From: a virus | Lineage: Duplodnaviria; Heunggongvirae; Uroviricota; Caudoviricetes | IMG/VR virus record: IMGVR_UViG_2563366923_000001 | Location: 1-21,431 of that record | DNA length: 21,431 nt | Reading direction: 5' to 3' (one strand) | Part shown: one piece after another, positions 1 through 21,431 of the stretch | Layout of the letters: each line of letters begins with the position of its first letter | Position numbering within the stretch: the stretch's first letter is position 1 | Notes under the pieces: generated by a model | Databases searched by the model: none | What the model was told of the DNA's origin: nothing | Seen by the model: only the letters and a program-made list of their open reading frames with translations | Made by a program: the position numbers and the translations under genes

Positions 1-1362
1 ATGTTTAAACCGGAACTCCTTTCCCCGGCGGGAACGCTGAAAAATATGCGTTACGCTTTCGCTTATGGCGCAGATGCTGTTTATGCGGGCCAGCCGCGTT
101 ACTCCCTGCGTGTGCGCAACAACGAATTCAACCACGAAAATCTTCAGCTCGGCATCAATGAAGCCCACGCGCTGGGGAAAAAGTTTTATGTCGTGGTCAA
201 CATTGCACCGCACAACGCCAAGCTGAAAACCTTTATCCGTGACCTGAAACCGGTGGTGGAAACGGGGCCGGATGCGCTGATTATGTCCGATCCAGGGCTG
301 ATTATGCTGGTGCGTGAGCACTTCCCTGAAATGCCGATCCACCTCTCGGTGCAGGCTAACGCCGTAAACTGGGCGACGGTGAAATTCTGGCAGCAAATGG
401 GCCTGACCCGCGTGATCCTCTCTCGCGAGCTGTCGCTGGAAGAGATTGAAGAGATCCGCAATCAGGTGCCGGATATGGAGATCGAGATCTTCGTTCACGG
501 CGCACTGTGCATGGCCTACTCCGGTCGCTGCCTGCTCTCTGGCTATATCAACAAGCGCGATCCGAACCAGGGTACCTGCACCAACGCCTGCCGCTGGGAG
601 TACAACGTCCAGGAAGGGAAAGAAGATGACGTTGGCAACATCGTACACAAGTACGAGCCGATTCCGGTGCAAAATGTTGAGCCGACGCTGGGTATCGGCG
701 CGCCAACCGACAAAGTGTTTATGATCGAAGAAGCCCAGCGTCCGGGCGAGTATATGACCGCGTTTGAAGATGAGCACGGCACTTACATCATGAACTCGAA
801 AGATCTGCGCGCCATCGCCCATGTAGAACGCCTGACCAAAATGGGCGTGCATTCGCTGAAAATCGAAGGCCGTACTAAATCTTTCTACTATTGCGCACGC
901 ACCGCACAGGTTTACCGTAAAGCTATCGATGACGCCGCTGCGGGCAAACCGTTCGATACCAGCCTGCTGGAAACTCTGGAAGGTCTGGCGCATCGTGGCT
1001 ATACCGAAGGTTTCCTGCGTCGTCATACTCACGACGATTATCAGAACTACGAATACGGTTATTCAGTTTCTGACCGCCAGCAGTTTGTTGGTGAGTTTAC
1101 CGGTGAGCGCAAGGGGGACCTCGCGGCGGTAGCGGTGAAAAATAAATTCTCCGTTGGCGACAGCCTTGAGCTGATGACGCCGCAAGGCAACATTAACTTT
1201 ACCCTTGAGCACATGGAAAACGCCAAAGGTGAAGCGATGCCGGTCGCACCAGGCGATGGTTATACTGTGTGGCTCCCGGTCCCGCAGGATCTTGAGCTCA
1301 ATTACGCTCTGCTGATGCGTAATTTCTCCGGGGAAACCACGCGTAACCCACACGGTAAGTGA
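1..1362 (+). CDS. yegQ: U32-family peptidase-like protein YegQ (TrhP, tRNA hydroxylation factor)
   Basis: 453-aa ORF filling the first 1.36 kb with enterobacterial codon usage; sequence recognised as E. coli YegQ/TrhP; gene order yegQ-cyaR-P2 remnant-yegR matches the known E. coli locus. Confidence 0.85.
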   Translation: MFKPELLSPAGTLKNMRYAFAYGADAVYAGQPRYSLRVRNNEFNHENLQLGINEAHALGKKFYVVVNIAPHNAKLKTFIRDLKPVVETGPDALIMSDPGLIMLVREHFPEMPIHLSVQANAVNWATVKFWQQMGLTRVILSRELSLEEIEEIRNQVPDMEIEIFVHGALCMAYSGRCLLSGYINKRDPNQGTCTNACRWEYNVQEGKEDDVGNIVHKYEPIPVQNVEPTLGIGAPTDKVFMIEEAQRPGEYMTAFEDEHGTYIMNSKDLRAIAHVERLTKMGVHSLKIEGRTKSFYYCARTAQVYRKAIDDAAAGKPFDTSLLETLEGLAHRGYTEGFLRRHTHDDYQNYEYGYSVSDRQQFVGEFTGERKGDLAAVAVKNKFSVGDSLELMTPQGNINFTLEHMENAKGEAMPVAPGDGYTVWLPVPQDLELNYALLMRNFSGETTRNPHGK

Positions 1363-1390
1363 TTAATTTCGATTATTTTTCCCGTATGGA

Positions 1391-1446
1391 AAATTCTTAG
1401 AAACCGATCACATACAGCTGCATTTATTAAGGTTATCATCCGTTTC
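1391..1446 (+). promoter_or_regulatory. cyaR promoter region with CRP-like site (TTAGA-N6-TCACA centred about -42) and TATCAT -10 about 7-12 nt upstream of the sRNA 5' end
   Basis: TCACA at 1408-1412 with an imperfect left half-site 1397-1401; -10-like TTATCAT at 1432-1438; CyaR is known to be CRP-activated. Confidence 0.45.
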
Positions 1447-1533
1447 GCTGAAAAACATAACCCATAAAATGCTAGCTGTACCAGGAACCACCTCCTTAGC
1501 CTGTGTAATCTCCCTTACACGGGCTTATTTTTT
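1447..1533 (+). ncRNA. cyaR: CyaR (RyeE) Hfq-dependent small RNA
   Basis: Sequence GCTGAAAAACATAACCCATAAAATGCTAGCTGTACCAGGAACCACCTCCTTAGCCTGTGTAATCTCCCTTACACGGGCTTATTTTTT recognised as CyaR; 3' stem-loop (CCTGTGTAA/TTACACGGG) plus U-tract; lies between yegQ and the P2 remnant as in E. coli. Confidence 0.7.
1507..1533. repeat. P2 att core copy (attR, ogr-proximal): AATCTCCCTTACACGGGCTTATTTTTT
   Basis: 27-bp sequence is the reverse complement of the P2 core AAAAAATAAGCCCGTGTAAGGGAGATT as I recall it; an identical copy lies at 20928-20954. Confidence 0.8.
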
Positions 1534-1595
1534 ACGTACAACAAATTGAAATAAAAGGATTTATTTCTGGTCACGTCCACACATTGACCACATCG

Positions 1596-1630
1596 ACAAA
1601 AAAGCCCCTCGACTGAGGGGCTTTCTGTTT
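1596..1630. terminator. Bidirectional rho-independent terminator (GCCCCTC-GACT-GAGGGGC between an A6 run and a T-rich run); terminates ogr on the minus strand
   Basis: 7-bp GC stem at 1604-1610/1615-1621, preceded by AAAAAA and followed by TTTCTGTTT, 14 nt downstream of the ogr stop. Confidence 0.55.
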
Positions 1631-1634
1631 GTAA

Positions 1635-1853
1635 TTACATCCACATAATTTGCTGCCCTGACGGCAACGGGTGTGGCCTTACGGCGTGGACTTCTCCCGG
1701 CTTCACGATGTATCGCTGTACCGACTCATAAGTGATGAACGTGGCGCTGCAATTCACGTTCTGACACTGGTGATAACGCTCTTTTGTCGTGTCAGTGATA
1801 TAGCGGCTTGTACGCGCATGTGCGGCATGCTGGCATAAAGGACAATGAAACAT
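1635..1853 (-). CDS. ogr: Ogr, zinc-finger late-gene transcription activator (72 aa)
   Basis: Internal Met of the 93-aa track ORF gives MFHCPLCQHAAHARTSRY..., with CxxC...CxxxxC zinc-finger cysteines and length 72 aa matching P2 Ogr; ATG at 1853-1851. Confidence 0.9.
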   Translation of the reverse strand: MFHCPLCQHAAHARTSRYITDTTKERYHQCQNVNCSATFITYESVQRYIVKPGEVHAVRPHPLPSGQQIMWM

Positions 1854-1934
1854 CGCGAGCACCTCTTCCGGTTTTATTGATGGTGCCATTTTAGTTAATT
1901 TATCCTTATAAAACAAACAGATAAAATAAAAACA

Positions 1935-3098
1935 TCACTCATCATCTTCTGTTTCGTACTCCACATCAGAAAGCCTGACCTCAAGCTCTAAAGACGTCGT
2001 GAAGCCGCTATTATTCAGAAAATGTGTCACCTTAGTGATTGTCCAGTCCTGCTCGTCTATGACGCGCTTAAAGCCTGACACTTTAACCGGTGTTTCCGTG
2101 TAAATATCTGCCCGACCGGTAGCCAGGCTGATGGAGAACTCCGCCACACCCCGTTGCAGTTTATCCCACTTCGCCTGAGCGGCGCGCATGGCCTGCGCTT
2201 TCGTGGCATATACCGTAGTCAGGGCAAAAACGTTGTCAGCCTCACCGGCCATGTATTCACCTTCGCGCGCTTCCGGTACTTTTGGCGCTTTCTTCTGCGT
2301 GACCGGTTTCGCTTTCGGGTGCTCCAGTGCGCGCAGGTGTTTTTCTTTCTTTTTGCGTTTCAGTTTTACCTTCTGCTTTTGCGGCTTCGGGTCTTTGGTG
2401 TGTAACCACTTTGCCGTTACGCCGGTGTAAGCTCCACGGTCAGCAATCGCAAAATGATGACGGTCGCCGTCGCTGCGGGTGATGGTAATCTGCGGGATTT
2501 TTTTACCGCTGGCCGTCACCCCCTGCCCCGCTTTGAGAAACAACAGTTTTCCCATTTTTACCGACACCTCACCGCCGTTGCGTTCTGCAAGACGGGTCAG
2601 GAATTTCGCATCAGACTCCTGCGACTGGTCGATGTGCGGGATTTTAATTCCGGCCAGTGACGGAGCGACACTGGCTTCCAGCCTGTTACGGGAGGCTATC
2701 GCTTCAACAATCGCACCGAGTGTGGTGTCATGCCAGGAGCCTTCCCGGCGGGAATTGAGCGTCCCGCGAAAATCTGCACTCCGGGCGCGGATGGTGACCA
2801 CATCCGGCGCGCCCCGGTGTTCAACCTCATCAACGGTGAATTTCCCTTTGCATACCAGGGCAAAACCTTTCCAGCCGATATACACCGTCAGGACAGCGCC
2901 ACGAACCGGTAGCCCGACCTGCCCGTCGGCATCGTTCAGTTCAATATCAAGCTGGTCAGCCTCAAAGCCCCGGTTATCCGTCAGGGTCATGCTCATCAGA
3001 CGGTCGCTGATATTGCCGGTAATATCCCTGCTGTCGAGCATCAGCATGTAATCCGGCGTCAGCGTACTGCCTGCATCAAATGTCAGTGCATCCAGCAT
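1935..3098 (-). CDS. D: P2 gpD-like tail protein (387 aa)
   Basis: 387-aa ORF, same length as P2 gpD and in the conserved position between U and ogr; start ATG overlaps the U stop (TAATG). Confidence 0.88.
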   Translation of the reverse strand: MLDALTFDAGSTLTPDYMLMLDSRDITGNISDRLMSMTLTDNRGFEADQLDIELNDADGQVGLPVRGAVLTVYIGWKGFALVCKGKFTVDEVEHRGAPDVVTIRARSADFRGTLNSRREGSWHDTTLGAIVEAIASRNRLEASVAPSLAGIKIPHIDQSQESDAKFLTRLAERNGGEVSVKMGKLLFLKAGQGVTASGKKIPQITITRSDGDRHHFAIADRGAYTGVTAKWLHTKDPKPQKQKVKLKRKKKEKHLRALEHPKAKPVTQKKAPKVPEAREGEYMAGEADNVFALTTVYATKAQAMRAAQAKWDKLQRGVAEFSISLATGRADIYTETPVKVSGFKRVIDEQDWTITKVTHFLNNSGFTTSLELEVRLSDVEYETEDDE

Positions 3099-3577
3099 TA
3101 TCCCGCCCCCGTCATCCCCGTGAATCTGGTCGCCATACTGCCAGCTTTACCGATGAGCGATTCCGCCTGTTTACCGATATCGCCATAAAGCGCGGCCAGT
3201 GATTCATCAACGCGGGTGAGCGACAGCGTAAAATCAATTTTCCGGGGTGTGCCGTCTGCAAAGAAAATACTCCCTGTTTCACTTACCCTGCTGATGACAT
3301 ACATGCCGTAAATCATGCCGGTGCCATCCAGCAACGGCCACGCCCGGCCTTCATCTGCCATCAGCCTGAGCGTGGTCATCGTCAGCTTTCCGCCGGTCAG
3401 TTCGGGATAAAGCACACCGGCAAGCGTCATGTTTTCCTCACCCACACCGAGAAACTGGTAGGCCTCCCGTTTACCGATACGGGAATTTGACGGCCAGCGA
3501 TAATCTGATTCACGCTGCATGGTCTGGTGTGGCAGCGTCTGGCGCATAAAAACAAACATACCTAACGCGAGCATCAT
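3098..3577 (-). CDS. U: P2 gpU-like tail protein (159 aa)
   Basis: 159-aa ORF matching P2 gpU in length and position upstream of D. Confidence 0.82.
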   Translation of the reverse strand: MMLALGMFVFMRQTLPHQTMQRESDYRWPSNSRIGKREAYQFLGVGEENMTLAGVLYPELTGGKLTMTTLRLMADEGRAWPLLDGTGMIYGMYVISRVSETGSIFFADGTPRKIDFTLSLTRVDESLAALYGDIGKQAESLIGKAGSMATRFTGMTGAG

Positions 3578-3806
3578 TTTTCGTCACCTCCTTAACCGAA
3601 TCCGGGAAGCCACCGAGCGACCACTCCATTGACAGCGCATCGTCATCAAGGCCGAGGTCTACCGGTGCGCTGCCGTTCATCCCCGCACCGCGATAGTTTT
3701 CGAGCTTACGGGTCAGTTTTGGTAGCGTGACGGACTTCGCGACGCCCTGATAGCTGTAGCCGTTCAGAAAGACGTTCATTAACTTGAGTTTGCGCGGCAT
3801 TGCCAT
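3510..3806 (-). pseudogene. FII: Truncated tail tube gene FII (N-terminal about 72 codons fused to out-of-frame sequence upstream of U)
   Basis: ORF begins MAMPRKLKLMNVFLNGYSYQG... (tail tube N-terminus) but is only 98 aa against 172 aa in P2; its last about 27 codons read through the U start region in another frame; genes E, E' and T that lie between FII and U in P2 are absent. Confidence 0.7.
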
Positions 3807-3818
3807 CGGTCAGGCTCC

Positions 3819-5009
3819 TTAATTGCTGTTAACCGAGGTGACCAGATTTGCCAGGTATTTATCGGTAATACGCTGGCGCAGGGTCAGGTTTTCGAGAGGA
3901 GGCACCGGGGTATAGTCGTAGTCGATATACAGTTTTCCGGCCTTGAGGGTTTCCGCATCGTTGGATTCTTCGCTGAACCAGCAGGTCGCATCCACGATAT
4001 AGCCGTTTGTTTTCAGTTCACGGAATTTGGCATTGATGCCGTCAACGATGTCGCGAATCAGCGTTGCGGTGATGGGCTTGTCCACCGCCCACATGTGCGC
4101 CTCAGCCATCGTGTCGGCCAGCACCTGCGCGGTGCGGGTGTAGTTTTCAAAGAGGAACAGCGGGTCATCAGAGCAGGTACGGTTACCCCAGAAGCGGAAA
4201 CCGTCGCGGCGAATCAGCGTTGTGACGCCAGACTCGTTCAACAGGTCAGCATCGGTGCCGGACTCCTGCAAATCCCAGAATACAGATGCGCTGATGCCGG
4301 TAACACCGTTTACCCCGACGTTGGACAGCGTTTTATGCCAGCCCTGCTCCTGGTCGATTTTAGCGCGCAGACCCAGCGCACGGGCGGTGGCATACGCGGT
4401 GGCGGTGGTACTGGTGACCGTATCCCATGCGAGGAAATCCGGCCAGATGACCATCAGCTCACGCTGGCTGAAATTCTGGCGGTAGGCTTTCACCTCGGAA
4501 ATGGTCTTACAGCCCCATGCGCTGATATATCCGAAAGCGCGCAGCTTCTGACAGACGGATGCTAGTGCAACAGCCACCTCTTTGGTATCCAGTCCCGGCA
4601 CACCGAGAATACGCGGTTTAACACCGGTTACCGACTCCGCCGCCAGCAGGGCTTTCAGTCCGGTGTACTGACCGTTTTCGTCGGTGGTGCCGATGATATT
4701 GGAAACGGTCTGCGCAAGTTTCGTTTCCTCGTCGTCGCCGGTGCCGTCTTCCACACGCACGACAACGGTGACCGGTTTTGACTGGTCGGCGATGGCCTGC
4801 AACGATGCCGCCAGCGTGCCTTTTTTACCGGCCTTTGCAATTGCGCTCTGCACATTGGTAATCAACACCGGTTTATTGAGGGGGAAGGTTTCCGCATCCG
4901 CATCGCTGGCCGTGCAGACCATGCCGACAATGGCAGTGGATACGGTGGAAATGACGCGGGTGCCGTCGTTAATCTCCAGCACCTGCACGCCATGATGATA
5001 GTCACTCAT
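3819..5009 (-). CDS. FI: P2 gpFI-like tail sheath protein (396 aa)
   Basis: Track ORF 3819..5162 has an internal start MSDYHHGVQVLEINDG... at 5009-5007, preceded by a GGAG RBS; the 396 aa from that Met matches the P2 FI length. Confidence 0.85.
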   Translation of the reverse strand: MSDYHHGVQVLEINDGTRVISTVSTAIVGMVCTASDADAETFPLNKPVLITNVQSAIAKAGKKGTLAASLQAIADQSKPVTVVVRVEDGTGDDEETKLAQTVSNIIGTTDENGQYTGLKALLAAESVTGVKPRILGVPGLDTKEVAVALASVCQKLRAFGYISAWGCKTISEVKAYRQNFSQRELMVIWPDFLAWDTVTSTTATAYATARALGLRAKIDQEQGWHKTLSNVGVNGVTGISASVFWDLQESGTDADLLNESGVTTLIRRDGFRFWGNRTCSDDPLFLFENYTRTAQVLADTMAEAHMWAVDKPITATLIRDIVDGINAKFRELKTNGYIVDATCWFSEESNDAETLKAGKLYIDYDYTPVPPLENLTLRQRITDKYLANLVTSVNSN

Positions 5010-5100
5010 CCGTTTAACTCCGTGGTTAATGGGTGCAACTATTTTCTGTTGTGCAGAGCATGAGACGCTATTTGACCTGGCTGGCCAGTGGATGAAACAA

Positions 5101-5133
5101 CAGATAAAGAAAAGGCGGGCAATCAGCCCGCCA
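5101..5133 (-). terminator. Putative rho-independent terminator on the minus strand (GGCGGGC-TGATT-GCCCGCC followed by TTTTCTTTATCTG)
   Basis: 7-bp GC-rich inverted repeat at 5113-5119/5125-5131 with a T-rich tract downstream on the minus strand; sits between the Z/fun-position cargo and the FI promoter region. Confidence 0.45.
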
Positions 5134-5378
5134 GCCTTGATTTGCACTCTCTCAATTTCCAACTGACAAAATACGTAGCCAAAACGCTATCAAATCTGAC
5201 AGCCTGCTTTGAGCGAGAAACAGACATGGATGGCATACAGTGAAAGTAGCCGCACAATGAGCATCACTGCAATTCTGAATTCAAGCTCTAATACTATTGA
5301 GACCGTATCATACAGTCACTCGCAAAAATTACTTTACCTGAGTGAAAAAATTGATTCCAAGCAAAATGAAAACTTGTA

Positions 5379-5406
5379 ATTCATTATTACATGCATAATA
5401 ATGAAT
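5379..5406. promoter_or_regulatory. AT-rich 11-bp perfect inverted repeat (ATTCATTATTA-CATGCA-TAATAATGAAT) about 100 bp upstream of the OLD-like gene; candidate operator
   Basis: Read directly from the sequence; a TATATAAA -10-like element follows at 5420-5427. Confidence 0.3.
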
Positions 5407-5508
5407 AAAAACTTGAGCTATATAAACCAAAGTTGTTCCGAATAGTCCGTTGAGACATCACTCGAATTATAGGAATACAAGGTTTTATTTTTATAAGGAA
5501 TCGCTCCC

Positions 5509-7773
5509 ATGGGTTTGCAAAGCATAAGAATAAAAAACTTACTATCATTTAATGATGTAATAATAAATTCCCTAGAGGATGTAAATTGCATTGTAGGGAT
5601 GAATAATGTTGGCAAATCCAATCTTATGAAAATATTGAAATATTTTTACGACAAACTTGACGACATAAAAGTAATACCTCCTGATTTTCATTCTAGTTAT
5701 ACTCCTTCAGGGTCAATAACATTGACTTATGATGTAACAAGAATAAAGAGAATTGTAATGAACCCTAATAACAATGGTCGCTTTCACAAGCATATTTATA
5801 ACACTTTATTTAAGCCACAATCATTCATCCGAAAGCCGCAGAAATTCTGTCTTCCTTTCATATCTCCTTTGGGTTTCCAAAGAAAAAGCACTTATAGCAT
5901 TACACTCACAATTTCTAAAGATGACTCCGTAACTTGGTCAATTAGCACACCAAATGCCCGGCATCTAATTAAAACTCTATTTCCTTTTTTCCATATTGAA
6001 ACCAGACACATTGACTTATACGACTGGAATAGCATATGGAAAATGCTCAGCAGTATAAATTCCTTTAATTTCTCTGAAATAAAAAAAGAAGAACTCCTTG
6101 AGTTTTTGAATGAGAAAATATCAACTAAGCGGGGTAGTTACAAGAAGTATATAGAAAGAGTTGAAAATGTAATCCATACTAAACCTTACACCTATAAAGA
6201 TAAAGTCGTTAATTATCTAAAAATAGTTTTAGATGGCGATATTTTCATAAATAAAGGTGAAGAACTACATGTTCAGTCGGATGGCACGAACTCTCACAAA
6301 TATCTTGAAATTATACTTAGCCTATTAATTTCATTAACAAGAACAGAATTTATCAATCCAATTATATATATTGATGAACCTGAAATTGGGCTACATCCAA
6401 AACTTAGCGAGAACTTTATTGAGAACATAAGCCTGACATATAAAAAGTATGATAAAACCCATGAGGAAATTGAGCCTGGAAAATATTCAACACCATATCC
6501 AACTCTTATATTTAGCACTCATTCTCCGAGTTTACTAAAACTCACGCTAAAATCTTTCTTACATAAACAGCAGGTTTTGCATTTTTCAAAAGAACGTGAC
6601 AACTCGACCAAAATTTCAAAATTAAACTCTAAATATAATGACATTAGATTTATAAATATGCTTAGCGATAATGAGGCCCGTCTATTCTTTAGTGAATACA
6701 TTCTATTTGTAGAGGGCGCCACAGAAGTTGAATTGTTTAGAAATTATAATCTGCAAAAGCTGTTTCCAGTACTTAAAAGGTTAGATGTGTATGATTGCGA
6801 TGAAGTAATGTTGAAAAATATAAACCCCAGCTACTCAAATGCAGCCATCCCATTTCTAGTAGTAAAGGATATTGATCAGATTGCCGTTGTTGACTTCGAA
6901 CATGAACAATTTAAATTTAATTCGAAAGGGAAATCAATTATTAATAAAATCATTAAGAGAGATAAACTACACTATTTTTCGACATACCAAAAACCTTTTC
7001 TTAACGCAGCAAAATTTCTTTTAAGCCAAGATGAAAGGAAAGTAACATTCAGTGAAAATGGCCTAAAATTCAGACACTTCAGTATAGGCAGAGTTATAAG
7101 CGCAGTTAATTTTTTATCCTCTAAAGATAATGTTTATTATACTTCTACAACGATAGAAGGCTCATTGATCAATGAATTCTCTTTAGAGACATTCTCTTTA
7201 TGGATCATTGACATAGTAATGAGAAGCTTTAATGTAAATAATAAAAACCCTGTAAAAATGATTAATGCTCTGCTGCAAAAATACGATATTAAAACCCAAT
7301 CAAAACAACTTTTTCCCAAAATACTTTCAAAATGTGAAACAAATCATGACCTACCATTGCGACACATGAGATTATTGAAAATCATTAAAATTAGATATGC
7401 TAAAGAAATAATTGATGAGTTTAAAAAAACCATCCCCGACGTAAAAGACCAAGTTGCTATCTTGCGCCTTATTTTTAGTGGCAAAACAGAAACTCTTGTA
7501 AGTATAGAAATGCATTATAAAATTGATCAAAAACCGATACGGCAAGATATATTGGATTATATCAAAGCATTAAAGTCAGAAAATTTCTCTTTTATGAGTT
7601 CTTACATAGGAAAGACTTCTGGATGGGTTACAAGCTTCATTGATTTTAGCCTTAATCATTATTCAGCCCTAGATAAAGAAAATGTCGAAAAAAAATTCCG
7701 CTTGGCTTTTCCTGAAATTTCGCATATCATCGATCATGCTTCTTCTTCGATAGAAGCTGGAGGGCTCAAATGA
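5509..7773 (+). CDS. OLD-family nuclease-like protein: N-terminal ABC-type ATPase, central TOPRIM domain, about 300-aa unassigned C-terminal extension (754 aa)
   Basis: Walker A GMNNVGKSN near the N-terminus; Walker B/D-loop IIYIDEPEIGLHP; H-loop FSTHSP; TOPRIM glutamate motif LFVEGATEVELF and DxD-like VVKDIDQIA; AAGGAA RBS before the ATG; strongly AT-rich relative to the prophage backbone. Confidence 0.75.
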   Translation: MGLQSIRIKNLLSFNDVIINSLEDVNCIVGMNNVGKSNLMKILKYFYDKLDDIKVIPPDFHSSYTPSGSITLTYDVTRIKRIVMNPNNNGRFHKHIYNTLFKPQSFIRKPQKFCLPFISPLGFQRKSTYSITLTISKDDSVTWSISTPNARHLIKTLFPFFHIETRHIDLYDWNSIWKMLSSINSFNFSEIKKEELLEFLNEKISTKRGSYKKYIERVENVIHTKPYTYKDKVVNYLKIVLDGDIFINKGEELHVQSDGTNSHKYLEIILSLLISLTRTEFINPIIYIDEPEIGLHPKLSENFIENISLTYKKYDKTHEEIEPGKYSTPYPTLIFSTHSPSLLKLTLKSFLHKQQVLHFSKERDNSTKISKLNSKYNDIRFINMLSDNEARLFFSEYILFVEGATEVELFRNYNLQKLFPVLKRLDVYDCDEVMLKNINPSYSNAAIPFLVVKDIDQIAVVDFEHEQFKFNSKGKSIINKIIKRDKLHYFSTYQKPFLNAAKFLLSQDERKVTFSENGLKFRHFSIGRVISAVNFLSSKDNVYYTSTTIEGSLINEFSLETFSLWIIDIVMRSFNVNNKNPVKMINALLQKYDIKTQSKQLFPKILSKCETNHDLPLRHMRLLKIIKIRYAKEIIDEFKKTIPDVKDQVAILRLIFSGKTETLVSIEMHYKIDQKPIRQDILDYIKALKSENFSFMSSYIGKTSGWVTSFIDFSLNHYSALDKENVEKKFRLAFPEISHIIDHASSSIEAGGLK

Positions 7774-7893
7774 GCTGACGCATGCCGTCACTTGCTCCAG
7801 CAAACACTAGCTCGGATTGTCTTGCGTCCGCTAAGCCGCTTTAAGCCTCACGGGGTGTAAAGATGTTATTGGTATCGAAGAGGAAGCTTTTAC

Positions 7894-8991
7894 ATGAAAC
7901 ATAAAATTAATAAAATTAACAATGATTTTTATAAAAATTTTTATCTAAGAGAAACATTCTCCGATGATATTATTATGACTCACGGAGTCCCTGAGATTTC
8001 CAATGACGATTATAAAAGCATTTCATTAAAGAATAGATTATGTTTCACTATAAGAAAAAGCTCCCCGCATAAAAAAATACAAGAAAGACTTATAAAAAAT
8101 TTCCTAGTAAAAGTTCCTCTTAGCTCACCTGCAATTGCCTATCGTAAAAAATTAAACTATTTGAATTTTCTAGAACCTCATATCCATGGTGAGAACTTTT
8201 GTCGAATTGACTTATGTAATTTTTTTCATAACATAAACTATAACTTTGCAAGGGAGTGTTTCAAATCCTACTTTGAAGATGAATATCTGGTAAATAAAAA
8301 AATCAAAGTTATTGATGCATTTTTAAATAGTTTATCTATTGAGATTGTAGTCAACAATAAAAAGAAAAAAATATTTCCAATGGGATTCGCCACATCACCT
8401 TTCATATCCAATATAATTTTCAGAAAGTTAGATATTTTAATTAAAAGTTTGTGTGACAAAAGAAGCATCATTTACACTCGTTATGCTGATGATATGCTTT
8501 TTTCGAGCTCCGGGAAAGACAAACTTCTTGGAAGTGAACATTTTGACAACGAGATATCAACTATTGTCAATACGGCAGGACTGTCCCTCAACAAACATAA
8601 AAAAATATTTAAGAAAGGCATAATCTCACTAAACGGCTATGTAATAGAAAATAAAAATGGAGGGGGAGAGAGAGGGAGTATAAGAATATCTAATGGAAAA
8701 ATGTATTTAATACGGAAAGCACTAGATAAATTTAAAAAGGGATATTCTAAAGAGCATATTTGCAAAAAAGTATTTTCTGTTAAATCACCAACTGTCAAGT
8801 ATAATAACAATGCAGATCAGTTTGTAACGGATTTTTATAATTCACAATTCTCTAATAAGTTAGCTGGTTATCGTTCATATTTAATATCATTAGTAAAATT
8901 TAATGATAAATTCAGATGTTTTCACGAAAACGAAATCACCAAATACTCAGTGATTATTGATGAAATTTCTAATGCACTGCTAAAACCCTAG
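7894..8991 (+). CDS. Reverse transcriptase, retron/Abi-like (365 aa)
   Basis: RT motifs in order: RIDLCNFFHNI (motif 2 region), FPMGFATSPFISNIIF (motif 4, compare retron PQGxxxSPxLSN), YTRYADD (catalytic YxDD at 8482-8493), LSLNKHKK and ISLNGYVI (retron-like motif 6/7 region, but no canonical VTG); GAGGAAG RBS; AT-rich; no maturase or endonuclease domain. Confidence 0.8.
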   Translation: MKHKINKINNDFYKNFYLRETFSDDIIMTHGVPEISNDDYKSISLKNRLCFTIRKSSPHKKIQERLIKNFLVKVPLSSPAIAYRKKLNYLNFLEPHIHGENFCRIDLCNFFHNINYNFARECFKSYFEDEYLVNKKIKVIDAFLNSLSIEIVVNNKKKKIFPMGFATSPFISNIIFRKLDILIKSLCDKRSIIYTRYADDMLFSSSGKDKLLGSEHFDNEISTIVNTAGLSLNKHKKIFKKGIISLNGYVIENKNGGGERGSIRISNGKMYLIRKALDKFKKGYSKEHICKKVFSVKSPTVKYNNNADQFVTDFYNSQFSNKLAGYRSYLISLVKFNDKFRCFHENEITKYSVIIDEISNALLKP

Positions 8992-9413
8992 CCTTAGAAA
9001 GTTAATGTTTTGGCCCTAAAGCAAGGGCCTTAATAGTAAAAATAGTTACCAGCATAAGTATTCCTTCAACTAATCACACAAATTAACGTTAGCAACGTTC
9101 CCTTTTTACACCGTCTGAGCACTAAGCTGTCGGTCATTCTGGTCTACCATACTATTATACGTAACATCCAAGAGTGTTCCTGCAAACGGTCGTAGAAAAT
9201 GCGGGCTTCGCCATTTTCTGGCCGACGCCGGTCTCGTCGAGTTCTTCTGACTGTTCAAGTGCAAATGCGCCTGTAGGTATCCCTACAAAAGAAACCATCA
9301 ACTTTTAGATAGTATCTGGCACTCCAACTCCCGCTGTTGACTCGGAGCGGACTGTCAGATTAGGCTTTACTCTGTACCATAGATACGTTAGCTCACTCCA
9401 GAGATCATACAAC

Positions 9414-9941
9414 TTATTGCGGCATGTCCGGCCATTCAGGATTTGAAGGGTCCACACGACTGACCAGAACGCTGTAGCGTTCCCATGCATCCAGTCGACT
9501 GCGCTCCTCACCTGTTGCCATATTCAGCCTGACAGCGCGCTCCAGCGGCAAAATTACGGATTCAGCTTCGGAAAGCAAAGCTGCCTTATGTAATTCCGCT
9601 AGTTTCTGCTGTTCGTCTGCCGTATAAATCCGCTTAATCACGGCACCATCCTTAAACATCCATTTACCTGAGTCATCAGCACGCCGGTTGGCAGTAATAT
9701 CAGGAACCTCAACGACGCTAAAACCTTCAGGATTAAGCGTTGAAGCATCTCTGGTGATGGCGACAATAATATTATTTTCATCGTAAACAATCTTTATTGT
9801 GTCTGGCTGAAAATTACTTACTTCCTCATACCAGTTTTTTCCGTCTTCGGACCATAACCAGATAACATCAAAATTCTTTGTTAGCTGATATTGCTCTTTT
9901 GTTTTTGGATTACCTGACTTAATGTTCTTTAAATGCTGCAT
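9414..9941 (-). CDS. G: P2 gpG-like tail fibre assembly protein (175 aa)
   Basis: 175-aa ORF matching P2 G in length, immediately downstream of the tail-fibre gene remnant. Confidence 0.8.
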
Positions 9942-9944
9942 TAC

Positions 9945-11030
9945 TTACACCTGCGCAACGTTATACCATGTGCCATTGATGTATTTTTGTATCGGCCTGA
10001 AGATGGCCTCATCATCGCCATCTACTTCACCAATGATTCTTAATCCGGTAATCGTGTGTCCGGCTTTTTCATAACGACCACCTCGCGCCATCAATTGAAC
10101 AACTCGCGTACCCAGGCGAACATCTTTCACATAGCGGGAATCAAAATTCCCCCAGTTGCTGGGTTGCATCTGACCGTTAACAGCAAATATTACCGAGTTA
10201 TCTGTATTTCGCTGGCTATAGAAATGCCATCCGGACTCATCGCCTAACTCTGCAACCACTGGACGGTTGGAAGCACCCCATAAATTAAAGGTAATATTCT
10301 TCGTGGATGTGTTAGAGCTGGATAGCGAGAACTTTTTACTATCCCCTGCCTGAATATTTTTAAAAGCAATAGCCACTCCATTCTGAAAACGGAATACACG
10401 CTGACTGTTAGCATAAACATCAAGAATACCGTCTCCATTCTGTTTAAATCCGGTATCATTATCACCAAGGACAATAGAGCTACCACCTAGTGCATTCGTC
10501 GTACCAACTCCAAGACAGCCATTAATGACGGCATTAACAAGAATATTTAGTGCATCCCATTTCAGCGTCATCAGGTCTTTTGTTGTGGTACTCTGGCGGC
10601 TTCTCCATTTGAAATATTCATTGCCGTTATCCCCCGTTTCAAACCACATGTATGAATCAGCGTCACCATCGGCATCATTTTTAAATCCAATCTTCGCCCA
10701 GTCAGTATTTCGAATCCAGGCAAGGATTGAGTCGTTTTCAAAAGTAATCCCGCCGGACAAGGTATCGCCATTCTTTTGCACCGCGTTCCTGGCCCTGTTT
10801 ACCGTTTCCTGCAAACCGAGGTATTCGATAACGGCAGCAATGGTCGCTTTAGCCAGAATATCCCGCCCGACTTTTGTCAGGGTTGCCAAACTGGCAACAT
10901 CATTCCCCGTAAAATACGGAAAGCTGTCTGCCGCAGTAGCAAGCCCCGCCAGCGCCGTCAGAGTGGCATCTTTCGGTTGCTTACCCGCAAGCGCATTAGT
11001 CATGGAGGTAGCAAAATTCGGGTCTCGGCC
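9945..11030 (-). pseudogene. H: Tail fibre gene H remnant (C-terminal half, about 360 codons) lacking its N-terminal half
   Basis: Reading frame continues upstream of Met 11003 as ...DPNFATSMTNALAGKQPK..., which I recognise as an internal H region; upstream of about 11027 the frame decodes nonsense that overlaps J in another frame. P2 H is 669 aa. Confidence 0.72.
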
Positions 11031-11860
11031 AGCGGTGCAGTCAGTTCGACACGCTGCACGCCTTCCACATGCAAAGCGGCATAAATGGCAGACAGACGGA
11101 TGTCGCGCCCCAGCCGGTGCTGTGCCGTGATGTACGCTTCCAGTTTTTTCACGGCAGCAGCGCGTATGGGTTCGCTTTCGGGACCAGGGTAAAGGTAAAG
11201 CGTGGCGTTTATCTGGTATTCAACGATGGCGGCAGACTGCACGGTCACGCGGTCGGCCACCGGCCTGACGTCCTCGCCATTAAGGGCGTTACGCACCACC
11301 GCCAGCAGGTCTTCGGATGCGACACCGTTATTTTCACGTGACAGCACAGAGATGGTGACGCAGGCCGGAGACGGACTGGTTACAGAAATATCCGCGACAC
11401 GCCCGTCGGCACTGCGACCATGATACTGATAGGCCCCCACCGACCCGGCGACGCTTAAACCTTCAAACGCCTGCTGAATACGCAGACGATAATCCGTGTC
11501 AGATTCCATCACTGCCGGTGTCGGCGGGATGGTCGAATCATCTTCCAGGGTGATAATCAGGCGCGTGGTGTTGTAATTGGCACCAATCACATCAAGGTCA
11601 TTACCGGCAGCACAGGCCAGCATCACCGCCCGTGCGGCCTCATTCACACGCTGACGCCAGATAAGCTCACGATAAGCATTTTCCTCCAGCAGTTTGACGA
11701 GAGGCTCAGATTCCAGCGTCAGGGTACGGGCGACCGCCTCCTGCTGGTCTTCCGGGTAAAGGGAAATCAGTGTCGCCTTGCGTTCGGCAAGAATGGTTTC
11801 AAAGTCCAGCTCCTCAACCACATCCGGTGCGGGTAGCTGGTTCAGGTCGATAATCGGCAT
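11000..11860 (-). pseudogene. J: Baseplate gene J with altered/truncated C-terminus (286 aa against 302 in P2); gene I absent
   Basis: ORF starts MPIIDLNQLPAPDVVEELDF... (J N-terminus); the last about 8 codons (ETRILLPP) read into H-derived sequence; the stop overlaps the H-frame Met (ATGA). Confidence 0.62.
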
Positions 11861-11864
11861 GGTT

Positions 11865-12212
11865 TCAACTCACAGGAATGGTTAACGAAAGTGGCTGGCC
11901 GGTGTCGTTGTGCTGGCCGGTTAACGTGACCGTCATTCGCCCGTCAAAACTGCGCTCAGTGGTGACGGATGACAGGGTGACGCGGGGTTCCCATTTCAGC
12001 ACCGCCATGTAACAGGCGACCTTAATCTGCAACTCAAGCGCCGGGGTCTGCGGCTGGTCAATCATTGACGCCAGCAACGAGCCGTAATCACGACGCATCA
12101 CCCGCGAGCCGACCGGTGTGCGCAGGATATCGCCGATACTCTGGCTGATATGCTCAAGGTCAGTGACAGTCAGGCCATCACTGCGATTCATTCCGAGATA
12201 ACGCGCAGTCAT
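11865..12212 (-). CDS. W: P2 gpW-like baseplate protein (115 aa)
   Basis: 115-aa ORF, same length and position as P2 W (between V and J). Confidence 0.82.
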   Translation of the reverse strand: MTARYLGMNRSDGLTVTDLEHISQSIGDILRTPVGSRVMRRDYGSLLASMIDQPQTPALELQIKVACYMAVLKWEPRVTLSSVTTERSFDGRMTVTLTGQHNDTGQPLSLTIPVS

Positions 12213-12565
12213 AGAGGTCCCCCTGTTGTGCCGCCGCTGTCGCCGGGGTGTTTATGGGTATGAAGTACCTTACCGTTTGATGAGAGTTCACCGCCGGTGT
12301 GTTCAATGTTGCCGCGCATCGTCCCGCCCTTCTGCACTTCCAGCGTGCCGGTAATCAGCCTGTTGGTGCAGACCACCTCCGGTGTGTCCAGGGTGACGCG
12401 GGTTGATGCTTTCACCATGACCACCGGCACCGTGGCGGTAACAGAATCAGAAGCCGTCACGCTGGCCGTTTTAATTCCGCTTACCGTAAGTGCACTGGTT
12501 TCGGGTTCATACTCAATCATCGCTGCCGAGACCCGCATCATGTGGCGCTGTGCGGGACTCGTCAT
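12209..12565 (-). pseudogene. In-frame M'-V' fusion remnant: first about 16 codons of terminase small subunit gene M joined to the C-terminal about 100 codons of baseplate spike gene V
   Basis: ORF begins MTSPAQRHMMRVSAAM (recalled as the gpM N-terminus) then continues IEYEPETSALTVSGIKTASV... (V C-terminal region); 118 aa against 211 aa for V; sits directly after the N stop, where M starts in P2. Confidence 0.62.
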
Positions 12566-12568
12566 CGG

Positions 12569-13060
12569 TTACGCTCCCGGCTCTGCGGTCGCTTTAGCCG
12601 GTGTGGAGAAATCACCGACCTTAATTTTTTCCACCAGACAACCGGCGGCGTAGTCCTCCACCACGTAATCAATGTTCATTGACTCGTAGTTCTCCACGCG
12701 ATCGAGTTTCGGGTTTTCCTCAATCACGCGGCGATGGCTGTCATCCATGTAGTAGATGGACAGGTTTTCCAGCTTCGTGATGAGCATCGCATCAGCCGGG
12801 AAGTACGGGACGCGTACCGCTGGCAGGTTGCCGATGCGTTTCTGGCTGATGATGACGTCAGCGGCCAGCATTTCGCTGTTGTCCTGCTCCTTGTTGACGA
12901 TGGGAAAATACTTGTCCGCCAGTAGCTGACGTCCCACAATCACCACAAGGTCAGGGTCTTCCTGATACCACGGCTCAATCAGGTTGTTGGTCGCATCCAT
13001 CACCAGTGCATCAAGGCTGGCATAATCACCGCCCTTATCCGTTCTGGTCGGGTGAACTGT
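12569..13060 (-). pseudogene. N: Major capsid gene N remnant (C-terminal about 157 codons only)
   Basis: Frame reads ...KGGDYASLDALMMDATNNLIEPWYQEDPDLVVIVGRQ... to the stop at 12569; an upstream in-frame stop at 13061-13063 and no N-terminal about 200 codons; P2 N is 357 aa. Confidence 0.68.
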
Positions 13061-14051
13061 TCAACCGGGGACGCGCCAGCGCCGCCGAACGCGTGGAAAT
13101 CGACGTCAGTCATAACGCCCTTGCCGGTGGGCTTCTCTGTGCGGACGGCCAGTGGCGGCAGATTGTCACCATTGAGGACGCCCTGAAAGGTGGCTGCACG
13201 CTGTTCGACATTGAGCAGCTTAAACGCGAAAACAGCGCCGACGATTTTAAAAACCTGTTCATGTGTGAATTTGTTGACGACAAGGCGTCGGTATTTCCCA
13301 GCAGGATTTCAGCCGCTTTGTGCTGGATTTTCTGGTGTTCGGCAATGCGTTTCTGGAAAAGCGTTACAGCACCACCGGTAAGGTCATCAGACTGGAAACC
13401 TCACCGGCAAAATATACCCGCCGTGGCGTGGAAGAGGATGTTTACTGGTGGGTGCCGTCCTTCAACGAGCCGACACCTTTCGCGCCCGGCTCCGTGTTTC
13501 ACCTGCTGGAGCCGGATATTAATCAGGAGCTGTACGGCCTGCCGGAATATCTCAGCGCCCTTAACTCTGCCTGGCTGAATGAGTCGGCCACTCTGTTCCG
13601 CCGCAAGTATTACGAAAACGGCGCACATGCCGGATACATCATGTACGTCACGGATGCCGTGCAGGATCGCAACGATATCGAAATGCTTCGCGAAAACATG
13701 GTGAAGTCGAAAGGCCGCAACAACTTTAAAAACCTGTTTCTCTATGCCCCGCAGGGAAAAGCCGACGGCATTAAAATTATCCCGCTCAGTGAAGTGGCGA
13801 CGAAGGACGATTTTTTTAATATCAAAAAAGCCAGTGCCGCAGACCTGCTGGACGCGCACCGCATCCCCTTTCAGTTGATGGGCGGCAAGCCGGAGAACGT
13901 CGGGTCGCTGGGCGATATTGAGAAAGTAGCAAAGGTCTTTGTCCGCAATGAGCTTATCCCGTTACAGGACAGGATCCGCGAGATAAACGGCTGGCTCGGT
14001 CAGGAGGTCATCCGATTTAAAAACTACTCACTGGACACTGACAACGGCTGA
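13040..14051 (+). pseudogene. Q: Portal gene Q remnant: no start codon, reading frame switches near 13280-13300
   Basis: C-terminal 243 codons (13320..14051, frame 3) are an intact portal-like sequence; the N-terminal part is in frame 1 (track ORF 13006..13578); frame 3 has a stop at 13275-13277; frame 1 upstream of about 13040 is antisense to N; position next to cos fits P2 Q. Confidence 0.62.
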
Positions 14052-14056
14052 ACATC

Positions 14057-14078
14057 GCCGCCTGCGGGCGGCTTTTTT
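14057..14078 (+). terminator. Rho-independent terminator after Q (GCCGCC-TGCG-GGCGGC plus TTTTTT)
   Basis: 6-bp GC stem and T6 tract beginning 6 nt after the Q stop codon. Confidence 0.7.
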
Positions 14079-14220
14079 ACACCCCGTCATCACGCCCTCA
14101 CACGTTCGCCACTGTACAAAACACCCCGCAGACACACCAACGCCCCGGCAGGCCGACTAAACGCCATCACGACGCGCTCAGACGCTGAAAAAATAAAATC
14201 AGCACCACCGCCAGCGCGCA

Positions 14221-14239
14221 GTGCTTTCCCCGCCTCGCC
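14221..14239. other. P2 cos cohesive-end sequence (reverse complement of GGCGAGGCGGGGAAAGCAC)
   Basis: GTGCTTTCCCCGCCTCGCC at 14221-14239 matches the 19-nt P2 cohesive end as I recall it, and sits where cos lies in a P2 prophage (between Q and the tin/old region). Confidence 0.72.
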
Positions 14240-14331
14240 CGCCCGCTTCATGGGGCGGTTTTAATGCAGTTACATAGATACTATGGATCCGCACCAGTCC
14301 TGACCGCACGCAGCCTGAACGGACATCCCCG

Positions 14332-14365
14332 ACGCATGCAAAAACATTCACTTGTTGCATGCAAC
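14332..14365. promoter_or_regulatory. Tandem GCATGCAA palindromic motifs (CGCATGCAAA at 14333-14342; perfect palindrome TTGCATGCAA at 14355-14364) upstream of the 313-aa cargo gene; candidate operator/promoter
   Basis: Read directly from the sequence; the two sites are 23 bp apart; a related ATGCATGCAA occurs at 16698-16707 upstream of the divergent cargo operon. Confidence 0.35.
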
Positions 14366-14477
14366 GGCTTATTTAATGACAAATCAACTTAAATTTACAA
14401 AATCCACAGGTATGGATACTTTGCGAACATGATAGGCTTACGAGAATTATCGTGCCTGTTTTTGAACGGAGAAAGTT

Positions 14478-15419
14478 ATGCAAGGTGAAGTTGACGAACA
14501 GCAACCAAATGAGATTATTTCGGAGTTTGGATACTATCCAGTAGAAGTTAACATTGAGACTGAACAATTTTCTTTGCGTACTTTACCCGGTCTTATTGAG
14601 AAAGTGGAACGTATTAACAATGATAAAAACGTTGTTAATGGTTGGATATACCCTGGGAATCGAAAGGTATATAACCTTAATGGTGACACATGCACAATGC
14701 CTTATAGTTACCGAGTATTCGGCATGCCCAAAACGCACACACTAAAATTAAAAAACACATCCTCGTTAGAAACTCTCAACTTTGTTGTGTGGTGCCTCTC
14801 TTTTTTCAAGGGTATAAGATTGACAACCACTGACGCTGGTTTTCTTGATGCAACCACTATCAAGCCCACTAAGTTAACCGACTTTATTCTCGTTGGATGC
14901 TCTGAAAAAGAAGTAATAGAGCTAGCACTTAACTATATAAAAGACAAACAAAAAGATGATCGCTCCATTAAAAGAATAGCTGCGGTGATACACTCCCTAT
15001 TCCTGTCACATAACCCACTATACCTTTCCTTTGAGAAATTCCAGTATCTTTATATGGCTCTTGATTGCTGTTTTGCTATAGCATGGGATGAAAGGGATAA
15101 AGTCATTAAAGAGAAAAAACCATCTCATCAAAATAGAGTATATTGGACGTGCGAAAATTACGGTGTAAAAATCCCGTCATGGGCAACAGATGAATGTAAT
15201 GTTTCAGTTATACGCAATGATAATTTTCATGAAGCCATTTTTAATGGGCAACCGCTTGGTTTCTCTAGTATCAATGATTGTCAATATGGTAGCGATATAT
15301 TGCTACAAATGCAGGCTCTGGTATGTCGTCTACTAGCGGCAATACTCTCTGTAAATGATCGTAAATATATCGCATCTACAATCAGCTCGATAGAGTACCA
15401 TTCATTAAAATTAACTTAA
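14478..15419 (+). CDS. Hypothetical protein (313 aa), AT-rich cargo at the tin/old position; no recognisable motifs
   Basis: Long ORF with a GGAG RBS 8 nt before the ATG; composition contrasts with the prophage backbone; first gene after cos. Confidence 0.6.
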   Translation: MQGEVDEQQPNEIISEFGYYPVEVNIETEQFSLRTLPGLIEKVERINNDKNVVNGWIYPGNRKVYNLNGDTCTMPYSYRVFGMPKTHTLKLKNTSSLETLNFVVWCLSFFKGIRLTTTDAGFLDATTIKPTKLTDFILVGCSEKEVIELALNYIKDKQKDDRSIKRIAAVIHSLFLSHNPLYLSFEKFQYLYMALDCCFAIAWDERDKVIKEKKPSHQNRVYWTCENYGVKIPSWATDECNVSVIRNDNFHEAIFNGQPLGFSSINDCQYGSDILLQMQALVCRLLAAILSVNDRKYIASTISSIEYHSLKLT

Positions 15420-15491
15420 TGCTAACGCCTCACTTCGCTCGTTGTTCAACCCCGCCAGCCTGAAAACAAGTTTCACGACTGGCGGCGTTCT

Positions 15492-15644
15492 CTATCGTCT
15501 GCGTGGTGGTGGCGCAACTCTGGACTGACCGATATAGTTAAACCGCCCGTAATTATCCCGGACTATTTCGGCACACCCGACCAGCTCGTCAGGCGTCAGA
15601 TTTTCGTTGACCATAATCTGCTGTAAACGGTGAACAATGGCCAT
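15492..15644 (-). CDS. Possible small ORF (50 aa, MAIVHRLQQIMVNENLTPDELVGCAEIVRDNYGRF...), function unknown
   Basis: ATG-to-stop ORF below the track size cut-off, with an in-frame upstream stop and a weak AGG-type RBS; backbone-like GC content; could be a remnant of a phage gene. Confidence 0.2.
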   Translation of the reverse strand: MAIVHRLQQIMVNENLTPDELVGCAEIVRDNYGRFNYIGQSRVAPPPRRR

Positions 15645-15738
15645 CAACCTGACACTTTTGGTGTTATATGTGGTATCTCACATGAGATTACTGACCAAGG
15701 TGCATCTTGGTTGACTCATTTCATATCCATCCACACCA

Positions 15739-16419
15739 CTACATCTTTATTGCATATTTATTAAAAGACGCCCAGTTCAATAAAAAAACATTATTCATAT
15801 ACCATTCAATATGATTTTTATTTTTAGATTGACTGTCAAGTAGCACACAAACATCAACCTGTTTATCAATCAATTTTGCAATATAAACCACAAACTCAAC
15901 ACTCGAATATCTCTTTGTGCCTAGCAAATATAATATTTCATCTGACAAATAATTAGACTCATGTGAAAAGACATTATCATTTAACAAAATCAACCCGCCA
16001 ATCGAGTCATTTAAATCCAAAACATCCTTTGTTGCATTTATTTGCTTATTAGCTTCCTTAACTATCTTTGTTTTAATATTTTCATAAGCAAAGTTCATTA
16101 TATCATTTCTAAATCGCTTTGAGTCTGGGTGTCTTTTTATCAACTCTTCTAAATGAATAGCACCATGCCAGTTTTTTGCAAGCCAACTATCAGTTTTAAC
16201 CAACTCATTCAGTTTATCATTGACATTCTTGACCCTGTCAGAAAAAAGACTTTTCATCTCCAAAATTATCTTTTTATTATCAATAAGATAATCTGCCATC
16301 TTGCGATTCTGACCATCCTTCATCCGGAACTTATGATGAATATCATCAATAGAAATCCCTTTTTCATGCTCAACAATGAATCTCTTAACATTGTTTTCTA
16401 ATTCGCTGTATTGTTTCAT
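15739..16419 (-). CDS. Hypothetical protein (226 aa), AT-rich cargo; no recognisable motifs
   Basis: ORF with a strong GGGGGAAAG RBS; 27 nt downstream of the DUF2158 gene on the same strand (operon-like). Confidence 0.6.
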   Translation of the reverse strand: MKQYSELENNVKRFIVEHEKGISIDDIHHKFRMKDGQNRKMADYLIDNKKIILEMKSLFSDRVKNVNDKLNELVKTDSWLAKNWHGAIHLEELIKRHPDSKRFRNDIMNFAYENIKTKIVKEANKQINATKDVLDLNDSIGGLILLNDNVFSHESNYLSDEILYLLGTKRYSSVEFVVYIAKLIDKQVDVCVLLDSQSKNKNHIEWYMNNVFLLNWASFNKYAIKM

Positions 16420-16446
16420 ACTTTCCCCCGTGAATTTTATTATGAT

Positions 16447-16638
16447 TCACTTACGTGGACGACACAGCATACCACTTTTACTCTCTGCTATTTCCAGTAA
16501 ATCAATGGAGAATGACTCCTCGTGCAAAACTCCTTCTTTATCATGCCAAATACATTTCGCATGAGTTTCAGTAGAGTCAGATACAGTCATTTTAAATCCA
16601 CCGCTTTTCAAACAAACAACATCTGCAGGCTTTAACAT
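16447..16638 (-). CDS. DUF2158 / YodC-like small protein (63 aa)
   Basis: Internal start MLKPADVVCLKSGGFKMTVSD... with GGAG 7 nt upstream; the DVVxLKSGGxxMTV signature resembles YodC-family small proteins; the track ORF 16447..16722 over-extends the N-terminus. Confidence 0.55.
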   Translation of the reverse strand: MLKPADVVCLKSGGFKMTVSDSTETHAKCIWHDKEGVLHEESFSIDLLEIAESKSGMLCRPRK

Positions 16639-16764
16639 TTTTGTCTCCAACATTTTTAAGTAATGCATTATAACATAATGATATTGACGTAGATTTAATG
16701 CATGCAACCATATAAAAAACAATCAATTACAGTCAAAACTACTTATACTGTATAGATGAGATCC

Positions 16765-17781
16765 TTACTCAAATTGATGCCAGAATCCCGACCACTCATC
16801 AGCGACCGGATACGTGAATTTTTTCCCGTCATAATTTACGGTCGCGCCACGCGCCAGCGCCTCAAGCTCCCATCGCTGCGGCCTGATACCGTTCTGAGCA
16901 AGGTCAACGCGGATACGGGTGATTTGCAATCGTTCAGACCGGGTCAGTCTGGCCGATGGCGCTATTTCATGTGGTTTTAACGGGCTTCCGTTTCTTTGCT
17001 GACGATTTGGTGTTTTCAGGCCGTGTTTTAATGCACCCCTGAGCGTCCTCACGACCTCCGGGTCATTCCATTCGATAACACCGTCATCAACCAGATTTAG
17101 CACTGCTGCGGCGTGTTCAGAAGGTGTGGGAGCCGGTAACGAAGTATCACCACCGGTGAGCTTTCCACAGTTATTGACAGGACTCCGAGGCGCGGCGATG
17201 CCGCTTTTTAACGTCAAAGGCTCAACGACCGGCACTTTCGGCACAATGCGCCAGTCCGTCGTTCTGGTGATATGAATATGACGCGCGCCGAGATGCGGCG
17301 CGTAAATGCCGACCACTCTCTCGACCTCTTCCTCGTACTCGTTAACGTCATCCGACGGGCTACGGGCAACCCTGACAGTCTGACAATCGCGCGGAACATT
17401 TGCCCCACCCTGCGCGCTGATATACAACGCAAAATCACCACTGTCTGCGGCAGCGCGTGCAGCCTCGACGCGTTCGTCAAACTCATCAGCAATGCTGACG
17501 CCGCGAGGCAATTTGCGTAGTTCACGGTAAGCCCCCATTGTCGGCAGACCAACCGTTTTAAATTGCGGAATGCGCCACGTTGACGCCCATGCGGTAACAG
17601 CAGCAGCTGTGTCTTTCAGCGGCCTGCCGGTATCATTATCGAGCTGACCATCCAGTGCATAGCCGTCGATGTTTTTTGAGATGTATTTCGCGATATATCC
17701 CGCAGCACCGCCCCGGTTAAGATGTTTTGTTGTTCCTGAATAAAATCTACGTTGTCCGGCATTATCAGCTCCTTTTATCGT
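16765..17781 (-). pseudogene. A: Replication initiator gene A remnant (C-terminal about 335 codons, with the YIAKYISK active-site region, but no N-terminal about 430 codons and no start codon)
   Basis: Frame is open from 17781 to the stop at 16765 and reads ...KHLNRGGAAGYIAKYISKNIDGYALDGQLDNDTGRPLKDTAAAVTAWASTWRIPQFKTVGLPTMGAYRELRKL...; the rolling-circle Rep Y-x-x-K-Y motif is present; no in-frame start before Met 17538; P2 A is 761 aa. Confidence 0.68.
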
Positions 17782-18067
17782 TCAGTTTCTTAAATTCATC
17801 AGCGCAATAGCTGGCGATTTCTGTCATTAATTTCGTCAGTTCATCCACGGAGGAGATTTGCTTGTGGAATACAGCGCGTTTAACAAGTAAATTGACCACC
17901 TCAGACAGGAGGTTTAATTCATTCTGATAAATCGCGATAACAGATTCAGTTATGTCGCGTTTTTCTTTATCAAGACAAAGTTGAATAAGAGACAAATCAC
18001 CATTTTCCATAACGGCGATTTTTAAGGCGTTATTCAGTAATACAACTGAATGAGAACAGGACATCAA
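17765..18067 (-). CDS. Hypothetical phage early-region protein (100 aa)
   Basis: ORF in the B-to-A interval, where P2 carries small orf80-83-type genes; start overlaps the stop of the upstream 74-aa ORF (ATGA). Confidence 0.45.
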
Positions 18068-18288
18068 AGTACCTCCCCGCGAGACAATCCGATATTGTGA
18101 AATTTTTCCGACTCCTGACTGAGCAGCTCGACTATCTCCACGCGGGATAACTCCGCCTTTGTGATGTGGCGAATCATGGCGTCAAGATGAGAAGAAAAGC
18201 GCGTCGCAGCGTCGGCCTGTGCTTCGGTTCTGGCCTGTTGCAGCAGTAATGCGTATTTACCGCACTGATTTTCAGAAACTGTATGCAT
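18064..18288 (-). CDS. Hypothetical phage early-region protein (74 aa)
   Basis: ORF translationally coupled to the downstream 100-aa ORF; lies in the early operon between B-like and A. Confidence 0.45.
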
Positions 18289-18351
18289 GACTTTCTCCAG
18301 GCAAAAAGAAGCCCCGCACGATTAAGTGCGTTAAAAACTCTGGTTAATTAC

Positions 18352-18858
18352 TTAATGCAGATATTGCTCTGGTTTTACCGACGTCAGAATTGTCGGTGCA
18401 TACTCAAACAGGCTGAATAATTCACGTAATGCACGGAATAAAGCATCACGCCAGTAACATGATTCTTCATTAATTCGCCAGTATGGCTGGTTGAATTCTT
18501 TTTCAGTCAATCCGGCATGCATAAATAAAGTACGACGCTGACTGACTGTTAAAAAACTAATATATGCATACTCACTTGCGCCAACCTGACGGCGTTTTGA
18601 GAATGCCCCACGCAATTCATCAATTGCACATACCAGTCGTTCACGTTCGACGTCGTTCATTTCTTCAAAACACATCGTTGCGTGACGCTGTTTTAACTGA
18701 GCATGGAAGCAAACCGTTAACCGTTCGCGCTCCATCATCTGATTATAATAATCACATGTATCCTGCCAGCGAGGAACGGCAAGATGCTTACCAATTATCC
18801 GGCGCATAGCTGCTGGCTGTTTTTCAACGAGATTGAGCGTCATCACTGTCATTTCCAT
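18352..18858 (-). CDS. B: P2 gpB-like replication protein (168 aa)
   Basis: Size (168 aa against 166 aa for P2 B) and position (cox - small ORF - B - small ORFs - A) match the P2 early operon; the sequence itself was not independently recognised. Confidence 0.55.
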   Translation of the reverse strand: MEMTVMTLNLVEKQPAAMRRIIGKHLAVPRWQDTCDYYNQMMERERLTVCFHAQLKQRHATMCFEEMNDVERERLVCAIDELRGAFSKRRQVGASEYAYISFLTVSQRRTLFMHAGLTEKEFNQPYWRINEESCYWRDALFRALRELFSLFEYAPTILTSVKPEQYLH

Positions 18859-19019
18859 ACCCTCCGGCTTTTCAGAAAGGTCAGAGCCTTTTTTAACGGA
18901 CTCTGTTTTTTGGTGCGGATAATGATTCCCTTACGCCCCTTACCGTGGGTGATGGTGAAGTCAATCGCCCTGGGGCTTTCGTTACGCAGTAACTGAGCAA
19001 TACAACGAGGCTCATTCAT
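18849..19019 (-). CDS. Small early-operon ORF (56 aa; orf78-position)
   Basis: Internal Met at 19019 preceded by an AGGAGAA RBS; lies between cox and the B-like gene. Confidence 0.35.
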   Translation of the reverse strand: MNEPRCIAQLLRNESPRAIDFTITHGKGRKGIIIRTKKQSPLKKALTFLKSRRVWK

Positions 19020-19029
19020 ACGGTTCTCC

Positions 19030-19305
19030 TTAACGTGGTTCACCGAGACCTAACCACATCAACCAGCCGTCACGAATCTCTTTAGGGCGGCTTTCATAAG
19101 CCAGTTTTAGTCCGTTATTCCATGCCGGAAGGTATACCCAATATTCACCTGCACGACCTGAAGCTGATTGTGGATCGGTCATATCAATTACAGGCAGCTT
19201 TCCTTTATCGATCATCCGACGAACCGCTCCTGTCGATTTTCCTATTAGTTTTGCGAACTCCTGATAAGGAATCGCATCAGTCATGAGTGTTACTTGCTTG
19301 CTCAT
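19030..19305 (-). CDS. cox: Cox, excisionase / early transcriptional regulator (91 aa)
   Basis: 91-aa ORF recognised as P2 Cox (MSKQVTLMTDAIPYQEFAKLIGKSTGAVRRMIDKGKLP...), divergent from C. Confidence 0.9.
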   Translation of the reverse strand: MSKQVTLMTDAIPYQEFAKLIGKSTGAVRRMIDKGKLPVIDMTDPQSASGRAGEYWVYLPAWNNGLKLAYESRPKEIRDGWLMWLGLGEPR

Positions 19306-19419
19306 GTCGTCCTCTAGCCCTCATGAATTGCGTTTAATGTCTTATAATGCCTTTTAGTGCCCACATCCAAGCACTAAACAATCTACATCTAAACTAAATA
19401 CTATTGAGATCTAAACACC
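19306..19419. promoter_or_regulatory. Divergent Pe/Pc switch region with two direct operator repeats ATCTAAAC (19387-19394 and 19409-19416, 22 bp centre-to-centre)
   Basis: Intergenic region between divergent cox and C; 8-bp direct repeats two helical turns apart, as described for P2 C operators; TTATAAT element at 19342-19348. Confidence 0.6.
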
Positions 19420-19719
19420 ATGTCAAACACGATAAGCGAGAAGATAGTCTTAATGCGAAAATCAGAGTATTTGAGCAGACAACAACTTGCTGATTTAACA
19501 GGGGTTCCGTATGGCACGCTGAGTTACTATGAAAGTGGTCGTTCAACACCTCCAACAGATGTCATGATGAACATCCTGCAGACCCCACAATTCACCAAAT
19601 ACACTTTATGGTTCATGACCAATCAGATCGCTCCTGAGTCCGGGCAAATTGCGCCCGCTCTCGCACACTTTGGGCAAAACGAAACAACGTCGCCCCACTC
19701 CGGTCAAAAGACTGGTTAA
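19420..19719 (+). CDS. C: Immunity repressor C (99 aa)
   Basis: 99-aa ORF, same length as P2 C, divergent from cox and upstream of int. Confidence 0.88.
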   Translation: MSNTISEKIVLMRKSEYLSRQQLADLTGVPYGTLSYYESGRSTPPTDVMMNILQTPQFTKYTLWFMTNQIAPESGQIAPALAHFGQNETTSPHSGQKTG

Positions 19720-19834
19720 CAATTCATCGTGAATATATTCATCACAAGTGCCTACTATTGGTGGCTAAATTTCAGCCACCACGAAAAAAGCGATTAGTAG
19801 TCGCAAAAAAACACACCACTCGGAGGGTTTTCTG

Positions 19835-20848
19835 ATGGCAATCAAAAAACTCGATGATGGTCGATATGAAGTGGACATCCGCCCTACTGGACGTAATGGA
19901 AAACGCATCCGTAGGAAGTTTGATAAGAAAAGCGAAGCTGTCGCTTTCGAGAAATACACGTTGTACAACCACCACAATAAAGAATGGCTATCAAAACCAA
20001 CAGACAAGCGACGTCTGTCGGAGCTGACACAGATCTGGTGGGATTTAAAGGGTAAACACGAAGAGCATGGGAAATCTAATCTTGGAAAAATTGAAATCTT
20101 CACAAAAATAACGAATGACCCATGCGCATTTCAAATTACGAAATCGCTTATCAGCCAGTACTGCGCCACCCGAAGAAGTCAGGGTATTAAACCTTCGAGT
20201 ATCAATCGTGATTTAACATGTATTAGCGGCATGTTTACAGCCCTGATTGAAGCGGAGTTATTCTTTGGTGAGCACCCTATCAGAGGGACAAAAAGGCTTA
20301 AGGAGGAAAAACCAGACACAGGCTATCTCACGCAGGAAGAAATTGCCTTACTGCTTGCTGCTCTTGACGGCGACAACAAAAAGATTGCGATTCTTTGCCT
20401 GAGTACTGGAGCACGTTGGGGAGAAGCAGCTCGTTTGAAAGCAGAAAATATCATCCATAACCGCGTCACGTTTGTTAAAACGAAAACAAACAAACCACGC
20501 ACCGTCCCGATCTCAGAGGCTGTTGCCAAAATGATCGCGGATAACAAACGAGGTTTTTTATTCCCTGATGCTGATTACCCTCGCTTCAGACGAACAATGA
20601 AAGCAATAAAACCGGATTTGCCAATGGGGCAAGCCACACATGCACTAAGGCACAGCTTTGCCACTCATTTCATGATTAATGGAGGAAGTATTATCACGCT
20701 ACAACGGATACTAGGTCACACGCGGATTGAGCAAACTATGGTTTACGCTCATTTTGCGCCAGAGTACCTTCAGGACGCCATTTCTCTTAATCCGCTAAGA
20801 GGTGGTACTGAGGCCGAGAGTGTCCACACAGTGTCCACAGTAGAGTAA
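19835..20848 (+). CDS. int: Tyrosine integrase (337 aa)
   Basis: 337-aa ORF (P2 Int length) with the C-terminal tyrosine-recombinase signature (…HALRHSFATHF…LGHTRIEQTMVYAHF…); GGAGGG RBS; adjacent to the att core. Confidence 0.9.
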   Translation: MAIKKLDDGRYEVDIRPTGRNGKRIRRKFDKKSEAVAFEKYTLYNHHNKEWLSKPTDKRRLSELTQIWWDLKGKHEEHGKSNLGKIEIFTKITNDPCAFQITKSLISQYCATRRSQGIKPSSINRDLTCISGMFTALIEAELFFGEHPIRGTKRLKEEKPDTGYLTQEEIALLLAALDGDNKKIAILCLSTGARWGEAARLKAENIIHNRVTFVKTKTNKPRTVPISEAVAKMIADNKRGFLFPDADYPRFRRTMKAIKPDLPMGQATHALRHSFATHFMINGGSIITLQRILGHTRIEQTMVYAHFAPEYLQDAISLNPLRGGTEAESVHTVSTVE

Positions 20849-20927
20849 CGTTTAAGGGCTTTCAGTGGTAATTTATGCCGCTCAAACCCGCATTGTACCG
20901 TTGAAAGCCCCTACTGGTGACACCCTA

Positions 20928-20954
20928 AATCTCCCTTACACGGGCTTATTTTTT
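20928..20954. repeat. P2 att core copy (attL, int-proximal): AATCTCCCTTACACGGGCTTATTTTTT
   Basis: Identical to the 27-bp copy at 1507-1533; 80 bp downstream of the int stop. Confidence 0.8.
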
Positions 20955-21113
20955 TATGCATAAGCCCTATCTCTGGTAACCGTCTTCCATTGACCACATC
21001 GATAGAATCCTCCTTCATAGCACGATGCCTTTCACTTATCGGCATCGTGCTCCCACAGGTTCCGGCTACGCACAGCCAGAACGCGCATATTTGACGCTTA
21101 CCAAAAAATATTC

Positions 21114-21431
21114 TCACTCTCCACATTTGAATGTCAGACGAGCGACACCATGTAATCCTACACCTTCTGTCTTCAGCTCAACTATTTGCATTTTTTTGCC
21201 CTGAGTAACACAGAAATGAGTTGCATCATTTTTTACTATATTTTCTGCACCAGATATTCTACCCCTGGCTAAAGAAGCTTCGGCTTCGGTGTAGTATTGG
21301 TTATCGAGTTTACGCTGAATATTACTTTTATATGCAAGACCAAATTTACCGATACTTGTCTCATCATTATGCACAGCACAACCAGACATAATAAAAATAC
21401 TAATTAATGATATAGCAGCTATCTTTTTCAT
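21114..21431 (-). CDS. yegR: YegR-like small lipoprotein (105 aa)
   Basis: 105-aa ORF with a lipoprotein-type signal (…IFIMSGC…); recognised as E. coli YegR, which flanks the P2 remnant in the reference locus; start codon at the window edge. Confidence 0.75.
   Translation of the reverse strand: MKKIAAISLISIFIMSGCAVHNDETSIGKFGLAYKSNIQRKLDNQYYTEAEASLARGRISGAENIVKNDATHFCVTQGKKMQIVELKTEGVGLHGVARLTFKCGE

Follow-up and report, generated by a model that had tools for sequence, protein, structure and literature searches.

A cryptic P2-like prophage of Escherichia coli KTE233 eroded by six internal deletions and still carrying a Retron-Eco8 defense island

This study analyzed a 21,431-nucleotide stretch of DNA from E. 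coli KTE233 (the window). The results revealed that positions 1507-20954, located between cyaR/trhP and yegR, constitute a cryptic P2-like (Peduovirus) prophage belonging to the clinical KTE233 lineage, integrated at the 3' end of cyaR and reduced from about 34 kb to 19,448 bp through six internal deletions. The reading that we favor, with a probability of roughly 0.7, is that deletional bias eroded a dead prophage, that its Retron-Eco8 island was kept for host defense, and that int, C, cox, and ogr were kept by chance.

We compared the whole element by blastn with P2 (NC_001895) and with the intact UPEC85 prophage, which occupies the same integration site. Eight colinear P2 blocks (94-99% nucleotide identity to P2) and two non-P2 islands at 5220-9330 (4,111 bp) and 14269-16781 (2,513 bp) were identified. 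The preliminary description, made from the sequence, had proposed a defective-prophage pattern across this region with about 19.4 kb left and about 6 kb of cargo; the blastn and tblastn comparisons and the measured lengths confirmed both points. The attL core (1507-1533; 27 bp, AATCTCCCTTACACGGGCTTATTTTTT) is an exact direct repeat of the intact 27-bp attR core (20928-20954) and the reverse complement of the P2 attP core, as is characteristic of Int-type integration. The attL core overlaps the 3' end of the cyaR sRNA (1445-1530, plus strand; Rfam RF00112, 100.7 bits). The chromosomal flanks are trhP/yegQ (1-1362, plus strand), a 453-aa ORF annotated as trhP in UPEC85 and K-12, and yegR (21114-21431, minus strand).

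To establish the status of each P2 function, all 42 P2 proteins were searched against the window by tblastn; 23 of them gave matches, which lie in the order expected. W, G, FI, U, D, ogr, int, C, cox, orf78, B, orf80, and orf81 are intact; Q, P, N, M, V, J, H, FII, orf82, and A are truncated. O, L, X, Y, K, lysABC, R, S, I, E/E', T, orf83, and orf91 were absent; none of the missing genes was found elsewhere in the window. Because the virion, lysis, and replication modules are incomplete, the element is a defective P2 derivative.

The six deletions range from 0.9 to about 5 kb each and together removed 14-15 kb. Junction 1 (3593-3598; 6-bp microhomology, TAACCG) marks the loss of approximately 3.2 kb comprising the tape measure gene T, E/E', and the 3' part of FII, of which aa 1-71 remain (3594-3806, minus strand). 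At junction 2 (11024-11025; 0-bp microhomology), approximately 1.4 kb encoding the N-terminus of H, I, and the C-terminus of J is missing, leaving aa 309-669 of the tail fiber H (within 9414-11024, minus strand) and aa 1-279 of J (within 11025-12565, minus strand). The largest loss, 4.5-5.4 kb at junction 3 (12517-12523; 7 bp), took the N-terminus of V, S, R, lysABC, K, Y, X, L, and most of M; an in-frame M(1-16)::V(93-211) fusion ORF lies at 12209-12565 on the minus strand. Approximately 2.6 kb is missing at junction 4 (13036-13040; 5-6 bp), including the N-terminus of N, the scaffold gene O, the pO/pP promoters, and the N-terminus of P, and the capsid gene N persists as a C-terminal fragment (aa 195-357; 12569-13040, minus strand). 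Junction 5 (13294-13298; 5 bp) removed approximately 0.9 kb with the C-terminus of P and the N-terminus of Q, so that the large terminase subunit P is an internal fragment extending to aa 380 (13036-13298, plus strand) and the portal gene Q is a C-terminal fragment (aa 93-343; 13294-14051, plus strand). Finally, junction 6 (17728-17729; 2 bp, TG) marks the loss of approximately 1.8 kb with the N-terminus of A, orf83, and most of orf82; the replication initiator A retains aa 432-754 (16783-17729, minus strand), and the ori nick site (~17186) lies inside this fragment. All four late operons and the initiator A are destroyed, indicating that the element can neither replicate, build particles, nor lyse the host. 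The preliminary description had listed the large terminase subunit, scaffold, lysis genes, tape measure, and tail fiber N-terminus as gone or broken; these entries were correct, but the list omitted A, the portal, the capsid, the small terminase, the tube, and the baseplate genes V, J, and I.

The functions that the same description had listed as kept (int, C, cox, ogr, the att sites, and both islands) are indeed intact, although it was silent on D, U, FI, W, and G. The late-gene activator ogr (1635-1853, minus strand) encodes a product identical to P2 Ogr (72/72 aa). The early genes orf81, orf80, B, orf78, and cox (17765-19305, minus strand) are full length with 90-100% identity to P2. Within the Pe/Pc switch and repressor region (19300-19719, plus strand), the switch differs from that of P2 at 0/131 positions, and C (19420-19719) is identical at 99/99 aa; with both C and Cox 100% identical to their P2 counterparts, the C/Cox transcriptional switch is present. 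C probably still confers P2-type superinfection immunity. The integrase (19835-20848, plus strand; 337 aa) is 99.7% identical to P2 Int, and the cos cohesive-end sequence (14221-14239) is an exact P2 match. The tail genes D (1935-3098; 99.0% identity to P2) and U (3098-3577; 97.5%) are full length, and the sheath gene FI (3819-5009), the tail fiber assembly gene G (9414-9941), and W (11865-12212) are also intact by tblastn, all on the minus strand. These five leftover tail genes are as intact as the regulators.

Both islands occupy known P2 cargo hotspots, which have been described as defense reservoirs (PMC9122126). On sequence grounds, island 1 (5220-9330, plus strand; Z/fun hotspot; GC about 31%) is a complete Retron-Eco8 (type I-B) comprising an OLD nuclease, an ncRNA, and a reverse transcriptase (RT). 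The 754-aa OLD-family effector (5509-7773, plus strand; PADLOC ATPase-Toprim_I-B, 1.2e-210) matched Pfam AAA_15/AAA_21 and carries K36 and E402, and the identical protein bears the name "retron Eco8 family effector endonuclease" in the source databases. The RT (7894-8991, plus strand; PADLOC RT_I-B, 2.7e-106) carries YADD at residue 197. Between the two genes lies the putative ncRNA (about 7738-7887, plus strand), which is delimited by 15-nt a1/a2 inverted repeats (7738-7752 and 7873-7887, 120 nt apart) and matched no Rfam model. The OLD-ncRNA-RT gene order, the defense function, and the catalytic residues of this retron have been described (PMC12887533), and a further report attributes the triggering of Retron-Eco8 defense to phage SSB (PMC13402713). 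Island 2 (14269-16781; old/tin hotspot) encodes a HEPN-like protein (14478-15419, plus strand), a PD-(D/E)xK-like protein (15739-16419, minus strand), and a DUF2158 protein (16447-16638, minus strand). The KTE233 case suggests that the cos-proximal island 2 is a reasonable candidate defense locus.

The element is real and clonal. All six junctions were identical in at least nine independent samples (KTE233, four other NCBI assemblies, and four Logan runs), and the element was 100% identical throughout; a structure shared by this many independent samples is not an assembly artifact. None of the six junctions was found among 5,426 complete E. coli genomes, and every copy found lay at the same chromosomal site, in a single clone whose flanks are likewise identical.

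We then asked whether the retained genes were spared more often than expected by chance. Six deletions were placed at random in 200,000 trials; uniform placement is a crude null, and the feature sets were partly picked after the data had been seen. Under this null, the retron remained untouched with P = 0.12 and both islands with P = 0.015. About 54% of trials left the cox-C-int-attR segment untouched, and about 88% left ogr untouched. Six other decayed forms of closely related, retron-bearing P2 prophages carry different deletions and all contain the retron, so that it was kept in 7/7 decay forms including the KTE233 element. Four of these forms were found through the second cargo island or the U allele, and their individual probabilities of keeping the retron were 0.068, 0.246, 0.144, and 0.065; the product, a joint probability for forms recovered independently of the retron, is about 1.6e-4. 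Each anchor contributed no more than 24 contigs to this sampling of decay forms, and variants B and C were seen without their left ends. The second island, missing in 3/7 decay forms, thus enjoys no general protection. Non-random retention of host-beneficial genes was accordingly found for the retron, but not for int, C, and cox or for island 2. The proposal that the cargo is under selection therefore has good support for the retron island, but not for island 2.

In the reading that we favor, the deletions may have arisen by RecA-independent illegitimate recombination. Once the phage was dead, its DNA would have been free to be lost, and deletions could have piled up through ordinary deletional bias. 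Deletions removing the retron would have been filtered out because the host gains from abortive-infection defense, and the element would now serve as an immobile defense island. The retention of int, C, cox, and ogr in the KTE233 lineage would most simply be due to chance, and that of island 2 possibly likewise.

A purely neutral decay, in which six deletions fell by chance without selection and the cargo has merely not yet been deleted, is the strongest competitor, at roughly one chance in five. In agreement with it, every retained gene, the leftover tail genes included, is equally pristine. The copies of the element show no sequence divergence, no change private to the clone was seen in the retained proteins, and all 10 intact proteins checked are alleles common to many other prophages. 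K-12 exhibits the end state at the same site, where only ogrK and a D fragment are left. Loss of the second island and of the immunity genes is seen in several relatives, and the P of 0.015 for the element itself is post hoc. Also against the favored reading, a review (PMC6379469) reports that Bobay et al. 2014 found conservation within P2-like prophages to be lowest in the morons. Neutral decay nevertheless has to accommodate a retron present in all seven decay forms and the low joint probability for the four found independently of it. A deletion with endpoints in the flanking core DNA would take out the island, which therefore has no evident mechanistic protection.

The preliminary description had gone further, proposing that the cargo together with int, C, cox, ogr, and the att sites was selected and that inactivation of the phage was separately favored. 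All listed features are intact, C, cox, and the switch are 100% P2, and the probability that random deletions struck none of these features is 0.003. Nearly the whole of this signal stems from the two islands, and the regulators escape by chance often enough without selection. Moreover, C and int are gone in variants C, D, and E, and cox is gone there and in variant F. Given the loss of C in 3/7 forms, the survival of only ogrK in K-12, and the chance escape rates given above, the retention of immunity is indistinguishable from chance. Selection to inactivate the phage is not needed either, because a single lesion such as one in A is enough to kill it and deletional bias on dead DNA explains the rest. 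P2 is not SOS-inducible, and the pressure to disarm the phage six times would therefore be weak. We consider this fuller account improbable, at about half the weight of neutral decay.

Long odds attach to a more speculative proposal, that the element belongs to a recurrent type of excision-competent, cos-bearing defense cassette that arises by internal deletion and could be mobilized by a P2-like helper, whether co-resident or superinfecting. In a milder form, Retron-Eco8 islands would be the selected unit, and P2 prophages would be repeatedly stripped around them, sometimes through Int-mediated aberrant recombination at attR. Slightly less credible still is a 19.4-kb element that is excised and packaged by a co-infecting P2-like helper and spreads its islands in a satellite-like manner. 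In its favor, int, cox, cos, and both att cores are intact and the retained A fragment contains ori, but A is truncated, and tblastn and the ORF inventory revealed no P4-type helper-manipulation genes. The P2 A protein acts in cis. The size also fits neither head: a length of 19.4 kb is approximately 58% of what a P2 head holds and 170% of what a P4 head holds, and two copies in tandem would amount to 116% of the P2 value, an argument grounded in the established biology of the T=7 and T=4 heads of P2 and P4. The single site, single clone, and identical flanks speak against spread as well, and the own replication, helper exploitation, and fitting genome size of a P4-like satellite were not found. 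The remaining alternatives are scarcely credible: multiple internal gaps could in principle reflect misassembly, but the samples sharing the junctions were sequenced and assembled independently, and the 0-7 bp of microhomology at the junctions is too little to make an assembler collapse the sequence; and an R-type tailocin derivative, for which the survival of D, U, FI, W, and G might speak, is rejected because the tube, tape measure, E/E', V, J, I, R, S, X, the fiber N-terminus, and the lysis genes are lost, so that no tail could be built or released.

The element offers a cleanly mapped case of a temperate phage turned into a fixed chromosomal defense island, with every breakpoint resolved. 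Its sibling remnants provide small-scale quantitative support for anti-phage cargo outliving the phage that delivered it, an idea that recent surveys of P2/P4 hotspots had raised without settling; the immunity and integration genes do not share the protection seen for the cargo. The case is also a warning for annotation, as P2-like regions with int, C, cox, and att can be dead.

Compared with P2 and UPEC85-type prophages, the element shares the colinear blocks, the att core, cos, identical C, cox, ogr, and B, and the same two cargo hotspots. It differs in lacking 14-15 kb in six pieces and with them the head, lysis, tape-measure, baseplate, and A functions, and its hotspots hold Retron-Eco8 and the HEPN/PD-(D/E)xK/DUF2158 island, whereas those of P2 hold fun(Z) and old/tin. 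The cryptic prophage PR-X of K-12 (ogrK, yegZ) resembles it in the integration site by cyaR and the kept ogr-proximal end, but at 629 bp, without cargo, int, or immunity, represents a far later stage of erosion. General prophage domestication was reportedly treated by Bobay, Touchon and Rocha in 2014 (PNAS 111:12127). Defective P2 and P4 elements with pseudogenized mobility genes and near-identical defense genes are described in a recent preprint (bioRxiv 10.64898/2026.02.27.708500, section 10 and Fig. 6C). Its P2-like cases are alike in having lost virion and mobility genes while their defense genes remain near-identical to those of intact phages; because this decay pattern is already described, the KTE233 element is an ordinary example and not a new system. 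It differs from those cases in being a single, fully mapped example with six junctions and in having six sibling forms, which permitted a test of retention. The Retron-Eco8 of E. coli 200499 (PMC12887533, PMC13402713) shares with the present retron the OLD-ncRNA-RT order, the 754-aa OLD protein, K36/E402, YADD, and a1/a2; the present retron, recognized here from its sequence, resides in a dead P2 prophage, at the Z/fun hotspot.

Alignments to P2 and P2-like coliphages covered 50-68% of the window with ~96-97% identity, and the window also matched the 33.4-kb prophage of E. coli UPEC85, which is located between trhP (yegQ) and yegR. Exact protein look-up identified the KTE233 record carrying proteins that span the deletion junctions (GCA_000351325.1, KB732580.1). 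The left flank comprised trhP (1-1362) and the cyaR sRNA gene (1445-1530; Rfam, 100.7 bits), and yegR was on the right. The ends of the element (1507-20954) are exact 27-bp direct repeats identical to the P2 attP core. The left repeat supplies the cyaR 3' end, and the gene terminates within the attL core (1445-1533), indicating that a P2-type phage integrates into this 3' end (terminator) and rebuilds it. Other strains carry an insertion immediately outside the prophage, in the yegP-trhP interval, consisting of either ParDE (a toxin-antitoxin pair) or a HEAT-repeat gene (L002, 2304-2898; L014, 13719-15298); KTE233 lacks both.

We aligned the element with P2 (NC_001895) and the UPEC85 prophage by using blastn. 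The results revealed eight colinear P2 blocks, set apart by six internal deletions, and two non-P2 AT-rich islands at classical P2 cargo hotspots, namely island 1 (5220-9330) in place of fun(Z) and island 2 (14269-16781) in place of old/tin. The remaining 19.4 kb and the ~6 kb of cargo estimated in the preliminary description were correct, and the whole-element alignment it had proposed sized the deletions at ~0.9 kb to 4.5-5.4 kb each. J1 (3593-3598; 6-bp microhomology) removed ~3.2 kb comprising T, E/E', and the 3' part of FII; J2 (11024/11025; 0 bp) removed ~1.4 kb comprising the H N-terminus, I, and the J C-terminus; and J3 (12517-12523; 7 bp) removed 4.5-5.4 kb spanning the V N-terminus, the entire lysis cassette, and everything up to and including most of M. 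The losses at J4 (13036-13040; 5-6 bp) were ~2.6 kb with the N N-terminus, O, the pO/pP promoters, and the P N-terminus; at J5 (13294-13298; 5 bp), ~0.9 kb with the P C-terminus and the Q N-terminus; and at J6 (17728-17729; 2 bp), ~1.8 kb with the A N-terminus, orf83, and most of orf82. Microhomologies of 0-7 bp are typical of RecA-independent illegitimate recombination, and they exceeded the random-join expectation at five of the six junctions; a 24-bp blastn overlap at J2 was spurious. J3 created an in-frame fusion (12209-12565, minus strand) of the first 16 codons of M, the terminase small subunit, to residues 93-211 of the spike protein V, and this M::V reading frame is publicly annotated as a 118-aa gene.

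A tblastn search with all 42 P2 proteins demonstrated that 13 were intact (W, G, FI, U, D, ogr, int, C, cox, orf78, B, orf80, and orf81) and 10 were truncated; the remaining genes were absent and were found nowhere else within the window. The preliminary description had correctly reported int, C, cox, ogr, and the att sites as intact. The losses it listed were also correct, but the list omitted the broken replication gene A and the portal, capsid, small terminase, tube, and baseplate genes. Identity to P2 was 100% for C, Cox, Ogr, and B, the Pe/Pc switch had no mismatches over 131 positions, and the 19-nt cos sequence was exact. C should be expressed from the unaltered Pc, and the remnant therefore presumably confers P2-type immunity. 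Two small minus-strand reading frames, one adjoining cos (14090-14251, 53 aa) and the other inside island 2 (15492-15647, 51 aa), matched phrog_17350 and phrog_11386, respectively, which are conserved phage families without assigned function.

Judged from its sequence, island 1 encodes all parts of Retron-Eco8, which belongs to retron type I-B. PADLOC matched the 754-aa effector to ATPase-Toprim_I-B (1e-210) and the 365-aa reverse transcriptase (RT) to RT_I-B (3e-106), and the island agreed with the published Retron-Eco8 in the OLD-ncRNA-RT order, Walker lysine K36, TOPRIM residue E402, and the RT YADD motif (PMC12887533). The Rfam scan of the window matched CyaR alone and no retron ncRNA model; hence, the ncRNA was placed by its a1/a2 arms, a 15-nt inverted repeat (7738-7752 and 7873-7887) spaced by 120 nt. 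The ncRNA (7738-7887) overlaps the 3' end of the OLD effector gene. According to PMC13402713, Retron-Eco8 acts by abortive infection, and phage SSB is its trigger.

Island 2 had no PADLOC match, and DUF2158 was the sole Pfam match. Because PADLOC, Pfam, and PHROGs indicated no island 2 function apart from DUF2158, fold comparison was used instead. The assignment of a PD-(D/E)xK-like fold to the 226-aa protein is tentative, because dehydrogenase folds scored nearly equally. Together with its small DUF2158 partner, this protein corresponds to P2-hotspot system #63, which has 67 occurrences and is listed with no function given (Rousset et al. 2022, Table S5B). Prophages with the exact orf81 allele of the window (L044-L052, ~13000-17000 in each) carried quite different cargo at the cos-proximal hotspot, namely old/tin, retron Ec48, SIR2+DUF87, an FRG-domain gene, or a large SIR2_2 protein, illustrating fast defence-system swapping.

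The fusion protein containing the truncated gene J was present on 16 contigs by exact look-up. Nine loci were retrieved: that of KTE233, four from further NCBI assemblies, and four from runs assembled by Logan. Of these, eight were 100% identical to the window across all bases covered, including the junctions in range, and the ninth (L010) differed by a single gap. Every carrier of the fusion protein had the junctions wherever its contig covered the element. None of J1-J6 was detected among 5,426 complete E. coli genomes, of which ~1,600-2,000 have P2-like DNA; the deletions are therefore private to one circulating clone. The preliminary description had proposed ordering the decay events by comparison with related strains; no intermediate with a subset of the six deletions was found among these genomes or the fusion-protein carriers. 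All 10 intact proteins tested were alleles present on 33 to >1,000 contigs, and junction proteins were present on just 5-16. The clone thus shows no private amino-acid change, and its copies are identical, which leaves dN/dS, private-mutation, and other substitution-based tests of selection no time depth to work on. The now useless tail genes were as pristine as the cargo.

The six deletions were placed without overlap and uniformly at random on a 33.9-kb ancestor in 200,000 trials. The retron island escaped in 12% of trials, island 2 in 22%, and both in 1.5%; cox-C-int-attR escaped in 54%, ogr-attL in 88%, and all four segments together in 0.3%. These fractions indicate that the non-random signal comes from the cargo and not from the regulators.

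To obtain independent replicates, we used U, RT, OLD, and the 226-aa protein as anchors for exact protein look-ups; for each anchor, up to 24 of the longest contigs were placed on the UPEC85 coordinate system. Besides many intact prophages, we identified at least six further forms, decayed by deletion, of P2 prophages that carry the retron and are closely related; each had a different set of deletions. With the element of the window as form A, these were forms B (L031/L032; two deletions), C (L033; four deletions, with genes C and cox lost and A internally deleted), D (L018/L040; two deletions), E (L023; one deletion), F (L036; two deletions, with C and int kept and cox and island 2 lost), and G; the left ends of forms B and C were unseen. 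An additional form (L022) was IS-truncated. Form G (L034, GCA_024717775.1, 7454-22265; two deletions) decayed independently at a second att site, next to focA/pflB, and kept the retron, a hotspot gene of the AAA_13 type, and the early region. Among the matches listed, the retron was kept in 7/7 forms (A-G), the cos-proximal island in 4/7, and C in 4/7. For forms A, B, C, and D, those not found through retron genes, the conditional probabilities that the retron was spared were 0.068, 0.246, 0.144, and 0.065 under the uniform null, with a product of 1.6e-4 among the matches listed.

The best reading of these findings is ordinary deletional decay combined with host-level selection for the retron. 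A dead prophage would undergo ordinary deletional decay, and deletions that remove the retron would be filtered out by host-level selection. The pattern noted in the preliminary description is confirmed. It had also proposed selection to keep both cargo and immunity; this is supported for the retron and may apply to island 2, but it finds no support for the immunity and integration genes, whose survival here fits chance and which were lost in sibling remnants. Its further suggestion, selection to inactivate the phage, is unnecessary because a single hit in a gene such as A is enough; moreover, P2 is not induced by the SOS response. Two distinct large deletions in siblings (L018/L040, 15216-15296; L023, 13354-13434) join gene H to the identical attR-core nucleotide (CCCTTA^CACGGG). 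This shared join suggests that Int-mediated aberrant recombination with pseudo-att sites is a recurrent P2 decay route, one whose single step takes out int, C, cox, and the cos-proximal hotspot.

Retention of the retron through toxin-antitoxin-like addiction was set aside as unlikely, because the Eco8 effector alone is inactive; PMC12887533 states that only the holocomplex cleaves DNA. The element is also unlikely to be a helper-mobilised hitcher, given that A is truncated and cis-acting and that 19.4 kb suits neither a P4-size nor a P2-size head. A satellite reading was rejected on gene content and element size, a tailocin was ruled out by the missing tube, tape measure, baseplate, and lysis genes, and misassembly was rejected because independent assemblies share the junctions and the microhomologies are too short for assembler collapse.

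At the same site in K-12, ogrK and a D fragment alone constitute the 629-bp cryptic prophage PR-X. The concept of prophage domestication reportedly goes back to Bobay et al. 2014. According to a review, that study found conservation within P2-like prophages to be lowest in the morons (PMC6379469). P2 hotspots are established reservoirs of defence systems (PMC9122126), and the domestication of defective P2 elements is posed as an explicit question in a recent preprint (bioRxiv 10.64898/2026.02.27.708500). This kind of element is already known; the present case is a new, well-resolved one, and the small set of replicates lends modest support to the preferential retention of one defence island.

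Follow-up and report, generated by a model that had tools for sequence, protein, structure and literature searches.

Attachment of P2-type phages at the small-RNA gene cyaR (also called ryeE) is already known, and finding a prophage junction at this gene adds no new biology on its own. Barreiro and Haggard-Ljungquist reportedly described, in 1992, a 27-nt core identity at locI of E. coli C, and they are also said to have placed an ogr-D'-attR remnant at the equivalent site of K-12. In the K-12 annotation, the cryptic prophage PR-X (ogrK, yegZ) begins inside cyaR. According to the E. coli W genome paper, the P2-type elements Wphi2, K-12 ogr-D' and P2*B are inserted at 'cyaR RNA' (PMC3032704), and a passage in Bobay et al. 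(PMC3603311), referring to Wassarman et al., 2001, speaks of ryeE in E. coli as 'previously known to be targeted by phages'. Prophage sites have been described at other small RNAs as well, namely ryeB/sdsR in Salmonella and rybB, which is used by P2-type elements in E. coli W, B and Crooks (PMC3603311, PMC3032704, PMC3333887). Integrations at the 3' ends of tRNA and tmRNA genes include those of 186 in tRNA-Ile, HP1 in tRNA-Leu and Fels-2/SopEPhi in ssrA (PMC3448106).

Here we describe a stretch of 21,431 nucleotides (the window) in which, almost certainly, a P2-type prophage is joined to the chromosome at its preferred attachment site, within the terminator of cyaR. What the locus adds to the known cases is modest: the occupancy of the site in 5426 genomes, attachment cores that co-vary with the host terminator, a fossil phage arm at the empty site, and an extensively deleted prophage that carries a retron.

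The cyaR terminator and the two attachment junctions

The 87-nt cyaR gene lies on the plus strand at positions 1447–1533. When the whole window was scanned against Rfam at gathering thresholds, CyaR was the sole family reported: CyaR_RyeE (RF00112) matched positions 1445–1530 on the plus strand over model positions 1–85 of 85, with 100.7 bits (gathering score 47, E 2e-19). Alignment with the annotated ncRNA cyaR of K-12 MG1655 (b4438, 2167114–2167200) was gapless and identical at 87/87 positions. The upstream region is nearly as close to K-12, with a single base different across the 67 nt aligned. Further upstream, on the same strand, is the host gene yegQ/trhP (1–1362), a 453-aa open reading frame annotated as trhP/yegQ in matching E. 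coli genomes; this is the conserved position of CyaR/RyeE genes, downstream of yegQ. A sigma-70 scan did not find a consensus promoter for cyaR, as expected of an activator-dependent promoter; transcription that depends on cAMP-CRP and action that depends on Hfq are characteristic of CyaR.

The gene ends in an intrinsic terminator (1498–1533, plus strand) with an 11-bp stem, a 6-nt loop and the tail UAUUUUUU. The 5' arm of the stem occupies positions 1498–1508, the loop 1509–1514, the 3' arm 1515–1525 and the tail 1526–1533. Folding of the 51-nt terminator RNA gave −15.9 kcal/mol (z = −6.1), and none of 200 shuffled sequences was equally stable. An independent terminator scan returned the same hairpin, at 1498–1525, followed by TATTTTTT.

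The attachment core, AATCTCCCTTACACGGGCTTATTTTTT, occurs exactly twice in the window, both times on the plus strand, at 1507–1533 and at 20928–20954, where the expectation by chance is 0.00 (100 shuffles). When the two junctions are aligned, identity stops precisely at each border of the 27 bp. The repeat is identical at 27/27 positions to the attP core annotated in the reference record of phage P2 (24356–24382). Copy 1 is the ogr-side junction (attR) and lies inside cyaR, of which it forms the last 27 nt; these begin with the final 2 nt of the 5' arm and continue through the loop and the 3' arm to the end of the U tract. The other 9 nt of the 11-nt 5' arm come from the host alone, as does all of cyaR outside the core (1447–1506). 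Copy 2, at the int-side junction (attL), is a piece of the cyaR 3' end that has been displaced and lacks the 5' arm.

We considered whether the phage might carry a complete terminator, and rejected this, because the attL copy of the core with the phage sequence upstream of it forms no hairpin and folds no better than shuffled sequences (z = −0.15 and +0.88). The hairpin depends on the 5' arm contributed by the host, and the phage side alone cannot form it. How much of the core at the junction is physically phage DNA would depend on where within the identical core the crossover took place. The initial annotation had identified positions 1447–1533 as cyaR and proposed that the core at 1507–1533 supplies the last part of the terminator hairpin and its U tract, so that the gene stays intact with a 3' end provided by sequence shared with the phage. 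The coordinates given there are exactly those of the gene, as judged by the Rfam match and by the identity to K-12, and the fold and the repeat coordinates agree with the proposed division of the hairpin; to the claim that the gene is kept intact we add the nuance that the phage contributes just part of the terminator.

These features suggest how the junction would have been made. P2 Int, a tyrosine recombinase, assisted by IHF bound to the phage arms, would carry out strand exchange between attP and the 3' end of cyaR, within the 27-bp core that the two have in common. Since the recombining sequences match perfectly throughout this region, a full core is found at either junction. At the ogr end, the portion of cyaR that only the host has, including 9 nt of the 5' stem arm, would be joined to a complete core, and since this portion and the core together make up the whole gene, the 87 nt and the terminator are unchanged. 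On the int side, the exchange would leave a non-folding 27-bp fragment of cyaR beside the host flank. Judged from its sequence, CyaR would be made and terminated normally in this strain. The locus can serve as a textbook case of a phage that attaches at the 3' end of a regulatory-RNA gene and leaves the gene undamaged. For annotation, the rule to be drawn is that the prophage border lies inside cyaR, and that the distal 27-bp fragment should not be counted as another gene.

Attachment arms, gene content and deletions of the prophage

Next to each core are further sites known from P2. The sequences flanking the cores align to P2 without indels, with identities of 97.3% next to ogr and 99.0% next to int, so that the sites annotated in P2 can be transferred directly. 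On the ogr side, the phage P arm (1532–1596) comprises an IHF site at 1532–1565 (P2 24324–24357) and arm-type Int sites at 1569–1596 (P2 24293–24320). The two repeats of the P arm, CGTCCACA and TGACCACA, fit the published consensus tgTGGaCa (PMC3448106). On the int side (20814–20911) are the Int sites of the P' arm at 20814–20840 (P2 24470–24496) and the Cox sites at 20838–20911 (P2 24399–24472). The integrase gene int (19835–20848, plus strand) encodes a tyrosine integrase with Pfam Int_N and Phage_integrase domains that is identical to P2 Int at 336/337 positions, and its stop codon is 80 nt ahead of core copy 2. At the other end, the rightmost gene of the prophage is ogr (1698–1916, minus strand), the late-gene activator, which was recognized by the zinc-finger family Ogr_Delta of Pfam (E 1e-21) and is called ogrK in a related prophage. 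Between ogr and cyaR is the terminator of ogr and the F operon (1601–1624), annotated in P2 at 24265–24288, which agrees with the independent terminator scan and with folds of both strands. The locus thus has what marks P2-type integration: a core present as a direct repeat, an adjoining Int, arm, IHF and Cox sites, and, as described below, a precise unoccupied site.

The body of the prophage (1534–20927) is P2-type and decayed. Its matching segments are 94–99% identical to P2 and 96–99.8% identical to the intact prophage of UPEC85, and with one copy of the core the element is 19.4 kb long, compared with 33.6 kb in P2. Relative to both of these phages there are at least six internal deletions, with junctions near 3595, 11035, 12520, 13038, 13296 and 17728 that overlap by 2–24 nt. 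Lost to deletion are T (the tape measure gene), the E genes and the majority of the head and lysis genes, and H, J, V, P, Q and A are each partly deleted. The element has retained C and a type I-B retron pair. It also retains int, cox and the two att sites, all of them with an intact sequence. An artefact of assembly or of the choice of window was considered as the source of so short a prophage and rejected, since 21,003 bp of the window match the NCBI assembly GCA_907175765.1 at 100% identity and three further, independent assemblies have the same prophage gene order. The deletion junctions were absent from all 120 IMG/VR stretches sampled.

The retron pair (5509–8991) is located at the Z/fun position, between the tail-fibre and sheath genes. 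It consists of an ATPase-Toprim effector (5509–7773, PADLOC E 1e-210), annotated in UPEC85 as 'retron Eco8 family effector', and a reverse transcriptase (7894–8991, E 3e-106); the msr/msd RNA of the pair was not located in the window. About 2.5 kb of cargo (14302–16782) takes up the place that old and tin have in P2, between gene A and the portal-gene end of the map. This cargo has no match in P2 or in the UPEC85 prophage, and its open reading frames of 313 and 226 aa matched nothing in Pfam, PADLOC or NCBIfam and, among PHROGs, only families of unknown function.

The empty site and the cyaR terminator in other genomes

We reconstructed the empty site by joining window positions 1–1533 to the sequence from 20955 to the end, which leaves a single core, and searched for it in 5426 complete E. 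coli genomes. The reconstructed site was found in one piece, at 100% identity, in several prophage-free E. coli genomes, with the gene order yegQ-cyaR-yegR. In the window, the host gene beyond the site is yegR (21114–21431, minus strand), a 105-aa open reading frame annotated as such in the matching genomes. As the joined flanks with a single core match prophage-free genomes completely, the integration was precise and left cyaR unchanged, and the sequence of cyaR is identical in occupied and empty genomes. The initial annotation had proposed comparison with a prophage-free strain, on the ground that its claim would not survive a cyaR 3' end there that differed from the att core. In the prophage-free strains that we compared, this 3' end is the att core, and the claim holds.

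Using junction-specific queries in the same 5426 genomes, we found cyaR followed by a P2-type P arm, belonging to a prophage or to a remnant, in 1195 (about 22%), and the empty-type junction in 4218. In E. coli BL21(DE3) (NZ_CP053602.1, 2067332–2067418), the match to the query of cyaR plus P2 arm ends exactly at nt 87 of cyaR, so the sequence that follows the core there differs from this P arm and lies beyond what the query covers. The BL21(DE3) junction fits the different element 'P2*B' that is listed for strain B (PMC3032704).

To look beyond E. coli, we scanned one genome per species for the pattern of the cyaR terminator, with the loop AATCTCCCTT fixed, and obtained 120 cyaR loci across Enterobacterales. 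The terminator stem is complementary and co-varies at all 120. Among these loci, the exact P2 core was present only in E. coli, in three Kluyvera genomes and in one Enterobacter hormaechei genome. Sequence resembling the P2 P arm follows the U tract of cyaR at 11/119 loci, each of which scored above every shuffle; they include Citrobacter youngae and Enterobacteriaceae bacterium G50, both with homologues of ogr and D, and also E. albertii and Salmonella enterica subsp. diarizonae. No P-arm-like flank was found after cyaR at the loci of genera such as Serratia, Pectobacterium, Rahnella and Photorhabdus. A contig labelled Pseudomonas lundensis (JAWQUI010000012.1) has the same cyaR terminator sequence as Serratia proteamaculans, and is probably a contaminant or comes from a mislabelled genome.

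Scans of viral contigs found the P2 core in more than 120 stretches, the variant ACGCAGGC in 32 and the variant ACGCGGGC in 14. For each of the three cores, both the cyaR-side and the int-side junction were present. That the variant cores occur with both types of junction indicates that P2-like phages of other genera use cyaR too, with a core matched to the local terminator. At six junctions of P2-like elements with cores of the Citrobacter/Salmonella type or the Klebsiella/Enterobacter type, the int-side flank beside the core reads GTAAGGG(A/G)G, which repeats CTCCCTTAC of the core in inverted orientation; in P2 this position reads CACCCTA, and there is no such repeat.

Three other explanations of the locus have to be weighed against these data. 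As transposition also yields direct repeats that flank an insertion, the two copies of the 27 bp could in principle be a transposase-type target-site duplication, or else a chance repeat, rather than a recombination core. The probability of this is negligible, and we rejected the target-site duplication, because the repeat is the experimentally annotated attP core of P2 and so was already present on free phage DNA. The element also contains the P2 integrase with its arm, IHF and Cox sites, and the same core was found in the more than 120 viral stretches. For the two copies in the window, the expectation by chance is 0. A different possibility is that integration alters CyaR subtly, so that the sRNA is only nearly rebuilt and a shorter U tract changes termination, the length of the 3' end or the binding of Hfq. 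The first base beyond the core does differ: the phage junction has 6 T and then A (TTATTTTTT-A), while the host flank of this strain has 7 T and then A (TTATTTTTT-TA). However, prophage-free E. coli ECMA0423 also has 6 T and then A. Empty sites thus vary between 6 and 7 T, and we have downgraded the difference because both lengths fall within the natural variation of prophage-free genomes. Moreover, the 6-T junction of phage type is that of K-12, the strain in which CyaR was characterized and its gene annotated with a length of 87 nt, and with either junction the tail has 8 U among its last 9 nt. An altered CyaR is thus very improbable.

A third explanation would reverse the ownership of the shared sequence: an ancient P2-like phage would have written both the terminator of E. 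coli cyaR and the flank beyond it, the host would now be using a phage-derived terminator, and the empty site would be a fossil attR. What speaks for it is the host flank of attB (20955–21010, plus strand), which in local alignment with the phage P arm is itself a decayed P2-type P arm. The alignment scores 23, compared with 8.1 ± 1.6 (maximum 17) for shuffled sequences, none of 2000 of which reached 23; the flank is collinear with the phage arm and keeps one intact arm-type Int repeat, CATTGACCACATCGA, with ~16 nt of the IHF region missing. ECMA0423 and the prophage-free genomes matched by the reconstructed site have the same relic, and some E. coli flanks begin with ACGCGTAA, as phage arms do. 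The terminator, however, spans Enterobacterales with its complementary, co-varying stem (120/120 loci), and genera without a P-arm-like flank, such as Serratia, Pectobacterium, Rahnella and Photorhabdus, have the hairpin too, so the hairpin is older than the relic in E. coli. A phage origin of the terminator is therefore unlikely, if less so than an altered CyaR, and the relic P arm is best read as a record of ancient occupancy, not of where the terminator came from. We retain the reading that a P2-type prophage has recombined into a host terminator. We also suggest, more tentatively and as a possibility that falls somewhat short of an even chance, that the cyaR terminator has been a long-lived landing pad across genera, with P2-like phages matching their attP core to the stem variants of their hosts, with the empty site of E. 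coli as a fossil attR, and with the 3' end and flank of the gene repeatedly rewritten by phages. Phage traffic may, in turn, constrain the evolution of the cyaR terminator.

Comparison with described integration systems

The closest counterparts of this locus are the recombination of P2 attP with attB and the cryptic prophage PR-X of K-12. The core, the yegQ-cyaR-yegR locus and the orientation, with ogr next to cyaR, are the same in all of them, and with P2 the prophage further shares the integrase (336/337), the arm, the IHF sites and the Cox sites. The differences concern what remains of the phage. In K-12, PR-X is ~630 bp long and consists of ogr and a fragment of D, without a second core. 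The element described here, in contrast, is 19.4 kb long and has both att sites; int, C, cox and the retron are present, and most structural and lysis genes are missing.

The analogy to integration at tRNA 3' ends, which the initial annotation had drawn, is a sound one: here, too, the core extends over the 3' end of an RNA gene without altering that gene, and the far junction is marked by a displaced piece of the 3' end. In tRNA and tmRNA systems, a phage copy of the end of the RNA gene likewise keeps the gene intact. However, the target here is an Hfq-dependent regulatory sRNA, and because of this we do not place the cyaR case in the tRNA/tmRNA class. The shared segment also differs in kind, as it is half of an intrinsic terminator with its U tract, and neither an acceptor nor a T arm is involved. 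The int gene usually adjoins the restored tRNA gene, whereas the intact cyaR is found at the ogr end, far from int. The ryeB/sdsR and rybB sites follow the same principle as cyaR, and in part involve the same phage family, but the sRNA, the core and the specificity of the integrase differ.

Follow-up and report, generated by a model that had tools for sequence, protein, structure and literature searches.

Positions 3593-3598 of the window (the whole 21,431-nucleotide stretch of DNA that was analysed) are very probably the scar of a microhomology-flanked deletion of 3,228 bp in the F operon of a P2-like prophage, made by short-homology illegitimate recombination. The prophage adjoins cyaR/yegQ in Escherichia coli, in a clone that includes strain KTE233. 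The junction, called J1 here, is the first of six in the same element. Taken alone it records one prophage becoming unable to make a tail, a textbook decay step, and the deletion itself is ordinary prophage decay of low novelty. The sole part that is surprising to a specialist is that the endpoint in the tail tube gene FII is used again by independent rearrangements. If confirmed, this re-use offers a case, open to testing, in which temperate phages in the wild are inactivated non-randomly and in a site-directed way, and if the site is truly a hot spot, a cut made by a specific agent would preferentially disable the tail operon and so ground prophages. The setting is also informative: a near-isogenic intact prophage in UPEC85 makes all six deletions reconstructable to the base, a retron Eco8 defence cargo survives while structural genes go, and a single locus shows successive stages of decay: the intact prophage, the window, and the K-12 remnant PR-X.

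The J1 junction and the chimeric tube gene

FII lies on the minus strand and has 71 normal codons, after which it is fused to the last 7 nt of the tape-measure gene T. The break was placed by blastn against P2 (NC_001895) and four intact relatives. Window 1507-3598 aligns to P2 24382-22291 and window 3593-5219 aligns to P2 19068-17438, the 2 blocks sharing 6 bp, and identical blocks with the identical overlap are recovered against vB_EcoM-12474II and UPEC85. Together with these overlaps, a three-way alignment of the window, the U/T-side parent, and the FII-side parent puts J1 at 3593-3598 (minus strand) as a 6-bp microhomology, TAACCG (CGGTTA on the coding strand), with a seamless join and no filler bases. 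In intact phages CGGTTA is present at P2 19063-19068, which is FII codons 70-72 (TCG GTT A), and at P2 22291-22296, within GAC GGT TAA at the end of T; one copy is left at J1. The loss runs from P2 19069 to 22296 and takes out FII codons 72-172, E, and E'. T, which spans 19850-22297 in the NC_001895 annotation, is lost up to its final codon and stop, which are kept. Anchors on the 2 sides are spaced 3,267 nt apart in UPEC85, FDAARGOS_1285, P2, 12474II, and 730V1, versus 39 nt in the window and in eight other J1 carrier loci. The frameshift chaperones E and E' and the tape measure T are accordingly absent from between FII and U in the window, the T remnant being the 7 nt at 3592-3598 (minus strand; P2 22291-22297) that include the TAA stop at 3592-3594.

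A sequence-only reading of this DNA had placed a junction near 3590, joining FII just upstream of U, with E, E', and T lost and roughly 3 kb missing compared with P2, and had proposed alignment to the P2 FII-E-T-U region as the way to find the exact breakpoint and any microhomology. The alignment gives both, and each of those statements is borne out, with the refinement that the join is to the end of T and not to intergenic sequence. The same reading decoded about 72 codons of tail tube followed by about 27 nonsense codons across the U start, and had U beginning normally at 3577; these also hold, as follows.

The chimeric ORF, FII', encodes 98 aa at 3510-3806 (minus strand) and consists of FII codons 1-71 (3594-3806) followed by 27 codons in another frame. 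Up to residue 71 it has the same sequence as the 172-aa P2 FII. The rest, residues 72-98, is KEVTKNDARVRYVCFYAPDAATPDHAA, an out-of-frame reading of the T-U intergenic stretch and of U as far as its nt 68, so that FII' reads over the U ribosome-binding site and start before its frame stops at 3510. Pfam Phage_tube (PF04985) matches FII' over profile positions 1-70 of 165 only. The exact protein is public under the NCBI name 'major tail tube protein [Escherichia coli KTE233]'. U itself is an intact tail protein of 159 aa at 3098-3577 (minus strand), matching PF06995 over 1-120 of 120 positions and identical to P2 U at 155 of 159 residues; its ATG is at 3577 and its Shine-Dalgarno sequence, AGGAGGT, is the complement of 3586-3592. 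Judging from this overlap, translation of U is probably disturbed by ribosomes on FII' that read through its start.

The 2 P2 parents account for every base at and around the junction, with no mobile-element end there, and matches to the att core within the prophage are at its ends only, with none at J1. The sequence GGGAGCTT, 3 nt to the right of the break, has a weak resemblance, seen by eye only, to the att arm GGGAGATT. By our calculation, a junction overlap of at least 6 bp has a probability of about 1e-3 by chance; four of the six junctions of this prophage overlap by 6-10 bp and all six carry microhomology of 2-10 bp. A short repeat with one copy kept, and with no filler, insertion sequence end, or evident recombinase core, has the features of short-homology illegitimate recombination, a process that in E. 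coli resembles microhomology-mediated end joining, or MMEJ (PMC11372144). The event would have taken place between the CGGTTA direct repeats. Either a nascent or broken 3' end terminating in CGGTTA may have re-annealed 3.2 kb downstream, as a template switch in replication, or a double-strand break may have been mended by microhomology end joining. For simple slippage, two 6-bp copies lying 3.2 kb from each other make a poor substrate.

With the tube cut to 71 of 172 residues, and with the E/E' chaperones and T gone, we expect that no tail could be built; this expectation rests on the established roles of tube, chaperone, and tape measure. FI, U, D, and ogr are intact and lie downstream of the same promoter. 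Late transcription needs replication and Ogr, and the replication gene A is truncated in this prophage.

The prophage and its intact relatives

The defective prophage is 19.4 kb long (1507-20954) and lies between 2 copies of the att core (P2 24356-24382), at 1507-1533 and 20928-20954. Its int ORF (19835-20848) encodes a P2-type integrase of 337 aa. Identity to NC_001895 is 97.3% over 2,092 bp and 94.9% over 1,632 bp, colinear with FI-FII and U-D-ogr, and other P2-like members have 96-99.9% identity to blocks of the window. The order of domains, sheath, partial tube, GpU, GpD, and Ogr, is as expected for a P2-like F operon. On the minus strand the intact neighbors of FII' are, in addition to U, the tail sheath FI of 396 aa at 3819-5009 (PF04984/PF17482), D of 387 aa at 1935-3098 (PF05954; 387/387 identical to UPEC85 D), and the late-gene activator ogr of 72 aa at 1635-1853 (PF04606; 72/72 identical to P2 Ogr). 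A homolog of the pF promoter/activator site is at about 5035-5106, a position inferred from the P2 annotation. At the chromosomal boundary, the CyaR sRNA gene is found at 1445-1530 on the plus strand (Rfam, 100.7 bits), and because its 3' end overlaps the att core at 1507-1533, the prophage supplies the end of cyaR.

Of the relatives, the UPEC85 prophage (NZ_CM137000.1, between yegR and trhP/yegQ) is the closest. It shares the integration site and gene order of the window prophage and has its retron Eco8 cargo, likewise between G and FI, with 99.9% identity over window 3593-11034 (6 mismatches in 7,443 bp plus one indel region on the FI side) and identical FI, D, and Ogr proteins. Unlike the window prophage, it is complete: its 33.4 kb include full-length FII, E, E', and T, all of the head, lysis, baseplate, and replication genes, and other cargo in the old/tin slot. 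The U-D-ogr blocks of the 2 prophages differ by 9 substitutions, 8 of them within 112 bp inside U (window 3353-3464), causing 5 amino-acid changes in U. This patch is 130-245 bp from J1, and by its sequence it looks like a short gene-conversion tract from another P2-like phage.

Full FII-E-E'-T-U is found as well in P2, vB_EcoM-12474II, 730V1, FDAARGOS_1285, and LP50-1. With a 300-bp probe across J1, the two halves match apart from each other in about 1,590 out of 5,426 complete genomes of E. coli, where T is annotated beside U, and the joined form is in 0 of the 5,426. An exact 24-nt search for J1 gave 0 matches in GTDB representatives (two patterns), IMG/VR, and JGI metagenomes. Public assemblies in NCBI, Logan, and ENA contain the exact 98-aa chimera, on 17 or more independent contigs. 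The window-type loci compared, 14 in all, are 100% or nearly identical over the region shared with the window. J1 is rare outside one E. coli clone plus a few others. A literature search for P2 deletions at yegQ or in FII/T found nothing specific.

These occurrences bear on 2 other accounts of the short FII. One is that a short FII without E and T is the normal architecture of the lineage; the remaining genes are intact and colinear, and on that alone a compact variant could be suggested. On the alignments it is already refuted, and we give it practically no weight: UPEC85 has the full set at the same chromosomal site, which makes the short form a deletion and not a lineage trait, as the sequence-only reading had it, the five other intact relatives agree, the joined form is missing from the collections just named, FII' covers 70 of 165 Pfam positions and ends in out-of-frame codons, and the T stop codon persists. 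The other account is that J1 is an assembly or chimera artefact. Multiple P2-like prophages in one genome do hamper assembly, and many of the carrier contigs stop inside the prophage. The number of independent contigs argues that it is not, however, since the identical junction comes from NCBI, Logan, and ENA assemblies through different pipelines, one carrier is a 4.9-Mb scaffold running through the whole prophage and both chromosomal flanks, and a 6-bp overlap cannot give a de Bruijn mis-join; an artefact is therefore extremely improbable.

Six deletions and the surviving cargo

Relative to UPEC85, the window prophage has six internal deletions that come to 14.4 kb in total. Besides J1, they are J2 in H/J at 11025-11034 (1,403 bp lost, 10-bp overlap), J3 in V/M-N at 12517-12523 (4,556 bp, 7-bp overlap), J4 in N/P at 13039-13040 (2,569 bp, 2-bp overlap), J5 in P/Q at 13294-13299 (916 bp, 6-bp overlap), and J6 in A/orf82 at 17728-17729 (1,768 bp, 2-bp overlap). 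In addition to the J1 losses, the genes cut are A, P, Q, N, M-S, V, J, I, and H, with fragments left of Q, P, N, V, J, and H. The survivors are int, C, cox, B, small early ORFs, a 3' piece of A, and cos, and W, G, FI, U, D, and ogr are whole, as are both variable cargo slots. Given the tiny point-mutation distance to UPEC85 beside six deletions, it is deletion and not base substitution that dismantles the element. J2-J6 occur together with J1 in the window-type assemblies that span them, and no intermediate without J1 was found among those assemblies.

Encoded in the Z/fun slot, between G and FI, is an intact retron defence system of the Eco8 type (type I-B), on the plus strand. It is composed of an ATPase-TOPRIM/OLD-like effector of 754 aa (5509-7773; PADLOC ATPase-Toprim_I-B, 1e-210), the UPEC85 copy of which is named 'retron Eco8 family effector endonuclease' by RefSeq, and a reverse transcriptase of 365 aa (7894-8991; PADLOC RT_I-B, 3e-106). 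At the gathering threshold, Rfam reports no retron msr/msd and no RNA besides CyaR. The old/tin slot (14269-16781) has cargo unlike that of P2 and unlike that of UPEC85, with ORFs of 313 aa (14478-15419, plus strand) and 226 aa (15739-16419, minus strand), each with 0 Pfam or PADLOC matches. One possibility is that the two ORFs form a defence or moron module that is still uncharacterised, the slot being a known hot spot for such cargo.

J1 on three haplotypes

The identical J1 is found on three flanking haplotypes, namely the window clone, the pair of loci L004/L008, and L010, which has another U haplotype. L004/L008 are about 2.5% diverged on both sides, including yegQ, and have different cargo and different additional deletions. 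Their prophage is at the same yegQ-yegR site with only J1 in common with the window; it has lost int-C-cox and most of the structural genes, and its cargo pair of 310 aa and 234 aa is also in the intact FDAARGOS_1285 prophage. L004 differs from the window as near as 11 bp to J1 (window 3609). This variant and two others, all synonymous, co-occur in the intact FII of strain LP50-1, so the variants pre-date the deletion. Over FII' as a whole, the 2 main J1 haplotypes have six differences, all of them synonymous. Neither candidate for a direct parent of L004 is accepted: FDAARGOS_1285 matches on the FI side only (99.5% vs 97.5%), and the match to LP50-1 is limited to about 310 bp. P2-like phages are too mosaic for the parentage of L004 to settle whether J1 had a single origin or multiple origins.

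Re-used breakpoints in FII

To survey how FII breaks elsewhere, the chimeric protein was searched against a collection of 5.8 billion proteins, and the best 120 of 294 clusters were sorted by where they depart from FII, which covers breaks from about codon 56 onward. Most truncated FII forms in these best 120 of 294 clusters are frameshifts, and 12 rearrangements were found. Three different deletions end at P2 19068 (window 3593). They are J1, with its partner at 22291 and an overlap of 6 nt; L026/P0002, an in-frame FII-U fusion with its partner at 22672 in U and an overlap of 1 nt; and L029/P0003, an in-frame FII-E fusion with its partner at 19449 in E and an overlap of 3 nt. The retained FII piece ends at the same base in all three despite microhomology of 1, 3, and 6 nt, as expected for a fixed 3' end that re-anneals downstream.

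A second FII breakpoint, P2 19053-19057, is 11-15 nt upstream of the J1 endpoint; it corresponds to window 3604-3608 (minus strand), where it is unbroken, and five rearrangements elsewhere use it. Four have single junctions: L032/P0070 from 19054 to 23737 in D (7-nt imperfect overlap), L035/P0039 from 19054 to 23914 at the end of D (5 nt), L036/P0064 from 19053 to 24052 in ogr (1 nt), and L037/P0067 from 19054 to 21357 in T (2 nt). The fifth, L038/P0058, is an inversion with reciprocal junctions at 19053 and 19057 joined to 18473-18478 (5-6 nt). On its single Logan contig (L038 1801-3646), P2 18473/8-19053/7, comprising the FI 3' end and FII codons 1-67, is inverted with both reciprocal junctions present and inverted microhomology of 5-6 nt. 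Several of the events at re-used endpoints are each in multiple independent assemblies. Other true rearrangement endpoints in FII codons 72-140 number about 4 in the best 120 of 294 clusters. Pattern scans for hot-spot junctions gave 0 further junctions in IMG/VR (two scans) or JGI metagenomes; what matched, in one IMG/VR scan and in JGI, was one divergent phage, intact and carrying a synonymous change, plus two 19-mers that match by chance.

A further coincidence is in D. The D-side boundary of K-12 PR-X (L012 4184-4821) falls at about P2 23742-23745, where the sequence runs into the att core (GTGTA/GCAGAG). This is within a few nt of the D-side endpoint of the unrelated FII(66)/D' deletion of L032/L033 (P2 23737-23745; L032 6194-6200). 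P2 23737-23745 is a possible second recurrent endpoint.

The local sequence at the FII sites is GGTGGCTT/CCCGGATTCGGTTA/TCTGGGAG. It can fold into an imperfect 7-bp hairpin, with the 2 break sites falling at its foot and at the edge of its loop. Known sources of a precise break were considered. The P2 A-protein ori nick is rejected as the cause, the FII site being dissimilar to it. Canonical Chi (GCTGGTGG) has 0 occurrences on either strand of the 33.6-kb P2 genome NC_001895 by regular-expression scan. Cleavage by TnpA-REP requires a GTAG-bearing REP in cis (PMC3333891), and none was identified at the FII site. CRISPR self-targeting, gyrase sites, and pseudo-att sites were looked at by eye only, with no support.

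The parent prophage contains about 45,000 repeat pairs of at least 6 bp that are equally good, so without a hot spot the re-use of one among them is very unlikely, and the same J1 on three haplotypes together with the re-used FII endpoint indicates that the choice of site is probably not random. A nucleotide-precise lesion in FII, whether a nick, a stalled 3' end, or a structure-specific cut, would repeatedly start rearrangements, and J1 would then have arisen more than once, an explanation that we regard as evenly balanced between right and wrong. It is favored by the three deletions with different partners at 19068, the five further events at 19053-19057, the few other endpoints among the clusters examined, and the presence of J1 on three haplotypes. 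With a fixed end at 19068, moreover, recurrence of J1 is plausible, since CGGTTA at the T end is one of four perfect 6-nt partners downstream. Against it, the survey is small (12 rearrangements from the best 120 of 294 clusters), the stability of the hairpin CCCGGAT-TCGGTT-ATCTGGG (-7.7 kcal/mol, z = -0.95) does not exceed that of shuffled sequence, P2 is without a Chi site, and any likeness to the P2 ori nick site is unconvincing. Mosaicism of P2-like phages at the scale of a few hundred bp also keeps a single origin of J1 viable, which would have been followed by conversion tracts stopping at heterology or by helper-dependent spread of a phage carrying J1 only, and this we consider about equal in probability to recurrent origin.

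A further explanation is that FII(1-71) is kept by selection, for example as a poison subunit against superinfecting P2-like tails, which would account for the clustering at codons 66-71. Several independent defective prophages do keep 66-71 residues of FII behind an intact FI and promoter, and the differences between the main FII' haplotypes are silent. Selection on the length of a protein cannot give nucleotide-identical endpoints, however, the synonymous variants were already in an intact phage and are uninformative about selection after the deletion, and the C-terminal tails are wholly different between events, so this explanation is improbable. Returning to a precise lesion, the chances seem to us level that FII holds 2 nucleotide-precise hot spots (P2 19068 and 19053-19057) behind at least 8 independent deletions or inversions, with J1 recurrent and a specific nick, stall, or structure-directed cut grounding prophages. 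Resting on 12 rearrangements from one protein search, the hot spot is an open lead, not a conclusion.

Comparison with known systems

A chromosomal locus with myoviral sheath, tube, and baseplate genes and without a functional head module brings to mind an R-type tailocin. That needs a complete tube, chaperones, tape measure, and baseplate, whereas here the tube is truncated, E, E', and T have been lost, and deletions reach into V, J, I, and H, so the identification is rejected.

In rolling-circle replicons such as M13 and pC194, deletions occur with one endpoint fixed at the nick site. The FII events are similar in that one endpoint always falls on the same nucleotide and the other differs from event to event, with little or no homology. 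They differ in that FII is not known to contain a nick site and the FII site is unlike the ori nick site of P2.

The MMEJ-like recombination of E. coli, as described in the literature on the Spi- assay (PMC11372144, PMC3375238), is like J1 in being seamless, with a few bp of homology present once and with no evident recombinase site and no mobile element. That literature has genetic requirements, with suppression by RecQ/SSB and processing by RecBCD/RecJ, whereas J1 is known from sequence alone. J1 is also unlike the generic model in that its endpoint is re-used by other events, which the model does not predict.

The nearest comparison by locus is PR-X of K-12 (ogrK plus yegZ, a D fragment), which is likewise a P2-type remnant, at the site beside cyaR/yegQ, with the ogr end kept. 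In K-12, however, only about 640 bp are left (P2 23742-24382), joined directly to the att core, and the window prophage represents a much earlier stage of decay. It is not the direct ancestor of PR-X, the shared part having 97.9% identity, nor is the window itself the K-12 remnant or any known complete genome, since K-12 has decayed further and differently and J1 is in none of the 5,426 complete E. coli genomes. Published work describes grounded prophages decaying by deletion with the loss of structural genes (PMC6379469), and defence cargo sitting in the variable slots of P2-like phages (PMC9122126); the window prophage fits both pictures.

Follow-up and report, generated by a model that had tools for sequence, protein, structure and literature searches.

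The cassette between tail genes FI and G

The stretch of DNA analysed here (21,431 nt, referred to as the window) contains two AT-rich genes, transcribed in the same direction, between homologues of the P2 tail genes FI and G; they encode an OLD-family effector and a reverse transcriptase (RT), and their coordinates are exactly those proposed in an initial annotation of this DNA. The principal features are as follows.

5509..7773, + strand: effector OLD gene, 754 aa
7894..8991, + strand: RT gene, 365 aa, with its ATG at 7894
5470..9047, + strand: putative mobile retron cassette, the DNA common to Serratia and Pectobacterium relatives (blastn)
3819..5009, - strand: gene for the P2 gpFI tail sheath, bordering the Z/fun slot on the left and outside the retron (Pfam Phage_sheath_1/1C; Phage_sheath_1 at 9.8e-34)
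9414..9941, - strand: gene for P2 gpG, the tail fibre assembly protein, bordering the Z/fun slot on the right and outside the retron (Pfam Caudo_TAP at 2.2e-33)

The GC content is 0.28-0.36 over 5500-9000, compared with 0.53-0.59 for phage genes towards FI. When positions 5010-9413 are compared with related loci by blastn, one relative (L001) is 83% identical over 5470-9047, a second (L002) is 81% identical over 5484-9047, and the remainder align over 5486/5509-8970/8990. The P2 FI, G, H and U proteins of the window are encoded in none of these blastn-compared loci, and the DNA beyond 5470..9047 is P2 Z-region. The placement of the cargo between gpFI and gpG, which marks the P2 Z/fun locus, is demonstrated by the Pfam matches and by the RefSeq annotation of an intact prophage in UPEC85 ('phage tail sheath protein' and gpG); in addition, phage L-413C has a different ORF between gpFI and gpG with the same flanking junctions, and the cassette flank matches an inverted repeat annotated as 'Z-region' in P2-EC48. 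Elsewhere in E. coli the same Z/fun flanks carry SIR2+PIN and DUF4145 genes.

The OLD effector and the reverse transcriptase

All of the OLD and RT motifs quoted in the initial annotation are present in the translations, and profile searches for the two protein classes give matches far beyond chance in PADLOC, NCBIfam and PDB, which identify both genes. The effector has Walker A (G30-MNNVGKSN-38), Walker B (IIYIDEPEIGLHP), FSTHSP, TOPRIM (LFVEGATEVELF) and D454-I-D456 motifs, and is predicted to be a Class 3A OLD-family nuclease with an ABC ATPase, a dimerisation insert and an expanded TOPRIM domain. It matches the PADLOC ATPase-Toprim_I-B model (1.2e-210, 699 bits), scores 654.8 bits against the NCBIfam retron_eff_Eco8 equivalog (cutoff 250), and aligns from end to end with the Retron Eco8 OLD nuclease (PDB 23or_B; E 2.6e-227, residues 1-750 versus 1-743, 50% identity); the 100%-identical UPEC85 gene is named 'retron Eco8 family effector endonuclease' in RefSeq. 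The alignment shows that K36, S37, D258, H338, E402, E406, D454xD456, E550, K659 and K702 are kept, as are F92 and H95, which hold the DSLa 'lasso' in Eco8, and that every ATPase and TOPRIM residue essential in Eco8 (PMC12887533) is retained. TOPRIM motif IV (E402-G-A-T-E406) fits the EGxxE signature of type I-B2 retrons (Mestre 2020, PMC7736814), and D454-I-D456 is the DxD of motif V. Eco8 Y483 aligns to T492, although this is in a poorly aligning region.

P2 phages classically carry old, and the effector also has weaker matches to the Old, GajA, AriA and AbiLi models (38-62 bits in PADLOC), which would suit a lone nuclease, either a Class 1 OLD (P2 Old-like) or one akin to Gabija, lying beside an unrelated RT by chance. 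P2 Old (Class 1 OLD) and Gabija GajA (Class 2 OLD) share the combination of ABC ATPase and TOPRIM, and Old resembles the window protein in being prophage-borne exclusion cargo. The P2 old gene is found at a different variable locus, flanked by A and Q, and we know of no RT or ncRNA partner in either system. Gabija pairs the GajA OLD nuclease with GajB, a UvrD-like helicase; here the window OLD adjoins an RT with no GajB-type helicase next door, and we reject this assignment, the GajA models reaching at most 52 bits and Old 56, against 699 for the retron I-B effector model. A chance neighbourhood is also hard to reconcile with the score above the Eco8-effector equivalog cutoff, with the placement of part of the ncRNA (a1 and the branching G, described below) inside the OLD coding sequence, with the inactivity of purified Eco8 OLD on its own (PMC12887533), and with the conserved linkage of OLD, ncRNA and RT. 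We consider this explanation scarcely credible.

That linkage is extensive: OLD lies directly upstream of RT on the same strand in 76/80 related genome loci, the other four having too little upstream DNA, and the loci span Proteobacteria and Firmicutes. The OLD-RT spacing is 120 nt in the window and in the Providencia, Proteus and Morganella relatives examined, and 119 nt in Eco8. Type I-B2 retrons with Class 3A OLD are described in the literature as having the effector upstream of the RT (PMC10568477), and Eco8 is one of the type I-B2 group (PMC12916289). The gene order had been reported correctly in the initial annotation but read as a departure from the Eco8-like retrons, which it is not, since Eco8 itself and these 76 loci share it. 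Type I-B1 retrons (Class 3B OLD) also combine an RT with an OLD-family ATPase-TOPRIM effector, but they have the effector downstream of the RT, EDxxL in motif IV and an RT of clade 1 (PMC7736814). The window locus, with its effector upstream, EGATE in motif IV, and an RT scoring 92 bits with one RT_I-B model (PDLC02937) versus 353 with the other (PDLC02938, 2.7e-106), does not belong with them.

The RT contains YADD (197-200) and FPMGFATSPFISNIIF, and its best 25 of 44 PADLOC matches are all to retron RT models, with no DRT/Abi RT model among these 25. The closest structure is the Retron Eco8 RT (PDB 23or_A; 6.5e-88 over residues 6-363, ~41% identity), followed by the Ec86, Ec83 and Ec78 RTs, whereas non-retron matches are weak (NCBIfam Drt2, 38.6 bits with a cutoff of 390; group II intron RT, 37.4 with a cutoff of 300). 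D106, F111, P162-M-G164, Y197-ADD-200 and L246-N-G248 show little or no variation among 31 family RTs, and the residues essential in Eco8 RT (D107, F112, PMG, YADD and ING; PMC13402713) are likewise present. The ISLNGYVI segment in place of the canonical VTG was an accurate observation that does not set this RT apart: Eco8 has ISINGYVI, (I/L)NG with an invariant G is found in 26/31 aligned family RTs, and the Eco8 'ING' motif is catalytically essential (PMC13402713). One difference lies in the beta-hairpin, where the aromatic F51 of Eco8 RT stacks on the termination nucleotide and stops reverse transcription. The corresponding residue is C50 in the window RT, as also in UPEC85, with an aromatic F51 directly after it; the pair is C-F in the window, F-F in close relatives and F-Y in Eco8.

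The msr-msd ncRNA

A structured RNA is encoded between the two genes, partly within the OLD gene, with the following features.

7738..7887, + strand: msr-msd ncRNA, identified from an inverted repeat, alignment with the Eco8 ncRNA and covariation across 27 loci
7738..7752, + strand: inverted repeat a1 (GCTTCTTCTTCGATA), part of the OLD coding sequence (codons for A-S-S-S-I)
7873..7887, + strand: inverted repeat a2 (TATCGAAGAGGAAGC), which includes the GAGGA Shine-Dalgarno of the RT gene
7753, + strand: predicted branching (priming) guanosine, directly 3' of a1
7753..7810, + strand: msr region, a 7-bp stem GCUGGAG/CUCCAGC around two small hairpins, then AAACAC-UAG
7802..7871, + strand: msd template, the predicted msDNA being its 70-nt reverse complement (CAATAACATCTTTACACCCCGTGAGGCTTAAAGCGGCTTAGCGGACGCAAGACAATCCGAGCTAGTGTTT)
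7725..7730, + strand: -10-like hexamer TATCAT within the 3' end of the OLD gene, a candidate ncRNA/RT promoter

The a1/a2 repeat is 15 nt long and 93% complementary, pairing perfectly except for one G-U; a1 is identical in Eco8 and five relatives in the ncRNA alignment, and a2 is nearly identical in Eco8. The G directly after a1 is invariant in all aligned loci and corresponds to Eco8 rG18, which is recovered as G18 by counting positions on the Eco8 locus; the rG18C mutation abolishes defence in Eco8 (PMC12887533). Both ncRNAs have an msr closing stem around two hairpins, the first hairpin being 6 nt shorter in the window. The RNAalifold consensus contains 48 pairs, with compensatory changes in the msr stem relative to Eco8 (GCUGAGG/CCUCAG). 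Across the 27 loci, 91% of cells are paired compared with 40-46% in slid controls, and double-sided changes occur at 42/48 pairs, these pairing counts being somewhat inflated by an alignment that was fitted to the model; 11/15 of the a1/a2 pairs have double-sided changes, and helices 2-4 are 87-100% paired with such changes at every pair. Searching with a covariance model recovers the RNA at full length, on the same strand and immediately before the RT gene, in 20 more loci that had no part in building it, with RT identities down to 35%; the window itself gives a single match. An Rfam search has no match in 4800-9800, which shows only that no curated family reached threshold there. The proposal of a two-gene module thus overlooked a component: because the window encodes an ncRNA homologous to that of Eco8, the system has three. 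OLD (5509-7773), ncRNA (7738-7887) and RT (7894-8991) are all on the + strand and in the same order as in Eco8.

The msd boundaries were carried over from Eco8, where the same rule gives the published 75-nt msdDNA (dC1...dT75) exactly (PMC12887533), compared with the 70 nt predicted here. A fold of two short stem-loops is within 0.4 kcal/mol of the minimum-free-energy fold of the predicted DNA; the predicted hairpins have little stability (-4.5 to -4.9 kcal/mol) and the upper stem of DSLa is poorer than that of Eco8. The sequence of the DSLa base (CTTTA...TAAAG) is conserved, and a second short stem-loop is predicted as in Eco8. It was correctly noted at the outset that no long msd hairpin is evident; this too is a family trait, as Eco8 msDNA consists of two short stem-loops and not one long hairpin (PMC12887533).

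A promoter scan identifies TTGGCT-17-TATCAT at 7702-7730, although such sites are no more numerous here than chance predicts. In Eco8 a TATAAT stands equally far from a1, with the ncRNA 5' end 6 nt downstream of it when counted back from the published rG18 (PMC12887533), and TATCAT (7725..7730) may be the promoter of an ncRNA/RT transcript.

Could the locus instead be a distinct, non-retron system, in which a DRT/Abi-like RT makes cDNA or protein-primed DNA with no msr-msd RNA and cooperates with OLD in a new way? DRT/Abi RTs form the UG/Abi clade, have no msr-msd, and usually carry extra C-terminal domains. The gene order unlike that of most textbook retrons, the absence of canonical VTG and of a long msd hairpin, and the silence of Rfam would be in keeping with such a system, and the initial annotation had proposed either this or a divergent retron. 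However, the gene order, the lack of VTG and the lack of a long hairpin are all common to Eco8 (PMC12887533, PMC13402713), the best 25 of 44 PADLOC matches of the RT are to retron models, and the conserved msr-msd, with a1/a2 and the branching G, can be aligned with the experimentally resolved Eco8 ncRNA. We reject a DRT/Abi assignment and regard a non-retron system as very improbable; the end-to-end Eco8 matches, the I-B models and the family-typical traits also argue against a divergent retron.

Relationship to Retron-Eco8 and predicted function

Retrons are marked by a retron-clade RT with YxDD, an msr-msd bounded by a1/a2, a branching G and the production of msDNA (2'-5' branched RNA-DNA); the locus has the first two and, at the sequence level, the G at 7753, and a 70-nt msDNA is predicted. 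We conclude, with a probability of about 0.9, that OLD, msr-msd ncRNA and RT here make up a type I-B2 retron of the Retron-Eco8 family with all three components, and that this 3.6-kb AT-rich moron occupies the Z/fun slot of a P2-like prophage located at E. coli trhP(yegQ)/yegR. The suggestion of an OLD and RT candidate defence module of type I-B, Eco8-like, at Z/fun was therefore in the right neighbourhood, and the locus is an ordinary member of an already well-studied family of anti-phage defence systems. The Retron-Eco8 reference is from E. coli 200499 (PDB 23or, 9lbq, 9p4j and others); the short contig recovered for it carries no homologue of P2 FI, G, H or U, unlike the window.

It is also conceivable that the cassette is a decaying, non-functional remnant, silenced or impaired by the F50C change in the RT. 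The window prophage has six internal deletions relative to the intact UPEC85 prophage and has lost essential phage genes, C50 replaces an aromatic residue equivalent to Eco8 F51 in relatives, the locus is AT-rich, and the cassette is rare (2/5426 complete E. coli genomes). Decay does occur in this lineage, since the OLD gene is split in a Providencia relative (L083). Nonetheless, both ORFs are full length with every catalytic residue present, the ncRNA pairing is intact save for the one G-U, and none of the six deletions touches the cassette, which is 100% identical, C50 included, to that in the intact UPEC85 prophage. The 131 member sequences in the 90%-identity cluster of the RT further argue for maintenance, and we consider a remnant unlikely.

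In Eco8, RT, msDNA and OLD form a 4:4:4 complex that is activated by phage SSB and causes abortive infection, behaviour known for Eco8 only (PMC13158370, PMC12887533, PMC13402713). From homology to Eco8 we infer that the window retron makes msDNA, assembles a complex, responds to a trigger and confers defence. The ncRNA would fold through the a1/a2 stem, and the RT would prime from the 2'-OH of G7753 and copy 7871 to 7802, yielding an msDNA of ~70 nt with two short stem-loops. A phage msDNA-binding protein (phage SSB in Eco8) would then strip off the msDNA and release the TOPRIM nuclease, which would degrade phage and host DNA, and the resulting abortive infection would protect both the lysogen population and the prophage.

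Trigger specificity may differ from that of Eco8 because the RT is only ~41% and the OLD 50% identical, and the 70-nt msDNA, the weaker DSLa and an RT without the F51 stop residue make a different trigger or termination possible. We suggest only tentatively that this lineage senses another phage trigger or ends its msDNA differently, and, with the same reserve, that Z/fun is a second, not yet systematically mined hotspot of prophage defence; a different trigger or termination would remain variation within the known mechanism.

What the analysis adds is the full three-part annotation, the locus being only partly annotated in RefSeq, where the effector is named, the RT is a generic 'reverse transcriptase domain-containing protein', and the ncRNA is absent. 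As a natural Eco8 variant with a near-identical a1/a2 stem it could help to dissect the msDNA features that set SSB or trigger specificity, and the predicted 70-nt msd could provide a compact scaffold for retron-editing work. It is a further case of a P2-like prophage with what is, by homology, abortive-infection cargo at the Z/fun slot. In practical terms this is of modest value, and the current picture of retrons is unchanged.

The cassette belongs to a subclade with members in Serratia marcescens, Pectobacterium, Proteus, Morganella, Providencia and Edwardsiella, whose RTs are 71-90% identical to that of the window, with cassette DNA 76-83% identical over ~3.5 kb and near-identical ncRNAs. 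The carriers differ: the Proteus cassette adjoins lambda-like tail-tip genes, that of Morganella a phage integrase/excisionase and that of Providencia a DUF927 primase. Among the subclade cassettes the P2 Z/fun position is limited to the E. coli copies.

The OLD effector, the reverse transcriptase and their place in the prophage

The two genes that the initial annotation proposed as an OLD-family nuclease and reverse transcriptase (RT) defence module, whether a divergent retron or a distinct RT-associated OLD system, correspond exactly to the ORF list, and all of the OLD and RT motifs quoted for them are found in the translations. The region is AT-rich as described (GC 0.28-0.36 across 5500-9000, versus 0.53-0.59 in the FI-side phage genes), and the suggested HMM searches return OLD-class and RT-clade profiles for the respective proteins.

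The cassette genes and the flanking tail genes
5509-7773, + strand: OLD effector, 754 aa
7894-8991, + strand: RT, 365 aa
3819-5009, - strand: tail sheath protein, FI side (Pfam Phage_sheath_1, 9.8e-34)
9414-9941, - strand: tail-fibre assembly protein, G side (Pfam Caudo_TAP, 2.2e-33)

The effector matches the PADLOC profile ATPase-Toprim_I-B over its full length (1.2e-210) and scores 654.8 bits against the NCBIfam equivalog 'retron Eco8 family effector endonuclease', which has a cutoff of 250 bits. It aligns with the solved Retron-Eco8 OLD nuclease (E 2.6e-227, residues 1-750 versus 1-743) with 50% aa identity over 737 positions, and all of the Eco8 residues found to be essential by mutagenesis (PMC12887533) are kept. 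Motif IV of its TOPRIM domain is EGATE, fitting the EGxxE signature of type I-B2 (Mestre et al., PMC7736814). Class 1 OLD, Gabija, PARIS (AriA) and AbiL were rejected as identities for this protein, the PADLOC Old, GajA, AriA and AbiL models scoring just 38-62 bits; a type I-B1 retron was also considered and rejected.

Residues conserved between the Eco8 OLD nuclease and the window OLD
Walker A: K36, S37
Trans-acting D254 of Eco8: D258 in the window OLD
H334 of Eco8: H338
TOPRIM E398 and E402 of Eco8: E402 and E406
DxD motif: D454-I-D456 in the window OLD
E544 of Eco8: E550
K653 and K693 of Eco8: K659 and K702
F92 and H95, the residues holding the msDNA 'lasso' in Eco8: conserved

The RT matches PADLOC RT_I-B (PDLC02938; 2.7e-106), and the best 25 of its 44 PADLOC matches, those listed, are all to retron RT models; a DRT identity was considered and rejected. 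Residues 6-363 align with the solved Eco8 RT (6.5e-88), with the Ec86, Ec83 and Ec78 RTs next, distantly. D106, F111, PMG (162-164), YADD (197-200) and LNG (246-248) correspond to Eco8 D107, F112, PMG, YADD and ING, each of which is needed for defence (PMC13402713).

The assignment of the insertion to the P2 Z/fun position was also correct. These junction sequences also occur in L-413C, a P2-like phage of Yersinia, where they flank a different ORF between the annotated gpFI and gpG, and the flank next to G matches the 'left inverted repeat' in the deposited 'Z-region' of P2-EC48. The flanks (5163-5230 and 9293-9413) are common to 378 complete E. coli genomes in which the intervening cargo is different, examples being SIR2 family plus PIN domain genes, DUF4145 genes and assorted hypothetical proteins. 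This makes the FI-G slot look like a second hotspot of the defence type in P2-like prophages; a literature search found no paper describing Z/fun in this way. The other P2 hotspot, between A and Q, has been analysed as a defence reservoir (Rousset et al. 2022).

The msr-msd ncRNA and its predicted msDNA

The 120-nt spacer between the OLD and RT genes is bracketed by a 15-nt inverted repeat, GCTTCTTCTTCGATA (7738-7752, a1) and TATCGAAGAGGAAGC (7873-7887, a2). The a1 repeat and the G that follows it fall within the last OLD codons, encoding ...ASSSIEA. The window and Eco8 OLD proteins both have this C-terminal peptide, with identical DNA underlying it. The final 36 nt of the window OLD gene (7738-7773) also supply a1, the branching G and the beginning of the msr, and are under a dual coding and RNA constraint.

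The ncRNA region aligns with Eco8 and five closer relatives, and a1 and the following G are identical in all of them. Counted on the Eco8 sequence this G is position 18, and the branching guanosine of Eco8 is rG18 (PMC12887533). Applied to Eco8, the mapping gives exactly the published 75-nt msdDNA, with dC1-dT10 as CAAGACCAAT and dA15/dT30 as described; with boundaries transferred from Eco8, the predicted msDNA of the window is 70 nt long.

Predicted ncRNA features, with boundaries transferred from Eco8
7753, + strand: predicted branching G
7753-7810, + strand: msr
7802-7871, + strand: msd template

RNAalifold analysis of the seven sequences predicts 48 pairs, which make up the a1/a2 stem, a 7-bp stem closing the msr, and two hairpins in each of the msr and msd. 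The closing stem is GCUGGAG/CUCCAGC in the window and GCUGAGG/CCUCAG in Eco8, a compensatory difference. A search of 4800-9800 against Rfam (E up to 1) gave nothing over threshold for any curated family, and we therefore built a covariance model from the seven-sequence alignment. This has a single match in the window (7736-7889), and full-length same-strand matches directly upstream of the RT in 27 loci, 20 of which were outside model building and extend down to ~35% RT identity. In the 27-locus alignment 91% of cells form standard pairs, versus 40-46% with the partners slid by 1-3 columns; double-sided changes are seen in 42 of the 48 pairs, including 11 of the 15 in the a1/a2 stem that covary, and the observed values were reached in none of 500 shuffles. 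Because the alignment was fitted to the model the structure is favoured, but the margin over the slid controls is still large. Folded as DNA, the predicted msDNA adopts the homologous two-stem-loop form within 0.4 kcal/mol of the minimum-free-energy fold and, like those of Eco8, its hairpins are weak. The locus has an ncRNA with conserved structure and three intact components, with the catalytic residues kept.

By analogy with Eco8, the RT would prime at G7753 and then copy the msd, RT-msDNA units would bind an OLD tetramer, giving a 4:4:4 complex that is autoinhibited, and the TOPRIM nuclease, once freed, would degrade phage and host DNA, resulting in abortive infection. The a2 arm (within 7873-7893) includes GAGGA, the Shine-Dalgarno sequence of the RT gene, so a1/a2 pairing could occlude it and limit RT translation. 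A -10-like TATCAT (7725-7730, inside the OLD coding sequence) has the same spacing to a1 as TATAAT in Eco8, and for this reason we keep it as a lead only, suggestive of an internal promoter for an ncRNA-RT transcript; in a promoter and terminator scan the site counts were those expected by chance, and promoter-like sites are thus not enriched in the region.

Comparison with Eco8 and mobility of the cassette

Three features had been read as departures from known retrons, and all three are family traits. The effector-first order is shared by Eco8 itself (located through its RT, P0017, which differs from the PDB chain at one residue), where the OLD gene precedes the RT with 119 nt between them, and an OLD homologue lies directly upstream on the same strand in 76 of 80 genome loci encoding RT relatives, spanning Gammaproteobacteria, Campylobacterota and Firmicutes, the other four having too little upstream DNA to tell. 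This is the published Class 3A OLD / type I-B2 layout (PMC10568477), and Eco8 is explicitly assigned to type I-B2 (PMC12916289). At the site of the missing VTG motif Eco8 has ISINGYVI, and among 31 aligned family RTs S(L/I)NG is present in 25 and TLNG in one, with the G invariant. As to the lack of a long msd hairpin, the 75-nt Eco8 msdDNA has two short stem-loops by cryo-EM, described as unique among solved retrons (PMC12887533).

There are also differences from Eco8. The window RT is ~41% and the OLD 50% identical, the first msr hairpin is 6 nt longer in Eco8, the predicted msDNA of the window is 5 nt shorter, and the upper part of one of its stem-loops (DSLa) pairs less well as DNA. Eco8 OLD Y483 aligns with T492 in a poorly aligning region. 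The Eco8 RT residue that stacks on the termination nucleotide, F51 (PMC13402713), aligns with C50 of the window RT. The next residue there, F51, is aromatic; close relatives have F-F at these positions, and the Cys is also present in the identical copy in E. coli UPEC85.

Because the Eco8 family, its architecture and its mechanism are already thoroughly described, the window copy is, as judged from its sequence, a new candidate member of an established kind. In RefSeq the effector already carries the name 'retron Eco8 family effector endonuclease', the RT has a generic label and the ncRNA is left unannotated; a literature search for WP_001547470 and WP_023304001 found no paper, and no experimental work on this exact pair. 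The cassette is present in two of 5426 complete E. coli genomes, UPEC85 (100% identity) and STK77-E (99.6%), and a megablast search of the phage collection matched the Z-region flanks only, with no phage record containing it.

The RT belongs to a tight subclade (71-99% RT identity) with members in Serratia, Pectobacterium, Proteus, Morganella, Providencia and Edwardsiella; every other relative, Eco8 among them, is at most 46% identical. The DNA common to the relatives extends from ~5470 to 9047, and tblastn with the window FI, G, H and U proteins found nothing in any other locus. The retron is a mobile cassette, which in E. coli has come to occupy the P2 Z/fun slot. It is also seen at 76-80% DNA identity in unrelated mobile contexts.

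Contexts of related cassettes
L085/L086, Proteus: adjoins a lambda-like tail-tip gene J
L087, Morganella: adjoins a phage integrase/excisionase
L082, Providencia: downstream of a Zn-ribbon/Toprim/DUF927 primase of a type usual in satellites or islands

In a further Providencia locus (L083, 1789-4055 of Logan contig SRR31591577_30) the OLD gene is split into two ORFs (215 and 522 aa) with the RT intact, and the effector is probably pseudogenised.

State of the prophage and a second cargo

The window extends from trhP (yegQ) through the P2-like prophage to yegR. At the same site UPEC85 has an intact prophage of 35 kb, and relative to this the window is missing six internal stretches in essential phage genes: T/E/E'/FII, parts of H-I-J, V through N, N-O-P, P/Q, and the 5' part of A together with small ORFs upstream.

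Deletion junctions and approximate sizes
3593-3598: 3.2 kb
11025-11034: 1.4 kb
12517-12523: 4.5 kb
13036-13037: 2.6 kb
13294-13299: 0.9 kb
17728-17729: 1.8 kb

Several junctions have 2-10 nt overlaps, both cargo loci are intact, and the collapsed arrangement was not found in any complete E. coli genome. The deletions could reflect real prophage decay sparing both cargo loci, or could be an assembly artefact.

The second cargo is an AT-rich segment (GC 0.33-0.39) at 14302-16783, in the gpA-gpQ (old/tin) hotspot.

ORFs of the second cargo
14478-15419, + strand: 313 aa
15739-16419, - strand: 226 aa

Neither has a Pfam or PADLOC match, and they match only PHROGs of unknown function (phrog_5937 and phrog_20483); they are a candidate uncharacterised defence pair. 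Copies of the segment with ≥99% identity occur in 27 complete E. coli genomes, in which RefSeq lists the genes as hypothetical, DUF2158 and 'meiotically up-regulated 80 protein'; UPEC85 has an HNH endonuclease gene at this site instead.

What the first reader, a model, noticed from the sequence alone, without database searches (positions are those of the whole stretch)
7744..7893. Structured, GC-richer OLD-to-RT spacer with nested hairpins and flanking inverted repeat: candidate retron-like ncRNA
The 120-nt spacer is visibly GC-richer than both flanking AT-rich genes. It contains stem GCTGGAG (7756-7762) / CTCCAGC (7795-7801) enclosing two short hairpins (GCTCA-AA-TGAGC at 7762-7773; TGACG-CATGC-CGTCA at 7775-7789). 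A 9-bp inverted repeat TCTTCGATA (7744-7752) / TATCGAAGA (7873-7881) brackets the region like retron a1/a2 repeats. No long msd-type stem is present, so the assignment is weak; a 9-bp inverted repeat is expected by chance several times in 21 kb.
Basis: seen in the sequence. Interest (0 to 1): 0.6.

Follow-up and report, generated by a model that had tools for sequence, protein, structure and literature searches.

The report
Retron Eco8-family msr-msd non-coding RNA

Summary
Confirmed. Window 7738-7887 (+) is the msr-msd ncRNA of a type I-B2 (Eco8-family) retron. It lies between an OLD-family ATPase-TOPRIM effector (5509-7773) and a retron RT (7894-8991).

- **Inverted repeat:** it is 15 nt, not 9 (7738-7752 / 7873-7887). 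It is bordered by the canonical branching G (7753) and opposing G (7872).
- **msr fold:** a 7-bp stem encloses two hairpins, the same three-way junction as in the cryo-EM structures of Retron-Eco8.
- **Position:** the published Eco8 residue labels map exactly onto the OLD-RT spacer of an Eco8 locus (L083), so this is where the known ncRNA sits.
- **Covariance model:** a model built here hits the window only at this site (174 bits). It also hits just upstream of the RT in 25 other loci from Gammaproteobacteria and Campylobacterota.
- **Covariation:** 92% of cells pair, against about 45% when partners are slid. 38 of 45 pairs carry compensatory changes.
- **msd stems:** the missing long stem is normal for the family, because Eco8 msDNA has two short DNA stem-loops.
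- **Predicted products (by homology):** msr about 58 nt, msDNA about 70 nt.

The proteins are only 41-52% identical to Eco8. I rate it a divergent new member of a known family, of modest interest.

The parts
5509..7773 (+). Retron effector: OLD-family ABC-ATPase + TOPRIM nuclease (754 aa). It has Walker A GMNNVGKS at residue 30, TOPRIM EGATE at 402 and DID at 454. Its last 36 nt overlap the ncRNA.
   Evidence: NCBIfam NF038234 retron_eff_Eco8 654.8 bits against cutoff 250. PADLOC ATPase-Toprim_I-B 1.2e-210. PDB 23or_B Retron Eco8 OLD nuclease 2.6e-227, aligned 1-750. Motifs.
7702..7730 (+). Candidate internal sigma-70 promoter (TTGGCT-17-TATCAT). Its -10 ends 7 nt before the first base of IRa2, which would place the transcript start at about 7737-7738. 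Inferred, not shown.
   Evidence: Consensus scan. That scan was not enriched over shuffles (18 sites against 18.2 expected). A TATnnT hexamer lies at the same offset in 12 of the 26 related loci and within 2 nt of it in 2 more, but it sits in conserved C-terminal codons of OLD.
7738..7752 (+). IRa2 (a2), the 5' arm of the terminal inverted repeat, GCTTCTTCTTCGATA. It also encodes the conserved OLD C-terminal residues A-S-S-S-I.
   Evidence: I1. Compensatory changes at 11 of 16 pairs in a MAFFT-only alignment and at 11 of 15 pairs in the model-guided alignment.
7753..7753 (+). Predicted branching (priming) guanosine, equivalent to Eco8 rG18.
   Evidence: The G directly 3' of GATA is invariant in 16 of 16 aligned relatives (column G16). 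Position mapped onto published Eco8 rG18 in L083. rG18C abolishes Eco8 defence (bioRxiv 10.64898/2025.12.04.692459).
7753..7810 (+). msr RNA, about 58 nt by homology. It forms a three-way junction: closing stem 7756-7762 / 7795-7801 (Eco8 dsRa), hairpin RSLa 7763-7776, hairpin RSLb 7777-7789, then a single-stranded tail AAACACUAG. The OLD stop codon TGA (7771-7773) lies inside RSLa.
   Evidence: MFE -21.4 kcal/mol, z = -2.81, same topology as Eco8 (L083) and relatives. Helices 2-4 all show compensatory changes.
7802..7807 (+). AAACAC: predicted msr segment that stays paired with the msDNA 3' end (5'-GTGTTT-3'), and the predicted stop of reverse transcription at A7802. Equivalent to Eco8 rA73-rC78.
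   Evidence: Homology mapping to L083 and the published labels. The AAACACTAG block is conserved. The exact stop is an inference.
7802..7871 (-). msd: template for a predicted 70-nt msDNA, CAATAACATCTTTACACCCCGTGAGGCTTAAAGCGGCTTAGCGGACGCAAGACAATCCGAGCTAGTGTTT, with dC1 opposite G7871. The template hairpin 7839-7862 corresponds to DSLa and is invariant. The template hairpin 7808-7833 corresponds to DSLb and is variable.
   Evidence: DNA-level folding energy is not better than shuffles (z = +0.61), so the DNA hairpins rest on homology with Eco8.
7872..7872 (+). Opposing G, directly 5' of IRa1.
   Evidence: Invariant in the alignment (column G135). Eco8 description in PMC13402713.
7873..7887 (+). 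IRa1 (a1), the 3' arm, TATCGAAGAGGAAGC. It contains the RT Shine-Dalgarno GAGGA (7880-7884), 9 nt before the ATG.
7894..8991 (+). Retron reverse transcriptase (365 aa) with YADD at 197-200 and PMG at 162-164.
   Evidence: PADLOC RT_I-B 2.7e-106. Pfam RVT_1. PDB Retron Eco8 RT 6.5e-88. Motifs.

Best explanation
Window 7738-7887 (+) encodes the msr-msd non-coding RNA of a complete, apparently intact type I-B2 (Eco8-family) retron. The retron is carried by a P2-like prophage.

The mechanism below is taken from the solved Eco8 system and inferred here by homology.
1. The RNA folds so that IRa2 (7738-7752) pairs with IRa1 (7873-7887).
2. The RT (7894-8991) recognises the msr three-way junction.
3. 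The RT primes from the 2'-OH of G7753 and copies the msd template from G7871 back to about A7802.
4. RNase H removes the template. What remains is a branched RNA-DNA molecule: about 58 nt of msr joined to about 70 nt of msDNA, held together by the AAACAC:GTGTTT hybrid.
5. Four RT, four msDNA and four OLD subunits assemble into an autoinhibited complex. The invariant msDNA stem-loop (DSLa) ties neighbouring OLD subunits together.
6. [quoted passage not shown] This releases the TOPRIM nuclease, which degrades DNA and aborts the infection.

Shown here: homology, position, the conserved and covarying RNA structure, and intact catalytic motifs. Inferred: msDNA production, the exact ends, the trigger and the promoter.
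For: 1. **Flanking genes are Eco8-family retron parts.**
- NCBIfam equivalog retron_eff_Eco8: 654.8 bits against a cutoff of 250.
- PADLOC I-B models: 1e-210 and 3e-106.
- PDB Eco8 RT and OLD: 6.5e-88 and 2.6e-227.
- The motifs EGxxE and DxD define subtype I-B2 in PMC7736814. They are present as EGATE402 and DID454.

2. **The known ncRNA lies in exactly this position.**
- L083 encodes an RT that is 359/360 identical to the PDB Eco8 RT.
- In its OLD-RT spacer every published label fits: rG18, RSLa A28-U45, RSLb A46-U61, rA73-rC78, rG81, dC1-dT75, DSLa C11-G34, DSLb C38-G61, dA15, dT30, C20 and G26. The labels come from PMC13402713 and bioRxiv 10.64898/2025.12.04.692459.

3. **The window element aligns to it end to end.** IRa2, the branching G, the AAACACTAG block, the DSLa template, the opposing G and IRa1 are conserved.

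4. **The ncRNA is far better conserved than the proteins.** A 73-nt stretch (7835-7907) is 88% identical to 36 E. coli loci whose RT and OLD are only 43% and 52% identical.

5. **The msr folds the same way.** It adopts the three-way junction seen in Eco8.

6. **Covariance model R1.**
- It hits the window once, at 7738-7887 (+), with 173.7 bits.
- It hits directly upstream of the RT in 25 other loci, including 17 not used to build it.

7. **Covariation.**
- 92.4% of cells pair, against 40-48% when partners are slid.
- 38 of 45 pairs have changes on both sides. 0 of 500 shuffles reach the observed values.
- An alignment made without any structure already shows compensatory changes at 11 of 16 pairs of the terminal repeat.

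8. **The element is maintained.**
- The same 150 nt occur unchanged in three IMG/VR viral contigs.
- The whole locus is 99.7-99.9% identical in two complete E. coli genomes.
Against: - There is no experimental evidence for this particular locus: no transcript and no msDNA.
- Rfam 15 gives no match at either threshold. I read this as a missing model rather than a failed test.
- The predicted msDNA does not fold better than shuffled sequence (z = +0.61). Its two hairpins therefore rest on homology only. The Eco8 authors also report that the observed DSLa differs from the predicted fold.
- The alignment used for the strongest covariation counts was fitted to the model's structure, which inflates pairing.
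- IRa2 lies in coding sequence (the conserved ASSSI of OLD). Its invariance among close relatives is therefore not independent evidence.
- Eco8 RT F51, proposed to set the termination point, aligns with C50 here, with a phenylalanine one residue later. The predicted stop at A7802 is uncertain by a few nucleotides.
- The msr and msd are 6 and 5 nt shorter than in Eco8.
Confidence: 0.93

Rival explanations
1. The element is a genuine homologue of the Eco8 ncRNA, but this copy is an inactive relic in a decaying prophage. It no longer yields msDNA or defence.
For: The surrounding P2-like prophage is a shortened mosaic. The window maps to 35 kb of E. coli UPEC85 in 8 pieces with 88% coverage. The tape-measure, E and tube genes are missing between 3577 and 3819, and the major head protein is truncated.
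Against: - Both ORFs are full length and keep their catalytic motifs: Walker A, EGATE, DID, YADD and PMG.
- The ncRNA keeps every conserved block and all helices.
- The 150 nt are identical in three viral contigs, and the whole locus is 99.7-99.9% identical in two complete genomes.
- Relatives in Serratia, Pectobacterium, Proteus and Providencia differ by compensatory changes such as G-C to A-U in RSLa.
Confidence: 0.04
2. The structure is only a cis-regulatory mRNA element and is not reverse transcribed. For example, it could mask the RT ribosome-binding site, act as a processing or stability element, or act as an attenuator between OLD and RT.
For: IRa1 contains the RT Shine-Dalgarno GAGGA (7880-7884), so the terminal stem would occlude it. 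The element sits inside an operon.
Against: - The region matches point by point an RNA shown by cryo-EM to be reverse transcribed in Eco8 (plus the cited papers).
- The branching and opposing G are invariant.
- No terminator-like T-run follows any hairpin.
- A regulatory side-effect of the terminal stem on RT translation is compatible with the retron reading, so it is not an alternative to it.
Confidence: 0.02
3. The inverted repeat and hairpins are chance features of an intergenic spacer.
For: Inverted repeats of this size are not rare in the window. There are 9 of at least 13 nt within 250 nt. The whole-region fold is only z = -2.3.
Against: The position, the sequence blocks and the base pairs are conserved, with compensatory substitutions, across 26 loci from two phyla.
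Confidence: 0.01

Closest known systems
Retron-Eco8 (type I-B2; E. coli 200499). Cryo-EM structures 23or, 9lbq, 9p4j and others. See PMC13402713 and bioRxiv 10.64898/2025.12.04.692459.
   Same: - Gene order is OLD effector, then ncRNA, then RT. The ncRNA starts inside the 3' end of OLD (the ASSSI codons) and ends just before the RT start.
- The first 15 nt of IRa2 are identical, as are the GATA-G branching context, the G-TATC opposing context and the GAA linker.
- A 7-bp closing stem carries two RNA hairpins.
- The xAAACxCTAG termination block is shared.
- Both have two short msd stem-loops, with a conserved CTTTA...TAAAG stem (DSLa).
- OLD residues F92 and H95, which contact DSLa in Eco8, are conserved.
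   Different: - RT is about 41% identical and OLD about 50%.
- msr is predicted at 58 nt against 64, and msDNA at 70 nt against 75.
- The IR is 15 bp against 17.
- RSLa, RSLb and the whole DSLb region have different sequences. DSLb is 9/28 identical.
- The OLD FDYY loop is FSTY-like here, and RT F51 aligns to Cys.
- The trigger specificity has not been tested.
The common E. coli Eco8-family locus (for example strain 675SK2, locus L001), annotated by RefSeq as 'retron Eco8 family effector endonuclease' plus RT.
   Same: The architecture is the same. The DSLa template, the ssDa template and IRa1 (7835-7907) are 88% identical at the DNA level, and the DSLa template is 27/27 identical.
   Different: RT is 43% identical and OLD 52%. 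The msr junction stem is AGGGG/CCCCT instead of GCTGGAG/CTCCAGC, RSLa is reduced, and DSLb is unrelated. It sits in a different genomic context, among IS630 remnants.
Classical retron ncRNAs such as Ec86 (Retron-Eco1) and the type I-A retrons Ec78 and Ec83.
   Same: All have a1/a2 terminal inverted repeats, a branching G at the 3' edge of the 5' arm, msr hairpins bound by the RT, and an msd reverse transcribed from the 3' side. The RT fold is related (7v9u 4.9e-14, 9e8z 7.8e-12).
   Different: These have one long msd stem-loop rather than two short ones. Their effectors and gene order differ. There is no detectable sequence similarity in the ncRNA, and no Rfam hit.

Membership tests
Retron msr-msd ncRNA (general) | Lies next to, and on the same strand as, a retron-type reverse transcriptase | tested here: met
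   The element ends 6 nt before the ATG of an RT that matches PADLOC RT_I-B (2.7e-106) and the PDB Eco8 RT (6.5e-88).
Retron msr-msd ncRNA (general) | Terminal inverted repeats (a2/a1) that pair in the RNA | tested here: met
   15-nt arms at 7738-7752 and 7873-7887. Compensatory changes at 11 of 16 pairs in the MAFFT alignment and 11 of 15 in the CM alignment, with 97.9% of cells paired.
Retron msr-msd ncRNA (general) | Conserved branching G directly 3' of the 5' arm, and an opposing G directly 5' of the 3' arm | tested here: met
   G7753 and G7872. Both columns are invariant in 16 of 16 aligned relatives.
Retron msr-msd ncRNA (general) | Structured msr stem-loops conserved with the cognate RT | tested here: met
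   The three-way junction is predicted in the window, Eco8 and relatives. Helices 2-4 have changes on both sides at 16 of 16 pairs.
Retron msr-msd ncRNA (general) | Stem-loop(s) in the msd / msDNA | tested here: inconclusive
   The two template hairpins (7808-7833 and 7839-7862) appear in the RNA fold and show covariation (helices 5-7). As DNA, the 70-mer folds no better than shuffles (z = +0.61).
Retron msr-msd ncRNA (general) | Production of branched RNA-linked msDNA (2'-5' bond) | not testable with these tools
   Needs wet-lab detection. It has been shown only for the homologue Eco8 (PMC13402713; bioRxiv 10.64898/2025.12.04.692459).
Retron type I-B2 / Eco8 family | Effector with an N-terminal ABC-ATPase plus an OLD-type TOPRIM carrying motif IV EGxxE and motif V DxD (PMC7736814) | tested here: met
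   Walker A at 30, EGATE at 402, DID at 454. NCBIfam equivalog retron_eff_Eco8 scores 654.8 against a cutoff of 250. PADLOC ATPase-Toprim_I-B 1.2e-210.
Retron type I-B2 / Eco8 family | RT of the I-B clade with an intact active site | tested here: met
   The best PADLOC model is RT_I-B (353.5 bits; the next model is at 114.8). YADD at 197 and PMG at 162. No NCBIfam model specific to Eco8 RTs matched; the best match, St85, is below its cutoff.
Retron type I-B2 / Eco8 family | ncRNA homologous to the Eco8 ncRNA, located between effector and RT | tested here: met
   Aligned end to end with the Eco8 spacer (L083). A CM built from the family scores 173.7 bits in the window and 122.5 bits in L083. 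The window and L083 were both seed sequences. Independent support comes from 17 non-seed loci, with E-values from 2e-17 to 6e-5.
Retron type I-B2 / Eco8 family | Activation by phage SSB binding to the msDNA; abortive infection through DNA degradation | not testable with these tools
   Known for Eco8 only (PMC13402713). The msDNA region that differs most here is DSLb.
Rfam curated RNA families | Reaches the gathering score of a curated family | tested here: not met
   There is no match in 7600-8000 at gathering score or at E <= 10 apart from chance hits. I read this as the family being absent from Rfam 15, since the region matches the published Eco8 ncRNA.

The most novel reading that the evidence does not exclude
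This is a distinct sub-lineage of Eco8-type retrons, found in E. coli P2-like prophages and in Serratia, Pectobacterium, Proteus and Providencia.

- The assembly part of the msDNA (DSLa, ssDa) is frozen. The second stem-loop (DSLb, template 7811-7834) is the fastest-evolving segment, so it may act as a swappable sensor that sets which phage SSB, or other ssDNA-binding trigger, fires the nuclease.
- Expression may be self-contained. A promoter embedded in the last codons of OLD (7702-7730) would start the transcript at the first base of IRa2.
- The terminal stem hides the RT ribosome-binding site. Folding into the reverse-transcription substrate and translation of RT would then be mutually exclusive on any one transcript.
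Probability: 0.25. Interest if true: 0.4.

Novelty: new member of a known kind. Interest (0 to 1): 0.25.

Why it matters
The result shows that a retron template RNA can be recognised from raw sequence. It also supplies exact, testable coordinates for a divergent Eco8-family retron: branching G7753, a 70-nt msDNA from 7871 back to 7802, and 15-bp terminal repeats.

Two practical uses follow:
- Rfam 15 returned no match here, so standard annotation leaves the RNA unmarked. The RefSeq records for identical loci annotate only the two proteins.
- Retron ncRNAs are used as in-cell ssDNA donors for genome editing. The comparison here separates an invariant, assembly-critical part of the msd from a variable part that probably tolerates replacement.

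Biologically it adds little to what the 2025-2026 Eco8 structures already established.

Tried and rejected
- **Rfam search.** I searched the whole window at gathering scores and 7600-8000 at E <= 10. Only CyaR elsewhere in the window and chance hits (snoR27, THF-II) came back. This says nothing against a retron, because no Rfam retron model matched.
- **Thermodynamics alone.**
  - The whole element folds at z = -2.3.
  - The predicted msDNA as DNA folds at z = +0.61.
  - Neither is decisive, so I did not use them as the main evidence.
- **Chance expectation of the inverted repeat**. Similar repeats occur elsewhere in the window, so the repeat alone proves nothing.
- **Promoter and terminator scan**. 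Promoter-like sites are not enriched over shuffles, and no terminator lies in the spacer. I rejected the attenuator/terminator idea and kept the promoter at 7702-7730 only as an inference.
- **Published Eco8 ncRNA sequence.** No supplementary files are held for PMC13402713. I therefore mapped the published residue labels onto an Eco8 locus instead.
- **More distant RT relatives.** The model found nothing at E <= 1 near the RT relatives in Bacillota (L036-L082, 28-35% identity). Their ncRNA, if present, is too diverged for this model. I did not pursue it.
- **Minus strand.** The only minus-strand hit was a weak mirror hit in L004 (E = 0.004), caused by the palindromic ends. Nothing supports a minus-strand element.
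Full report
**1. The observation**

- The spacer and its edges are GC-rich: 0.47 for 7700-7899, against 0.25-0.33 in the flanking genes.
- The stem GCTGGAG 7756-7762 / CTCCAGC 7795-7801 is exact (I17).
- The two enclosed hairpins exist but are shifted 1-2 nt from the stated coordinates. GCTCA/TGAGC is really 7764-7768 / 7771-7775. The minimum-energy fold uses 7763-7767 / 7772-7776 with a 4-nt loop. TGACG/CGTCA lies at 7776-7780 / 7786-7790.
- The flanking repeat is 15 nt, not 9: 7738-7752 / 7873-7887. The only non-Watson-Crick position is a U.G wobble in RNA (I1).

Taken alone these features are not statistically remarkable. The window contains nine inverted repeats of at least 13 nt within 250 nt. 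The region folds only 2.3 sd better than shuffles.

**2. The surroundings**

- ORF 5509-7773 (+) is an ABC-ATPase/TOPRIM protein.
  - It passes the NCBIfam equivalog 'retron Eco8 family effector endonuclease' with 654.8 bits against a cutoff of 250.
  - It matches PADLOC ATPase-Toprim_I-B at 1e-210.
  - It aligns over its full length with the solved Retron-Eco8 OLD nuclease at 2.6e-227.
  - It carries the motifs EGxxE (EGATE402) and DxD (DID454), which define subtype I-B2 in Mestre et al. 2020 (PMC7736814).
- ORF 7894-8991 (+) is a reverse transcriptase with YADD and PMG. Its best matches are PADLOC RT_I-B (3e-106) and the solved Eco8 RT (6.5e-88).

The cassette is AT-rich, about 30% GC against about 50% around it. 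It sits in a P2-like prophage between the tail sheath gene and the tail-fibre assembly gene.

**3. Where the known Eco8 ncRNA lies**

I therefore fetched a locus, L083, whose RT is 359/360 identical to the PDB Eco8 RT.

In its OLD-RT spacer a 17-nt inverted repeat is followed by a G. Counting from 17 nt upstream of that G reproduces every residue label in the two structural papers: rG18, RSLa rA28-rU45, RSLb rA46-rU61, rA73-rC78, rG81, dC1-dT75, DSLa dC11-dG34, DSLb dC38-dG61, dA15, dT30, C20 and G26 (PMC13402713; bioRxiv 10.64898/2025.12.04.692459).

It starts inside the last codons of OLD and ends just before the RT start.

**4. Homology of the window element**

Aligned with Eco8 and seven relatives, the window shares these blocks:
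- IRa2 and the GATA-G branching context;
- the GAA linker;
- the AAACACTAG block;
- the CTTTAAG...GTGTAAAG hairpin template;
- the G-TATC opposing context and IRa1.

A 73-nt piece (7835-7907) is 88% identical to 36 E. coli Eco8-family loci whose RT and OLD are only 43% and 52% identical. That far exceeds the conservation of the proteins.

The msr part (7753-7810) folds into the same three-way junction as Eco8: a 3-nt linker, a 7-bp stem, two hairpins and a 9-nt tail (-21.4 kcal/mol, z = -2.8).

**5. Breadth and covariation**

I collected 80 loci encoding related RTs. A simple scan found a GATA-G...G-T(A/G)TC-bounded inverted repeat directly upstream of the RT in most gammaproteobacterial and campylobacterotal loci. 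The arms have different sequences but pair with each other, for example GCTTCAACCCGATA, GTTTCCGCTTCGATA and AACTTTAGTCTGATA.

- In a MAFFT alignment made without structural information, 11 of 16 pairs of the terminal stem show compensatory double changes. The branching and opposing G are invariant.
- A covariance model built from nine sequences hits the window once, at 7738-7887 on the + strand, with 173.7 bits. It hits just upstream of the RT in 25 further loci, 17 of which were not used to build it.
- On the model-guided alignment 92.4% of cells pair, against 40-48% when partners are slid. 38 of 45 pairs have changes on both sides, all seven helices covary, and 0 of 500 shuffles reach the observed values.

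Caveat: that alignment is fitted to the structure, and the sequences are related.

**6. Anatomy in window coordinates**

| Feature | Coordinates |
|---|---|
| IRa2 | 7738-7752 |
| Branching G | 7753 |
| msr | 7753-7810 |
| msr closing stem | 7756-7762 / 7795-7801 |
| RSLa | 7763-7776 |
| RSLb | 7777-7789 |
| OLD stop codon (inside RSLa) | 7771-7773 |
| Hybrid/stop block AAACAC | 7802-7807 |
| msd template | 7802-7871 |
| DSLb-equivalent hairpin | 7808-7833 |
| DSLa-equivalent hairpin | 7839-7862 |
| Opposing G | 7872 |
| IRa1 | 7873-7887 |
| RT Shine-Dalgarno GAGGA (inside IRa1) | 7880-7884 |
| RT ATG | 7894 |

By homology the msDNA is 70 nt (75 in Eco8) and the msr 58 nt (64 in Eco8).

The Eco8 authors stress that two short DNA stem-loops are unique to Eco8.

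**7. Mechanism**

This is inferred from Eco8. The RT binds the msr junction, primes from the 2'-OH of G7753 and copies 7871 to about 7802. The branched msDNA, the RT and the OLD protein form a 4:4:4 autoinhibited complex. Phage SSB binding to the msDNA stem-loops then unleashes the TOPRIM nuclease and aborts the infection (PMC13402713).

Consistent with this:
- OLD residues F92 and H95, which pack against DSLa in Eco8, are conserved here.
- The DSLa template is invariant across the sub-lineage and identical to that of the distant L001 locus. The DSLb region is the most variable segment, at 15-22 of 24 positions among close relatives and 9/28 against Eco8.

Not shown here: msDNA production, the exact 3' stop, the trigger and transcription. 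On the stop, Eco8 RT F51 aligns to Cys50, with a Phe one residue later.

A promoter-like site TTGGCT-17-TATCAT (7702-7730) ends 7 nt before IRa2. A TATnnT hexamer recurs at exactly that offset in 12 of 26 relatives and within 2 nt of it in 2 more. However, it lies in conserved codons, and promoter-like sites are not enriched in the region. It remains a hypothesis.

**8. Rivals**

- Chance is excluded.
- A terminator or attenuator is not supported, because no T-run follows any hairpin.
- A purely regulatory structure is unlikely given the point-by-point match to a reverse-transcribed RNA. Occlusion of the RT ribosome-binding site by the terminal stem may be a real side-effect.
- An inactive relic is possible, because the host prophage is a shortened mosaic. 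But both genes and all RNA elements are intact, and the same 150 nt are found unchanged in three viral contigs.

**9. Novelty and verdict**

The element belongs to a family that was defined computationally in 2020 and solved structurally in 2025-2026. The neighbouring effector gene is already named 'retron Eco8 family' by RefSeq. The RNA itself is not annotated in those records, and Rfam 15 does not detect it.

With proteins 41-52% identical to Eco8, and a different msr junction and DSLb, it is a new, divergent member of a known kind. Interest is modest (0.25). Its value lies in precise coordinates, a family alignment and model, and the separation of frozen from variable msd segments.

Noticed in passing
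window 1445-1530 (+): CyaR/RyeE sRNA (Rfam RF00112, 100.7 bits) lies between a conserved 453-aa ORF (1-1362) and the first P2-like prophage gene (gpD-like, 1935-3098, minus strand). From my own knowledge, the cyaR region is a known attachment site for P2-like phages. I did not map the att site here.
   Followed up: no
window 1935-13003: The P2-like prophage looks like a shortened mosaic.
- The window maps to 35.4 kb of E. coli UPEC85 in 8 pieces with 88% coverage.
- Between the gpU-like gene (3098-3577) and the sheath gene (3819-5009) the tape-measure, E/E' and tube genes of UPEC85 are absent. A 98-aa head-closure-like ORF (3510-3806) sits there instead.
- ORF 12569-13003 matches only the C-terminal 40% of the major head protein.
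- The retron cassette is nevertheless intact.
   Followed up: partly
window 5163-9413: The retron cassette (about 30% GC, against about 50% in the flanks) is inserted between the tail sheath gene and the tail-fibre assembly gene. UPEC85 has the same site. From my own knowledge this corresponds to the Z/fun moron site of phage P2. It is a different site from the old/tin hotspot between gpA and gpQ analysed in PMC9122126.
   Followed up: partly
window 5371-5414 and 5378-5392 / 5555-5569: AT-rich palindromes lie just upstream of, and across, the OLD start codon (5509). They are a 19-nt arm pair with a 6-nt gap and a 15-nt, 93% pair 162 nt apart. They overlap a promoter-like site at 5374-5402. This could be an operator or promoter of the retron operon, or just AT-rich chance.
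   Followed up: no
window 7873-7887: The RT Shine-Dalgarno (GAGGA 7880-7884) lies inside IRa1. Formation of the terminal a1/a2 stem would therefore sequester it. In relatives too, IRa1 ends at or overlaps the RT start.
   Followed up: partly
window 7738-7773: The ncRNA overlaps the last 12 codons of OLD. IRa2 encodes the conserved ASSSI motif, and the stop codon TGA lies inside msr hairpin RSLa. In other lineages (GCTTCAACCCGATAG) the invariant GATAG may itself supply the OLD stop codon TAG. I did not check the reading frame there.
   Followed up: no
loci L014, L018, L019, L025, L026, L028 (Citrobacter, Vibrio, Shewanella, Photobacterium and others): A sub-group has the same terminal repeat (GCTTCAACCCGATA) but a 199-202-nt element with about 50 extra nucleotides in the msr/msd. 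The model barely detects these; only L026 is hit, at E = 0.007.
   Followed up: no
loci L036-L082 (Bacillota): RT relatives at 28-35% identity show no hit to the ncRNA model at E <= 1. Mestre et al. list an 'IB2 (Proteobacteria/Firmicutes)' ncRNA family (PMC7736814), so a diverged version may be present there.
   Followed up: no
loci L087, L088, L089 (IMG/VR viral contigs): Three viral contigs carry a 150-nt element identical to window 7738-7887. This is consistent with spread of this retron by phages.
   Followed up: partly

Follow-up and report, generated by a model that had tools for sequence, protein, structure and literature searches.

The window, i.e., the whole stretch of 21,431 nucleotides that was analysed, corresponds to the yegQ/cyaR–yegR (trhP(yegQ)–yegR) interval of the Escherichia coli chromosome with a P2-like prophage inside. 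The attachment-site flanks are trhP/yegQ and CyaR on one side (1-1530) and yegR on the other (21114-21431). Homology to P2 starts at 1507 and stops at 20954 (the attP core), which places the integration at a P2 attachment site. The CyaR/RyeE small RNA was located at 1445-1530 on the plus strand (Rfam RF00112, 100.7 bits). The prophage end (attL) overlaps the 3' end of cyaR, as fits the known P2-type site near yegQ. At the nucleotide level, ten collinear blocks of 94-99% identity to P2 (NC_001895) identify the element as a defective member of the P2-like phages (Peduovirus). The closest intact relative is the P2-like prophage of E. coli UPEC85 (NZ_CM137000.1), which occupies the same chromosomal site and shares eight collinear blocks of 96-99.8% identity with the window. 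Gene order is the same in the window, UPEC85 and P2, namely ogr-D-U-T-E-FII-FI-[retron]-G-H-I-J-W-V.

The window was compared by blastn with the UPEC85 prophage (L001) and with P2 (L002), which gave a chain of blocks separated by gaps in the reference. Against UPEC85, window 1-3598 corresponds to L001 501-4098, 3593-11048 to 7321-14777, 11025-12523 to 16157-17655, and 12517-13040 to 22205-22728. The chain continues with 13036-13298 (L001 25293-25555) and 13294-14302 (26466-27474). After a segment unrelated to L001 (14303-16782), it resumes with 16783-17729 (29507-30453) and 17728-21431 (32220-35922). The present analysis is centred on the second of the breaks in this chain, where the baseplate gene J runs into the tail-fibre gene H.

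Four genes on the minus strand surround this break. W (11865..12212, 115 aa) is intact according to the ORF list and collinearity, and lies upstream of a truncated J, here called J' (11000..11860, 286 aa). As delimited by translation, alignment to the J of P2 and UPEC85 and Pfam, J' consists of gpJ residues 1-278 of 302, followed by eight out-of-frame codons (ETRILLPP) contributed by H DNA. Its stop codon is the TGA at 11000-11002, and its C-terminal end reads ...VELTAPLAETRILLPP*. The initial annotation had J ending eight codons past the junction in just this peptide, and translation and alignment agree with it. The retained part is well conserved: residues 1-278 are 98% identical to gpJ, and 273-274 of the first 279 residues are identical to those of P2 and UPEC85. 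The Baseplate_J domain (PF04865) is still recognised by Pfam (83.5 bits, residues 118-261). J' is not a native full-length J, as ETRILLPP replaces residues 279-302. Among the other members listed of its 90% cluster (4121 members), 14/14 are 302 aa long.

Downstream of J' lies H' (9945..11003, 352 aa), which alignment and Pfam identify as the C-terminal half of the tail fibre. It starts at an internal methionine of H and begins with MTNALAGKQPKDATLTALAGL..., while H-derived DNA extends further, up to 11024. From this base, the H frame reads DPNFATSMTNALAGKQPK... The same frame upstream of 11024, in J DNA, contains neither a stop nor a start codon, so that the first start available to H' is the ATG at 11003. 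The H' protein is 100% identical to residues 274-625 of UPEC85 H and corresponds to residues 318-669 of P2 H; retained H and P2 H match at 344/353 aligned positions. The aspartate of DPNF at the junction is residue 311 of P2 gpH (669 aa) and residue 267 of UPEC85 H (625 aa). The full-length H proteins of P2 and UPEC85 carry the N-terminal tail-collar fibre domain (PF12571, Phage_tail_fib) and the fibre repeat (PF03406, Phage_fiber_2) in Pfam, whereas H' has neither and matches Gp34_trimer only, with the distal part also retained. Thus, what is left of the P2-type tail fibre is its C-terminal half together with the assembly (chaperone) gene G, the N-terminal domain of gpH being absent. G (9414..9941, 175 aa) follows H' directly and is intact, as indicated by the ORF list, the Caudo_TAP Pfam match in identical loci and collinearity with UPEC85 and P2. 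The stop codon of J' and the start codon of H' (11001-11003) overlap as ATGA, because the internal ...TCC ATG ACT... of H is read here in the J frame. In annotations, J' (ELD72748.1) and H' (WP_001547472.1) are best labelled as pseudogene fragments.

A base-by-base three-way comparison with J and H of UPEC85 and P2 places the deletion junction at 11024..11025 on the minus strand. The final J-derived base is 11025 and the initial H-derived base is 11024, and the sense strand reads ...GTCGAACTGACTGCACCGCTGGCCGA|GACCCGAATTTTGCTACCTCCATGACTAATGCG... across the joint. At the breakpoint, parental J reads ...GAACTGACTGCACCGCTGGCCGAC ATCGTG..., parental H reads ...GAGCTGGCGGCGGCGCTGGGCAAT GACCCGAATTTT..., and the window reads ...GAACTGACTGCACCGCTGGCCGA GACCCGAATTTT... 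Both flanks match P2 and the intact UPEC85 prophage at 94-99.8% identity (E = 0). In a megablast search of 50,697 phage records, H and G of P2 matched window 9900-11034 at 97% identity, and P2-type J and W matched window 11025-11900 at up to 97.5%. As judged from these alignments, a single clean breakpoint that joins J codon 279 to H codon 311 (P2 numbering) is supported. A joint between J and mid-H had already been proposed, at about 11027; the joint is real and the base-level alignment moves it to 11024/11025. With 11024 as the first H base, the open frame upstream of it is indeed J read in another frame, as had been suggested.

The DNA lost at the joint comprises 24 codons from the end of J, the entire gene I (176 aa) and the N-terminal 310 (P2) or 266 (UPEC85) codons of H. 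In UPEC85 and P2, J is complete (302 aa) and is accompanied by I (176 aa) and by an H of 625 or 669 aa, respectively. Relative to UPEC85, the deletion took 1404 bp (J codon 279 to H codon 267; L001 14753..16156), and relative to P2 it took 1536 bp (J codon 279 to H codon 311; P2 12128..13663), both lengths being derived by hand from block coordinates and offsets. The J-I-H alignment to P2 thus reveals one breakpoint, with I and the N-terminal half of H missing from the window, as first described. The earlier estimate of about 310 lost H codons holds in P2 numbering, but becomes 266 when the 625-aa H of UPEC85 is taken as reference, and the 24 C-terminal residues of J have to be added to the losses listed at the time. 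A relocation of the lost parts within the window was rejected: tblastn searches of the whole window with I of P2, the N-terminal half of H (from P2 and from UPEC85) and the C-terminus of J returned nothing better than E = 0.5. Neither an intact I nor an H N-terminus is therefore present in this interval or elsewhere in the window. Identity to UPEC85 drops exactly at the junction, from 99.84% over FII'-FI-retron-G-H' to 97.7% over J'-W-V'. This step suggests that the parent was a mosaic relative of the UPEC85 phage with a recombination boundary inside the deleted 1.4 kb. The step is also a point against the reconstruction of the event, UPEC85 being an approximate stand-in for the parent.

The J/H junction is the second of at least six internal deletions in the remnant. 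The T'/FII' junction (3593-3598) has a TAACCG microhomology and lost 3228 bp. The V'/M' junction (12517-12523) lost 4556 bp and is joined in frame, creating an M'::V' fusion ORF of 118 aa (12209..12565, minus strand). Further deletions are found at N'/P' (13036-13040, 2569 bp lost), P'/Q' (13294-13298, 915 bp lost) and A'/orf82' (17728-17729, TG microhomology, 1768 bp lost). The V'/M' deletion extends from within V (P2 10628) to the edge of M (P2 5206, just inside the gene); it removed the N-terminal part of V, the PV late promoter and the genes from S to L. Across the whole remnant, deletion or truncation has affected T, E, FII, I, H, J, V, S, R, the lysis genes, X, L, M, N, O, P, Q and A. 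Intact genes are ogr, D, U, FI, W, G, int, C, cox and B, plus the Eco8 retron. Since genes for the virion and for replication are deleted or truncated, it is predicted that a virion cannot be built. The cos junction is kept at 14221-14268, where P2 coordinates 1 and 33593 abut, and the remnant therefore still carries the packaging site; terminase and portal are truncated.

The junction is inherited in many isolates. Exact-sequence look-ups recovered 16 contigs with J', 10 with H' and 14 with the M'::V' fusion, from sources that include NCBI assemblies, SRA runs assembled by Logan and a metagenome assembly of ENA. The NCBI carriers include E. coli KTE233, in which the locus lies on a 4.9-Mb scaffold (KB732580.1). 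Of the nine loci obtained in the first of these look-ups, eight match the window at 100% identity along as much as 20.4 kb, and the ninth differs only by 6 gap positions. All J', H' and M'::V' contexts long enough to be judged carry every deletion, and no intermediate with some but not all deletions was found among these exact look-ups. None of the 50,697 phage records spans the junction by megablast. Likewise, no junction-spanning sequence was found in 5426 complete E. coli genomes, of which 2126 have a match to one flank or the other. Intact J-I-H is the norm, and the junction is a heritable feature of a clonal lineage, confined to one clone. The recurrence of the same junction sequence in many assemblies and runs argues for such a clonal feature and against an artefact. 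That several deletions occur in one prophage could raise the suspicion of a collapsed or chimeric contig, but nothing specific points to it. The same junction sequence was recovered from at least nine loci in different NCBI assemblies, an ENA metagenome and independently assembled SRA runs, which makes an assembly or sequencing artefact extremely improbable.

The immediate surroundings of the breakpoint give hints on how the deletion arose. On the J side lies a patch of imperfect similarity to H (11025..11047, minus strand; J GAACTGACTGCACCGCTGGCCGA(C), H GAGCTGGCGGCGGCGCTGGGCAAT). Directly 5' of the parental breakpoints, J and H agree at 16/24 positions, in the same register and codon phase, and these 24 nt translate as ELTAPLAD in J and ELAAALGN in H. 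Among the 11.3 million position pairs of the V-G operon, a fraction of only 5.2e-5 reaches 16/24 or better; as the 24-nt test window was picked after the sequence had been seen, this value gives no more than a rough idea of the rarity of the patch. The breakpoint was searched for short direct repeats, as had been recommended. No exact repeat or microhomology spans it in the comparison of five J and four H-bearing loci, and the similarity present consists of the imperfect in-register match (16/24) and a GAC common to both sides. Near the junction, direct and inverted repeats amount to short two-copy matches, of the kind flagged by the search tool as often due to chance. All five J sequences examined read CTGGCCGACAT and are constant at the breakpoint. 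Three of the four H-bearing loci read GGCAATGACCCG, and strain 405 has GGTAACGACCCG. The GAC at the site is common to all J and H sequences examined. A parental variant offering an exact microhomology was considered and rejected, as J is constant and the H variant of strain 405 creates no repeat.

In E. coli, deletions at short homologies may arise by RecA-independent illegitimate recombination. The five other base-mapped junctions of the remnant all show microhomology, measuring 6 bp (TAACCG), about 7 bp (a single mismatch included), 5 bp, about 5 bp and 2 bp, which fits this type of recombination. Hence, the J/H junction is very probably the scar of a spontaneous decay deletion in a P2-like prophage, made by homeology-assisted illegitimate recombination. 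We infer that about 1.4-1.5 kb of the late V-W-J-I-H-G operon were lost in a single spontaneous deletion from a prophage resident at the cyaR/yegQ–yegR site. The deletion would have proceeded independently of RecA, by replication slippage or microhomology-assisted end joining, with the 24-nt patch guiding the joining and the shared GAC at the breakpoint. As the joint is out of frame, J' would have come to stop after eight foreign codons, and the H remnant would have survived as an ORF starting at an internal methionine. As in the E. coli short-homology deletions attributed to slippage or end joining, the breakpoints lie in or beside short, partly imperfect matches. Unlike in typical cases, the J/H match is imperfect (16/24), the joint is blunt and there are two extra bases compared to a GAC-mediated joint.

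These two bases count against a one-step event and are the starting point of a two-step competitor. A joint mediated by GAC would read CCGACCCG and produce an in-frame J::H fusion, whereas the window reads CCGAGACCCG, longer by two bases (GA), so that the fit to one-step slippage is imperfect. It is conceivable, though clearly the less probable history, that a GAC deletion (J ...GCC GAC / H GAC CCG...) initially yielded an in-frame J(1-279)::H(312-end) fusion. A GA duplication (CCGAC to CCGAGAC), to which the same low but appreciable probability is attached, would later have shifted the frame and created the present J' stop and the separate H' ORF. The GAC common to both parents, the codon register shared by J and H within the patch and the window sequence CTGGCCGAGACCCG, exactly 2 nt longer than the GAC-mediated joint, would all agree with this history. 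It requires two events where one suffices, and the in-frame intermediate (CTGGCCGACCCGAAT) was found in no isolate, every recovered copy being identical. On grounds of parsimony, a single imprecise joint beside the homeologous patch is favoured over the two-step route. Site-specific recombination by an invertase of the Din family (Gin/Cin-type) acting on tail-fibre crossover sites has a practically negligible probability. H' does contain a gix/cix-like 26-mer, TTCCTGCAAACCGAGGTATTCGATAA, at 10806-10831, with 3 mismatches to the Gin/Cin consensus (0 expected by chance), but it lies about 195 nt from the breakpoint and is the sole copy in the window, in P2 (13857-13882, in H) and in UPEC85. J, I and the H N-terminus provide no partner site, no invertase gene is annotated in the intact relatives, and no such Pfam domain occurs in the loci identical to the window. 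Tail-fibre switching by a Din invertase takes two sites and an invertase, and a site-specific origin of the junction was thus ruled out. The lone site is probably a vestige of the ancestry that P2 H shares with the invertible tail-fibre genes of Mu and P1. A tandem arrangement in strain 405 (NZ_CM132947.1, L014 2928-4388) was also considered. In this other P2-like prophage, arranged as J-I-H'/'J-I-H-G, a frameshifted H fragment of about 287 codons is joined to J at about codon 103. The tandem was rejected as the reciprocal product of the deletion, as the breakpoints differ: its J joint is the one at about codon 103, and in H it lies about 60 nt further downstream than the breakpoint of the window. 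It is either an unrelated event, perhaps a genuine duplication, or the result of misassembly in a draft-quality chromosome.

The remaining question is whether J' and H' still serve a purpose. With the loss of the PV late promoter, both are most probably silent relics that now do nothing, and without a virion to assemble into, neither would have a role. PV (10239-10266 with start at 10308 in the P2 feature table) lies within the interval removed by the V'/M' deletion, and the PO/PP region (P2 3016-3127) is deleted as well. A promoter scan upstream of J' and H' found no sigma-70-like site on the minus strand between 11003 and 14400, and no Shine-Dalgarno sequence precedes the ATG of H', the upstream sequence being GCTACCTCC. 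A functional J'/H' pair, coupled through ATGA, that yields a free receptor-binding half-fibre with its chaperone G and is kept by selection, is very unlikely, and roles suggested for it, e.g., a recombination cassette or an adsorption blocker, are just as doubtful. Intact reading frames are the one thing that would speak for such a coupled pair: H' and G are uninterrupted, and H' equals the C-terminal 352 residues of a full-length H without a single difference. The stop/start overlap could in principle couple translation of H', given a read-through transcript. Nevertheless, H normally carries this methionine in its interior, the overlap is a consequence of the frame shift, and ribosome-binding and promoter signals are missing as described. 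The tail-collar fibre domain of the full-length protein is also absent from H', and no signal of selection is present, because all copies are identical. Marginally less probable still is the fuller version, in which the coupled pair would supply a baseplate-less, G-folded P2 half-fibre retained for the benefit of the host. If it were true, the half-fibre could block the receptor for incoming P2-like phages or act as a host-range cassette for recombination.

Reading J' and H' as relics of decay agrees with what is found in related elements. Defective (cryptic) P2-like prophages of E. coli, such as the ogrK–yegZ P2 remnant next to cyaR/yegQ in K-12, share with the window the chromosomal site (yegQ/cyaR–yegR) and the phage family, the blocks of the window being 94-99.8% identical in nucleotides to P2 and UPEC85. 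Compared to the K-12 remnant, that of the window is much larger (about 19.4 kb), has at least six separate deletions, and has kept int, C, cox and ogr intact. Defective P2-like prophages that combine pseudogenised core genes with conserved defence genes have been reported as a class (PMC13586616). As in those elements, the core morphogenesis and replication genes of the window are inactivated and the defence cargo, retron Eco8, is intact (PMC13586616). The window is an example of this class, and the junction is an ordinary decay scar.

The retron is of type I-B (Eco8 family) and occupies the accessory slot between G and FI on the plus strand (5509-8991). PADLOC recognises an ATPase-Toprim effector (5509-7773, plus strand, E = 1e-210) and a reverse transcriptase (7894-8991, plus strand, E = 3e-106). 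The retron is intact, with 99.8% nucleotide identity to that of the UPEC85 prophage. Its msr/msd RNA was not located, as no Rfam family matched at the gathering score. The slot between gpA and gpQ, a described defence hotspot of P2-like phages (PMC9122126), carries cargo (14303-16782) unrelated to old/tin of P2 and to the cargo of UPEC85. It includes an ORF of 313 aa (14478-15419, plus strand) and one of 226 aa (15739-16419, minus strand). Both lack Pfam and PADLOC matches and are candidates for uncharacterised defence genes.

On its own, the J/H junction matters little, but it documents one step in the decay of a P2-like prophage to the base. To judge by the sequences compared, we infer that a short imperfect similarity between J and H, rather than chance, would have set the breakpoints. 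The remnant as a whole is more informative: at least six independent short-homology deletions have hit virion and replication genes, while Eco8, the immunity genes and the integrase are intact and clonally inherited. Such a pattern of decay has been described in general terms in work on the P2/P4 defence hotspots (PMC13586616).

Follow-up and report, generated by a model that had tools for sequence, protein, structure and literature searches.

An in-frame M'-'V fusion ORF in the P2-like prophage of Escherichia coli KTE233 is very probably a passive scar of prophage decay

Escherichia coli B carries a defective P2-related prophage, and K-12 retains the ogrK/D' remnant at the same cyaR-yegQ site, the known P2 attachment locus. 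With such defective P2-like prophages of E. coli the element of strain KTE233 described here shares the att site, decay by internal deletion and the retention of ogr, D and cargo. It differs from them in representing an intermediate stage of decay, with six deletions, in which int, C, cox, B, FI, U, D, W, G and a retron are kept intact. Unlike the shared features, a junction between the start of M and the end of V is confined to the KTE233 lineage. Decay of prophages by deletion is an established theme, as are the cargo hotspots of P2 (see PMC6379469, a review of prophage decay in general, and bioRxiv 10.1101/2021.01.21.427644).

The junction unites two P2 proteins. The spike gpV (SPIKE_BPP2; PDB 3QR7, 3QR8 and 3AQJ) combines an OB-fold (PF04717 Phage_base_V, residues 19-86), by which it docks on the tube/baseplate, with a triple beta-helix and an Apex; its residues His197 and His199 cage an iron ion, and the engineered fragment gpVdL (gpV 97-211, the 3QR7 structure) is soluble, trimeric and fully ordered alone (bioRxiv 10.1101/2023.02.25.529910). 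The small terminase subunit gpM carries the Phage_term_smal domain (PF05944) at residues 35-164.

The window, that is the whole stretch of 21,431 nucleotides analysed here, is 100% identical over 19.2 kb to the E. coli KTE233 scaffold KB732580.1. Its P2-like prophage occupies positions 1507-20954, between trhP/yegQ with the CyaR sRNA on one side and yegR on the other. BLAST against the reference P2 genome (NC_001895) resolves it into the following blocks:

1507-3598, matching P2 24382..22291: att, ogr, D, U
3593-5219, matching P2 19068..17438: FII', FI, pF
9331-11048, matching P2 15356..13639: G, 'H
11025-12523, matching P2 12127..10629: J', W, 'V
12517-13040, matching P2 5205..4682: M', 'N
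13036-13298, matching P2 2117..1855: P fragment
13294-14239, matching P2 944..1: Q fragment, cosL
14221-14268, matching P2 33593..33546: cosR
16782-17729, matching P2 30296..29349: 'A
17728-20954, matching P2 27582..24356: early genes, C, int, att

The second reference, the intact prophage of about 35.4 kb that E. coli UPEC85 carries at this site, gives the same block pattern at 96-99.8% match. Because the block structure is the same against P2 and against this intact prophage, the element is concluded to have suffered six internal deletions (D1-D6, with junctions at 3593-3598, 11025-11048, 12517-12523, 13036-13040, 13294-13298 and 17728-17729), leaving about 19.4 kb of a prophage that once measured about 35 kb; the M-V join is D3. 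The genes T, E/E', X, R, S and I have been lost; FII, J and H survive in truncated form, and P and Q as fragments. An R-type tailocin was considered and rejected, since the lysis cassette is deleted along with the six absent genes or gene pairs just named and V is truncated as well as FII, J and H. The genes int, C, cox, B, FI, U, D, ogr, W and G survive without frameshifts, so the element decays by deletion and not by point mutation. At its left edge the CyaR/RyeE sRNA (1445-1530, plus strand; Rfam RF00112, 100.7 bits) overlaps with its 3' end the attL core at 1507-1534, and this core is repeated at 20928-20954.

The features in and around the M-V join are as follows:

12209..12565, minus strand: chimeric M'-'V ORF, 118 aa plus stop, MTSPAQRHMMRVSAAM followed by IEYEPETSALTVSG
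12518..12565, minus strand: gpM-derived codons 1-16 (MTSPAQRHMMRVSAAM), 16/16 identical to P2 gpM 1-16
12209..12517, minus strand: gpV-derived codons 110-211 and stop, with the triple beta-helix (PF18715) and Apex
12566..12578, minus strand: native N-M junction retained, with Shine-Dalgarno, N' stop and 3-nt spacer
12569..13040, minus strand: N remnant (major capsid; from about codon 201 to the end)
11865..12212, minus strand: W, gp25-like baseplate wedge, intact
12517..12523, no strand: D3 breakpoint, with exact microhomology TCA at 12517-12519 (TGA on the coding strand)
M coding strand at the join: ...GCAGCGATGA followed by CCGCG
V coding strand at the join: ...GGGGCGGTGA followed by TTGAG
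Window coding strand at the join: ...GCAGCGATGATTGAG

The first-pass annotation had read the 118-aa ORF as an in-frame fusion of the gpM N-terminus to the gpV C-terminus that starts 4 nt after the N stop, as M does in P2, and had placed the event at 12500-12570, an interval that includes both the exact microhomology at the breakpoint and the start codon. This reading is borne out by the alignments. Beyond the sixteen residues of gpM, chimera residues 17-118 are identical to P2 gpV 110-211 at 100 of 102 positions, and the two substitutions (G133D and S209G) are the residues also found in the V segment of JX21CE8, the closest intact relative. The residues spanning the fusion point are VSAAM followed by IEYEPETSALTVSGIK, and the fusion is in frame because M and V are both at codon phase 0 at the join. 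Both flanks are collinear with the N-M and V-W regions of P2, as had been proposed: by BLAST, 12517-13040 (the C-terminal part of N and the start of M) is 97.7% and 11025-12523 (the C-terminal part of V, W and J) 96.6% identical to the respective P2 segments given above. In the UPEC85 prophage the flanks are collinear with 22705-23228 and 16657-18155, while JX21CE8 is 100% identical to the window on the M side and 99.8% on the V side, with no DNA difference in the 44 nt compared past the join.

The native surroundings of the ORF are kept at both ends. The chimera ATG (12563-12565) and the N' stop TAA (12569-12571) are 3 nt apart, the same spacing as in P2 (N end 5153, M start 5157), and a GGGAG Shine-Dalgarno at 12574-12578 stands 8 nt from the ATG. 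At the other end W overlaps the chimera stop by 4 nt, which is the native V/W overlap as in P2. Further upstream, D4 (junction at 13036-13040) has joined the 5' end of N' to terminase P sequence in antisense, with the loss of pP/pO and O.

Against P2, UPEC85 and JX21CE8 alike the intervening genes are absent between the collinear flanks; a short identity lies at the breakpoint, and the junction has been sighted independently. D3 measures about 5.3 kb when JX21CE8 is the reference, 5.4 kb against P2 and 4.6 kb against UPEC85. Lost with it are M codons 17-247, L, X, holin, endolysin, lysA/B/C, R, S and an orf30-like gene, together with the pV promoter and its activator site and V codons 1-109. 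The functions lost are thereby the small terminase, head completion (L), tail X, the holin/endolysin/spanin cassette, tail completion (R/S) and the OB-fold domain of the spike. The loss of M, L, the lysis genes, R and S had been listed correctly at first, but the list was incomplete, since X, lysC, the orf30-like gene and the Ogr-dependent pV are gone as well.

The breakpoint falls within an imperfect 7-mer (GCGATGA in M, GCGGTGA in V) matching at 6 of 7 positions over 12517-12523; base 12520 is M-specific and base 12516 V-specific. Three exact bases of microhomology are by themselves only weakly above chance, and the other five deletion junctions of the prophage have microhomologies of 2-6 nt. 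Junctions with such short microhomologies are typical of illegitimate deletion that does not depend on RecA. Very probably a single deletion of this kind, mediated by microhomology, linked M codon 16 to V codon 110, presumably by slippage or by illegitimate recombination between the M and V copies of the 7-mer.

The reading frame was considered as a possible hint of selection. At five of the junctions the two genes brought together lie on the same strand (FII-T, J-H, M-V, P-Q and orf82-A), and among these only M-V is in frame, where a chance of 1/3 per junction leads one to expect one to two. No enrichment of in-frame joins was found: one in five agrees with the chance expectation of 1/3, and the frame carries no signal of selection; the in-frame outcome of the M-V join is due to chance.

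Four promoters activated by Ogr drive the late genes of P2 (NC_001895 annotation). Two of the deletions remove those that concern the chimera: pP/pO (P2 3057-3127) lies within D4 and pV (P2 10239-10308) within D3, and the P2 sequences of pP/pO and pV were not found when searched for in the rest of the window. A sigma-70 scan of the minus strand at 12566-15217, about 2.6 kb upstream of the chimera, returned no sites, and no Ogr-type dyad (TGT-N12-ACA) occurs upstream of the ORF, the sole match in the window being at attL and irrelevant here. On the coding strand, the N' remnant is preceded by P and Q fragments in antisense and by cos. The ogr gene is retained, as are its promoter and pF, the latter in the same diverged form as in the intact UPEC85 prophage; both promoters serve other genes. 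Since pO, from which M is normally transcribed, and pV are deleted, transcription of the chimera would need read-through or a spurious or cryptic promoter. The first-pass annotation had suggested that the native M translation signals could yield a chimeric protein. This stands for translation, the ORF, Shine-Dalgarno and ATG being kept, but not for transcription. Judged from these signals, the chimera is most likely silent or weakly expressed.

If made, the product would be a spike fragment. PF18715 (Phage_spike) matches chimera residues 45-97 over the full profile (Pfam, E=1.1e-29), and PF18946 (Apex) reaches 20.9 bits, just above its cut-off of 20.8. The H-K-H at chimera positions 104-106 places H104 and H106 at the iron-caging H197 and H199 of gpV, and the closest PDB match is 3QR7 (E=7.6e-62); beta-helix, Apex and both histidines are thus shared with the P2 spike, and the V part of the chimera (110-211) is nearly coextensive with gpVdL. 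In contrast to gpV, the chimera has no Pfam match to the PF04717 OB-fold and carries sixteen foreign residues of gpM. With gpM it shares the start context (Shine-Dalgarno and spacing after the N stop) and these first sixteen residues, but lacks residues 17-247 and hence the whole Phage_term_smal domain; PF05944 accordingly gives no Pfam match in the chimera. Sixteen residues of gpM do not suffice for a terminase subunit, and without an OB domain and a complete tail the chimera cannot act as a spike. Once made, it would probably take the form of a free spike tip unable to dock, and the prophage could build no tail for it in any case.

Taken together, the ORF is in all likelihood a passive and ordinary scar of prophage decay, left by one microhomology-mediated deletion. 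Loss of the lysis and packaging genes would render the element harmless to its host, and the intact retron cargo may account for the persistence of the remnant. Points that weigh against a merely passive scar are the intact ORF, its good Shine-Dalgarno and its 4-nt overlap with an intact W. Because the chimera keeps nearly the whole of the self-trimerising gpV 97-211, a stable product is physically plausible if a transcript crosses the ORF. The chimera might then be expressed, by read-through from the early operon or cargo or upon superinfection, and co-trimerise with the full-length gpV of an invading P2-like phage, poisoning the assembly of its baseplate in a dominant-negative form of exclusion. 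Folding and trimerisation of gpV 97-211 alone (PDB 3QR7; bioRxiv 10.1101/2023.02.25.529910), the intact RBS and ORF and the retention of ogr speak for this alternative. We nevertheless consider it highly improbable, given that the approximately 2.6 kb upstream hold no late promoter or sigma-70-like site and are occupied by the antisense P/Q remnant, that the frame is what chance would give and that the junction is limited to one near-clonal lineage. The more specific proposal of a domesticated decoy, transcribed by read-through or when a superinfecting P2-like phage disturbs the prophage, whose defective heterotrimers with the gpV of that phage would block baseplate assembly, appears slightly more doubtful still; if it were true, a superinfection-exclusion factor would have been created by deletion.

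GenBank ELD72750.1, the identical 118-aa protein of E. coli KTE233, is named simply 'phage baseplate assembly protein V', a name that would suit an ORF whose N-terminus is a true gpV variant, or a V paralogue that is naturally short, instead of a fusion with M. Genuine V sequence at the N-terminus had been put forward as the finding that would overturn the fusion, and the alignments returned the opposite: gpV 94-109 (SVSADALHIRFPDGAV), the stretch that residues 1-16 replace, matches them at 3 of 16 positions, against 16 of 16 for gpM, and the 524 nt that run from upstream through the first 49 nt of the ORF share 97.7-100% identity with the N-M region of P2 and its relatives. A variant or short V is thereby refuted and has next to no probability.

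An assembly or chimera artefact is just as hard to believe: none of 5,426 complete E. coli genomes and no GTDB representative contains the junction, but it recurs identically in the independent assemblies GCA_000351325.1 and GCA_958338245.1 and in six Logan run assemblies, and a de Bruijn graph cannot collapse at 3 nt of microhomology. The 118-aa protein is encoded on 14 contigs, and in the eight listed the decayed context is the same at 99.8-100% identity; the carriers listed thus amount to at least eight near-identical assemblies, two from NCBI and six from Logan runs. Among the 5,426 complete genomes a 751-nt query spanning the junction found no place covering at least 80% of it, whereas the intact M side and the intact V side each occur in about 1,550. 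The exact junction 24-mer had no match in the GTDB species-representative genomes, which shows rarity only. The carriers differ by 0-1 substitutions, and the differences recorded (one substituted base at 15975, 6 nt missing at 14122-14127 and 1 nt missing from a homopolymer at 12625) all lie outside the chimera. This distribution speaks for one recent lineage: the junction is genuine, of recent origin and restricted to the lineage of KTE233. The deletion at 12625, in an A/T homopolymer of the N' remnant a short way upstream of the chimera, was seen in a contig of the metagenome-derived run ERR8212413 and reflects either further decay or a sequencing error.

The M'-'V scar is of little importance in itself, and its interest is that of a cleanly resolved case of the illegitimate deletions that dismantle a P2-like prophage. 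Such deletions strip lysis, packaging and promoter functions yet leave translatable chimeric ORFs. Annotation pipelines give these ORFs ordinary phage-protein names, as in ELD72750.1, whose start and first 16 residues come from M. In practice the junction is of use as a caution to annotators and as a lineage marker for the KTE233 clade.

The cargo of the element occupies two hotspots of P2. An intact retron defence system of Eco8 type (type I-B) lies in the fun(Z) hotspot (5509-8991, plus strand) and matches the retron of the intact UPEC85 prophage at 99.8% identity. It encodes a 754-aa ATPase-Toprim/OLD-like effector (PADLOC ATPase-Toprim_I-B, E=1e-210) and a 365-aa reverse transcriptase (PADLOC RT_I-B, E=3e-106); its msr/msd RNA had no match in Rfam. 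The old/tin hotspot (14300-16780) holds cargo unlike both that of P2 (old, tin) and that of UPEC85 (an HNH endonuclease), with ORFs of 313 aa (14478-15419, plus strand) and 226 aa (15739-16419, minus strand). Neither ORF has a Pfam or PADLOC match, and they may constitute an uncharacterised defence candidate.

The J'-'H deletion junction (10995-11050, minus strand) is out of frame. J' enters the H sequence for nine codons (ETRILLPP and stop), and its stop overlaps, as ATGA, a Met codon inside H from which a C-terminal H ORF of 352 aa (9945-11003) starts. This coupled-looking J'/H arrangement arose by chance.

Follow-up and report, generated by a model that had tools for sequence, protein, structure and literature searches.

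We describe here a stretch of late-gene remnants in an integrated P2-like (Peduovirus) prophage, which is very probably a non-functional scar left by two separate microhomology-mediated illegitimate deletions. The scar occupies positions 12569-14051 of the window (the whole stretch of DNA that was analysed, 21,431 nucleotides) and has the order N'-P'-Q'. Deletion A (2,564 bp) accounts for the loss of the 5' 60% of the capsid gene N, the whole of O (scaffold), the two divergent late promoters PO and PP, and codons 1-292 of P, which encodes the large terminase; deletion B (910 bp) accounts for that of the last 210 codons of P together with the first ~93 codons of the portal gene Q. Three stumps without a promoter are left, one on the minus strand (N') and two on the plus strand (P' and Q'). 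Counting four further deletions of like kind, the prophage has lost head assembly, packaging, lysis, the tape measure and a portion of replication gene A, with the immunity and integration genes, cos and the defence cargo being kept.

The scar is an ordinary instance of the known class of defective P2-like prophages, and taken alone it matters little: it marks a prophage that is, judged by gene content, dead, and it corrects the map to N'-P'-Q' from N'-Q'. The window itself is placed in a defined public lineage, the KTE233 type, in which the prophage has lost 14.4 kb in six cuts and kept retron Eco8 and uncharacterised cargo. The sole part of possible specialist interest is that the right-hand endpoints of the two deletions recur in other prophages. 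If this recurrence (E. coli B, PSJ-12, AST46 and several drafts) is true, it would offer a concrete way to test how temperate phages of this family come to be fixed as remnants that carry defence genes.

Organisation of the scar

The window aligns with P2 (NC_001895) by BLAST in eight collinear blocks, all in one orientation with descending P2 coordinates and 94-99% identity. Window positions 12517-13040 correspond to P2 5205-4682 (the first 16 codons of M and the 3' part of N), 13036-13298 to P2 2117-1855, which lies inside gene P (263 bp, 97% identity), and 13294-14239 to P2 944-1 (the 3' part of Q to cos). At junction A the sequence P2 2118-4681 is missing, which takes in codons 1-202 of N, the whole of O, the region of the PO and PP promoters and codons 1-292 of P; at junction B, P codons 381-590 and Q codons 1 to about 93 are missing. 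Both junctions have P2-collinear flanks, the DNA that separates the two flanks of each in P2 is gone, and a few bases are shared at the joint (Table 1).

Table 1. Features of the window and joints at the recurrent Q endpoint. Positions are those of the window; gene letters followed by numbers give P2 coordinates.
Feature	Position	Strand	Description
Prophage, whole	1507-20954		defective, P2-like, 19.4 kb; ends are the att core repeats
CyaR sRNA	1445-1530		100.7 bits
att core repeat, left	1507-1534		direct repeat, 27-28 nt
Further junction	3593-3598		deletion of like kind
Retron	5509-8991		type I-B, intact, at the fun(Z) cargo position
Further junction	11025-11048		deletion of like kind
M'-V' fusion ORF	12209-12565		118 aa, product of the V/M junction
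Junction V to M	12517-12523		deletion of like kind; P2 10629 to P2 5205, 4.5 kb gone; adjoins the N' region
N'	12569-13040	minus	major capsid stump; C-terminal 155 codons (gpN aa 203-357) and stop; no native start or PO promoter
Chimeric ORF	13006-13578	plus	190 aa: 10 aa antisense to N, gpP 293-380, out-of-frame Q
Junction A	13036-13040		N (P2 4682) to P (P2 2117); microhomology of 2-5 nt, TA(C/T)CC
P'	13036-13298	plus	internal large terminase fragment; gpP codons 293-380, neither gene end
Junction B	13294-13298		P (P2 1855) to Q (P2 944); microhomology TT(T)CC
Q'	13294-14051	plus	portal stump; codons 94-344 and stop
cos	14221-14239		19-nt cohesive-end sequence, intact, joined as in a prophage
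Q-A hotspot cargo	14268-16782		ORFs of 313, 226 and 63-91 aa
Further junction	17728-17729		deletion of like kind
att core repeat, right	20928-20954		direct repeat, 27-28 nt
Q 940-947 joined to P1855	13294-13298		this window
Q 940-947 joined to P1788			PSJ-12
Q 940-947 joined to S9206			E. coli B/REL606 and four IMG/VR contigs
Q 940-947 joined to D23626			L026
Q 940-947 joined to ~15215			L027
Q 940-947 joined to E19454			L028
Q 940-947 joined to K7123			L039

The prophage and its six deletions

The prophage lies in the E. coli chromosome at the site trhP (yegQ)/cyaR ... yegR. The 3' end of the CyaR sRNA falls inside the left att core repeat, which places the insertion at the 3' end of cyaR. 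Assignment to the Peduovirus prophages follows from collinearity with P2 over the late, early and att regions, from the flanking att repeats, and from the presence, all at full length, of int-C-cox and ogr at opposite ends. In a tblastn search of the window with all P2 proteins, ogr, D, U, FI, G, W, B, cox, C and int are full length, FII, H, J, V, M, N, P, Q and A are truncated, and O, L, X, Y, K, lysA, lysB, R, S, I, E and T have no match. Gene A is without its first 431 residues and retains the ori-bearing part. The element amounts to 58% of the P2 genome, and essential morphogenesis and lysis genes are missing or cut, as in a defective prophage. From the loss of head assembly, packaging, lysis, tape measure and part of A, we would expect no virion production, i.e. 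a dead prophage. Nor is it a P4-like satellite, as a primase/replicon of its own, sid, delta and psu are all absent; cos alone is present, and the rest is P2 backbone or retron and unknown cargo.

An intact relative occupies the same chromosomal site in UPEC85, which supports a history of decay, and relative to it there are six internal deletions of about 3.2, 1.4, 4.5, 2.56, 0.91 and 1.77 kb, summing to 14.4 kb. The joints have overlaps of 2-6 nt at five of the six junctions and an imperfect overlap of 24 nt at the sixth. Non-P2 DNA is absent from the joints and there is no repeat longer than 25 nt, such that no transposable element, IS, long repeat or known recombinase site is present at them, nor is there any promoter-like site. 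Joining would have proceeded by slippage or end-joining at the 2-6 nt homologies. No intermediate carrying part of the six deletions was found among 5,426 complete E. coli genomes and the public protein index, so that sequential loss, and with it an order of the six events, is assumed here, and a single multi-break event would be equally compatible.

The four further junctions create fusion ORFs, namely FII' (98 aa), J' (286 aa), H' (352 aa), M'-V' (118 aa) and A' (257 aa), which the KTE233 annotation lists under the name of the parent gene or as hypothetical proteins.

Recurrent endpoints at Q 944 and P 2117

Two of the endpoints recur as one position joined in independent events to different partners. 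The first, Q 940-947 in P2 coordinates (GGCTT/TCCCAGCAGG), is joined to seven partners in seven differently deleted P2-like prophages (Table 1), with microhomologies of 2-10 nt at the joints. Pairwise comparison of the portal stumps for five of the seven events (this window, REL606, L026, L027 and L028; PSJ-12 was dropped on a partial match and L039 was found later) gives 14-26 differences in ~750 nt, and intact unrelated P2-like phages show 1-30 differences, mostly 11-30, over the same stretch of Q. The stumps are thus as divergent as unrelated phages, and the Q 944 junctions seem not to be copies of a single event. The second, P 2117 (GCCTA/CCCGTTCTGG), is joined to three partners, N4682 in this window, lysC8378 in PSJ-12 and V10878 in AST46; outside the window these joints lie at L021 5998 and L042 3272. 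Over 250 nt, the P fragments of these three events differ at 5-7 positions. That the junctions at 944 or those at 2117 share an ancestor is judged unlikely, as the flanks diverge like those of unrelated phages and the partners differ. At both positions the fixed end is always the one closer to cos and ori.

The sample of endpoints is small and partly biased, in that look-up of the 238-aa ORF detects junctions at about P2 903-1014 only and the degenerate-pattern scans presuppose the 944 site; REL606, PSJ-12 and AST46 were found by unbiased DNA searches. Other endpoints are also seen, at Q 995 and 1002 and at P 1456, 1501, 2031, 2352 and 2841. Three complete genomes with a match starting at window 13294 proved to be of the lysA-Q995 type, not 944, and when IMG/VR was scanned for sequence upstream of 2117 that is not native, the only matches were intact divergent phages carrying a synonymous change.

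A junction of lysA 7492 to Q 995 defines another defective type, common to several complete genomes (NIPH17_0020, N1024 and EcMAD1, being L044, L045 and L046; also L025), and in L029 N4196 is joined to Q1002, 7 nt from Q 995.

A contig with 97-98% identity to the window (L071/L075) has N broken at 4685/4686, together with breaks at 22292 and 12126. These adjoin the window's own coordinates 4682, 22291 and 12127 and have other partners, on a single short-read contig from the read archive. L075 (Logan SRR19549217_44) represents a different P2-like prophage that occupies this chromosomal site, and between its positions 9400 and 11800 there appears to be an inverted N'-M-L segment, again on this single contig, with breakpoints within 1-4 nt of three of the window's junction coordinates.

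Possible causes of the recurrence

The endpoints are non-random, and ordinary random illegitimate recombination is accordingly an incomplete account of the deletions. It is quite possible, though we hold it tentatively, that the deletions arise from site-specific breaks at fragile positions, at P2 ~944 in Q, 2117 in P and perhaps 4682-4686 in N, with one end fixed to the nucleotide and the other joined at any available microhomology. The seven partners at Q 940-947 and the three at P 2117, the divergence of the stumps, the breaks of L071/L075 beside the window's N, 22291 and 12127 coordinates, and the constant preservation of the cos/ori-proximal end all favour such a model. So does the 944 site itself, GCTTTCCCAGC, which matches the 19-mer of cos at 10 of 11 positions, there being five such sites in P2. 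However, no mechanism has passed a test, the coincidences in N, T/U and J come from one read-archive contig, endpoints such as 995, 1002, 1456, 1501 and 2841 fall elsewhere, and the likeness to cos is seen at 944 only, the other four cos-like sites of P2 not being endpoints in this sample.

Several sources of such breaks are candidates: forks collapsing while the prophage replicates in situ from its ori, terminase nicking a site that resembles cos, or a nuclease acting with one end protected. By the logic of rolling-circle replication and the annotated nick site, fork breakage where in situ replication would be expected to meet the P-Q operon head-on would fit the fixed ends. For terminase acting at a pseudo-cos, the 10/11 match at 944 has a post hoc p of ~0.003 and there is no match at 2117, and we keep it as a lead only.

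Three other mechanisms were considered and rejected. For hairpin-stalled template switching, small inverted repeats start at both hot spots, but the 60-nt folds are no more stable than shuffled sequences (z 0.05-0.88). Resection by RecBCD limited by Chi does not apply, since the Chi sequence (GCTGGTGG) is found on neither strand of P2 (33.6 kb). The resemblance of the endpoints to CCCTTA/GGCTTA, considered in relation to action of Int at pseudo-att sites, is at background level, with six of the eight sites at the median or below; in this test against the att core N4684 scores 0.11, and only P1501, which is not recurrent, falls below 0.05.

A broader proposal, and a more doubtful one, is that P2-like prophages are inactivated at a few fixed positions (Q 944, P 2117 and possibly N 4684) and not by random decay, the end proximal to cos and ori being kept exact to the base and the distal one rejoined at a microhomology that may lie as much as 23 kb off. 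This would point to a defined and repeated disabling event, for example fork collapse or a terminase nick at a cos-like site. The literature searched contained no report of recurrent breakpoints at the nucleotide level or of P2 breakpoint hot spots, and PMC13586616 states that no obvious pattern was seen in the pseudogenisation of core genes.

Coding content of the stumps

The three fragments retain sequence that is almost unaltered at the protein level. On the minus strand the N' frame reads G*TVHPTRTD and then KGGDYASLDAL, from which point all 155 residues are identical to gpN up to the stop at 12569-12571; the fragment matches positions 190-327 of the 327 of Pfam Phage_cap_P2, and the upstream stop lies at 13061-13063 (tca on the plus strand). 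The translation of P' is identical to gpP aa 293-380 at 88/88 residues and matches Pfam Terminase_6N (E=2e-12), and Q' is identical to gpQ aa 94-343 at 249 of 250. In DNA the fragments are 96-98% identical to P2 and all but one of the changes are synonymous, indicating an absence of drift in the stumps after the cuts, and the deletion events are likely to be recent. Gene callers start N' at the ATG at 13000, giving a 143-aa 'capsid protein' (ELD72751.1 in KTE233), and Q' at the GTG at 13335, giving a 238-aa 'presumed portal vertex protein' (ELD72752.1). The frames at junction B disagree (P in phase 1, Q in phase 3), and the resulting chimeric 190-aa ORF, for which there is no call in the public annotations and no exact match in the protein collection, is probably meaningless.

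We think it very unlikely that the stumps are kept for a function, either as portal or terminase fragments that poison the assembly of an incoming P2-like phage or as parts of a cos-bearing satellite mobilised by a helper. The retention of cos, both att cores, int, cox, C and the ori-containing part of A could be taken to suggest it, as could the near-identity of the fragments to P2 proteins, and PMC13586616 reports that defective P2 elements in which defence genes are conserved are common. However, P' and Q' are in different frames and lack both a start and a promoter, the ORF that spans them is called nowhere, and the protein identity is explained by recency because the carriers are clonal. 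The loss of the first 431 residues of A, the absence of satellite genes and the size of the element also argue against such roles. Under the preferred reading, decay by two deletions, N', P' and Q' are presumably silent.

The first-pass annotation had read this region as a single deletion that fused the C-terminus of N directly to Q, with P and O wholly gone, a reading that the alignment and the protein matches refute. Several of its observations stand: only the C-terminal part of N is left, the frame is native from KGGDYASLDAL onward and is preceded by nonsense and the stop at 13061-13063, O is absent, and N is cut inside the interval 13000-13065 that had been proposed. However, the plus-strand coding that begins at the junction is not portal-like but terminase, with gpP aa 293-380 in frame from 13036, and it is this 263-bp fragment, not Q, that abuts N; homology to Q starts 258 bp further along, behind a second junction. 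Alignment with the Q-P-O-N run of P2 therefore returns P-homologous sequence in the very interval thought to lack it, the outcome that the first-pass annotation had itself set as its refutation. The distance of ~2.7 kb given for the two points in P2 comes near to the size of the first deletion, although the endpoint is inside P and not in Q.

Distribution of the allele

The allele is real and comes from a young clone, as shown by its near-identity in independent samples. Positions 6478-21431 of the window are 100% identical to contig UWJY01000001.1 of GCA_900603235.1, KTE233 has 19,223 matching bases with zero differences, and seven more assemblies or read-archive contigs match the junctions at 99.8-100%. 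E. coli KTE233 and eight or more further public samples thus share the allele at 99.8-100% identity, and carriers, which include KTE233, GCA_900603235.1, GCA_958338245.1 and several read-archive assemblies, have 0-1 differences over up to 19 kb. It was located through a protein index after exact DNA scans had given nothing; the 27-mer of the N-P junction has no exact match in the GTDB species genomes, IMG/VR or the JGI metagenomes. The junction-specific ORFs are annotated in KTE233 (ELD72742-ELD72756) and occur in 5-41 contigs each in the public protein index.

That the junctions are assembly artefacts, i.e. chimeric joins of two P2-like prophages in one genome, is hardly credible, for although many E. 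coli genomes have several P2-like copies (a median of three matching places per genome) and the allele is in none of the 5,426 complete E. coli genomes, at least nine samples from NCBI, ENA and the read archive, each assembled independently, contain the identical pair of junctions, the carriers include a 4.89-Mb scaffold and a 4.63-Mb contig, and the overlaps of 2-6 nt are far below any assembler k-mer.

Relationship to known elements

The defective prophage of E. coli B (REL606, NC_012967, 2.10-2.12 Mb) is similar in that it occupies the same site (yegQ/trhP ... yegR), is collinear with P2 with several internal deletions, has a portal stump starting from P2 945, and keeps int, C, cox and cos. 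It differs in that the stump is joined to gene S (9206) and not to P, that V, W, J, I, H and A are intact, that the cargo is another one, and that its Q' departs from that of the window at 14 of ~750 nt. The prophage of PSJ-12 (NZ_AP027622) is the sole complete genome found with the P'-Q' layout, with P' from P2 2117 and Q' from 944, although its P' extends to 1788 and not 1855, its left neighbour is lysC (8378) and not N, a C-terminally truncated V together with S and R is kept, and P' differs at 5 of 250 nt. Intact P2 (NC_001895) and the UPEC85 prophage share with the window the gene order, the att core, cos and 94-99.8% nucleotide identity per block, but hold the 14.4 kb that the window is missing, including full N, O, P and Q. 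The loss of morphogenesis and replication with retention of cargo at the P2 defence hotspots also resembles the 'grounded' or domesticated defective prophages described previously (PMC6379469; PMC13586616).

Two segments of cargo are carried. The retron encodes a 754-aa ATPase-Toprim effector and a 365-aa reverse transcriptase, and the same cargo is present in the intact UPEC85 prophage, where it is annotated as belonging to the retron Eco8 family; a search against Rfam gave no msr/msd match. The ORFs at the Q-A defence hotspot have no match in PADLOC and essentially no Pfam match in the index. The 313-aa protein of this cargo occurs in 3,599 blocks of the contig index, and in nine of the ten matches listed it occupies the Q-A interval of a prophage whose P and Q are full length, the exception being the lineage described here.

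Follow-up and report, generated by a model that had tools for sequence, protein, structure and literature searches.

The window analysed here, a stretch of 21,431 nucleotides, contains an E. coli prophage of the P2-like type that is riddled with deletions and located between trhP and yegR. Most structural genes of this prophage have been lost, and one accessory gene, ORF313, is still intact. It lies between the portal gene (Q) and the gene for the replication endonuclease gpA (A), both of which are present as fragments (Table 1). In P2, the interval from the portal gene to gpA is the locus of old and tin (PMC9122126), and the old/tin locus of P2-like phages is an established defence hotspot (PMC9122126; PMC9519451; "hotspot #1" in Vassallo 2022). 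As a variable accessory gene between portal/cos and gpA, ORF313 is cargo of this hotspot in the window. The original prediction had described the first gene after cos at the tin/old hotspot, with a strong ribosome binding site (RBS) and an AT-rich composition unlike the backbone, and all of this was confirmed: ORF313 directly follows cos, a GGAG precedes its ATG, the gene is placed between Q and A as are the accessory genes of P2 (PMC9122126), and its GC content is 37.2% (GC3 32.5%), whereas the portal and gpA fragments reach 53% and 55%, respectively.

Table 1. Features in and around ORF313; positions are those of the window.
Feature	Position	Strand	Remarks
Portal (Q) fragment	13320-14051		Pfam Phage_portal match
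P2-type cos 19-mer, GTGCTTTCCCCGCCTCGCC	14221-14239		direct reading of the sequence
Cos-adjacent GC hairpin, then T run	14239-14258	+	within the leader
Leader, cos to start codon	14240-14477	+	GC hairpin, weak promoter-like site, RBS
Weak promoter-like site	14376-14403	+	9/12 match
RBS, GGAG	14468-14471	+	6 nt before the ATG of ORF313
ORF313 (313 aa)	14478-15419	+	ATG at 14478, stop ends at 15419; PHROG 5937; "system 11" homologue
N-terminal alpha/beta domain, aa 13-140	14514-14897	+	AlphaFold2 model, pLDDT mostly 83-97; beta-rich
His87 codon	14736-14738		
C-terminal all-helical domain, aa 141-313, HEPN-like	14898-15416	+	helical part about 143-300 in the AlphaFold2 model
Recombination patch relative to the P2-EC67 allele	14900-15560	+	HEPN half and about 140 nt downstream diverged
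Predicted catalytic motif, R246-N247-D-N-F-H251-E252	15213-15233	+	Rx4H, polar residue after R
Small convergent ORF	15492-15647	opposite to ORF313	travels with the 84% allele
Replication endonuclease gpA, C-terminal fragment	16765-17538		

Reverse-complemented, the cos 19-mer equals the GGCGAGGCGGGGAAAGCAC stretch present in P4 cos-region clones (Rousset Table S2A), thus the assignment of cos is sound. The leader between cos and the start codon contains a promoter-like site, yet its match is weak, and the 14 such sites that were found barely exceed the 8.9 ± 2.9 found in shuffled sequence; thus, we do not regard a promoter as established here. ORF313 forms a transcription unit of its own that converges with the early operon.

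ORF313 is a real gene under purifying selection and not a chance open reading frame, since its family comprises 803 representatives and the pairwise dN/dS values among four of its alleles are 0.15–0.33. The gene is therefore also not the orphan it had been taken for. An exhaustive profile search of 1.84 billion cluster representatives retrieved the 803 family representatives at E ≤ 1e-3 (260 of them at E ≤ 1e-30), and a word-indexed search with ORF313 gave 260 clusters. Nearly all of the best 150 of the 803 representatives are 280–325 amino acids long and match over their full length. The family spans Gamma-, Beta- and Alphaproteobacteria and their phages, and six plasmids carry members as well. 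The exact protein is encoded on at least 1000 Enterobacteriaceae contigs, being annotated as "hypothetical protein" every time. Among 5426 complete E. coli genomes, 99 carry the gene, in all cases on the chromosome, and the alleles fall into groups of at least 99%, 80–90% and 60–80% identity. Escherichia phage vB_EcoM-720R8 encodes an identical protein, and the Yersinia phages vB_YpM_46 and VB-YPM-4 have a version with 99.7% identity. The protein matches PHROG 5937 (function unknown) with E = 3e-199, and an 81% identical protein was deposited in 2006 as "ORF313" of P2-EC67 (AM157369), beside "ORF226" and "ORF73".

Structure prediction with AlphaFold2, using 40 homologues, yielded a confident two-domain model (mean pLDDT 84.6, pTM 0.85). 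In this model a beta-rich alpha/beta domain is followed by an all-helical C-terminal half. For the N-terminal domain no match was found in PDB, BFVD, Pfam or PADLOC. In an alignment of 58 family representatives with identities down to 23% (alignment A3), only five columns are invariant: H87, G112, Y192, R246 and H251. Among the residues conserved to at least 90% are G18, W56, Y58, T86, F102, R114 and D135 in the N-terminal domain and, in addition, E186, D196, H217, R220 and N247. The original prediction had not recognised any catalytic motif in the protein; however, R246-N247-x3-H251-E252 fits the Rx4H signature of HEPN ribonucleases. These enzymes are defined by the motif Rx4-6H, in which the arginine is immediately followed by a polar residue (N, D or H) (PMC3710099, Anantharaman et al. 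2013), and in the 58 sequences R246 and H251 are the invariant pair and N247 is the polar residue. The three residues are also kept in a sister clade of the family, the Bradyrhizobium type. In the model, the motif opens helix 242–256 and thus would be placed at the start of a core helix of an all-helical C-terminal half, as in HEPN domains, whose helical core comprises about 100–120 amino acids; the pLDDT near and beyond the motif is only 57–77. The predicted structure thus gives the C-terminal half of ORF313 a HEPN-like fold, and we consider it likely that the protein belongs to the HEPN superfamily.

Domain databases do not report this relationship. ORF313 itself matches no Pfam, NCBIfam or PADLOC model, PHROGs return only the family of unknown function, and scanning first 40 and then 58 divergent members singly against Pfam did not give a single match, be it to a HEPN model or to another one. 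The PADLOC 2.0 scan of the 58 members likewise matched no defence model. Remote-homology searches yielded no significant structural or profile relative: Foldseek of the model against PDB and BFVD returned nothing under E = 0.2, and a single-sequence search of PDB chains with ORF313 only noise. When the family was compared by hhalign with a RiboL-PSP-like HEPN family, which reaches Pfam HEPN_RiboL-PSP only under the curated cut-off, the RNxxxHE motifs came to lie in register without reaching significance (P = 0.018, probability about 3%), and profile-profile comparison with single HEPN sequences gave the same picture, motifs in register and no significance. A profile search of PDB chains pointed to the N-terminus of NrdB (i-Evalue about 0.4), which lacks the R and the H and was judged to be a chance match. 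The Bradyrhizobium sister clade was considered as a bridge to a curated family, and here too no Pfam match was obtained. No homology to a housekeeping or structural phage protein was found.

It might also be that ORF313 is not an active RNase and that its helical half is a HEPN-like or bundle-like binding domain, the protein having another role such as regulation, binding of RNA or a ligand, or an enzymatic activity of the N-terminal domain near His87. The lack of a significant profile link to a curated HEPN family and the negative Foldseek search speak for this, as does the invariant His87, which together with T86 and R114 hints at a second functional site. In addition, non-catalytic HEPN domains do exist (PMC3710099). 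However, loss of catalysis in HEPN domains typically goes along with loss of Rx4-6H (PMC3710099), and in this family the R and the H are among just five invariant columns, with the N conserved to at least 90%. Furthermore, one family member (A0A3A8EY04) independently carries the automatic UniProt name "Apea-like HEPN domain-containing protein", a name that was not reproduced by the Pfam search. We therefore regard a protein without RNase activity as unlikely.

The two halves of the gene have had different histories. Between the window and P2-EC67, identity is 98–100% over 14267–14865 and again over 15565–16800, whereas inside the patch of about 650 nucleotides between them it drops to 58–88%. 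The break at about amino acid 145 coincides with the predicted domain boundary. Synonymous divergence from P2-EC67 is 0.011 in the N-terminal half and 1.11 in the C-terminal half. This contrast and the identity of the flanks indicate that recombination replaced the HEPN half and left the N-terminal half in place. The sampled alleles did not include a donor for the diverged half; the closest of them is 77% identical. As a separate observation, the helical half tends to be the more divergent one in enterobacterial alleles: the full-length alleles P0002–P0015 show 59–77% identity in the helical half and 75–91% in the N-terminal half.

To see in which neighbourhoods the gene occurs, we surveyed 40 viral contigs encoding a relative of ORF313. 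In 37 of the 40 loci, a P2-type portal gene of the same orientation lies upstream and ends no more than 2.5 kb away, gpA is found downstream in 37 of 40, and a cos-like 19-mer is located about 256 nucleotides before the start codon in 35 of 40. This arrangement of cos, portal and gpA persists in loci whose portal and gpA share only about 77% and about 40% identity, respectively, with those of the window. The gene is thus found at the P2 hotspot in 37 of the 40 viral loci, and its neighbours vary. In E. coli, alleles at the same site have other neighbours than the window: one lies beside a hypothetical protein and ImmA/IrrE, another adjoins DinI-like genes in a 186-like phage, and a further one is found at the tRNA-proximal edge of another prophage remnant.

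Since HEPN domains are common in toxins of toxin-antitoxin modules, e.g. HepT/MNT, RnlA/RnlB and AbiF with its RNA antitoxin (PMC3710099; bioRxiv 10.64898/2026.02.22.705581), ORF313 could act as the toxin in a module of this or the addiction type that keeps the prophage stable, its antitoxin, a small protein or an RNA, having escaped recognition. A candidate for such a protein is the small convergent ORF just downstream, which travels with the 84% allele. The segment of 310 nucleotides that contains this ORF is, however, GC-richer and about four times more widespread than ORF313 (380 genomes versus 99), and in other P2-like phages it is a small backbone gene behind gpA/DUF3850, beside unrelated cargo. 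Because of this far wider spread and its place in the backbone next to unrelated cargo, the downstream segment was rejected as a partner. A neighbour of the MNT or RnlB type, or any other conserved neighbour, is absent across more than 10 contexts, and near ORF313 neither tandem or inverted repeats nor a repeat array nor Rfam families were found. In all family members the two domains are fused and the length is constant at 290–320 amino acids, which argues against a separate antitoxin and fits self-regulation. Taken together, a toxin-antitoxin module is very unlikely.

Another possible partnership is that with ORF226 and a DUF2158 protein, ORF313 being one component of a three-gene system. P2-EC67 (ORF313, ORF226, ORF73), phage 720R8 and 26 E. 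coli genomes all carry the same set, and all three genes are AT-rich. In the survey, however, ORF226 and the DUF2158 gene accompany a relative of ORF313 in only 7 of the 40 viral loci, and ORF226 was rejected as a partner on this count. Other alleles sit with the ImmA/IrrE or DinI-type neighbours described above, the genes converge with the remnant of a backbone gene between them, and no ORF226 homologue was found near distant family members. Rousset et al. (2022) also list the two separately, the homologue of ORF313 as system 11 and the pair of ORF226 and DUF2158 as "system 63". A three-gene system is thus highly improbable. ORF313 is a self-contained cassette without a conserved partner gene.

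Outside the enterobacterial P2-like phages, the gene mostly leaves the P2 context. The other genera include Pseudomonas, Xanthomonas, Acinetobacter, Stenotrophomonas, Comamonas, Thauera, Achromobacter, Rheinheimera and Marinobacterium, and 17 of 18 species-representative genomes from such genera lack a P2 portal, gpA and cos in the vicinity of the gene. In 17 of the 18, the GC content of the gene is equal to or lower than that of its flanks. In P. aeruginosa, the gene is part of an island with DUF932, ParB_N and a Gabija-like pair of an OLD-TOPRIM ATPase and a UvrD helicase. In Acinetobacter seifertii, it directly adjoins a DUF4238 protein, a domain that was validated as single-gene defence at the P2 hotspot by Rousset et al. 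(PMC9122126). Stenotrophomonas carries a member as Tn7-like cargo, and in P. viridiflava and Buttiauxella members lie in islands, with integrase/resolvase in the former and methylase/SNase/DUF1173 in the latter. The Verticiella copy adjoins a giant DUF4011 helicase-nuclease, HipA and a faint RT, and the one of A. tianfuensis is inserted on the reverse strand among structural genes of a P22-like prophage. The Bradyrhizobium-type sister clade is located in a Rep_1/FtsK integrative element. In Aeromonas, ordinary chromosomal genes flank the gene on both sides and no mobility or defence marker is visible. The family thus occupies cargo positions in mobile elements of several kinds, twice beside known defence-type genes; a consistent location outside mobile-element hotspots, which would have spoken against the original prediction, is not observed.

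This distribution also bears on the question of who profits from ORF313. The protein could be an RNase that benefits the phage or counters defence and does not protect the lysogen; it might degrade RNA of the host or of competitors in the lytic phase or cleave cyclic-oligonucleotide immune signals. Some HEPN domains are described as depleting cyclic oligoadenylate signals (DARNA preprint, bioRxiv 10.64898/2026.02.22.705581), the gene keeps a fixed distance of 256 nucleotides to cos even between phages whose backbones differ considerably, and the viable phages vB_EcoM-720R8 and Yersinia vB_YpM_46 carry it. However, the window prophage keeps the gene intact while being unable to make virions, and transcription as a separate unit convergent to the early operon speaks against such a role, too. 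Moreover, non-enterobacterial copies reside in Tn7-like and integrative elements, plasmids and islands, some of them beside Gabija-like or DUF4238 genes, and such vehicles other than phages give the distribution that is expected of defence cargo and not of counter-defence. A role in favour of the phage is therefore quite unlikely.

We lean towards the interpretation that ORF313 serves as anti-phage immunity of the prophage, acting as a self-inhibited HEPN RNase that is activated upon infection and aborts it. The protein would be made from the prophage and held inactive by its own N-terminal domain until infection by another phage provides the activating signal. HEPN endoribonucleases are metal-independent and usually have a composite site in a dimer; the site of ORF313 with R246 and H251, likewise predicted to be metal-independent and probably completed by dimerisation, would then cut cellular or phage RNA, and tRNA anticodon loops or mRNA are the most plausible targets. 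Cleavage of the RNA would stop translation before the invader completes its cycle, and the infection would be aborted. All elements of this model are inferred, from the RNase activity and its autoinhibition by the N-terminal domain to the trigger, the RNA target and the defence phenotype. That ORF313 has stayed intact while the prophage around it lost most of its structural genes argues for defence, and ApeA and DARNA are precedents for single-protein HEPN defence (bioRxiv 10.64898/2026.01.26.701840; bioRxiv 10.64898/2026.02.22.705581). On the other hand, when eight further systems from the P2 hotspot were tested on the phage panel of Rousset et al., only three of them protected (PMC9122126). 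The original prediction had proposed a single-gene abortive-infection or exclusion factor; the partnerless cassette, the HEPN signature and the cargo positions in mobile elements agree with it, and its defensive part is what the model above suggests.

A more far-reaching reading, which we put forward tentatively, is that with ORF313 a large family of single-protein immune RNases, that of the 803 representatives, may have its first recognised member. Such RNases would have a new alpha/beta sensor with an invariant histidine, a new trigger and a new target, and their halves could be re-assorted by recombination at the domain boundary, as in the window allele compared with P2-EC67. If ORF313 is indeed a defence RNase, a compact single-gene system of 313 amino acids with a new sensor domain would join HEPN immunity, and a gap in defence annotation would be closed in many genomes of Enterobacteriaceae, Pseudomonas, Acinetobacter, Aeromonas and Xanthomonas. 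H87, R246 and H251 offer themselves as simple targets for mutational designs.

The gene has been recorded before, as ORF313, as PHROG 5937 and as system 11, and those entries contain neither the HEPN motif nor the family size nor the two-domain architecture. In Table S5B of Rousset et al. (2022), the "system 11" homologue is given as a single gene with 218 occurrences and no domain annotation, and its sequence falls into the allele group sharing 69% identity with the window protein. System 11 is the eleventh most common type of cargo at the cos-proximal P2 hotspot in E. coli, with 218 loci, and its family, undetected by Pfam, NCBIfam and PADLOC, is labelled "hypothetical" almost everywhere. 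The invariant peptides of the family are absent from Table S2 of Rousset et al., which lists the tested systems, validated and other. Two entries with a possible resemblance were rejected: Rst_3HP, a set of three hypothetical proteins from the P2 hotspot that Rousset et al. cloned and that protects against P1, since peptides of ORF313 and ORF226 are absent from Table S2A/B and ORF313 shows no linkage to its neighbours, and the "Putative HEPN" tested by Rousset (pFR103), which encodes a different protein. A search of full-text literature for the gene name and for HEPN proteins in P2-like prophages, with little coverage of subscription journals, returned no study of ORF313, and the tests in a 2026 survey of P2/P4 hotspots were confined to P4 loci. 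A HEPN protein at the P2 hotspot is something that specialists would expect; ORF313 is thus a useful candidate and not a surprise.

Comparison with known systems shows several partial similarities. P2 old and tin occupy the same site between cos/portal and gpA, are exclusion genes expressed from the prophage and consist of AT-rich accessory DNA as well. ORF313 has no homology to either of them; P2 Old combines an ABC-ATPase with a TOPRIM nuclease (10.64898/2026.07.10.737580), and ORF313 matches neither ATPase nor TOPRIM. The HEPN toxins of toxin-antitoxin and abortive infection systems (HepT/MntA, RnlA/LsoA, AbiV, the C-terminal domain of AbiA, AbiF) need an antitoxin or a fused enzyme, whereas ORF313 is without such a partner, and none of them has a counterpart of its N-terminal domain.

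The two single-protein systems come closer. DARNA (PD-T7-3) is likewise one gene that joins a HEPN effector to a non-catalytic sensing domain and follows the logic of abortive infection; it is a tRNA anticodon nuclease activated by ssDNA that is presented by the phage SSB (bioRxiv 10.64898/2026.02.22.705581). According to the same source, its HEPN domain is N-terminal (R117x4H122) and followed by a Pds5-like helical domain of 300 amino acids, in a protein of 456, whereas the HEPN domain of ORF313 is C-terminal; sequence similarity between the two and a PADLOC match of ORF313 to DARNA / PD-T7-3 were not found. ApeA (Gao_Ape, Pfam HEPN_Apea PF18739) is a tRNA anticodon nuclease gated by a small-molecule ligand (bioRxiv 10.64898/2026.01.26.701840). 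No member of the ORF313 family, including P0086, which carries an Apea-like name in UniProt, matched PF18739 at E ≤ 10 or the PADLOC model of ApeA at E ≤ 1. As sizes, domain order and folds differ and no model matches, membership of ORF313 in ApeA or DARNA was rejected. ApeA resembles ORF313 in being a single polypeptide without a partner gene, in having a C-terminal HEPN domain with Rx4H behind a non-catalytic N-terminal part that could act as a sensor, and in being cargo of phage and satellite hotspots (HEPN_Apea entries in P4 loci). [quoted passage not shown]

The prophage in the window is defective. An intact relative, the prophage of E. coli UPEC85 (35.4 kb from trhP to yegR), was used as reference, and the comparison revealed six internal deletions with junction overlaps of 2-10 bp (positions are listed in the table). 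These have taken out the V-to-N block, with its genes for lysis, head completion and the small terminase, along with most of the tape measure gene and of gpA; the tail fibre and the genes N, O, P and Q have each been lost in part. No cargo gene is disrupted at either hotspot. The deletion pattern was matched by no complete E. coli genome in our collection. The gene for the host sRNA CyaR/RyeE adjoins the attachment site, with trhP on one side and the ogr end of the prophage on the other.

Compared with the allele of the P2-EC67 locus, ORF313, the gene for the predicted HEPN-like protein of 313 residues, is mosaic. Divergence is confined to the HEPN half and about 140 nt downstream (window ~14900-15560), with 58-88% identity inside this patch and 98-100% on either side, and the break, at about residue 145, falls at the predicted domain boundary. 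The GC-richer segment downstream of ORF313 (15425-15735) is what remains of a small backbone gene, or a copy of one, that many P2-like prophages (380 E. coli genomes) carry after gpA/DUF3850. In some genomes RefSeq names this segment 'meiotically up-regulated 80 protein', a name that looks spurious.

The profile built from the ORF313 family alignment gave a weak match, at residues 243-282 of the window protein, to the first 44 residues of the ribonucleotide reductase R2 protein NrdB of E. coli (whole-sequence E ~0.02, domain i-Evalue ~0.4). We judged this likeness to be due to chance, since the NrdB segment lacks both the R and the H of the family motif (R246/H251).

Relatives of ORF313 are also carried by other vehicles. 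In Acinetobacter tianfuensis, the family member sits among the structural genes of a P22-like prophage, to the capsid side of a gp49_66-type gene and the portal. The insertion is of the moron type, and the vehicle has no relation to P2. A distant member is encoded on the Bradyrhizobium sp. 2S1 plasmid pBsp2S1b, where the RefSeq version of the protein, with 230 residues, is 59 residues too short. The protein encoded upstream of it has no Pfam match and contains an Rx4H-like string, LRHKTVH. These two genes, which lie in an IS-rich region, may be HEPN-like genes arranged in tandem.

Coordinates of the features discussed, by sequence
Sequence	Feature	Position	Strand	Remark
Window	Deletion junctions	near 3598, 11034, 12523, 13037, 13299, 17729		comparison with UPEC85
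Window	CyaR/RyeE host sRNA gene	1445-1530	+	Rfam RF00112, 100.7 bits
Window	AAA_15/AAA_21 protein, 754 aa	5509-7773	+	island at second P2 hotspot
Window	Reverse transcriptase, 365 aa	7894-8991	+	island at second P2 hotspot
Window	Small ORF	15492-15647	-	GC-richer segment
Window	ORF226, 226 aa	15739-16419	-	30% GC, PHROG 20483
Window	DUF2158 protein, 91 aa	16447-16722	-
pBsp2S1b (L010)	Hypothetical protein, 453 aa	4585-5946	+
pBsp2S1b (L010)	Distant ORF313 family member, 289 aa	5998-6867	+	GTG start
A. tianfuensis (L085)	ORF313 family member	7001-7942	opposite to structural genes

A second AT-rich island (~30% GC) occupies the other P2 hotspot, which is flanked by the genes for tail sheath and tail fibre. 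In the matching genome its two proteins are annotated as 'retron Eco8 family effector endonuclease' (the AAA protein) and 'reverse transcriptase domain-containing protein'; a search of this island with Rfam at the gathering threshold gave no match. Beyond the GC-richer segment, ORF226, which has no match in Pfam or PADLOC, forms together with the DUF2158 gene a separate two-gene cassette. This cassette corresponds to 'system 63' in the catalogue of P2-hotspot cargo systems of Rousset et al. 2022 (Table S5B), with 67 occurrences.

Follow-up and report, generated by a model that had tools for sequence, protein, structure and literature searches.

The question raised by this locus is what function two short, AT-rich genes perform in a damaged prophage. 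The window, which is the whole stretch of 21,431 nucleotides analysed, is a P2-like (Peduovirus) prophage of an enterobacterial host. The A-to-cos site is a validated defence hotspot of P2 and holds tin and old, which exclude other phages (PMC9122126). The survey of Rousset et al. 2022 covered 18,150 gpA-gpQ loci, and 169 arrangements have been curated for the P2 hotspot (PMC9122126). The pair described here is one of these, system 63 ‘DUF2158’, with 67 occurrences and both sequences printed (Table S5B, PMC9122126). The two sequences are absent from Table S2, the list of systems evaluated for defence (PMC9122126). The locus has been in GenBank for years as hypothetical ORFs and was catalogued in 2022. 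No mention of its accession numbers was found in the literature searched, where DUF2158 itself is mentioned by two papers, in passing only.

The pair lies in a variable cassette between gpA and gpQ/cos, the hallmark of P2-like hotspot cargo. The two genes make up an accessory (‘moron’) cassette at the diversity hotspot between A and cos of a P2-like prophage. The preferred reading, at a probability of about one half, is an exclusion or defence module in which ORF226 would be the effector nuclease and the DUF2158 protein would modulate it through targeting, sensing or restraint. Added here to the catalogue entry are the predicted assignment of ORF226 as a nuclease, with the size of the unannotated family behind it, and the predicted barrel fold of DUF2158. 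The exact cassette boundaries, the two-slot organisation of the hotspot and the confinement of the pairing to P2-like phages are also added.

Prophage setting and cassette boundaries

From gene A toward cos, the minus strand carries the A remnant, the 63-aa ORF, the 226-aa ORF and the 51-aa ORF (see the table). The initial annotation had placed a DUF2158 gene and a 226-aa gene, 27 nt apart, between cos and the A remnant and convergent with a 313-aa gene. Each element of this description was confirmed, the two genes lying on the minus strand with a spacer of exactly 27 nt. The base composition and the ribosome-binding sites also agree with that account, as the pair has a GC content of 30-35% against ~55% in the backbone, and GGAGA and GGGGGAAAG precede the two ATGs.

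Positions of the features of the A-to-cos region in the window, with strand and supporting detail
Feature	Position	Strand	Detail
P2 cos 19-mer GGCGAGGCGGGGAAAGCAC	14221-14239		exact match
ORF313, 313 aa	14478-15419	+	after cos; convergent with the DUF2158/ORF226 pair
Conserved backbone segment, 258 bp	15422-15679	.	90-99% match to Wphi, P2, vB_YpM_46 and other P2-like phages
51-aa remnant ORF	15492-15647	-	phrog_11386, profile positions 18-69 of 69
AT-rich cargo cassette, 1.1 kb	15680-16781	-	homology to Wphi/vB_YpM_46 ends at 15679 and restarts at 16782
ORF226, 226 aa	15739-16419	-	ATG 16419; predicted PD-(D/E)xK nuclease
ORF226 residues			candidate catalytic D43, E54, K56; conserved D25, Q126, N147
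Spacer, 27 nt	16420-16446	-	holds the ORF226 ribosome-binding site GGGGGAAAG, 16421-16429
DUF2158/YodC gene, 63 aa	16447-16638	-	ATG 16638, stop 16447-16449
GGAGA ribosome-binding site of the DUF2158 gene	16644-16648	-	5 nt before the ATG
Extended -10 promoter-like element TGTTATAAT	16667-16675	-	~22 nt upstream of the DUF2158 start
Second promoter-like site TTGACT-18-TATGGT	16707-16736	-	weaker; consensus match only, 9/12 (scan)
Gene A C-terminal remnant, 257 aa	16765-17538	-	phrog_91 ‘nicking at origin’, profile positions 517-749

The shortening of gene A corresponds to a 1766-bp deletion relative to Escherichia phage vB_EcoM-720R8 (window 16765-17729, junction 17728/17729). The same deletion takes away part of a TraR-like gene and a small gene that overlaps A at its 5′ end, and no genome among 5,426 complete E. 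coli genomes spans its junction. Damage is also seen in the terminase P and portal Q genes (window 13036-14254). Here an internal piece of P (13036-13298) runs at ~13294 into Q, which begins around codon 93, and 910 bp are absent compared with vB_EcoM-720R8. A second AT-rich island (~30% GC) lies among the late genes on the plus strand at 5509-8991. Its products are a 754-aa AAA_15/AAA_21 ATPase and a 365-aa RVT_1 reverse transcriptase, and it looks like a retron- or DRT-type defence locus. The prophage as a whole is defective, yet every cargo ORF is intact.

The limits of the cassette were set by BLAST, which gave the same breakpoints (15679|15680 and 16781|16782) against Wphi and against the Yersinia phage vB_YpM_46. 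The enclosed interval contains precisely the DUF2158 gene, ORF226 and their upstream region. As the breakpoints are shared in both comparisons, the interval behaves as one exchangeable cassette, and the earlier proposal of a discrete cargo operon at the tin/old position is upheld. Its place is taken by a 150-aa ORF in vB_YpM_46 and by orf91 and orf92 in Wphi.

The conserved 258-bp segment is situated between the pair and ORF313, so that the two cargo units occupy separate slots, the pair in the A-adjacent sub-slot and ORF313 in the cos-proximal slot. The A-to-cos hotspot is thereby split into two separately swappable slots, and the segment itself may act as a recombination anchor. Its 51-aa ORF is a shortened copy of a 68-aa ORF, and the RefSeq label of the phrog_11386 ORF is ‘meiotically up-regulated 80 protein’.

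The third gene beside the pair varies and may be of 313 aa, of 250 aa, a DUF2188 gene or absent. In the Citrobacter and metagenome loci that carry the pair, the other slot holds the 250-aa gene, the DUF2188 gene or nothing. ORF313 (phrog_5937), for which no Pfam or PADLOC match was found, is 98.9% identical, flanks included, in the Yersinia pestis phage vB_YpM_46, which is without the pair. A three-gene system including ORF313 was ruled out on the grounds that ORF313 occurs there without the pair and that the third gene beside the pair may be a different one or missing. ORF313 is a cargo module in its own right.

The two genes and their predicted products

Both genes are real and under purifying selection. 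At this GC content stops make up ~8% of random codons, and by our arithmetic a frame of 226 codons would stay open by chance with a probability of ~1e-8. Comparison of the window with the Citrobacter or metagenome copies gives a dN/dS of 0.08-0.09 for ORF226 and of 0.17-0.22 for DUF2158. Four loci of ~75% identity elsewhere all have the same ribosome-binding site, GTTGGAGA, and the spacer, which measures 41-43 nt in the Citrobacter and metagenome loci, retains a conserved TTCAC..GAGG. The extended -10 element is kept as TGnTATAAT in three of the four diverged loci and reads TGATATACT in the fourth. The second promoter-like site falls between the stop of A and the DUF2158 gene. Judged from these elements, expression of the cassette from its own promoter in the lysogen is plausible.

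Alternative DUF2158 starts, giving 73 or 91 aa, were rejected. The 63-aa start is favoured by the conserved GGAGA and ATG, the upstream ATGs are lost in the Citrobacter loci, and the position of the promoter-like element is also against the longer forms. In the window ORF226 is in frame with the DUF2158 gene, with the TGA and nine sense codons between them, and read-through would give a 299-aa fusion. A fusion of this kind was discarded as well, as two of the three distinct diverged loci do not keep the shared frame, which is probably due to chance.

The 63-aa protein carries the DVVCLKSGGFKMTV signature and matches Pfam PF09926 (DUF2158) over residues 6-46, with 33.1 bits against a gathering cut-off of 22.3 bits (E 4.7e-8). 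A profile search recovered 360 homologues, those listed all having PF09926. The model built from 62 homologues (pLDDT 82.4) predicts the small all-beta barrel of the DUF2158/YodC family, a five-stranded SH3/KOW-like fold, followed by a disordered basic C-terminal tail. The model contains neither HTH nor RHH, the DNA-binding folds that antitoxins typically have. As modelled, the barrel is a generic protein- or nucleic-acid-binding adaptor fold, untypical of antitoxins. Of the nearest relatives outside the clade, one follows smpB and another a lipocalin gene, both in housekeeping surroundings, and further DUF2158 genes are found in structural or late regions of Aeromonas phages. YodC/DUF2158 occurs in E. 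coli K-12 and many Proteobacteria, and we know of no role assigned to it.

ORF226 had been described as an orphan with no recognisable motifs, and this description has to be revised. Neither the single sequence nor its profile gave a match in Pfam, NCBIfam or PDB sequences, to a named nuclease family or otherwise. No model of PADLOC-DB 2.0, which covers systems described up to 2023, matched DUF2158 or ORF226 at E<=1. An exhaustive profile search of 1.84 billion representatives nevertheless recovered 348 relatives of ORF226 at E<=1e-3, 74 of them at E<=1e-10. The close homologues form 26 clusters, and the members carrying an organism name are all from Enterobacterales. In none of the 150 best relatives does a Pfam domain cover the shared region, and PADLOC gave four weak PDC-S12 matches only among 150 relatives. 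Sub-threshold DpnII-MboI matches were obtained for two relatives, and the match with coordinates, in one relative, covers the motif region.

Three length classes are present in the family: ~220-260 aa, ~330-345 aa with a C-terminal helical extension, and 600-740 aa. In the longest class Mrr_cat was detected in four and a SEC-C motif in four of 150 representatives scanned, Mrr_cat being N-terminal and SEC-C C-terminal in the long relatives inspected. The ORF226-like domain of five such proteins (P0049, P0052, P0053, P0061 and P0071) lies at residues ~340-520. Mrr_cat-like domain, ORF226-like domain and SEC-C zinc motif together make up an uncharacterised multidomain architecture. Read by eye, the N-terminal Mrr_cat-like domain of the long relatives appears degenerate at its catalytic positions.

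Across 150 relatives, mostly of 17-30% identity, the residues D25, A42, D43, E54, K56, A123, Q126, T130 and N147 are nearly invariant, and D43, E54 and K56 are at least 90% conserved. Invariance of D43, E54, K56, A123, Q126 and N147 extends through 18 diverse full-length members. The local pattern is (K/R)(A/P)DY(L/F)L, 5 to 7 residues, then I-x-E-x-K, and some relatives have the canonical ‘KPDYFL...ILEKK’. In an AlphaFold2 model made from 14 homologues (pLDDT 82.3, pTM 0.80), D43 stands just before strand 44-46 (A42-D43) and E54 and K56 are within strand 51-57. A helical insertion of ~75 residues (62-134) follows between strand 3 and strand 4, and then more strands. The D...(D/E)xK arrangement that defines the PD-(D/E)xK motif, placed on adjacent beta-strands and conserved family-wide, is thus found in ORF226. 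The model is nearest to restriction-endonuclease folds, with the restriction enzyme BsmI as its best structural match, and no match was significant in a Foldseek search against the PDB. The nuclease fold and catalytic motif are predicted with moderate strength, and ORF226 is probably a PD-(D/E)xK nuclease of an unnamed, unannotated family.

Distribution of the pair and readings of its function

The locus is 100% identical in vB_EcoM-720R8 and 97.6% identical in the P2-EC67 GenBank entry AM157369, where the genes are annotated as ORF73, ORF226 and ORF313. It is carried by 27 of 5,426 complete E. coli genomes, and the viral contigs hold near-identical copies only. P2-like loci were compared from E. 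coli prophages and phages, Citrobacter loci, and viral and metagenome contigs. Every locus recovered has the two genes side by side in the same orientation with a gap of 27-43 nt, and ORF226 is 74-100% identical. The genes are exchanged together as a single cassette and, within P2-like phages, remain a pair. In nucleotides the pair is ~75% identical between the E. coli and Citrobacter lineages, about as diverged as gene A.

Outside these phages ORF226 homologues occur alone, in four independent contexts. Homologues of 64% identity are present on IncFII-type plasmids of Pantoea ananatis, beside a PLDc_2 gene, and on contig L011, after a DUF559/MTES_1575 gene. A third, of 67%, is on contig L025. 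The fourth, of 41%, is found in an unrelated prophage (L014 4327-6539, a contig of Logan SRR29733102), 33 nt downstream of a CI-type repressor gene (HTH_3 and Peptidase_S24). Its neighbours include a DUF4238 gene and a serine recombinase gene, and a BamHI restriction-modification system lies ~3 kb off. Two distant homologues were met on very short contigs. A contig scan of species-representative genomes with the ORF226 alignment gave no relative.

Six-frame HMM searches found no DUF2158 in the flanks of the solo homologues (L004-L007, L011, L014, L025, L063 and L064), and no ORF226-like ORF beside the DUF2158 genes of other phages. From the solo ORF226 homologues and the partnerless DUF2158 genes it follows that the link between the two is lineage-specific and confined to P2-like phages. 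The co-occurrence suggested as a check by the initial annotation therefore stands inside P2-like phages and fails outside them, where the two were never found together.

Several explanations of the cassette have to be weighed against a defence role. In its layout of a small upstream gene, a larger nuclease-like downstream gene on the same strand and a short spacer of 27-43 nt, the pair resembles a type II toxin-antitoxin system. ORF226 would then be a toxic nuclease and DUF2158 its cognate antitoxin, serving prophage maintenance or abortive infection, and the strict retention of the pair within P2-like phages agrees with this. A toxin of this type is always accompanied by its antitoxin gene, whereas co-occurrence here is not obligate, the homologues of 41-67% identity (Pantoea plasmids, L011, L025 and L014) being without DUF2158 in the six-frame search. 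DUF2158 is moreover widespread, stand-alone and in housekeeping contexts, and its modelled barrel differs from the DNA-binding folds of antitoxins. That ORF226 is able to exist without DUF2158 speaks against a classical toxin-antitoxin system and for an accessory role or mere co-carriage. The likeness drawn in the initial annotation is weakened accordingly, and this explanation is considered unlikely. Mere co-carriage, in which ORF226 acts alone and DUF2158 is a functionally unrelated neighbouring moron, would account for the independent existence of each family and for ORF226 relatives that are single-gene insertions elsewhere. It is nonetheless judged improbable, since the breakpoints enclose both genes and the short spacer has neither a predicted terminator nor a second promoter. 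Across ~25% divergence in P2-like phages there was also no case of one gene without the other, despite swaps of the adjacent cargo.

A benefit to the phage itself has been considered in the form of a distal extension of the early operon, acting in replication, recombination, host takeover or counter-defence. The pair is oriented as cox-B-A, follows immediately after A and has kept pace with A in its divergence between the E. coli and Citrobacter lineages; these observations weaken the defence reading, as a phage-internal function fits them too. The DUF2158 genes in the Aeromonas phages point the same way. Against such a function, the pair is present in 67 of 18,150 E. coli P2 hotspot loci, and from this low frequency it is concluded to be dispensable for P2-like biology. 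It is also AT-rich foreign DNA with homologues on plasmids and beside a CI repressor, and it is kept intact in a prophage no longer able to replicate or package, all of which leaves a benefit of this kind doubtful. Most improbable of the alternatives is that ORF226 is nuclease-like in fold and yet not a DNA nuclease, but an RNase, a binding module or an inactive scaffold. The family-wide near-invariance of D43, E54 and K56 is the pattern expected from selection for catalysis, and the Mrr_cat-like domains of the long relatives look degenerate, on a by-eye reading, at the motif positions.

The exclusion or defence module remains the preferred reading, and the argument for it is one of location and context. 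The hotspot houses tin, old and several validated systems (PMC9122126), and the repressor-adjacent 41% homologue lies beside a DUF4238 gene. DUF4238 is itself a P2-hotspot defence validated by Rousset et al., with activity against T7 (PMC9122126). A defence role is further suggested by the intact state of the cassette in a prophage with deletions in A, P and Q. In the mechanism proposed, the cassette would be expressed in the lysogen from its own promoter, and ORF226 would serve as a metal-dependent PD-(D/E)xK endonuclease, the effector of prophage-encoded exclusion or defence. Its target may be the DNA of a superinfecting phage or, in an abortive response, that of the host itself. The part of DUF2158 in the cassette is speculative; its SH3/KOW-like barrel might be an accessory specific to this lineage, tuning, targeting or gating the nuclease, and not an indispensable antitoxin.

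A bolder form of the defence reading is a new two-component anti-phage system, in which a YodC/DUF2158 KOW-like barrel licenses an unrecognised family of PD-(D/E)xK nucleases. The barrel could then sense a phage product, or hold the enzyme at nucleic acid or at the machinery of transcription or translation. This form is put forward only tentatively.

If the cassette protects against phage, a compact 0.9-kb system joins the P2 hotspot repertoire. A function would also be given to an unannotated nuclease family of several hundred clusters, found in prophages, plasmids and large multidomain proteins, and YodC/DUF2158 would gain its first functional handle. If it does not protect, it is one more hypothetical cargo pair among the 169 curated arrangements.

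Comparison with known systems

The closest counterparts are system 63 and the ORF73-ORF226 pair of P2-EC67, which consist of the same two proteins in the same gpA-gpQ hotspot. For DUF2158 the sequences do not differ, and ORF226 is ~99% identical in our own comparison of the window with the printed sequence of system 63. The genes are given in these sources as hypothetical or as DUF2158, with no function or fold, and the copy in the window differs in belonging to a degraded prophage.

P2 tin and old are likewise prophage cargo at the same genomic position. Old is an ATPase-TOPRIM protein and, like the predicted product of ORF226, a nuclease. There is no homology between tin/old and the pair, and ORF226 has no ATPase or TOPRIM match and a different predicted fold. 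The pair also sits in the A-adjacent sub-slot, separated from the cos-proximal slot by the 258-bp conserved segment. Nuclease effectors in prophage hotspots are a known kind. Among PD-(D/E)xK enzymes the comparison set comprises the catalytic domains of BsmI and N.BspD6I, NucC, CdiA-CT EC869 and Cas4/RecB-like proteins. ORF226 differs from these in the helical insertion of ~75 residues between strand 3 and strand 4 and in having no profile match to a named family or solved structure.

A precedent for the DUF2158 partner is offered by the UG2 reverse-transcriptase defence genes, which occur alone or with neighbours bearing an N-terminal YodC (COG5475) domain (Mestre et al. 2022, PMC9226505). 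By this analogy a layout of sensor or accessory plus effector, the other arrangement raised by the initial annotation, stays a candidate. In UG2/DRT2, as proposed here, a YodC/COG5475 (that is, DUF2158) protein is a non-universal accessory, and the effector also exists as a single-gene variant (PMC9226505). The effector there is a reverse transcriptase (PMC9226505), whereas here it is a predicted nuclease. YodC in UG2/DRT2 is the N-terminal part of larger proteins, one of them fused to WYL (PMC9226505), whereas here it makes up a whole 63-aa protein. Should the two-component reading be true, then together with the YodC accessories of UG2/DRT2 the first function of YodC would be that of a portable defence adaptor.

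Follow-up and report, generated by a model that had tools for sequence, protein, structure and literature searches.

The window analysed here, that is, the whole stretch of 21,431 nucleotides, contains a P2-like prophage (~1507-20954) that sits between yegQ/trhP-cyaR and yegR in E. coli; the P2 map runs in reverse along the plus strand. The gene yegQ/trhP occupies positions 1-1362, the CyaR/RyeE sRNA lies at 1445-1530 on the plus strand (Rfam RF00112, 100.7 bits) and yegR is at the right end of the window. The sRNA adjoins the ogr-side end of the prophage, and the homology to P2 starts at 1507, within the 3' end of the sRNA. Around 19.4 kb of prophage are left here, compared with around 33 kb for the full-length prophages at the same site (E275a, 20A24 and the record of phage vB_EcoM-720R8).

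Taking P2 (NC_001895) as the map reference, all the prophage segments left over are collinear with it. Window positions 1507-3598 correspond to P2 24382-22291, 3593-5219 to 19068-17438, 9331-11048 to 15356-13639, 11025-12523 to 12127-10629, 12517-13040 to 5205-4682, 13036-13298 to 2117-1855, 13294-14239 to 944-1, 14221-14268 to 33593-33546 (cos), 16782-17729 to 30296-29349 and 17728-20954 to 27582-24356. The stretches 5229-9331 and 14268-16782 have no P2 match and are non-P2 cargo. With respect to P2 there are six internal deletions. Five of them have their junctions at 3593-3598 (~3.2 kb gone, FII'-E-T), 11025-11048 (1.5 kb gone, J'-I-H', with an imperfect 24-nt overlap), 12517-12523 (5.4 kb gone, M' to V'), 13036-13040 (2.6 kb gone, P'-O-N') and 13294-13298 (0.9 kb gone, P'/Q'), and the functions hit are those of capsid, terminase, lysis, baseplate, tail-tube and tape-measure genes. 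The sixth is the junction between orf82 and gene A. The prophage still has int, C, cox, B, ogr and two cargo loci, one of them a defence system.

Regarding the cargo, a type I-B retron pair fills the P2 fun(Z) slot (5509-8991, plus strand) and consists of an ATPase-Toprim_I-B protein of 754 aa (plus strand, PADLOC E = 1e-210) and an RT_I-B protein of 365 aa (plus strand, E = 3e-106). Both retron ORFs are full length although the phage genes around them have decayed; no msr/msd ncRNA was located. The second cargo locus (14268-16782) lies in the gpA-gpQ (old/tin) position, a region described as a defence hotspot (PMC9122126). It comprises ORFs of 313 aa (plus strand), 226 aa (minus strand) and 63-91 aa (DUF2158-like, minus strand), which gave no PADLOC match, and it is the same cargo as that of phage vB_EcoM-720R8. 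A promoter-like site (16736-16707, minus strand) is located directly past the stop codon of the gene A remnant.

The orf82/A junction and the remnant of gene A

Upstream of the junction, orf81 (17765-18064, minus strand, 99 aa, DUF5405) is intact. It ends one codon before its P2 counterpart, owing to a change of TGG to TGA at 17767-17765. This TGA is the first in-frame stop of orf81, and the next one, TAA at 17764-17762, overlaps an ATG, where P2 reads TGG-TAATG. A preliminary description of this DNA had placed that ATG over the stop codon of the upstream gene, which is right for the TAA but not for the stop that orf81 reaches first. The intact 20A24 prophage of E. coli has the same TGG to TGA variant, and therefore the early stop is older than the deletion.

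The native orf82 begins at the ATG at 17762. Of this gene 35 nt are left, and the first 12 residues read from the ATG, MPDNVDFIQEQQ, are identical to those of P2 Orf82. The zf-dskA_traR domain (DksA/TraR-type zinc finger) that P2 Orf82 carries at residues 34-64 is gone. The resulting chimeric ORF of 48 codons (17616-17762, minus strand) is made up of the 12 Orf82 residues followed by 36 out-of-frame A codons and a TGA. It is preceded by an SD-like AAGGAG (duplex dG -7.9), has no Pfam match and is called as a gene in public assemblies. The preliminary description was right in that the ATG at 17762-17760 opens a 48-codon ORF (17762-17616) in another frame and is not the start of A. However, it regarded this ATG as a chance decoy, and the 12 residues shared with P2 identify it instead as the start of orf82.

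The deletion junction lies at 17728/17729 (minus strand) and joins P2 position 27582 (orf82 nt 35) to 29349/29351 (A codon 439/440). BLAST alignments against P2, 720R8 and the 20A24 prophage abut at this point with a 2-nt overlap. The missing DNA amounts to 1,768 bp, with an equal gap against each of the three, and the length bookkeeping against 20A24 gives the same figure (6,412 - 4,644 bases, both alignments being gap-free). The flanks are 95-100% identical to the intact relatives, where the missing genes separate them. A deletion junction in gene A, as proposed from the sequence before, is thus confirmed by flanks that are collinear with three intact relatives across this gap. The rest of orf82, the whole of orf83 and A codons 1-439 are lost, and since 1,768 is not a multiple of three (1,768 mod 3 = 1), orf82 is fused out of frame to A.

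As for the sequence at the breakpoint, the orf82 side of P2 reads ...TTCAGGAACAACA up to it and GGCTG... after it, the A side reads ...TTTTCAGGCA and then AAACACC..., and the window reads ...TTCAGGAACAA followed by the shared CA and AAACATC.... Strictly, only this CA dinucleotide (minus strand) is common to both sides, which only just qualifies as microhomology. TTCAGG is present a few bases upstream in both parents, so that the flanking TTCAGG...CA likeness is slightly longer than the CA. At the other five junctions around 5-7 bp are shared at each (2-7 bp over all six), except for the 24-nt overlap between H and J.

The frame of gene A on the minus strand begins after a TGA at 17784-17782 and runs without interruption from 17781 to the stop at 16767-16765; its peptide includes ...KHLNRGGAAGYIAKYISKNIDGY.... 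The opening at 17781 had been noted correctly; nevertheless, the first 18 codons (17781-17728) are not A sequence but come from the 3' end of orf81 and the 5' end of orf82 (17730-17781), in a non-native frame that gives 17 residues and then the junction codon, and A itself starts at the junction. The first complete A codon kept is K440 (17727-17725). The remnant, A', therefore covers 16765-17727 (minus strand), that is, the A codons from 440 to the end (320 aa plus the stop), and has no start codon of its own; the A start codon and the orf83 ahead of it are both deleted. The open frame matches P2 gpA residues 432-754 with 309 of 326 residues identical (E = 0), and the remnant itself shows 95% amino acid identity to residues 440-754. 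Intact A proteins in the relatives P2, 720R8 and 20A24 have 757-761 aa. The N-terminal loss had been put at about 430 codons; the loss is real and the count is 439.

The remnant retains the tyrosine pair Y450-I-A-K-Y454 (motif C; 17683-17697, minus strand) as codons in the open frame. The Y-x-x-K-Y motif recognised in the peptide is indeed YIAKY, aligned to Y450 and Y454 of P2, and the gene is kept from 10 codons upstream of these tyrosines, in agreement with the proposal that only the part from the catalytic-tyrosine region onward is left. According to the account given in PMC3986222 of Odegrip & Haggard-Ljungquist 2001, the two gpA tyrosines form a conserved motif C, which is part of the active site. 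In the open frame there is no in-frame ATG, GTG or TTG before the ATG at 17538, so the preliminary description was correct that A has no start codon here, and for this reason the Y450/Y454 codons are probably not translated. Non-canonical start codons (ATC, CTG and ATA) are present in the frame, and trace translation from them may occur.

P2 gpA is an HUH-type rolling-circle initiator with its origin inside its own gene. Its HUH motif, H399-W-H401, falls in the deleted segment 1-439. The Phage_GPA domain (PF05840) of P2 gpA covers residues 133-462 (415 bits), and the remnant keeps only positions 303-321 of the 321 of this profile, 302 positions being gone. Around 94% of the catalytic domain is thus in the lost part of A, and the remnant scores 21.5 bits, below the Pfam gathering cut-off of 31.4.

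Within the remnant, the longest ORF with a conventional start (16765-17538, minus strand, 257 aa) begins at M503 of A and does not include either of the two tyrosines. It has no Pfam or PADLOC match. Its SD is poor, as the 20 nt upstream of M503 give a dG of -4.3 kcal/mol, compared with -7.9 to -12.3 for orf82, B and orf81. Expression of a fragment from the Met at 17538 that would still nick DNA had been suggested. This does not seem plausible, because that Met, residue 503 of A, comes after Y450 and Y454, and the deletion has taken away the HUH motif.

We also considered a frameshift that would rescue A from the orf82 start, for which a -1 shift would be needed. No heptamer of the type X XXY YYZ precedes the tyrosine codons, and the single A-run (17677-17672) comes after them, so this candidate was rejected.

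Two features that lie within the remnant or were lost with the deletion are missing from the preliminary description, namely the P2 ori nick site kept inside A' and the loss of orf83 and of the rest of orf82. In the P2 record, the only function given for A is a site-specific nick at ori. The origin of replication maps to 17156-17216 (minus strand), with the nick site at P2 29892 corresponding to window position ~17186, and 60 of the 61 bases around the annotated nick site are identical to P2. Judging from the sequence, the origin is intact but it would be orphaned, since no gpA is encoded.

Regarding transcription, the early promoter Pe (19398-19426, minus strand, TTGACA-17-TAGTAT) is the one upstream promoter-like site that fits a known P2 promoter. 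The promoter scan also lists a match inside gene B (18769-18742), and between 18742 and 16736 no promoter-like site was found on the minus strand. In the P2 lysogen, C represses Pe according to the P2 annotation, and here the C ORF (19420-19719) is open along its full length. A possible antisense promoter created by the junction (plus strand, 17717-17746) matched at 9 of 12 positions and was discarded, as the promoter-like sites of the region are not above the shuffled expectation.

Occurrence and age of the deleted haplotype

A megablast search across the junction found the flanks adjacent in none of 5,426 complete E. coli genomes, around 1,605 of which have both flanks, separately. The flanks were not adjacent in any of the 88 matching phage records either. 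The length seen here is therefore not the normal one of a Rep protein in a related phage family, given also the 757-761 aa of intact A. The exact 24-mer across the junction had no match among the GTDB species representatives. This absence suggested an artificial or misassembled sequence, a candidate that we rejected because the junction ORFs are found exactly in many independent assemblies.

An exact look-up of the 48-aa and 257-aa products returned 12-13 contigs from independent NCBI and SRA-derived assemblies, among them GCA_000351325.1, GCA_958338245.1 and GCA_907175765.1, and the junction-spanning products of two other deletions were found in 14-16 contigs with the same layout. The identical haplotype is thus present in at least 13-16 contigs from independent assemblies, all with the same deletion set. 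Of the loci fetched, most match the window at 100% identity, the others differ by one mismatch or one gap, and the junction string is present in every fetched locus that reaches the junction position. We found no haplotypes with only some of the six deletions in the public assemblies, which were searched with the proteins of the two other junctions and with a 2.5-kb DNA query. The element is genuine and it is confined to one clonal lineage, in which the orf82/A deletion is fixed, since its carriers are near-identical and have the same full deletion set.

The 320 residues of the remnant are identical to the C-terminus of 720R8 gpA, from which the remnant differs by 18 synonymous and 0 nonsynonymous changes, and its pN/pS with respect to P2 is 0.08. 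The orf82/A deletion thus appears to be recent, because essentially all of this divergence arose while the gene was functional, although the retained frame may instead reflect selection. Given the clonality and the lack of expression signals, there is no independent support for a frame that is being maintained.

Origin of the junction

We conclude that the orf82/A junction very probably marks a single illegitimate deletion at the level of microhomology, which took 1,768 bp out of the early operon of a P2-like prophage, and that what remains of A would be a non-functional pseudogene. When Pe fires, translation from the original orf82 start codon would pass into A in the wrong frame and end after 48 codons. 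The region of the tyrosine motif would lie in an open frame with no start codon, and the M503 ORF would be devoid of every catalytic motif; we infer from these two points that the remnant is non-functional. All six junctions may have arisen by RecA-independent illegitimate recombination, through slippage or microhomology end-joining. This mechanism fits because only 2-7 bp (or an imperfect 24 nt) are shared and no IS sequence was found at any of the six junctions. RecA-independent illegitimate recombination is the established route of prophage decay. The six deletions together would lock the prophage in the chromosome, and the loss of A would be tolerated or even favoured once the prophage cannot complete the lytic cycle.

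A different origin of the same deletion, in which an IS such as ISEc12 inserted, caused an adjacent deletion and was then lost, or in which A contains a deletion hotspot, is in our opinion very unlikely. It would account for the fact that ISEc12 is found in A at around nt 1296 in EC31 and W60, ~20-35 nt upstream of the endpoint seen here, and that the endpoint in the ZH177 prophage is at A nt 1283 and that of the window at nt 1316-1318, so that three kinds of breakpoint fall in ~35 nt of a gene of 2,286 nt. However, the endpoints are not identical, three events are too few for statistics, and there is no IS sequence or IS end at the junction. IS-adjacent deletions normally leave the IS in place. 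Moreover, the other five junctions likewise have short microhomology and no IS. The closeness of the breakpoints may be a coincidence or a local preference; three events are no evidence of a hotspot, and a recurrent one at A codons 428-440 is improbable.

It has also to be asked whether the remnant persists because of some benefit. As part of a domesticated prophage that carries defence, the orphan ori or a C-terminal fragment starting at M503 could interfere with superinfecting P2-like phages, either by titration of the incoming gpA or as a dominant-negative fragment. Both the intact ori and the unbroken 320-codon frame, with its 0 nonsynonymous and 18 synonymous changes relative to a live phage, would be expected in that case. 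The independently decayed ZH177 prophage retains almost the same segment of A, and the same element carries an intact type I-B retron together with cargo in the gpA-gpQ defence hotspot (PMC9122126). Nevertheless, the absence of nonsynonymous changes is equally expected if the deletion is recent, and the carriers all belong to a single clone (0-1 SNPs). No promoter-like site was found for the M503 ORF, and its SD is poor. C keeps Pe repressed in P2, and this prophage has an open, full-length C ORF. The fragment has neither a PADLOC nor a Pfam match. In addition, P2 gpA acts preferentially in cis. We therefore consider such interference highly improbable.

Finally, the probability that the junction is an assembly or sequencing artefact (collapsed or chimeric short reads) hiding an intact orf82-orf83-A is practically negligible: although all the carriers found seem to be drafts, scaffold-level assemblies or SRA-derived ones and the junction is in none of the 5,426 complete genomes, the same six junctions turn up independently in at least 13-16 contigs, which stem from different projects and assemblers and include a 4.9-Mb scaffold, and only 2 bp are shared at the junction, with no repeat able to collapse.

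The deletion scar is thus a case of ordinary prophage decay, already known in kind. The products called in public assemblies, of 48 aa and 257 aa ('hypothetical protein'), are debris of orf82 and A. The prophage as a whole has lost replication and virion genes and has kept immunity, integrase and cargo with a retron defence, which is textbook decay or domestication. Beyond annotation the A remnant is of little importance and opens no new question.

Comparison with P2 and with other P2-like prophages

Decay of gene A is common in P2-like prophages. At the same locus, the ZH177 prophage of E. coli (L017, 21413-22610) keeps the C-terminal ~330 codons of A, with its endpoint at P2 29316, 33 nt from the endpoint here. 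Its deletion is nevertheless a different one, as it runs from inside C to A (P2 25805 joined to 29316). In EC31 (L018, 133-4998) and W60 (L019, 3036-6823) the A gene is broken by an insertion of ISEc12 (IS21 family), and W60 has also lost the downstream part of A. None of ZH177, EC31 and W60 has the orf82/A junction of the window. The ogrK remnant of K-12 is another decayed P2-like prophage of E. coli. In these prophages A is inactivated because its N-terminal or central part has been lost or interrupted.

The protein database contains many 'replication endonuclease, partial' clusters and some Cox-A fusion proteins. The length distribution from a large protein search is uninformative, because contig-end partials dominate the listing and full-length gpA clusters are not among the matches listed. 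Many complete E. coli assemblies also have a P2-type 'replication endonuclease' segment at record positions 966-1666. Those chromosomes appear to start at the same point just upstream of the segment, which suggests that a start-fixing tool chose the phage replication gene instead of dnaA.

With gene A of P2 (gpA, NP_046795.1) the remnant shares residues 440-754, the Y450/Y454 pair and the ori nick site, and it has the same place in the early operon, after orf80-orf81. However, P2 gpA has residues 1-439, the HUH motif and a start codon, whereas the remnant has none of these and is predicted not to be a functional member. The closest intact counterparts are the prophages of 20A24 and E275a and phage vB_EcoM-720R8 (ON470606), which use the same yegQ-yegR attachment site; the left flank of the 20A24 prophage is 99-100% identical to the window. 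Unlike the window prophage, all three have kept orf82, orf83 and an A of 757-759 aa and are free of the other five deletions.
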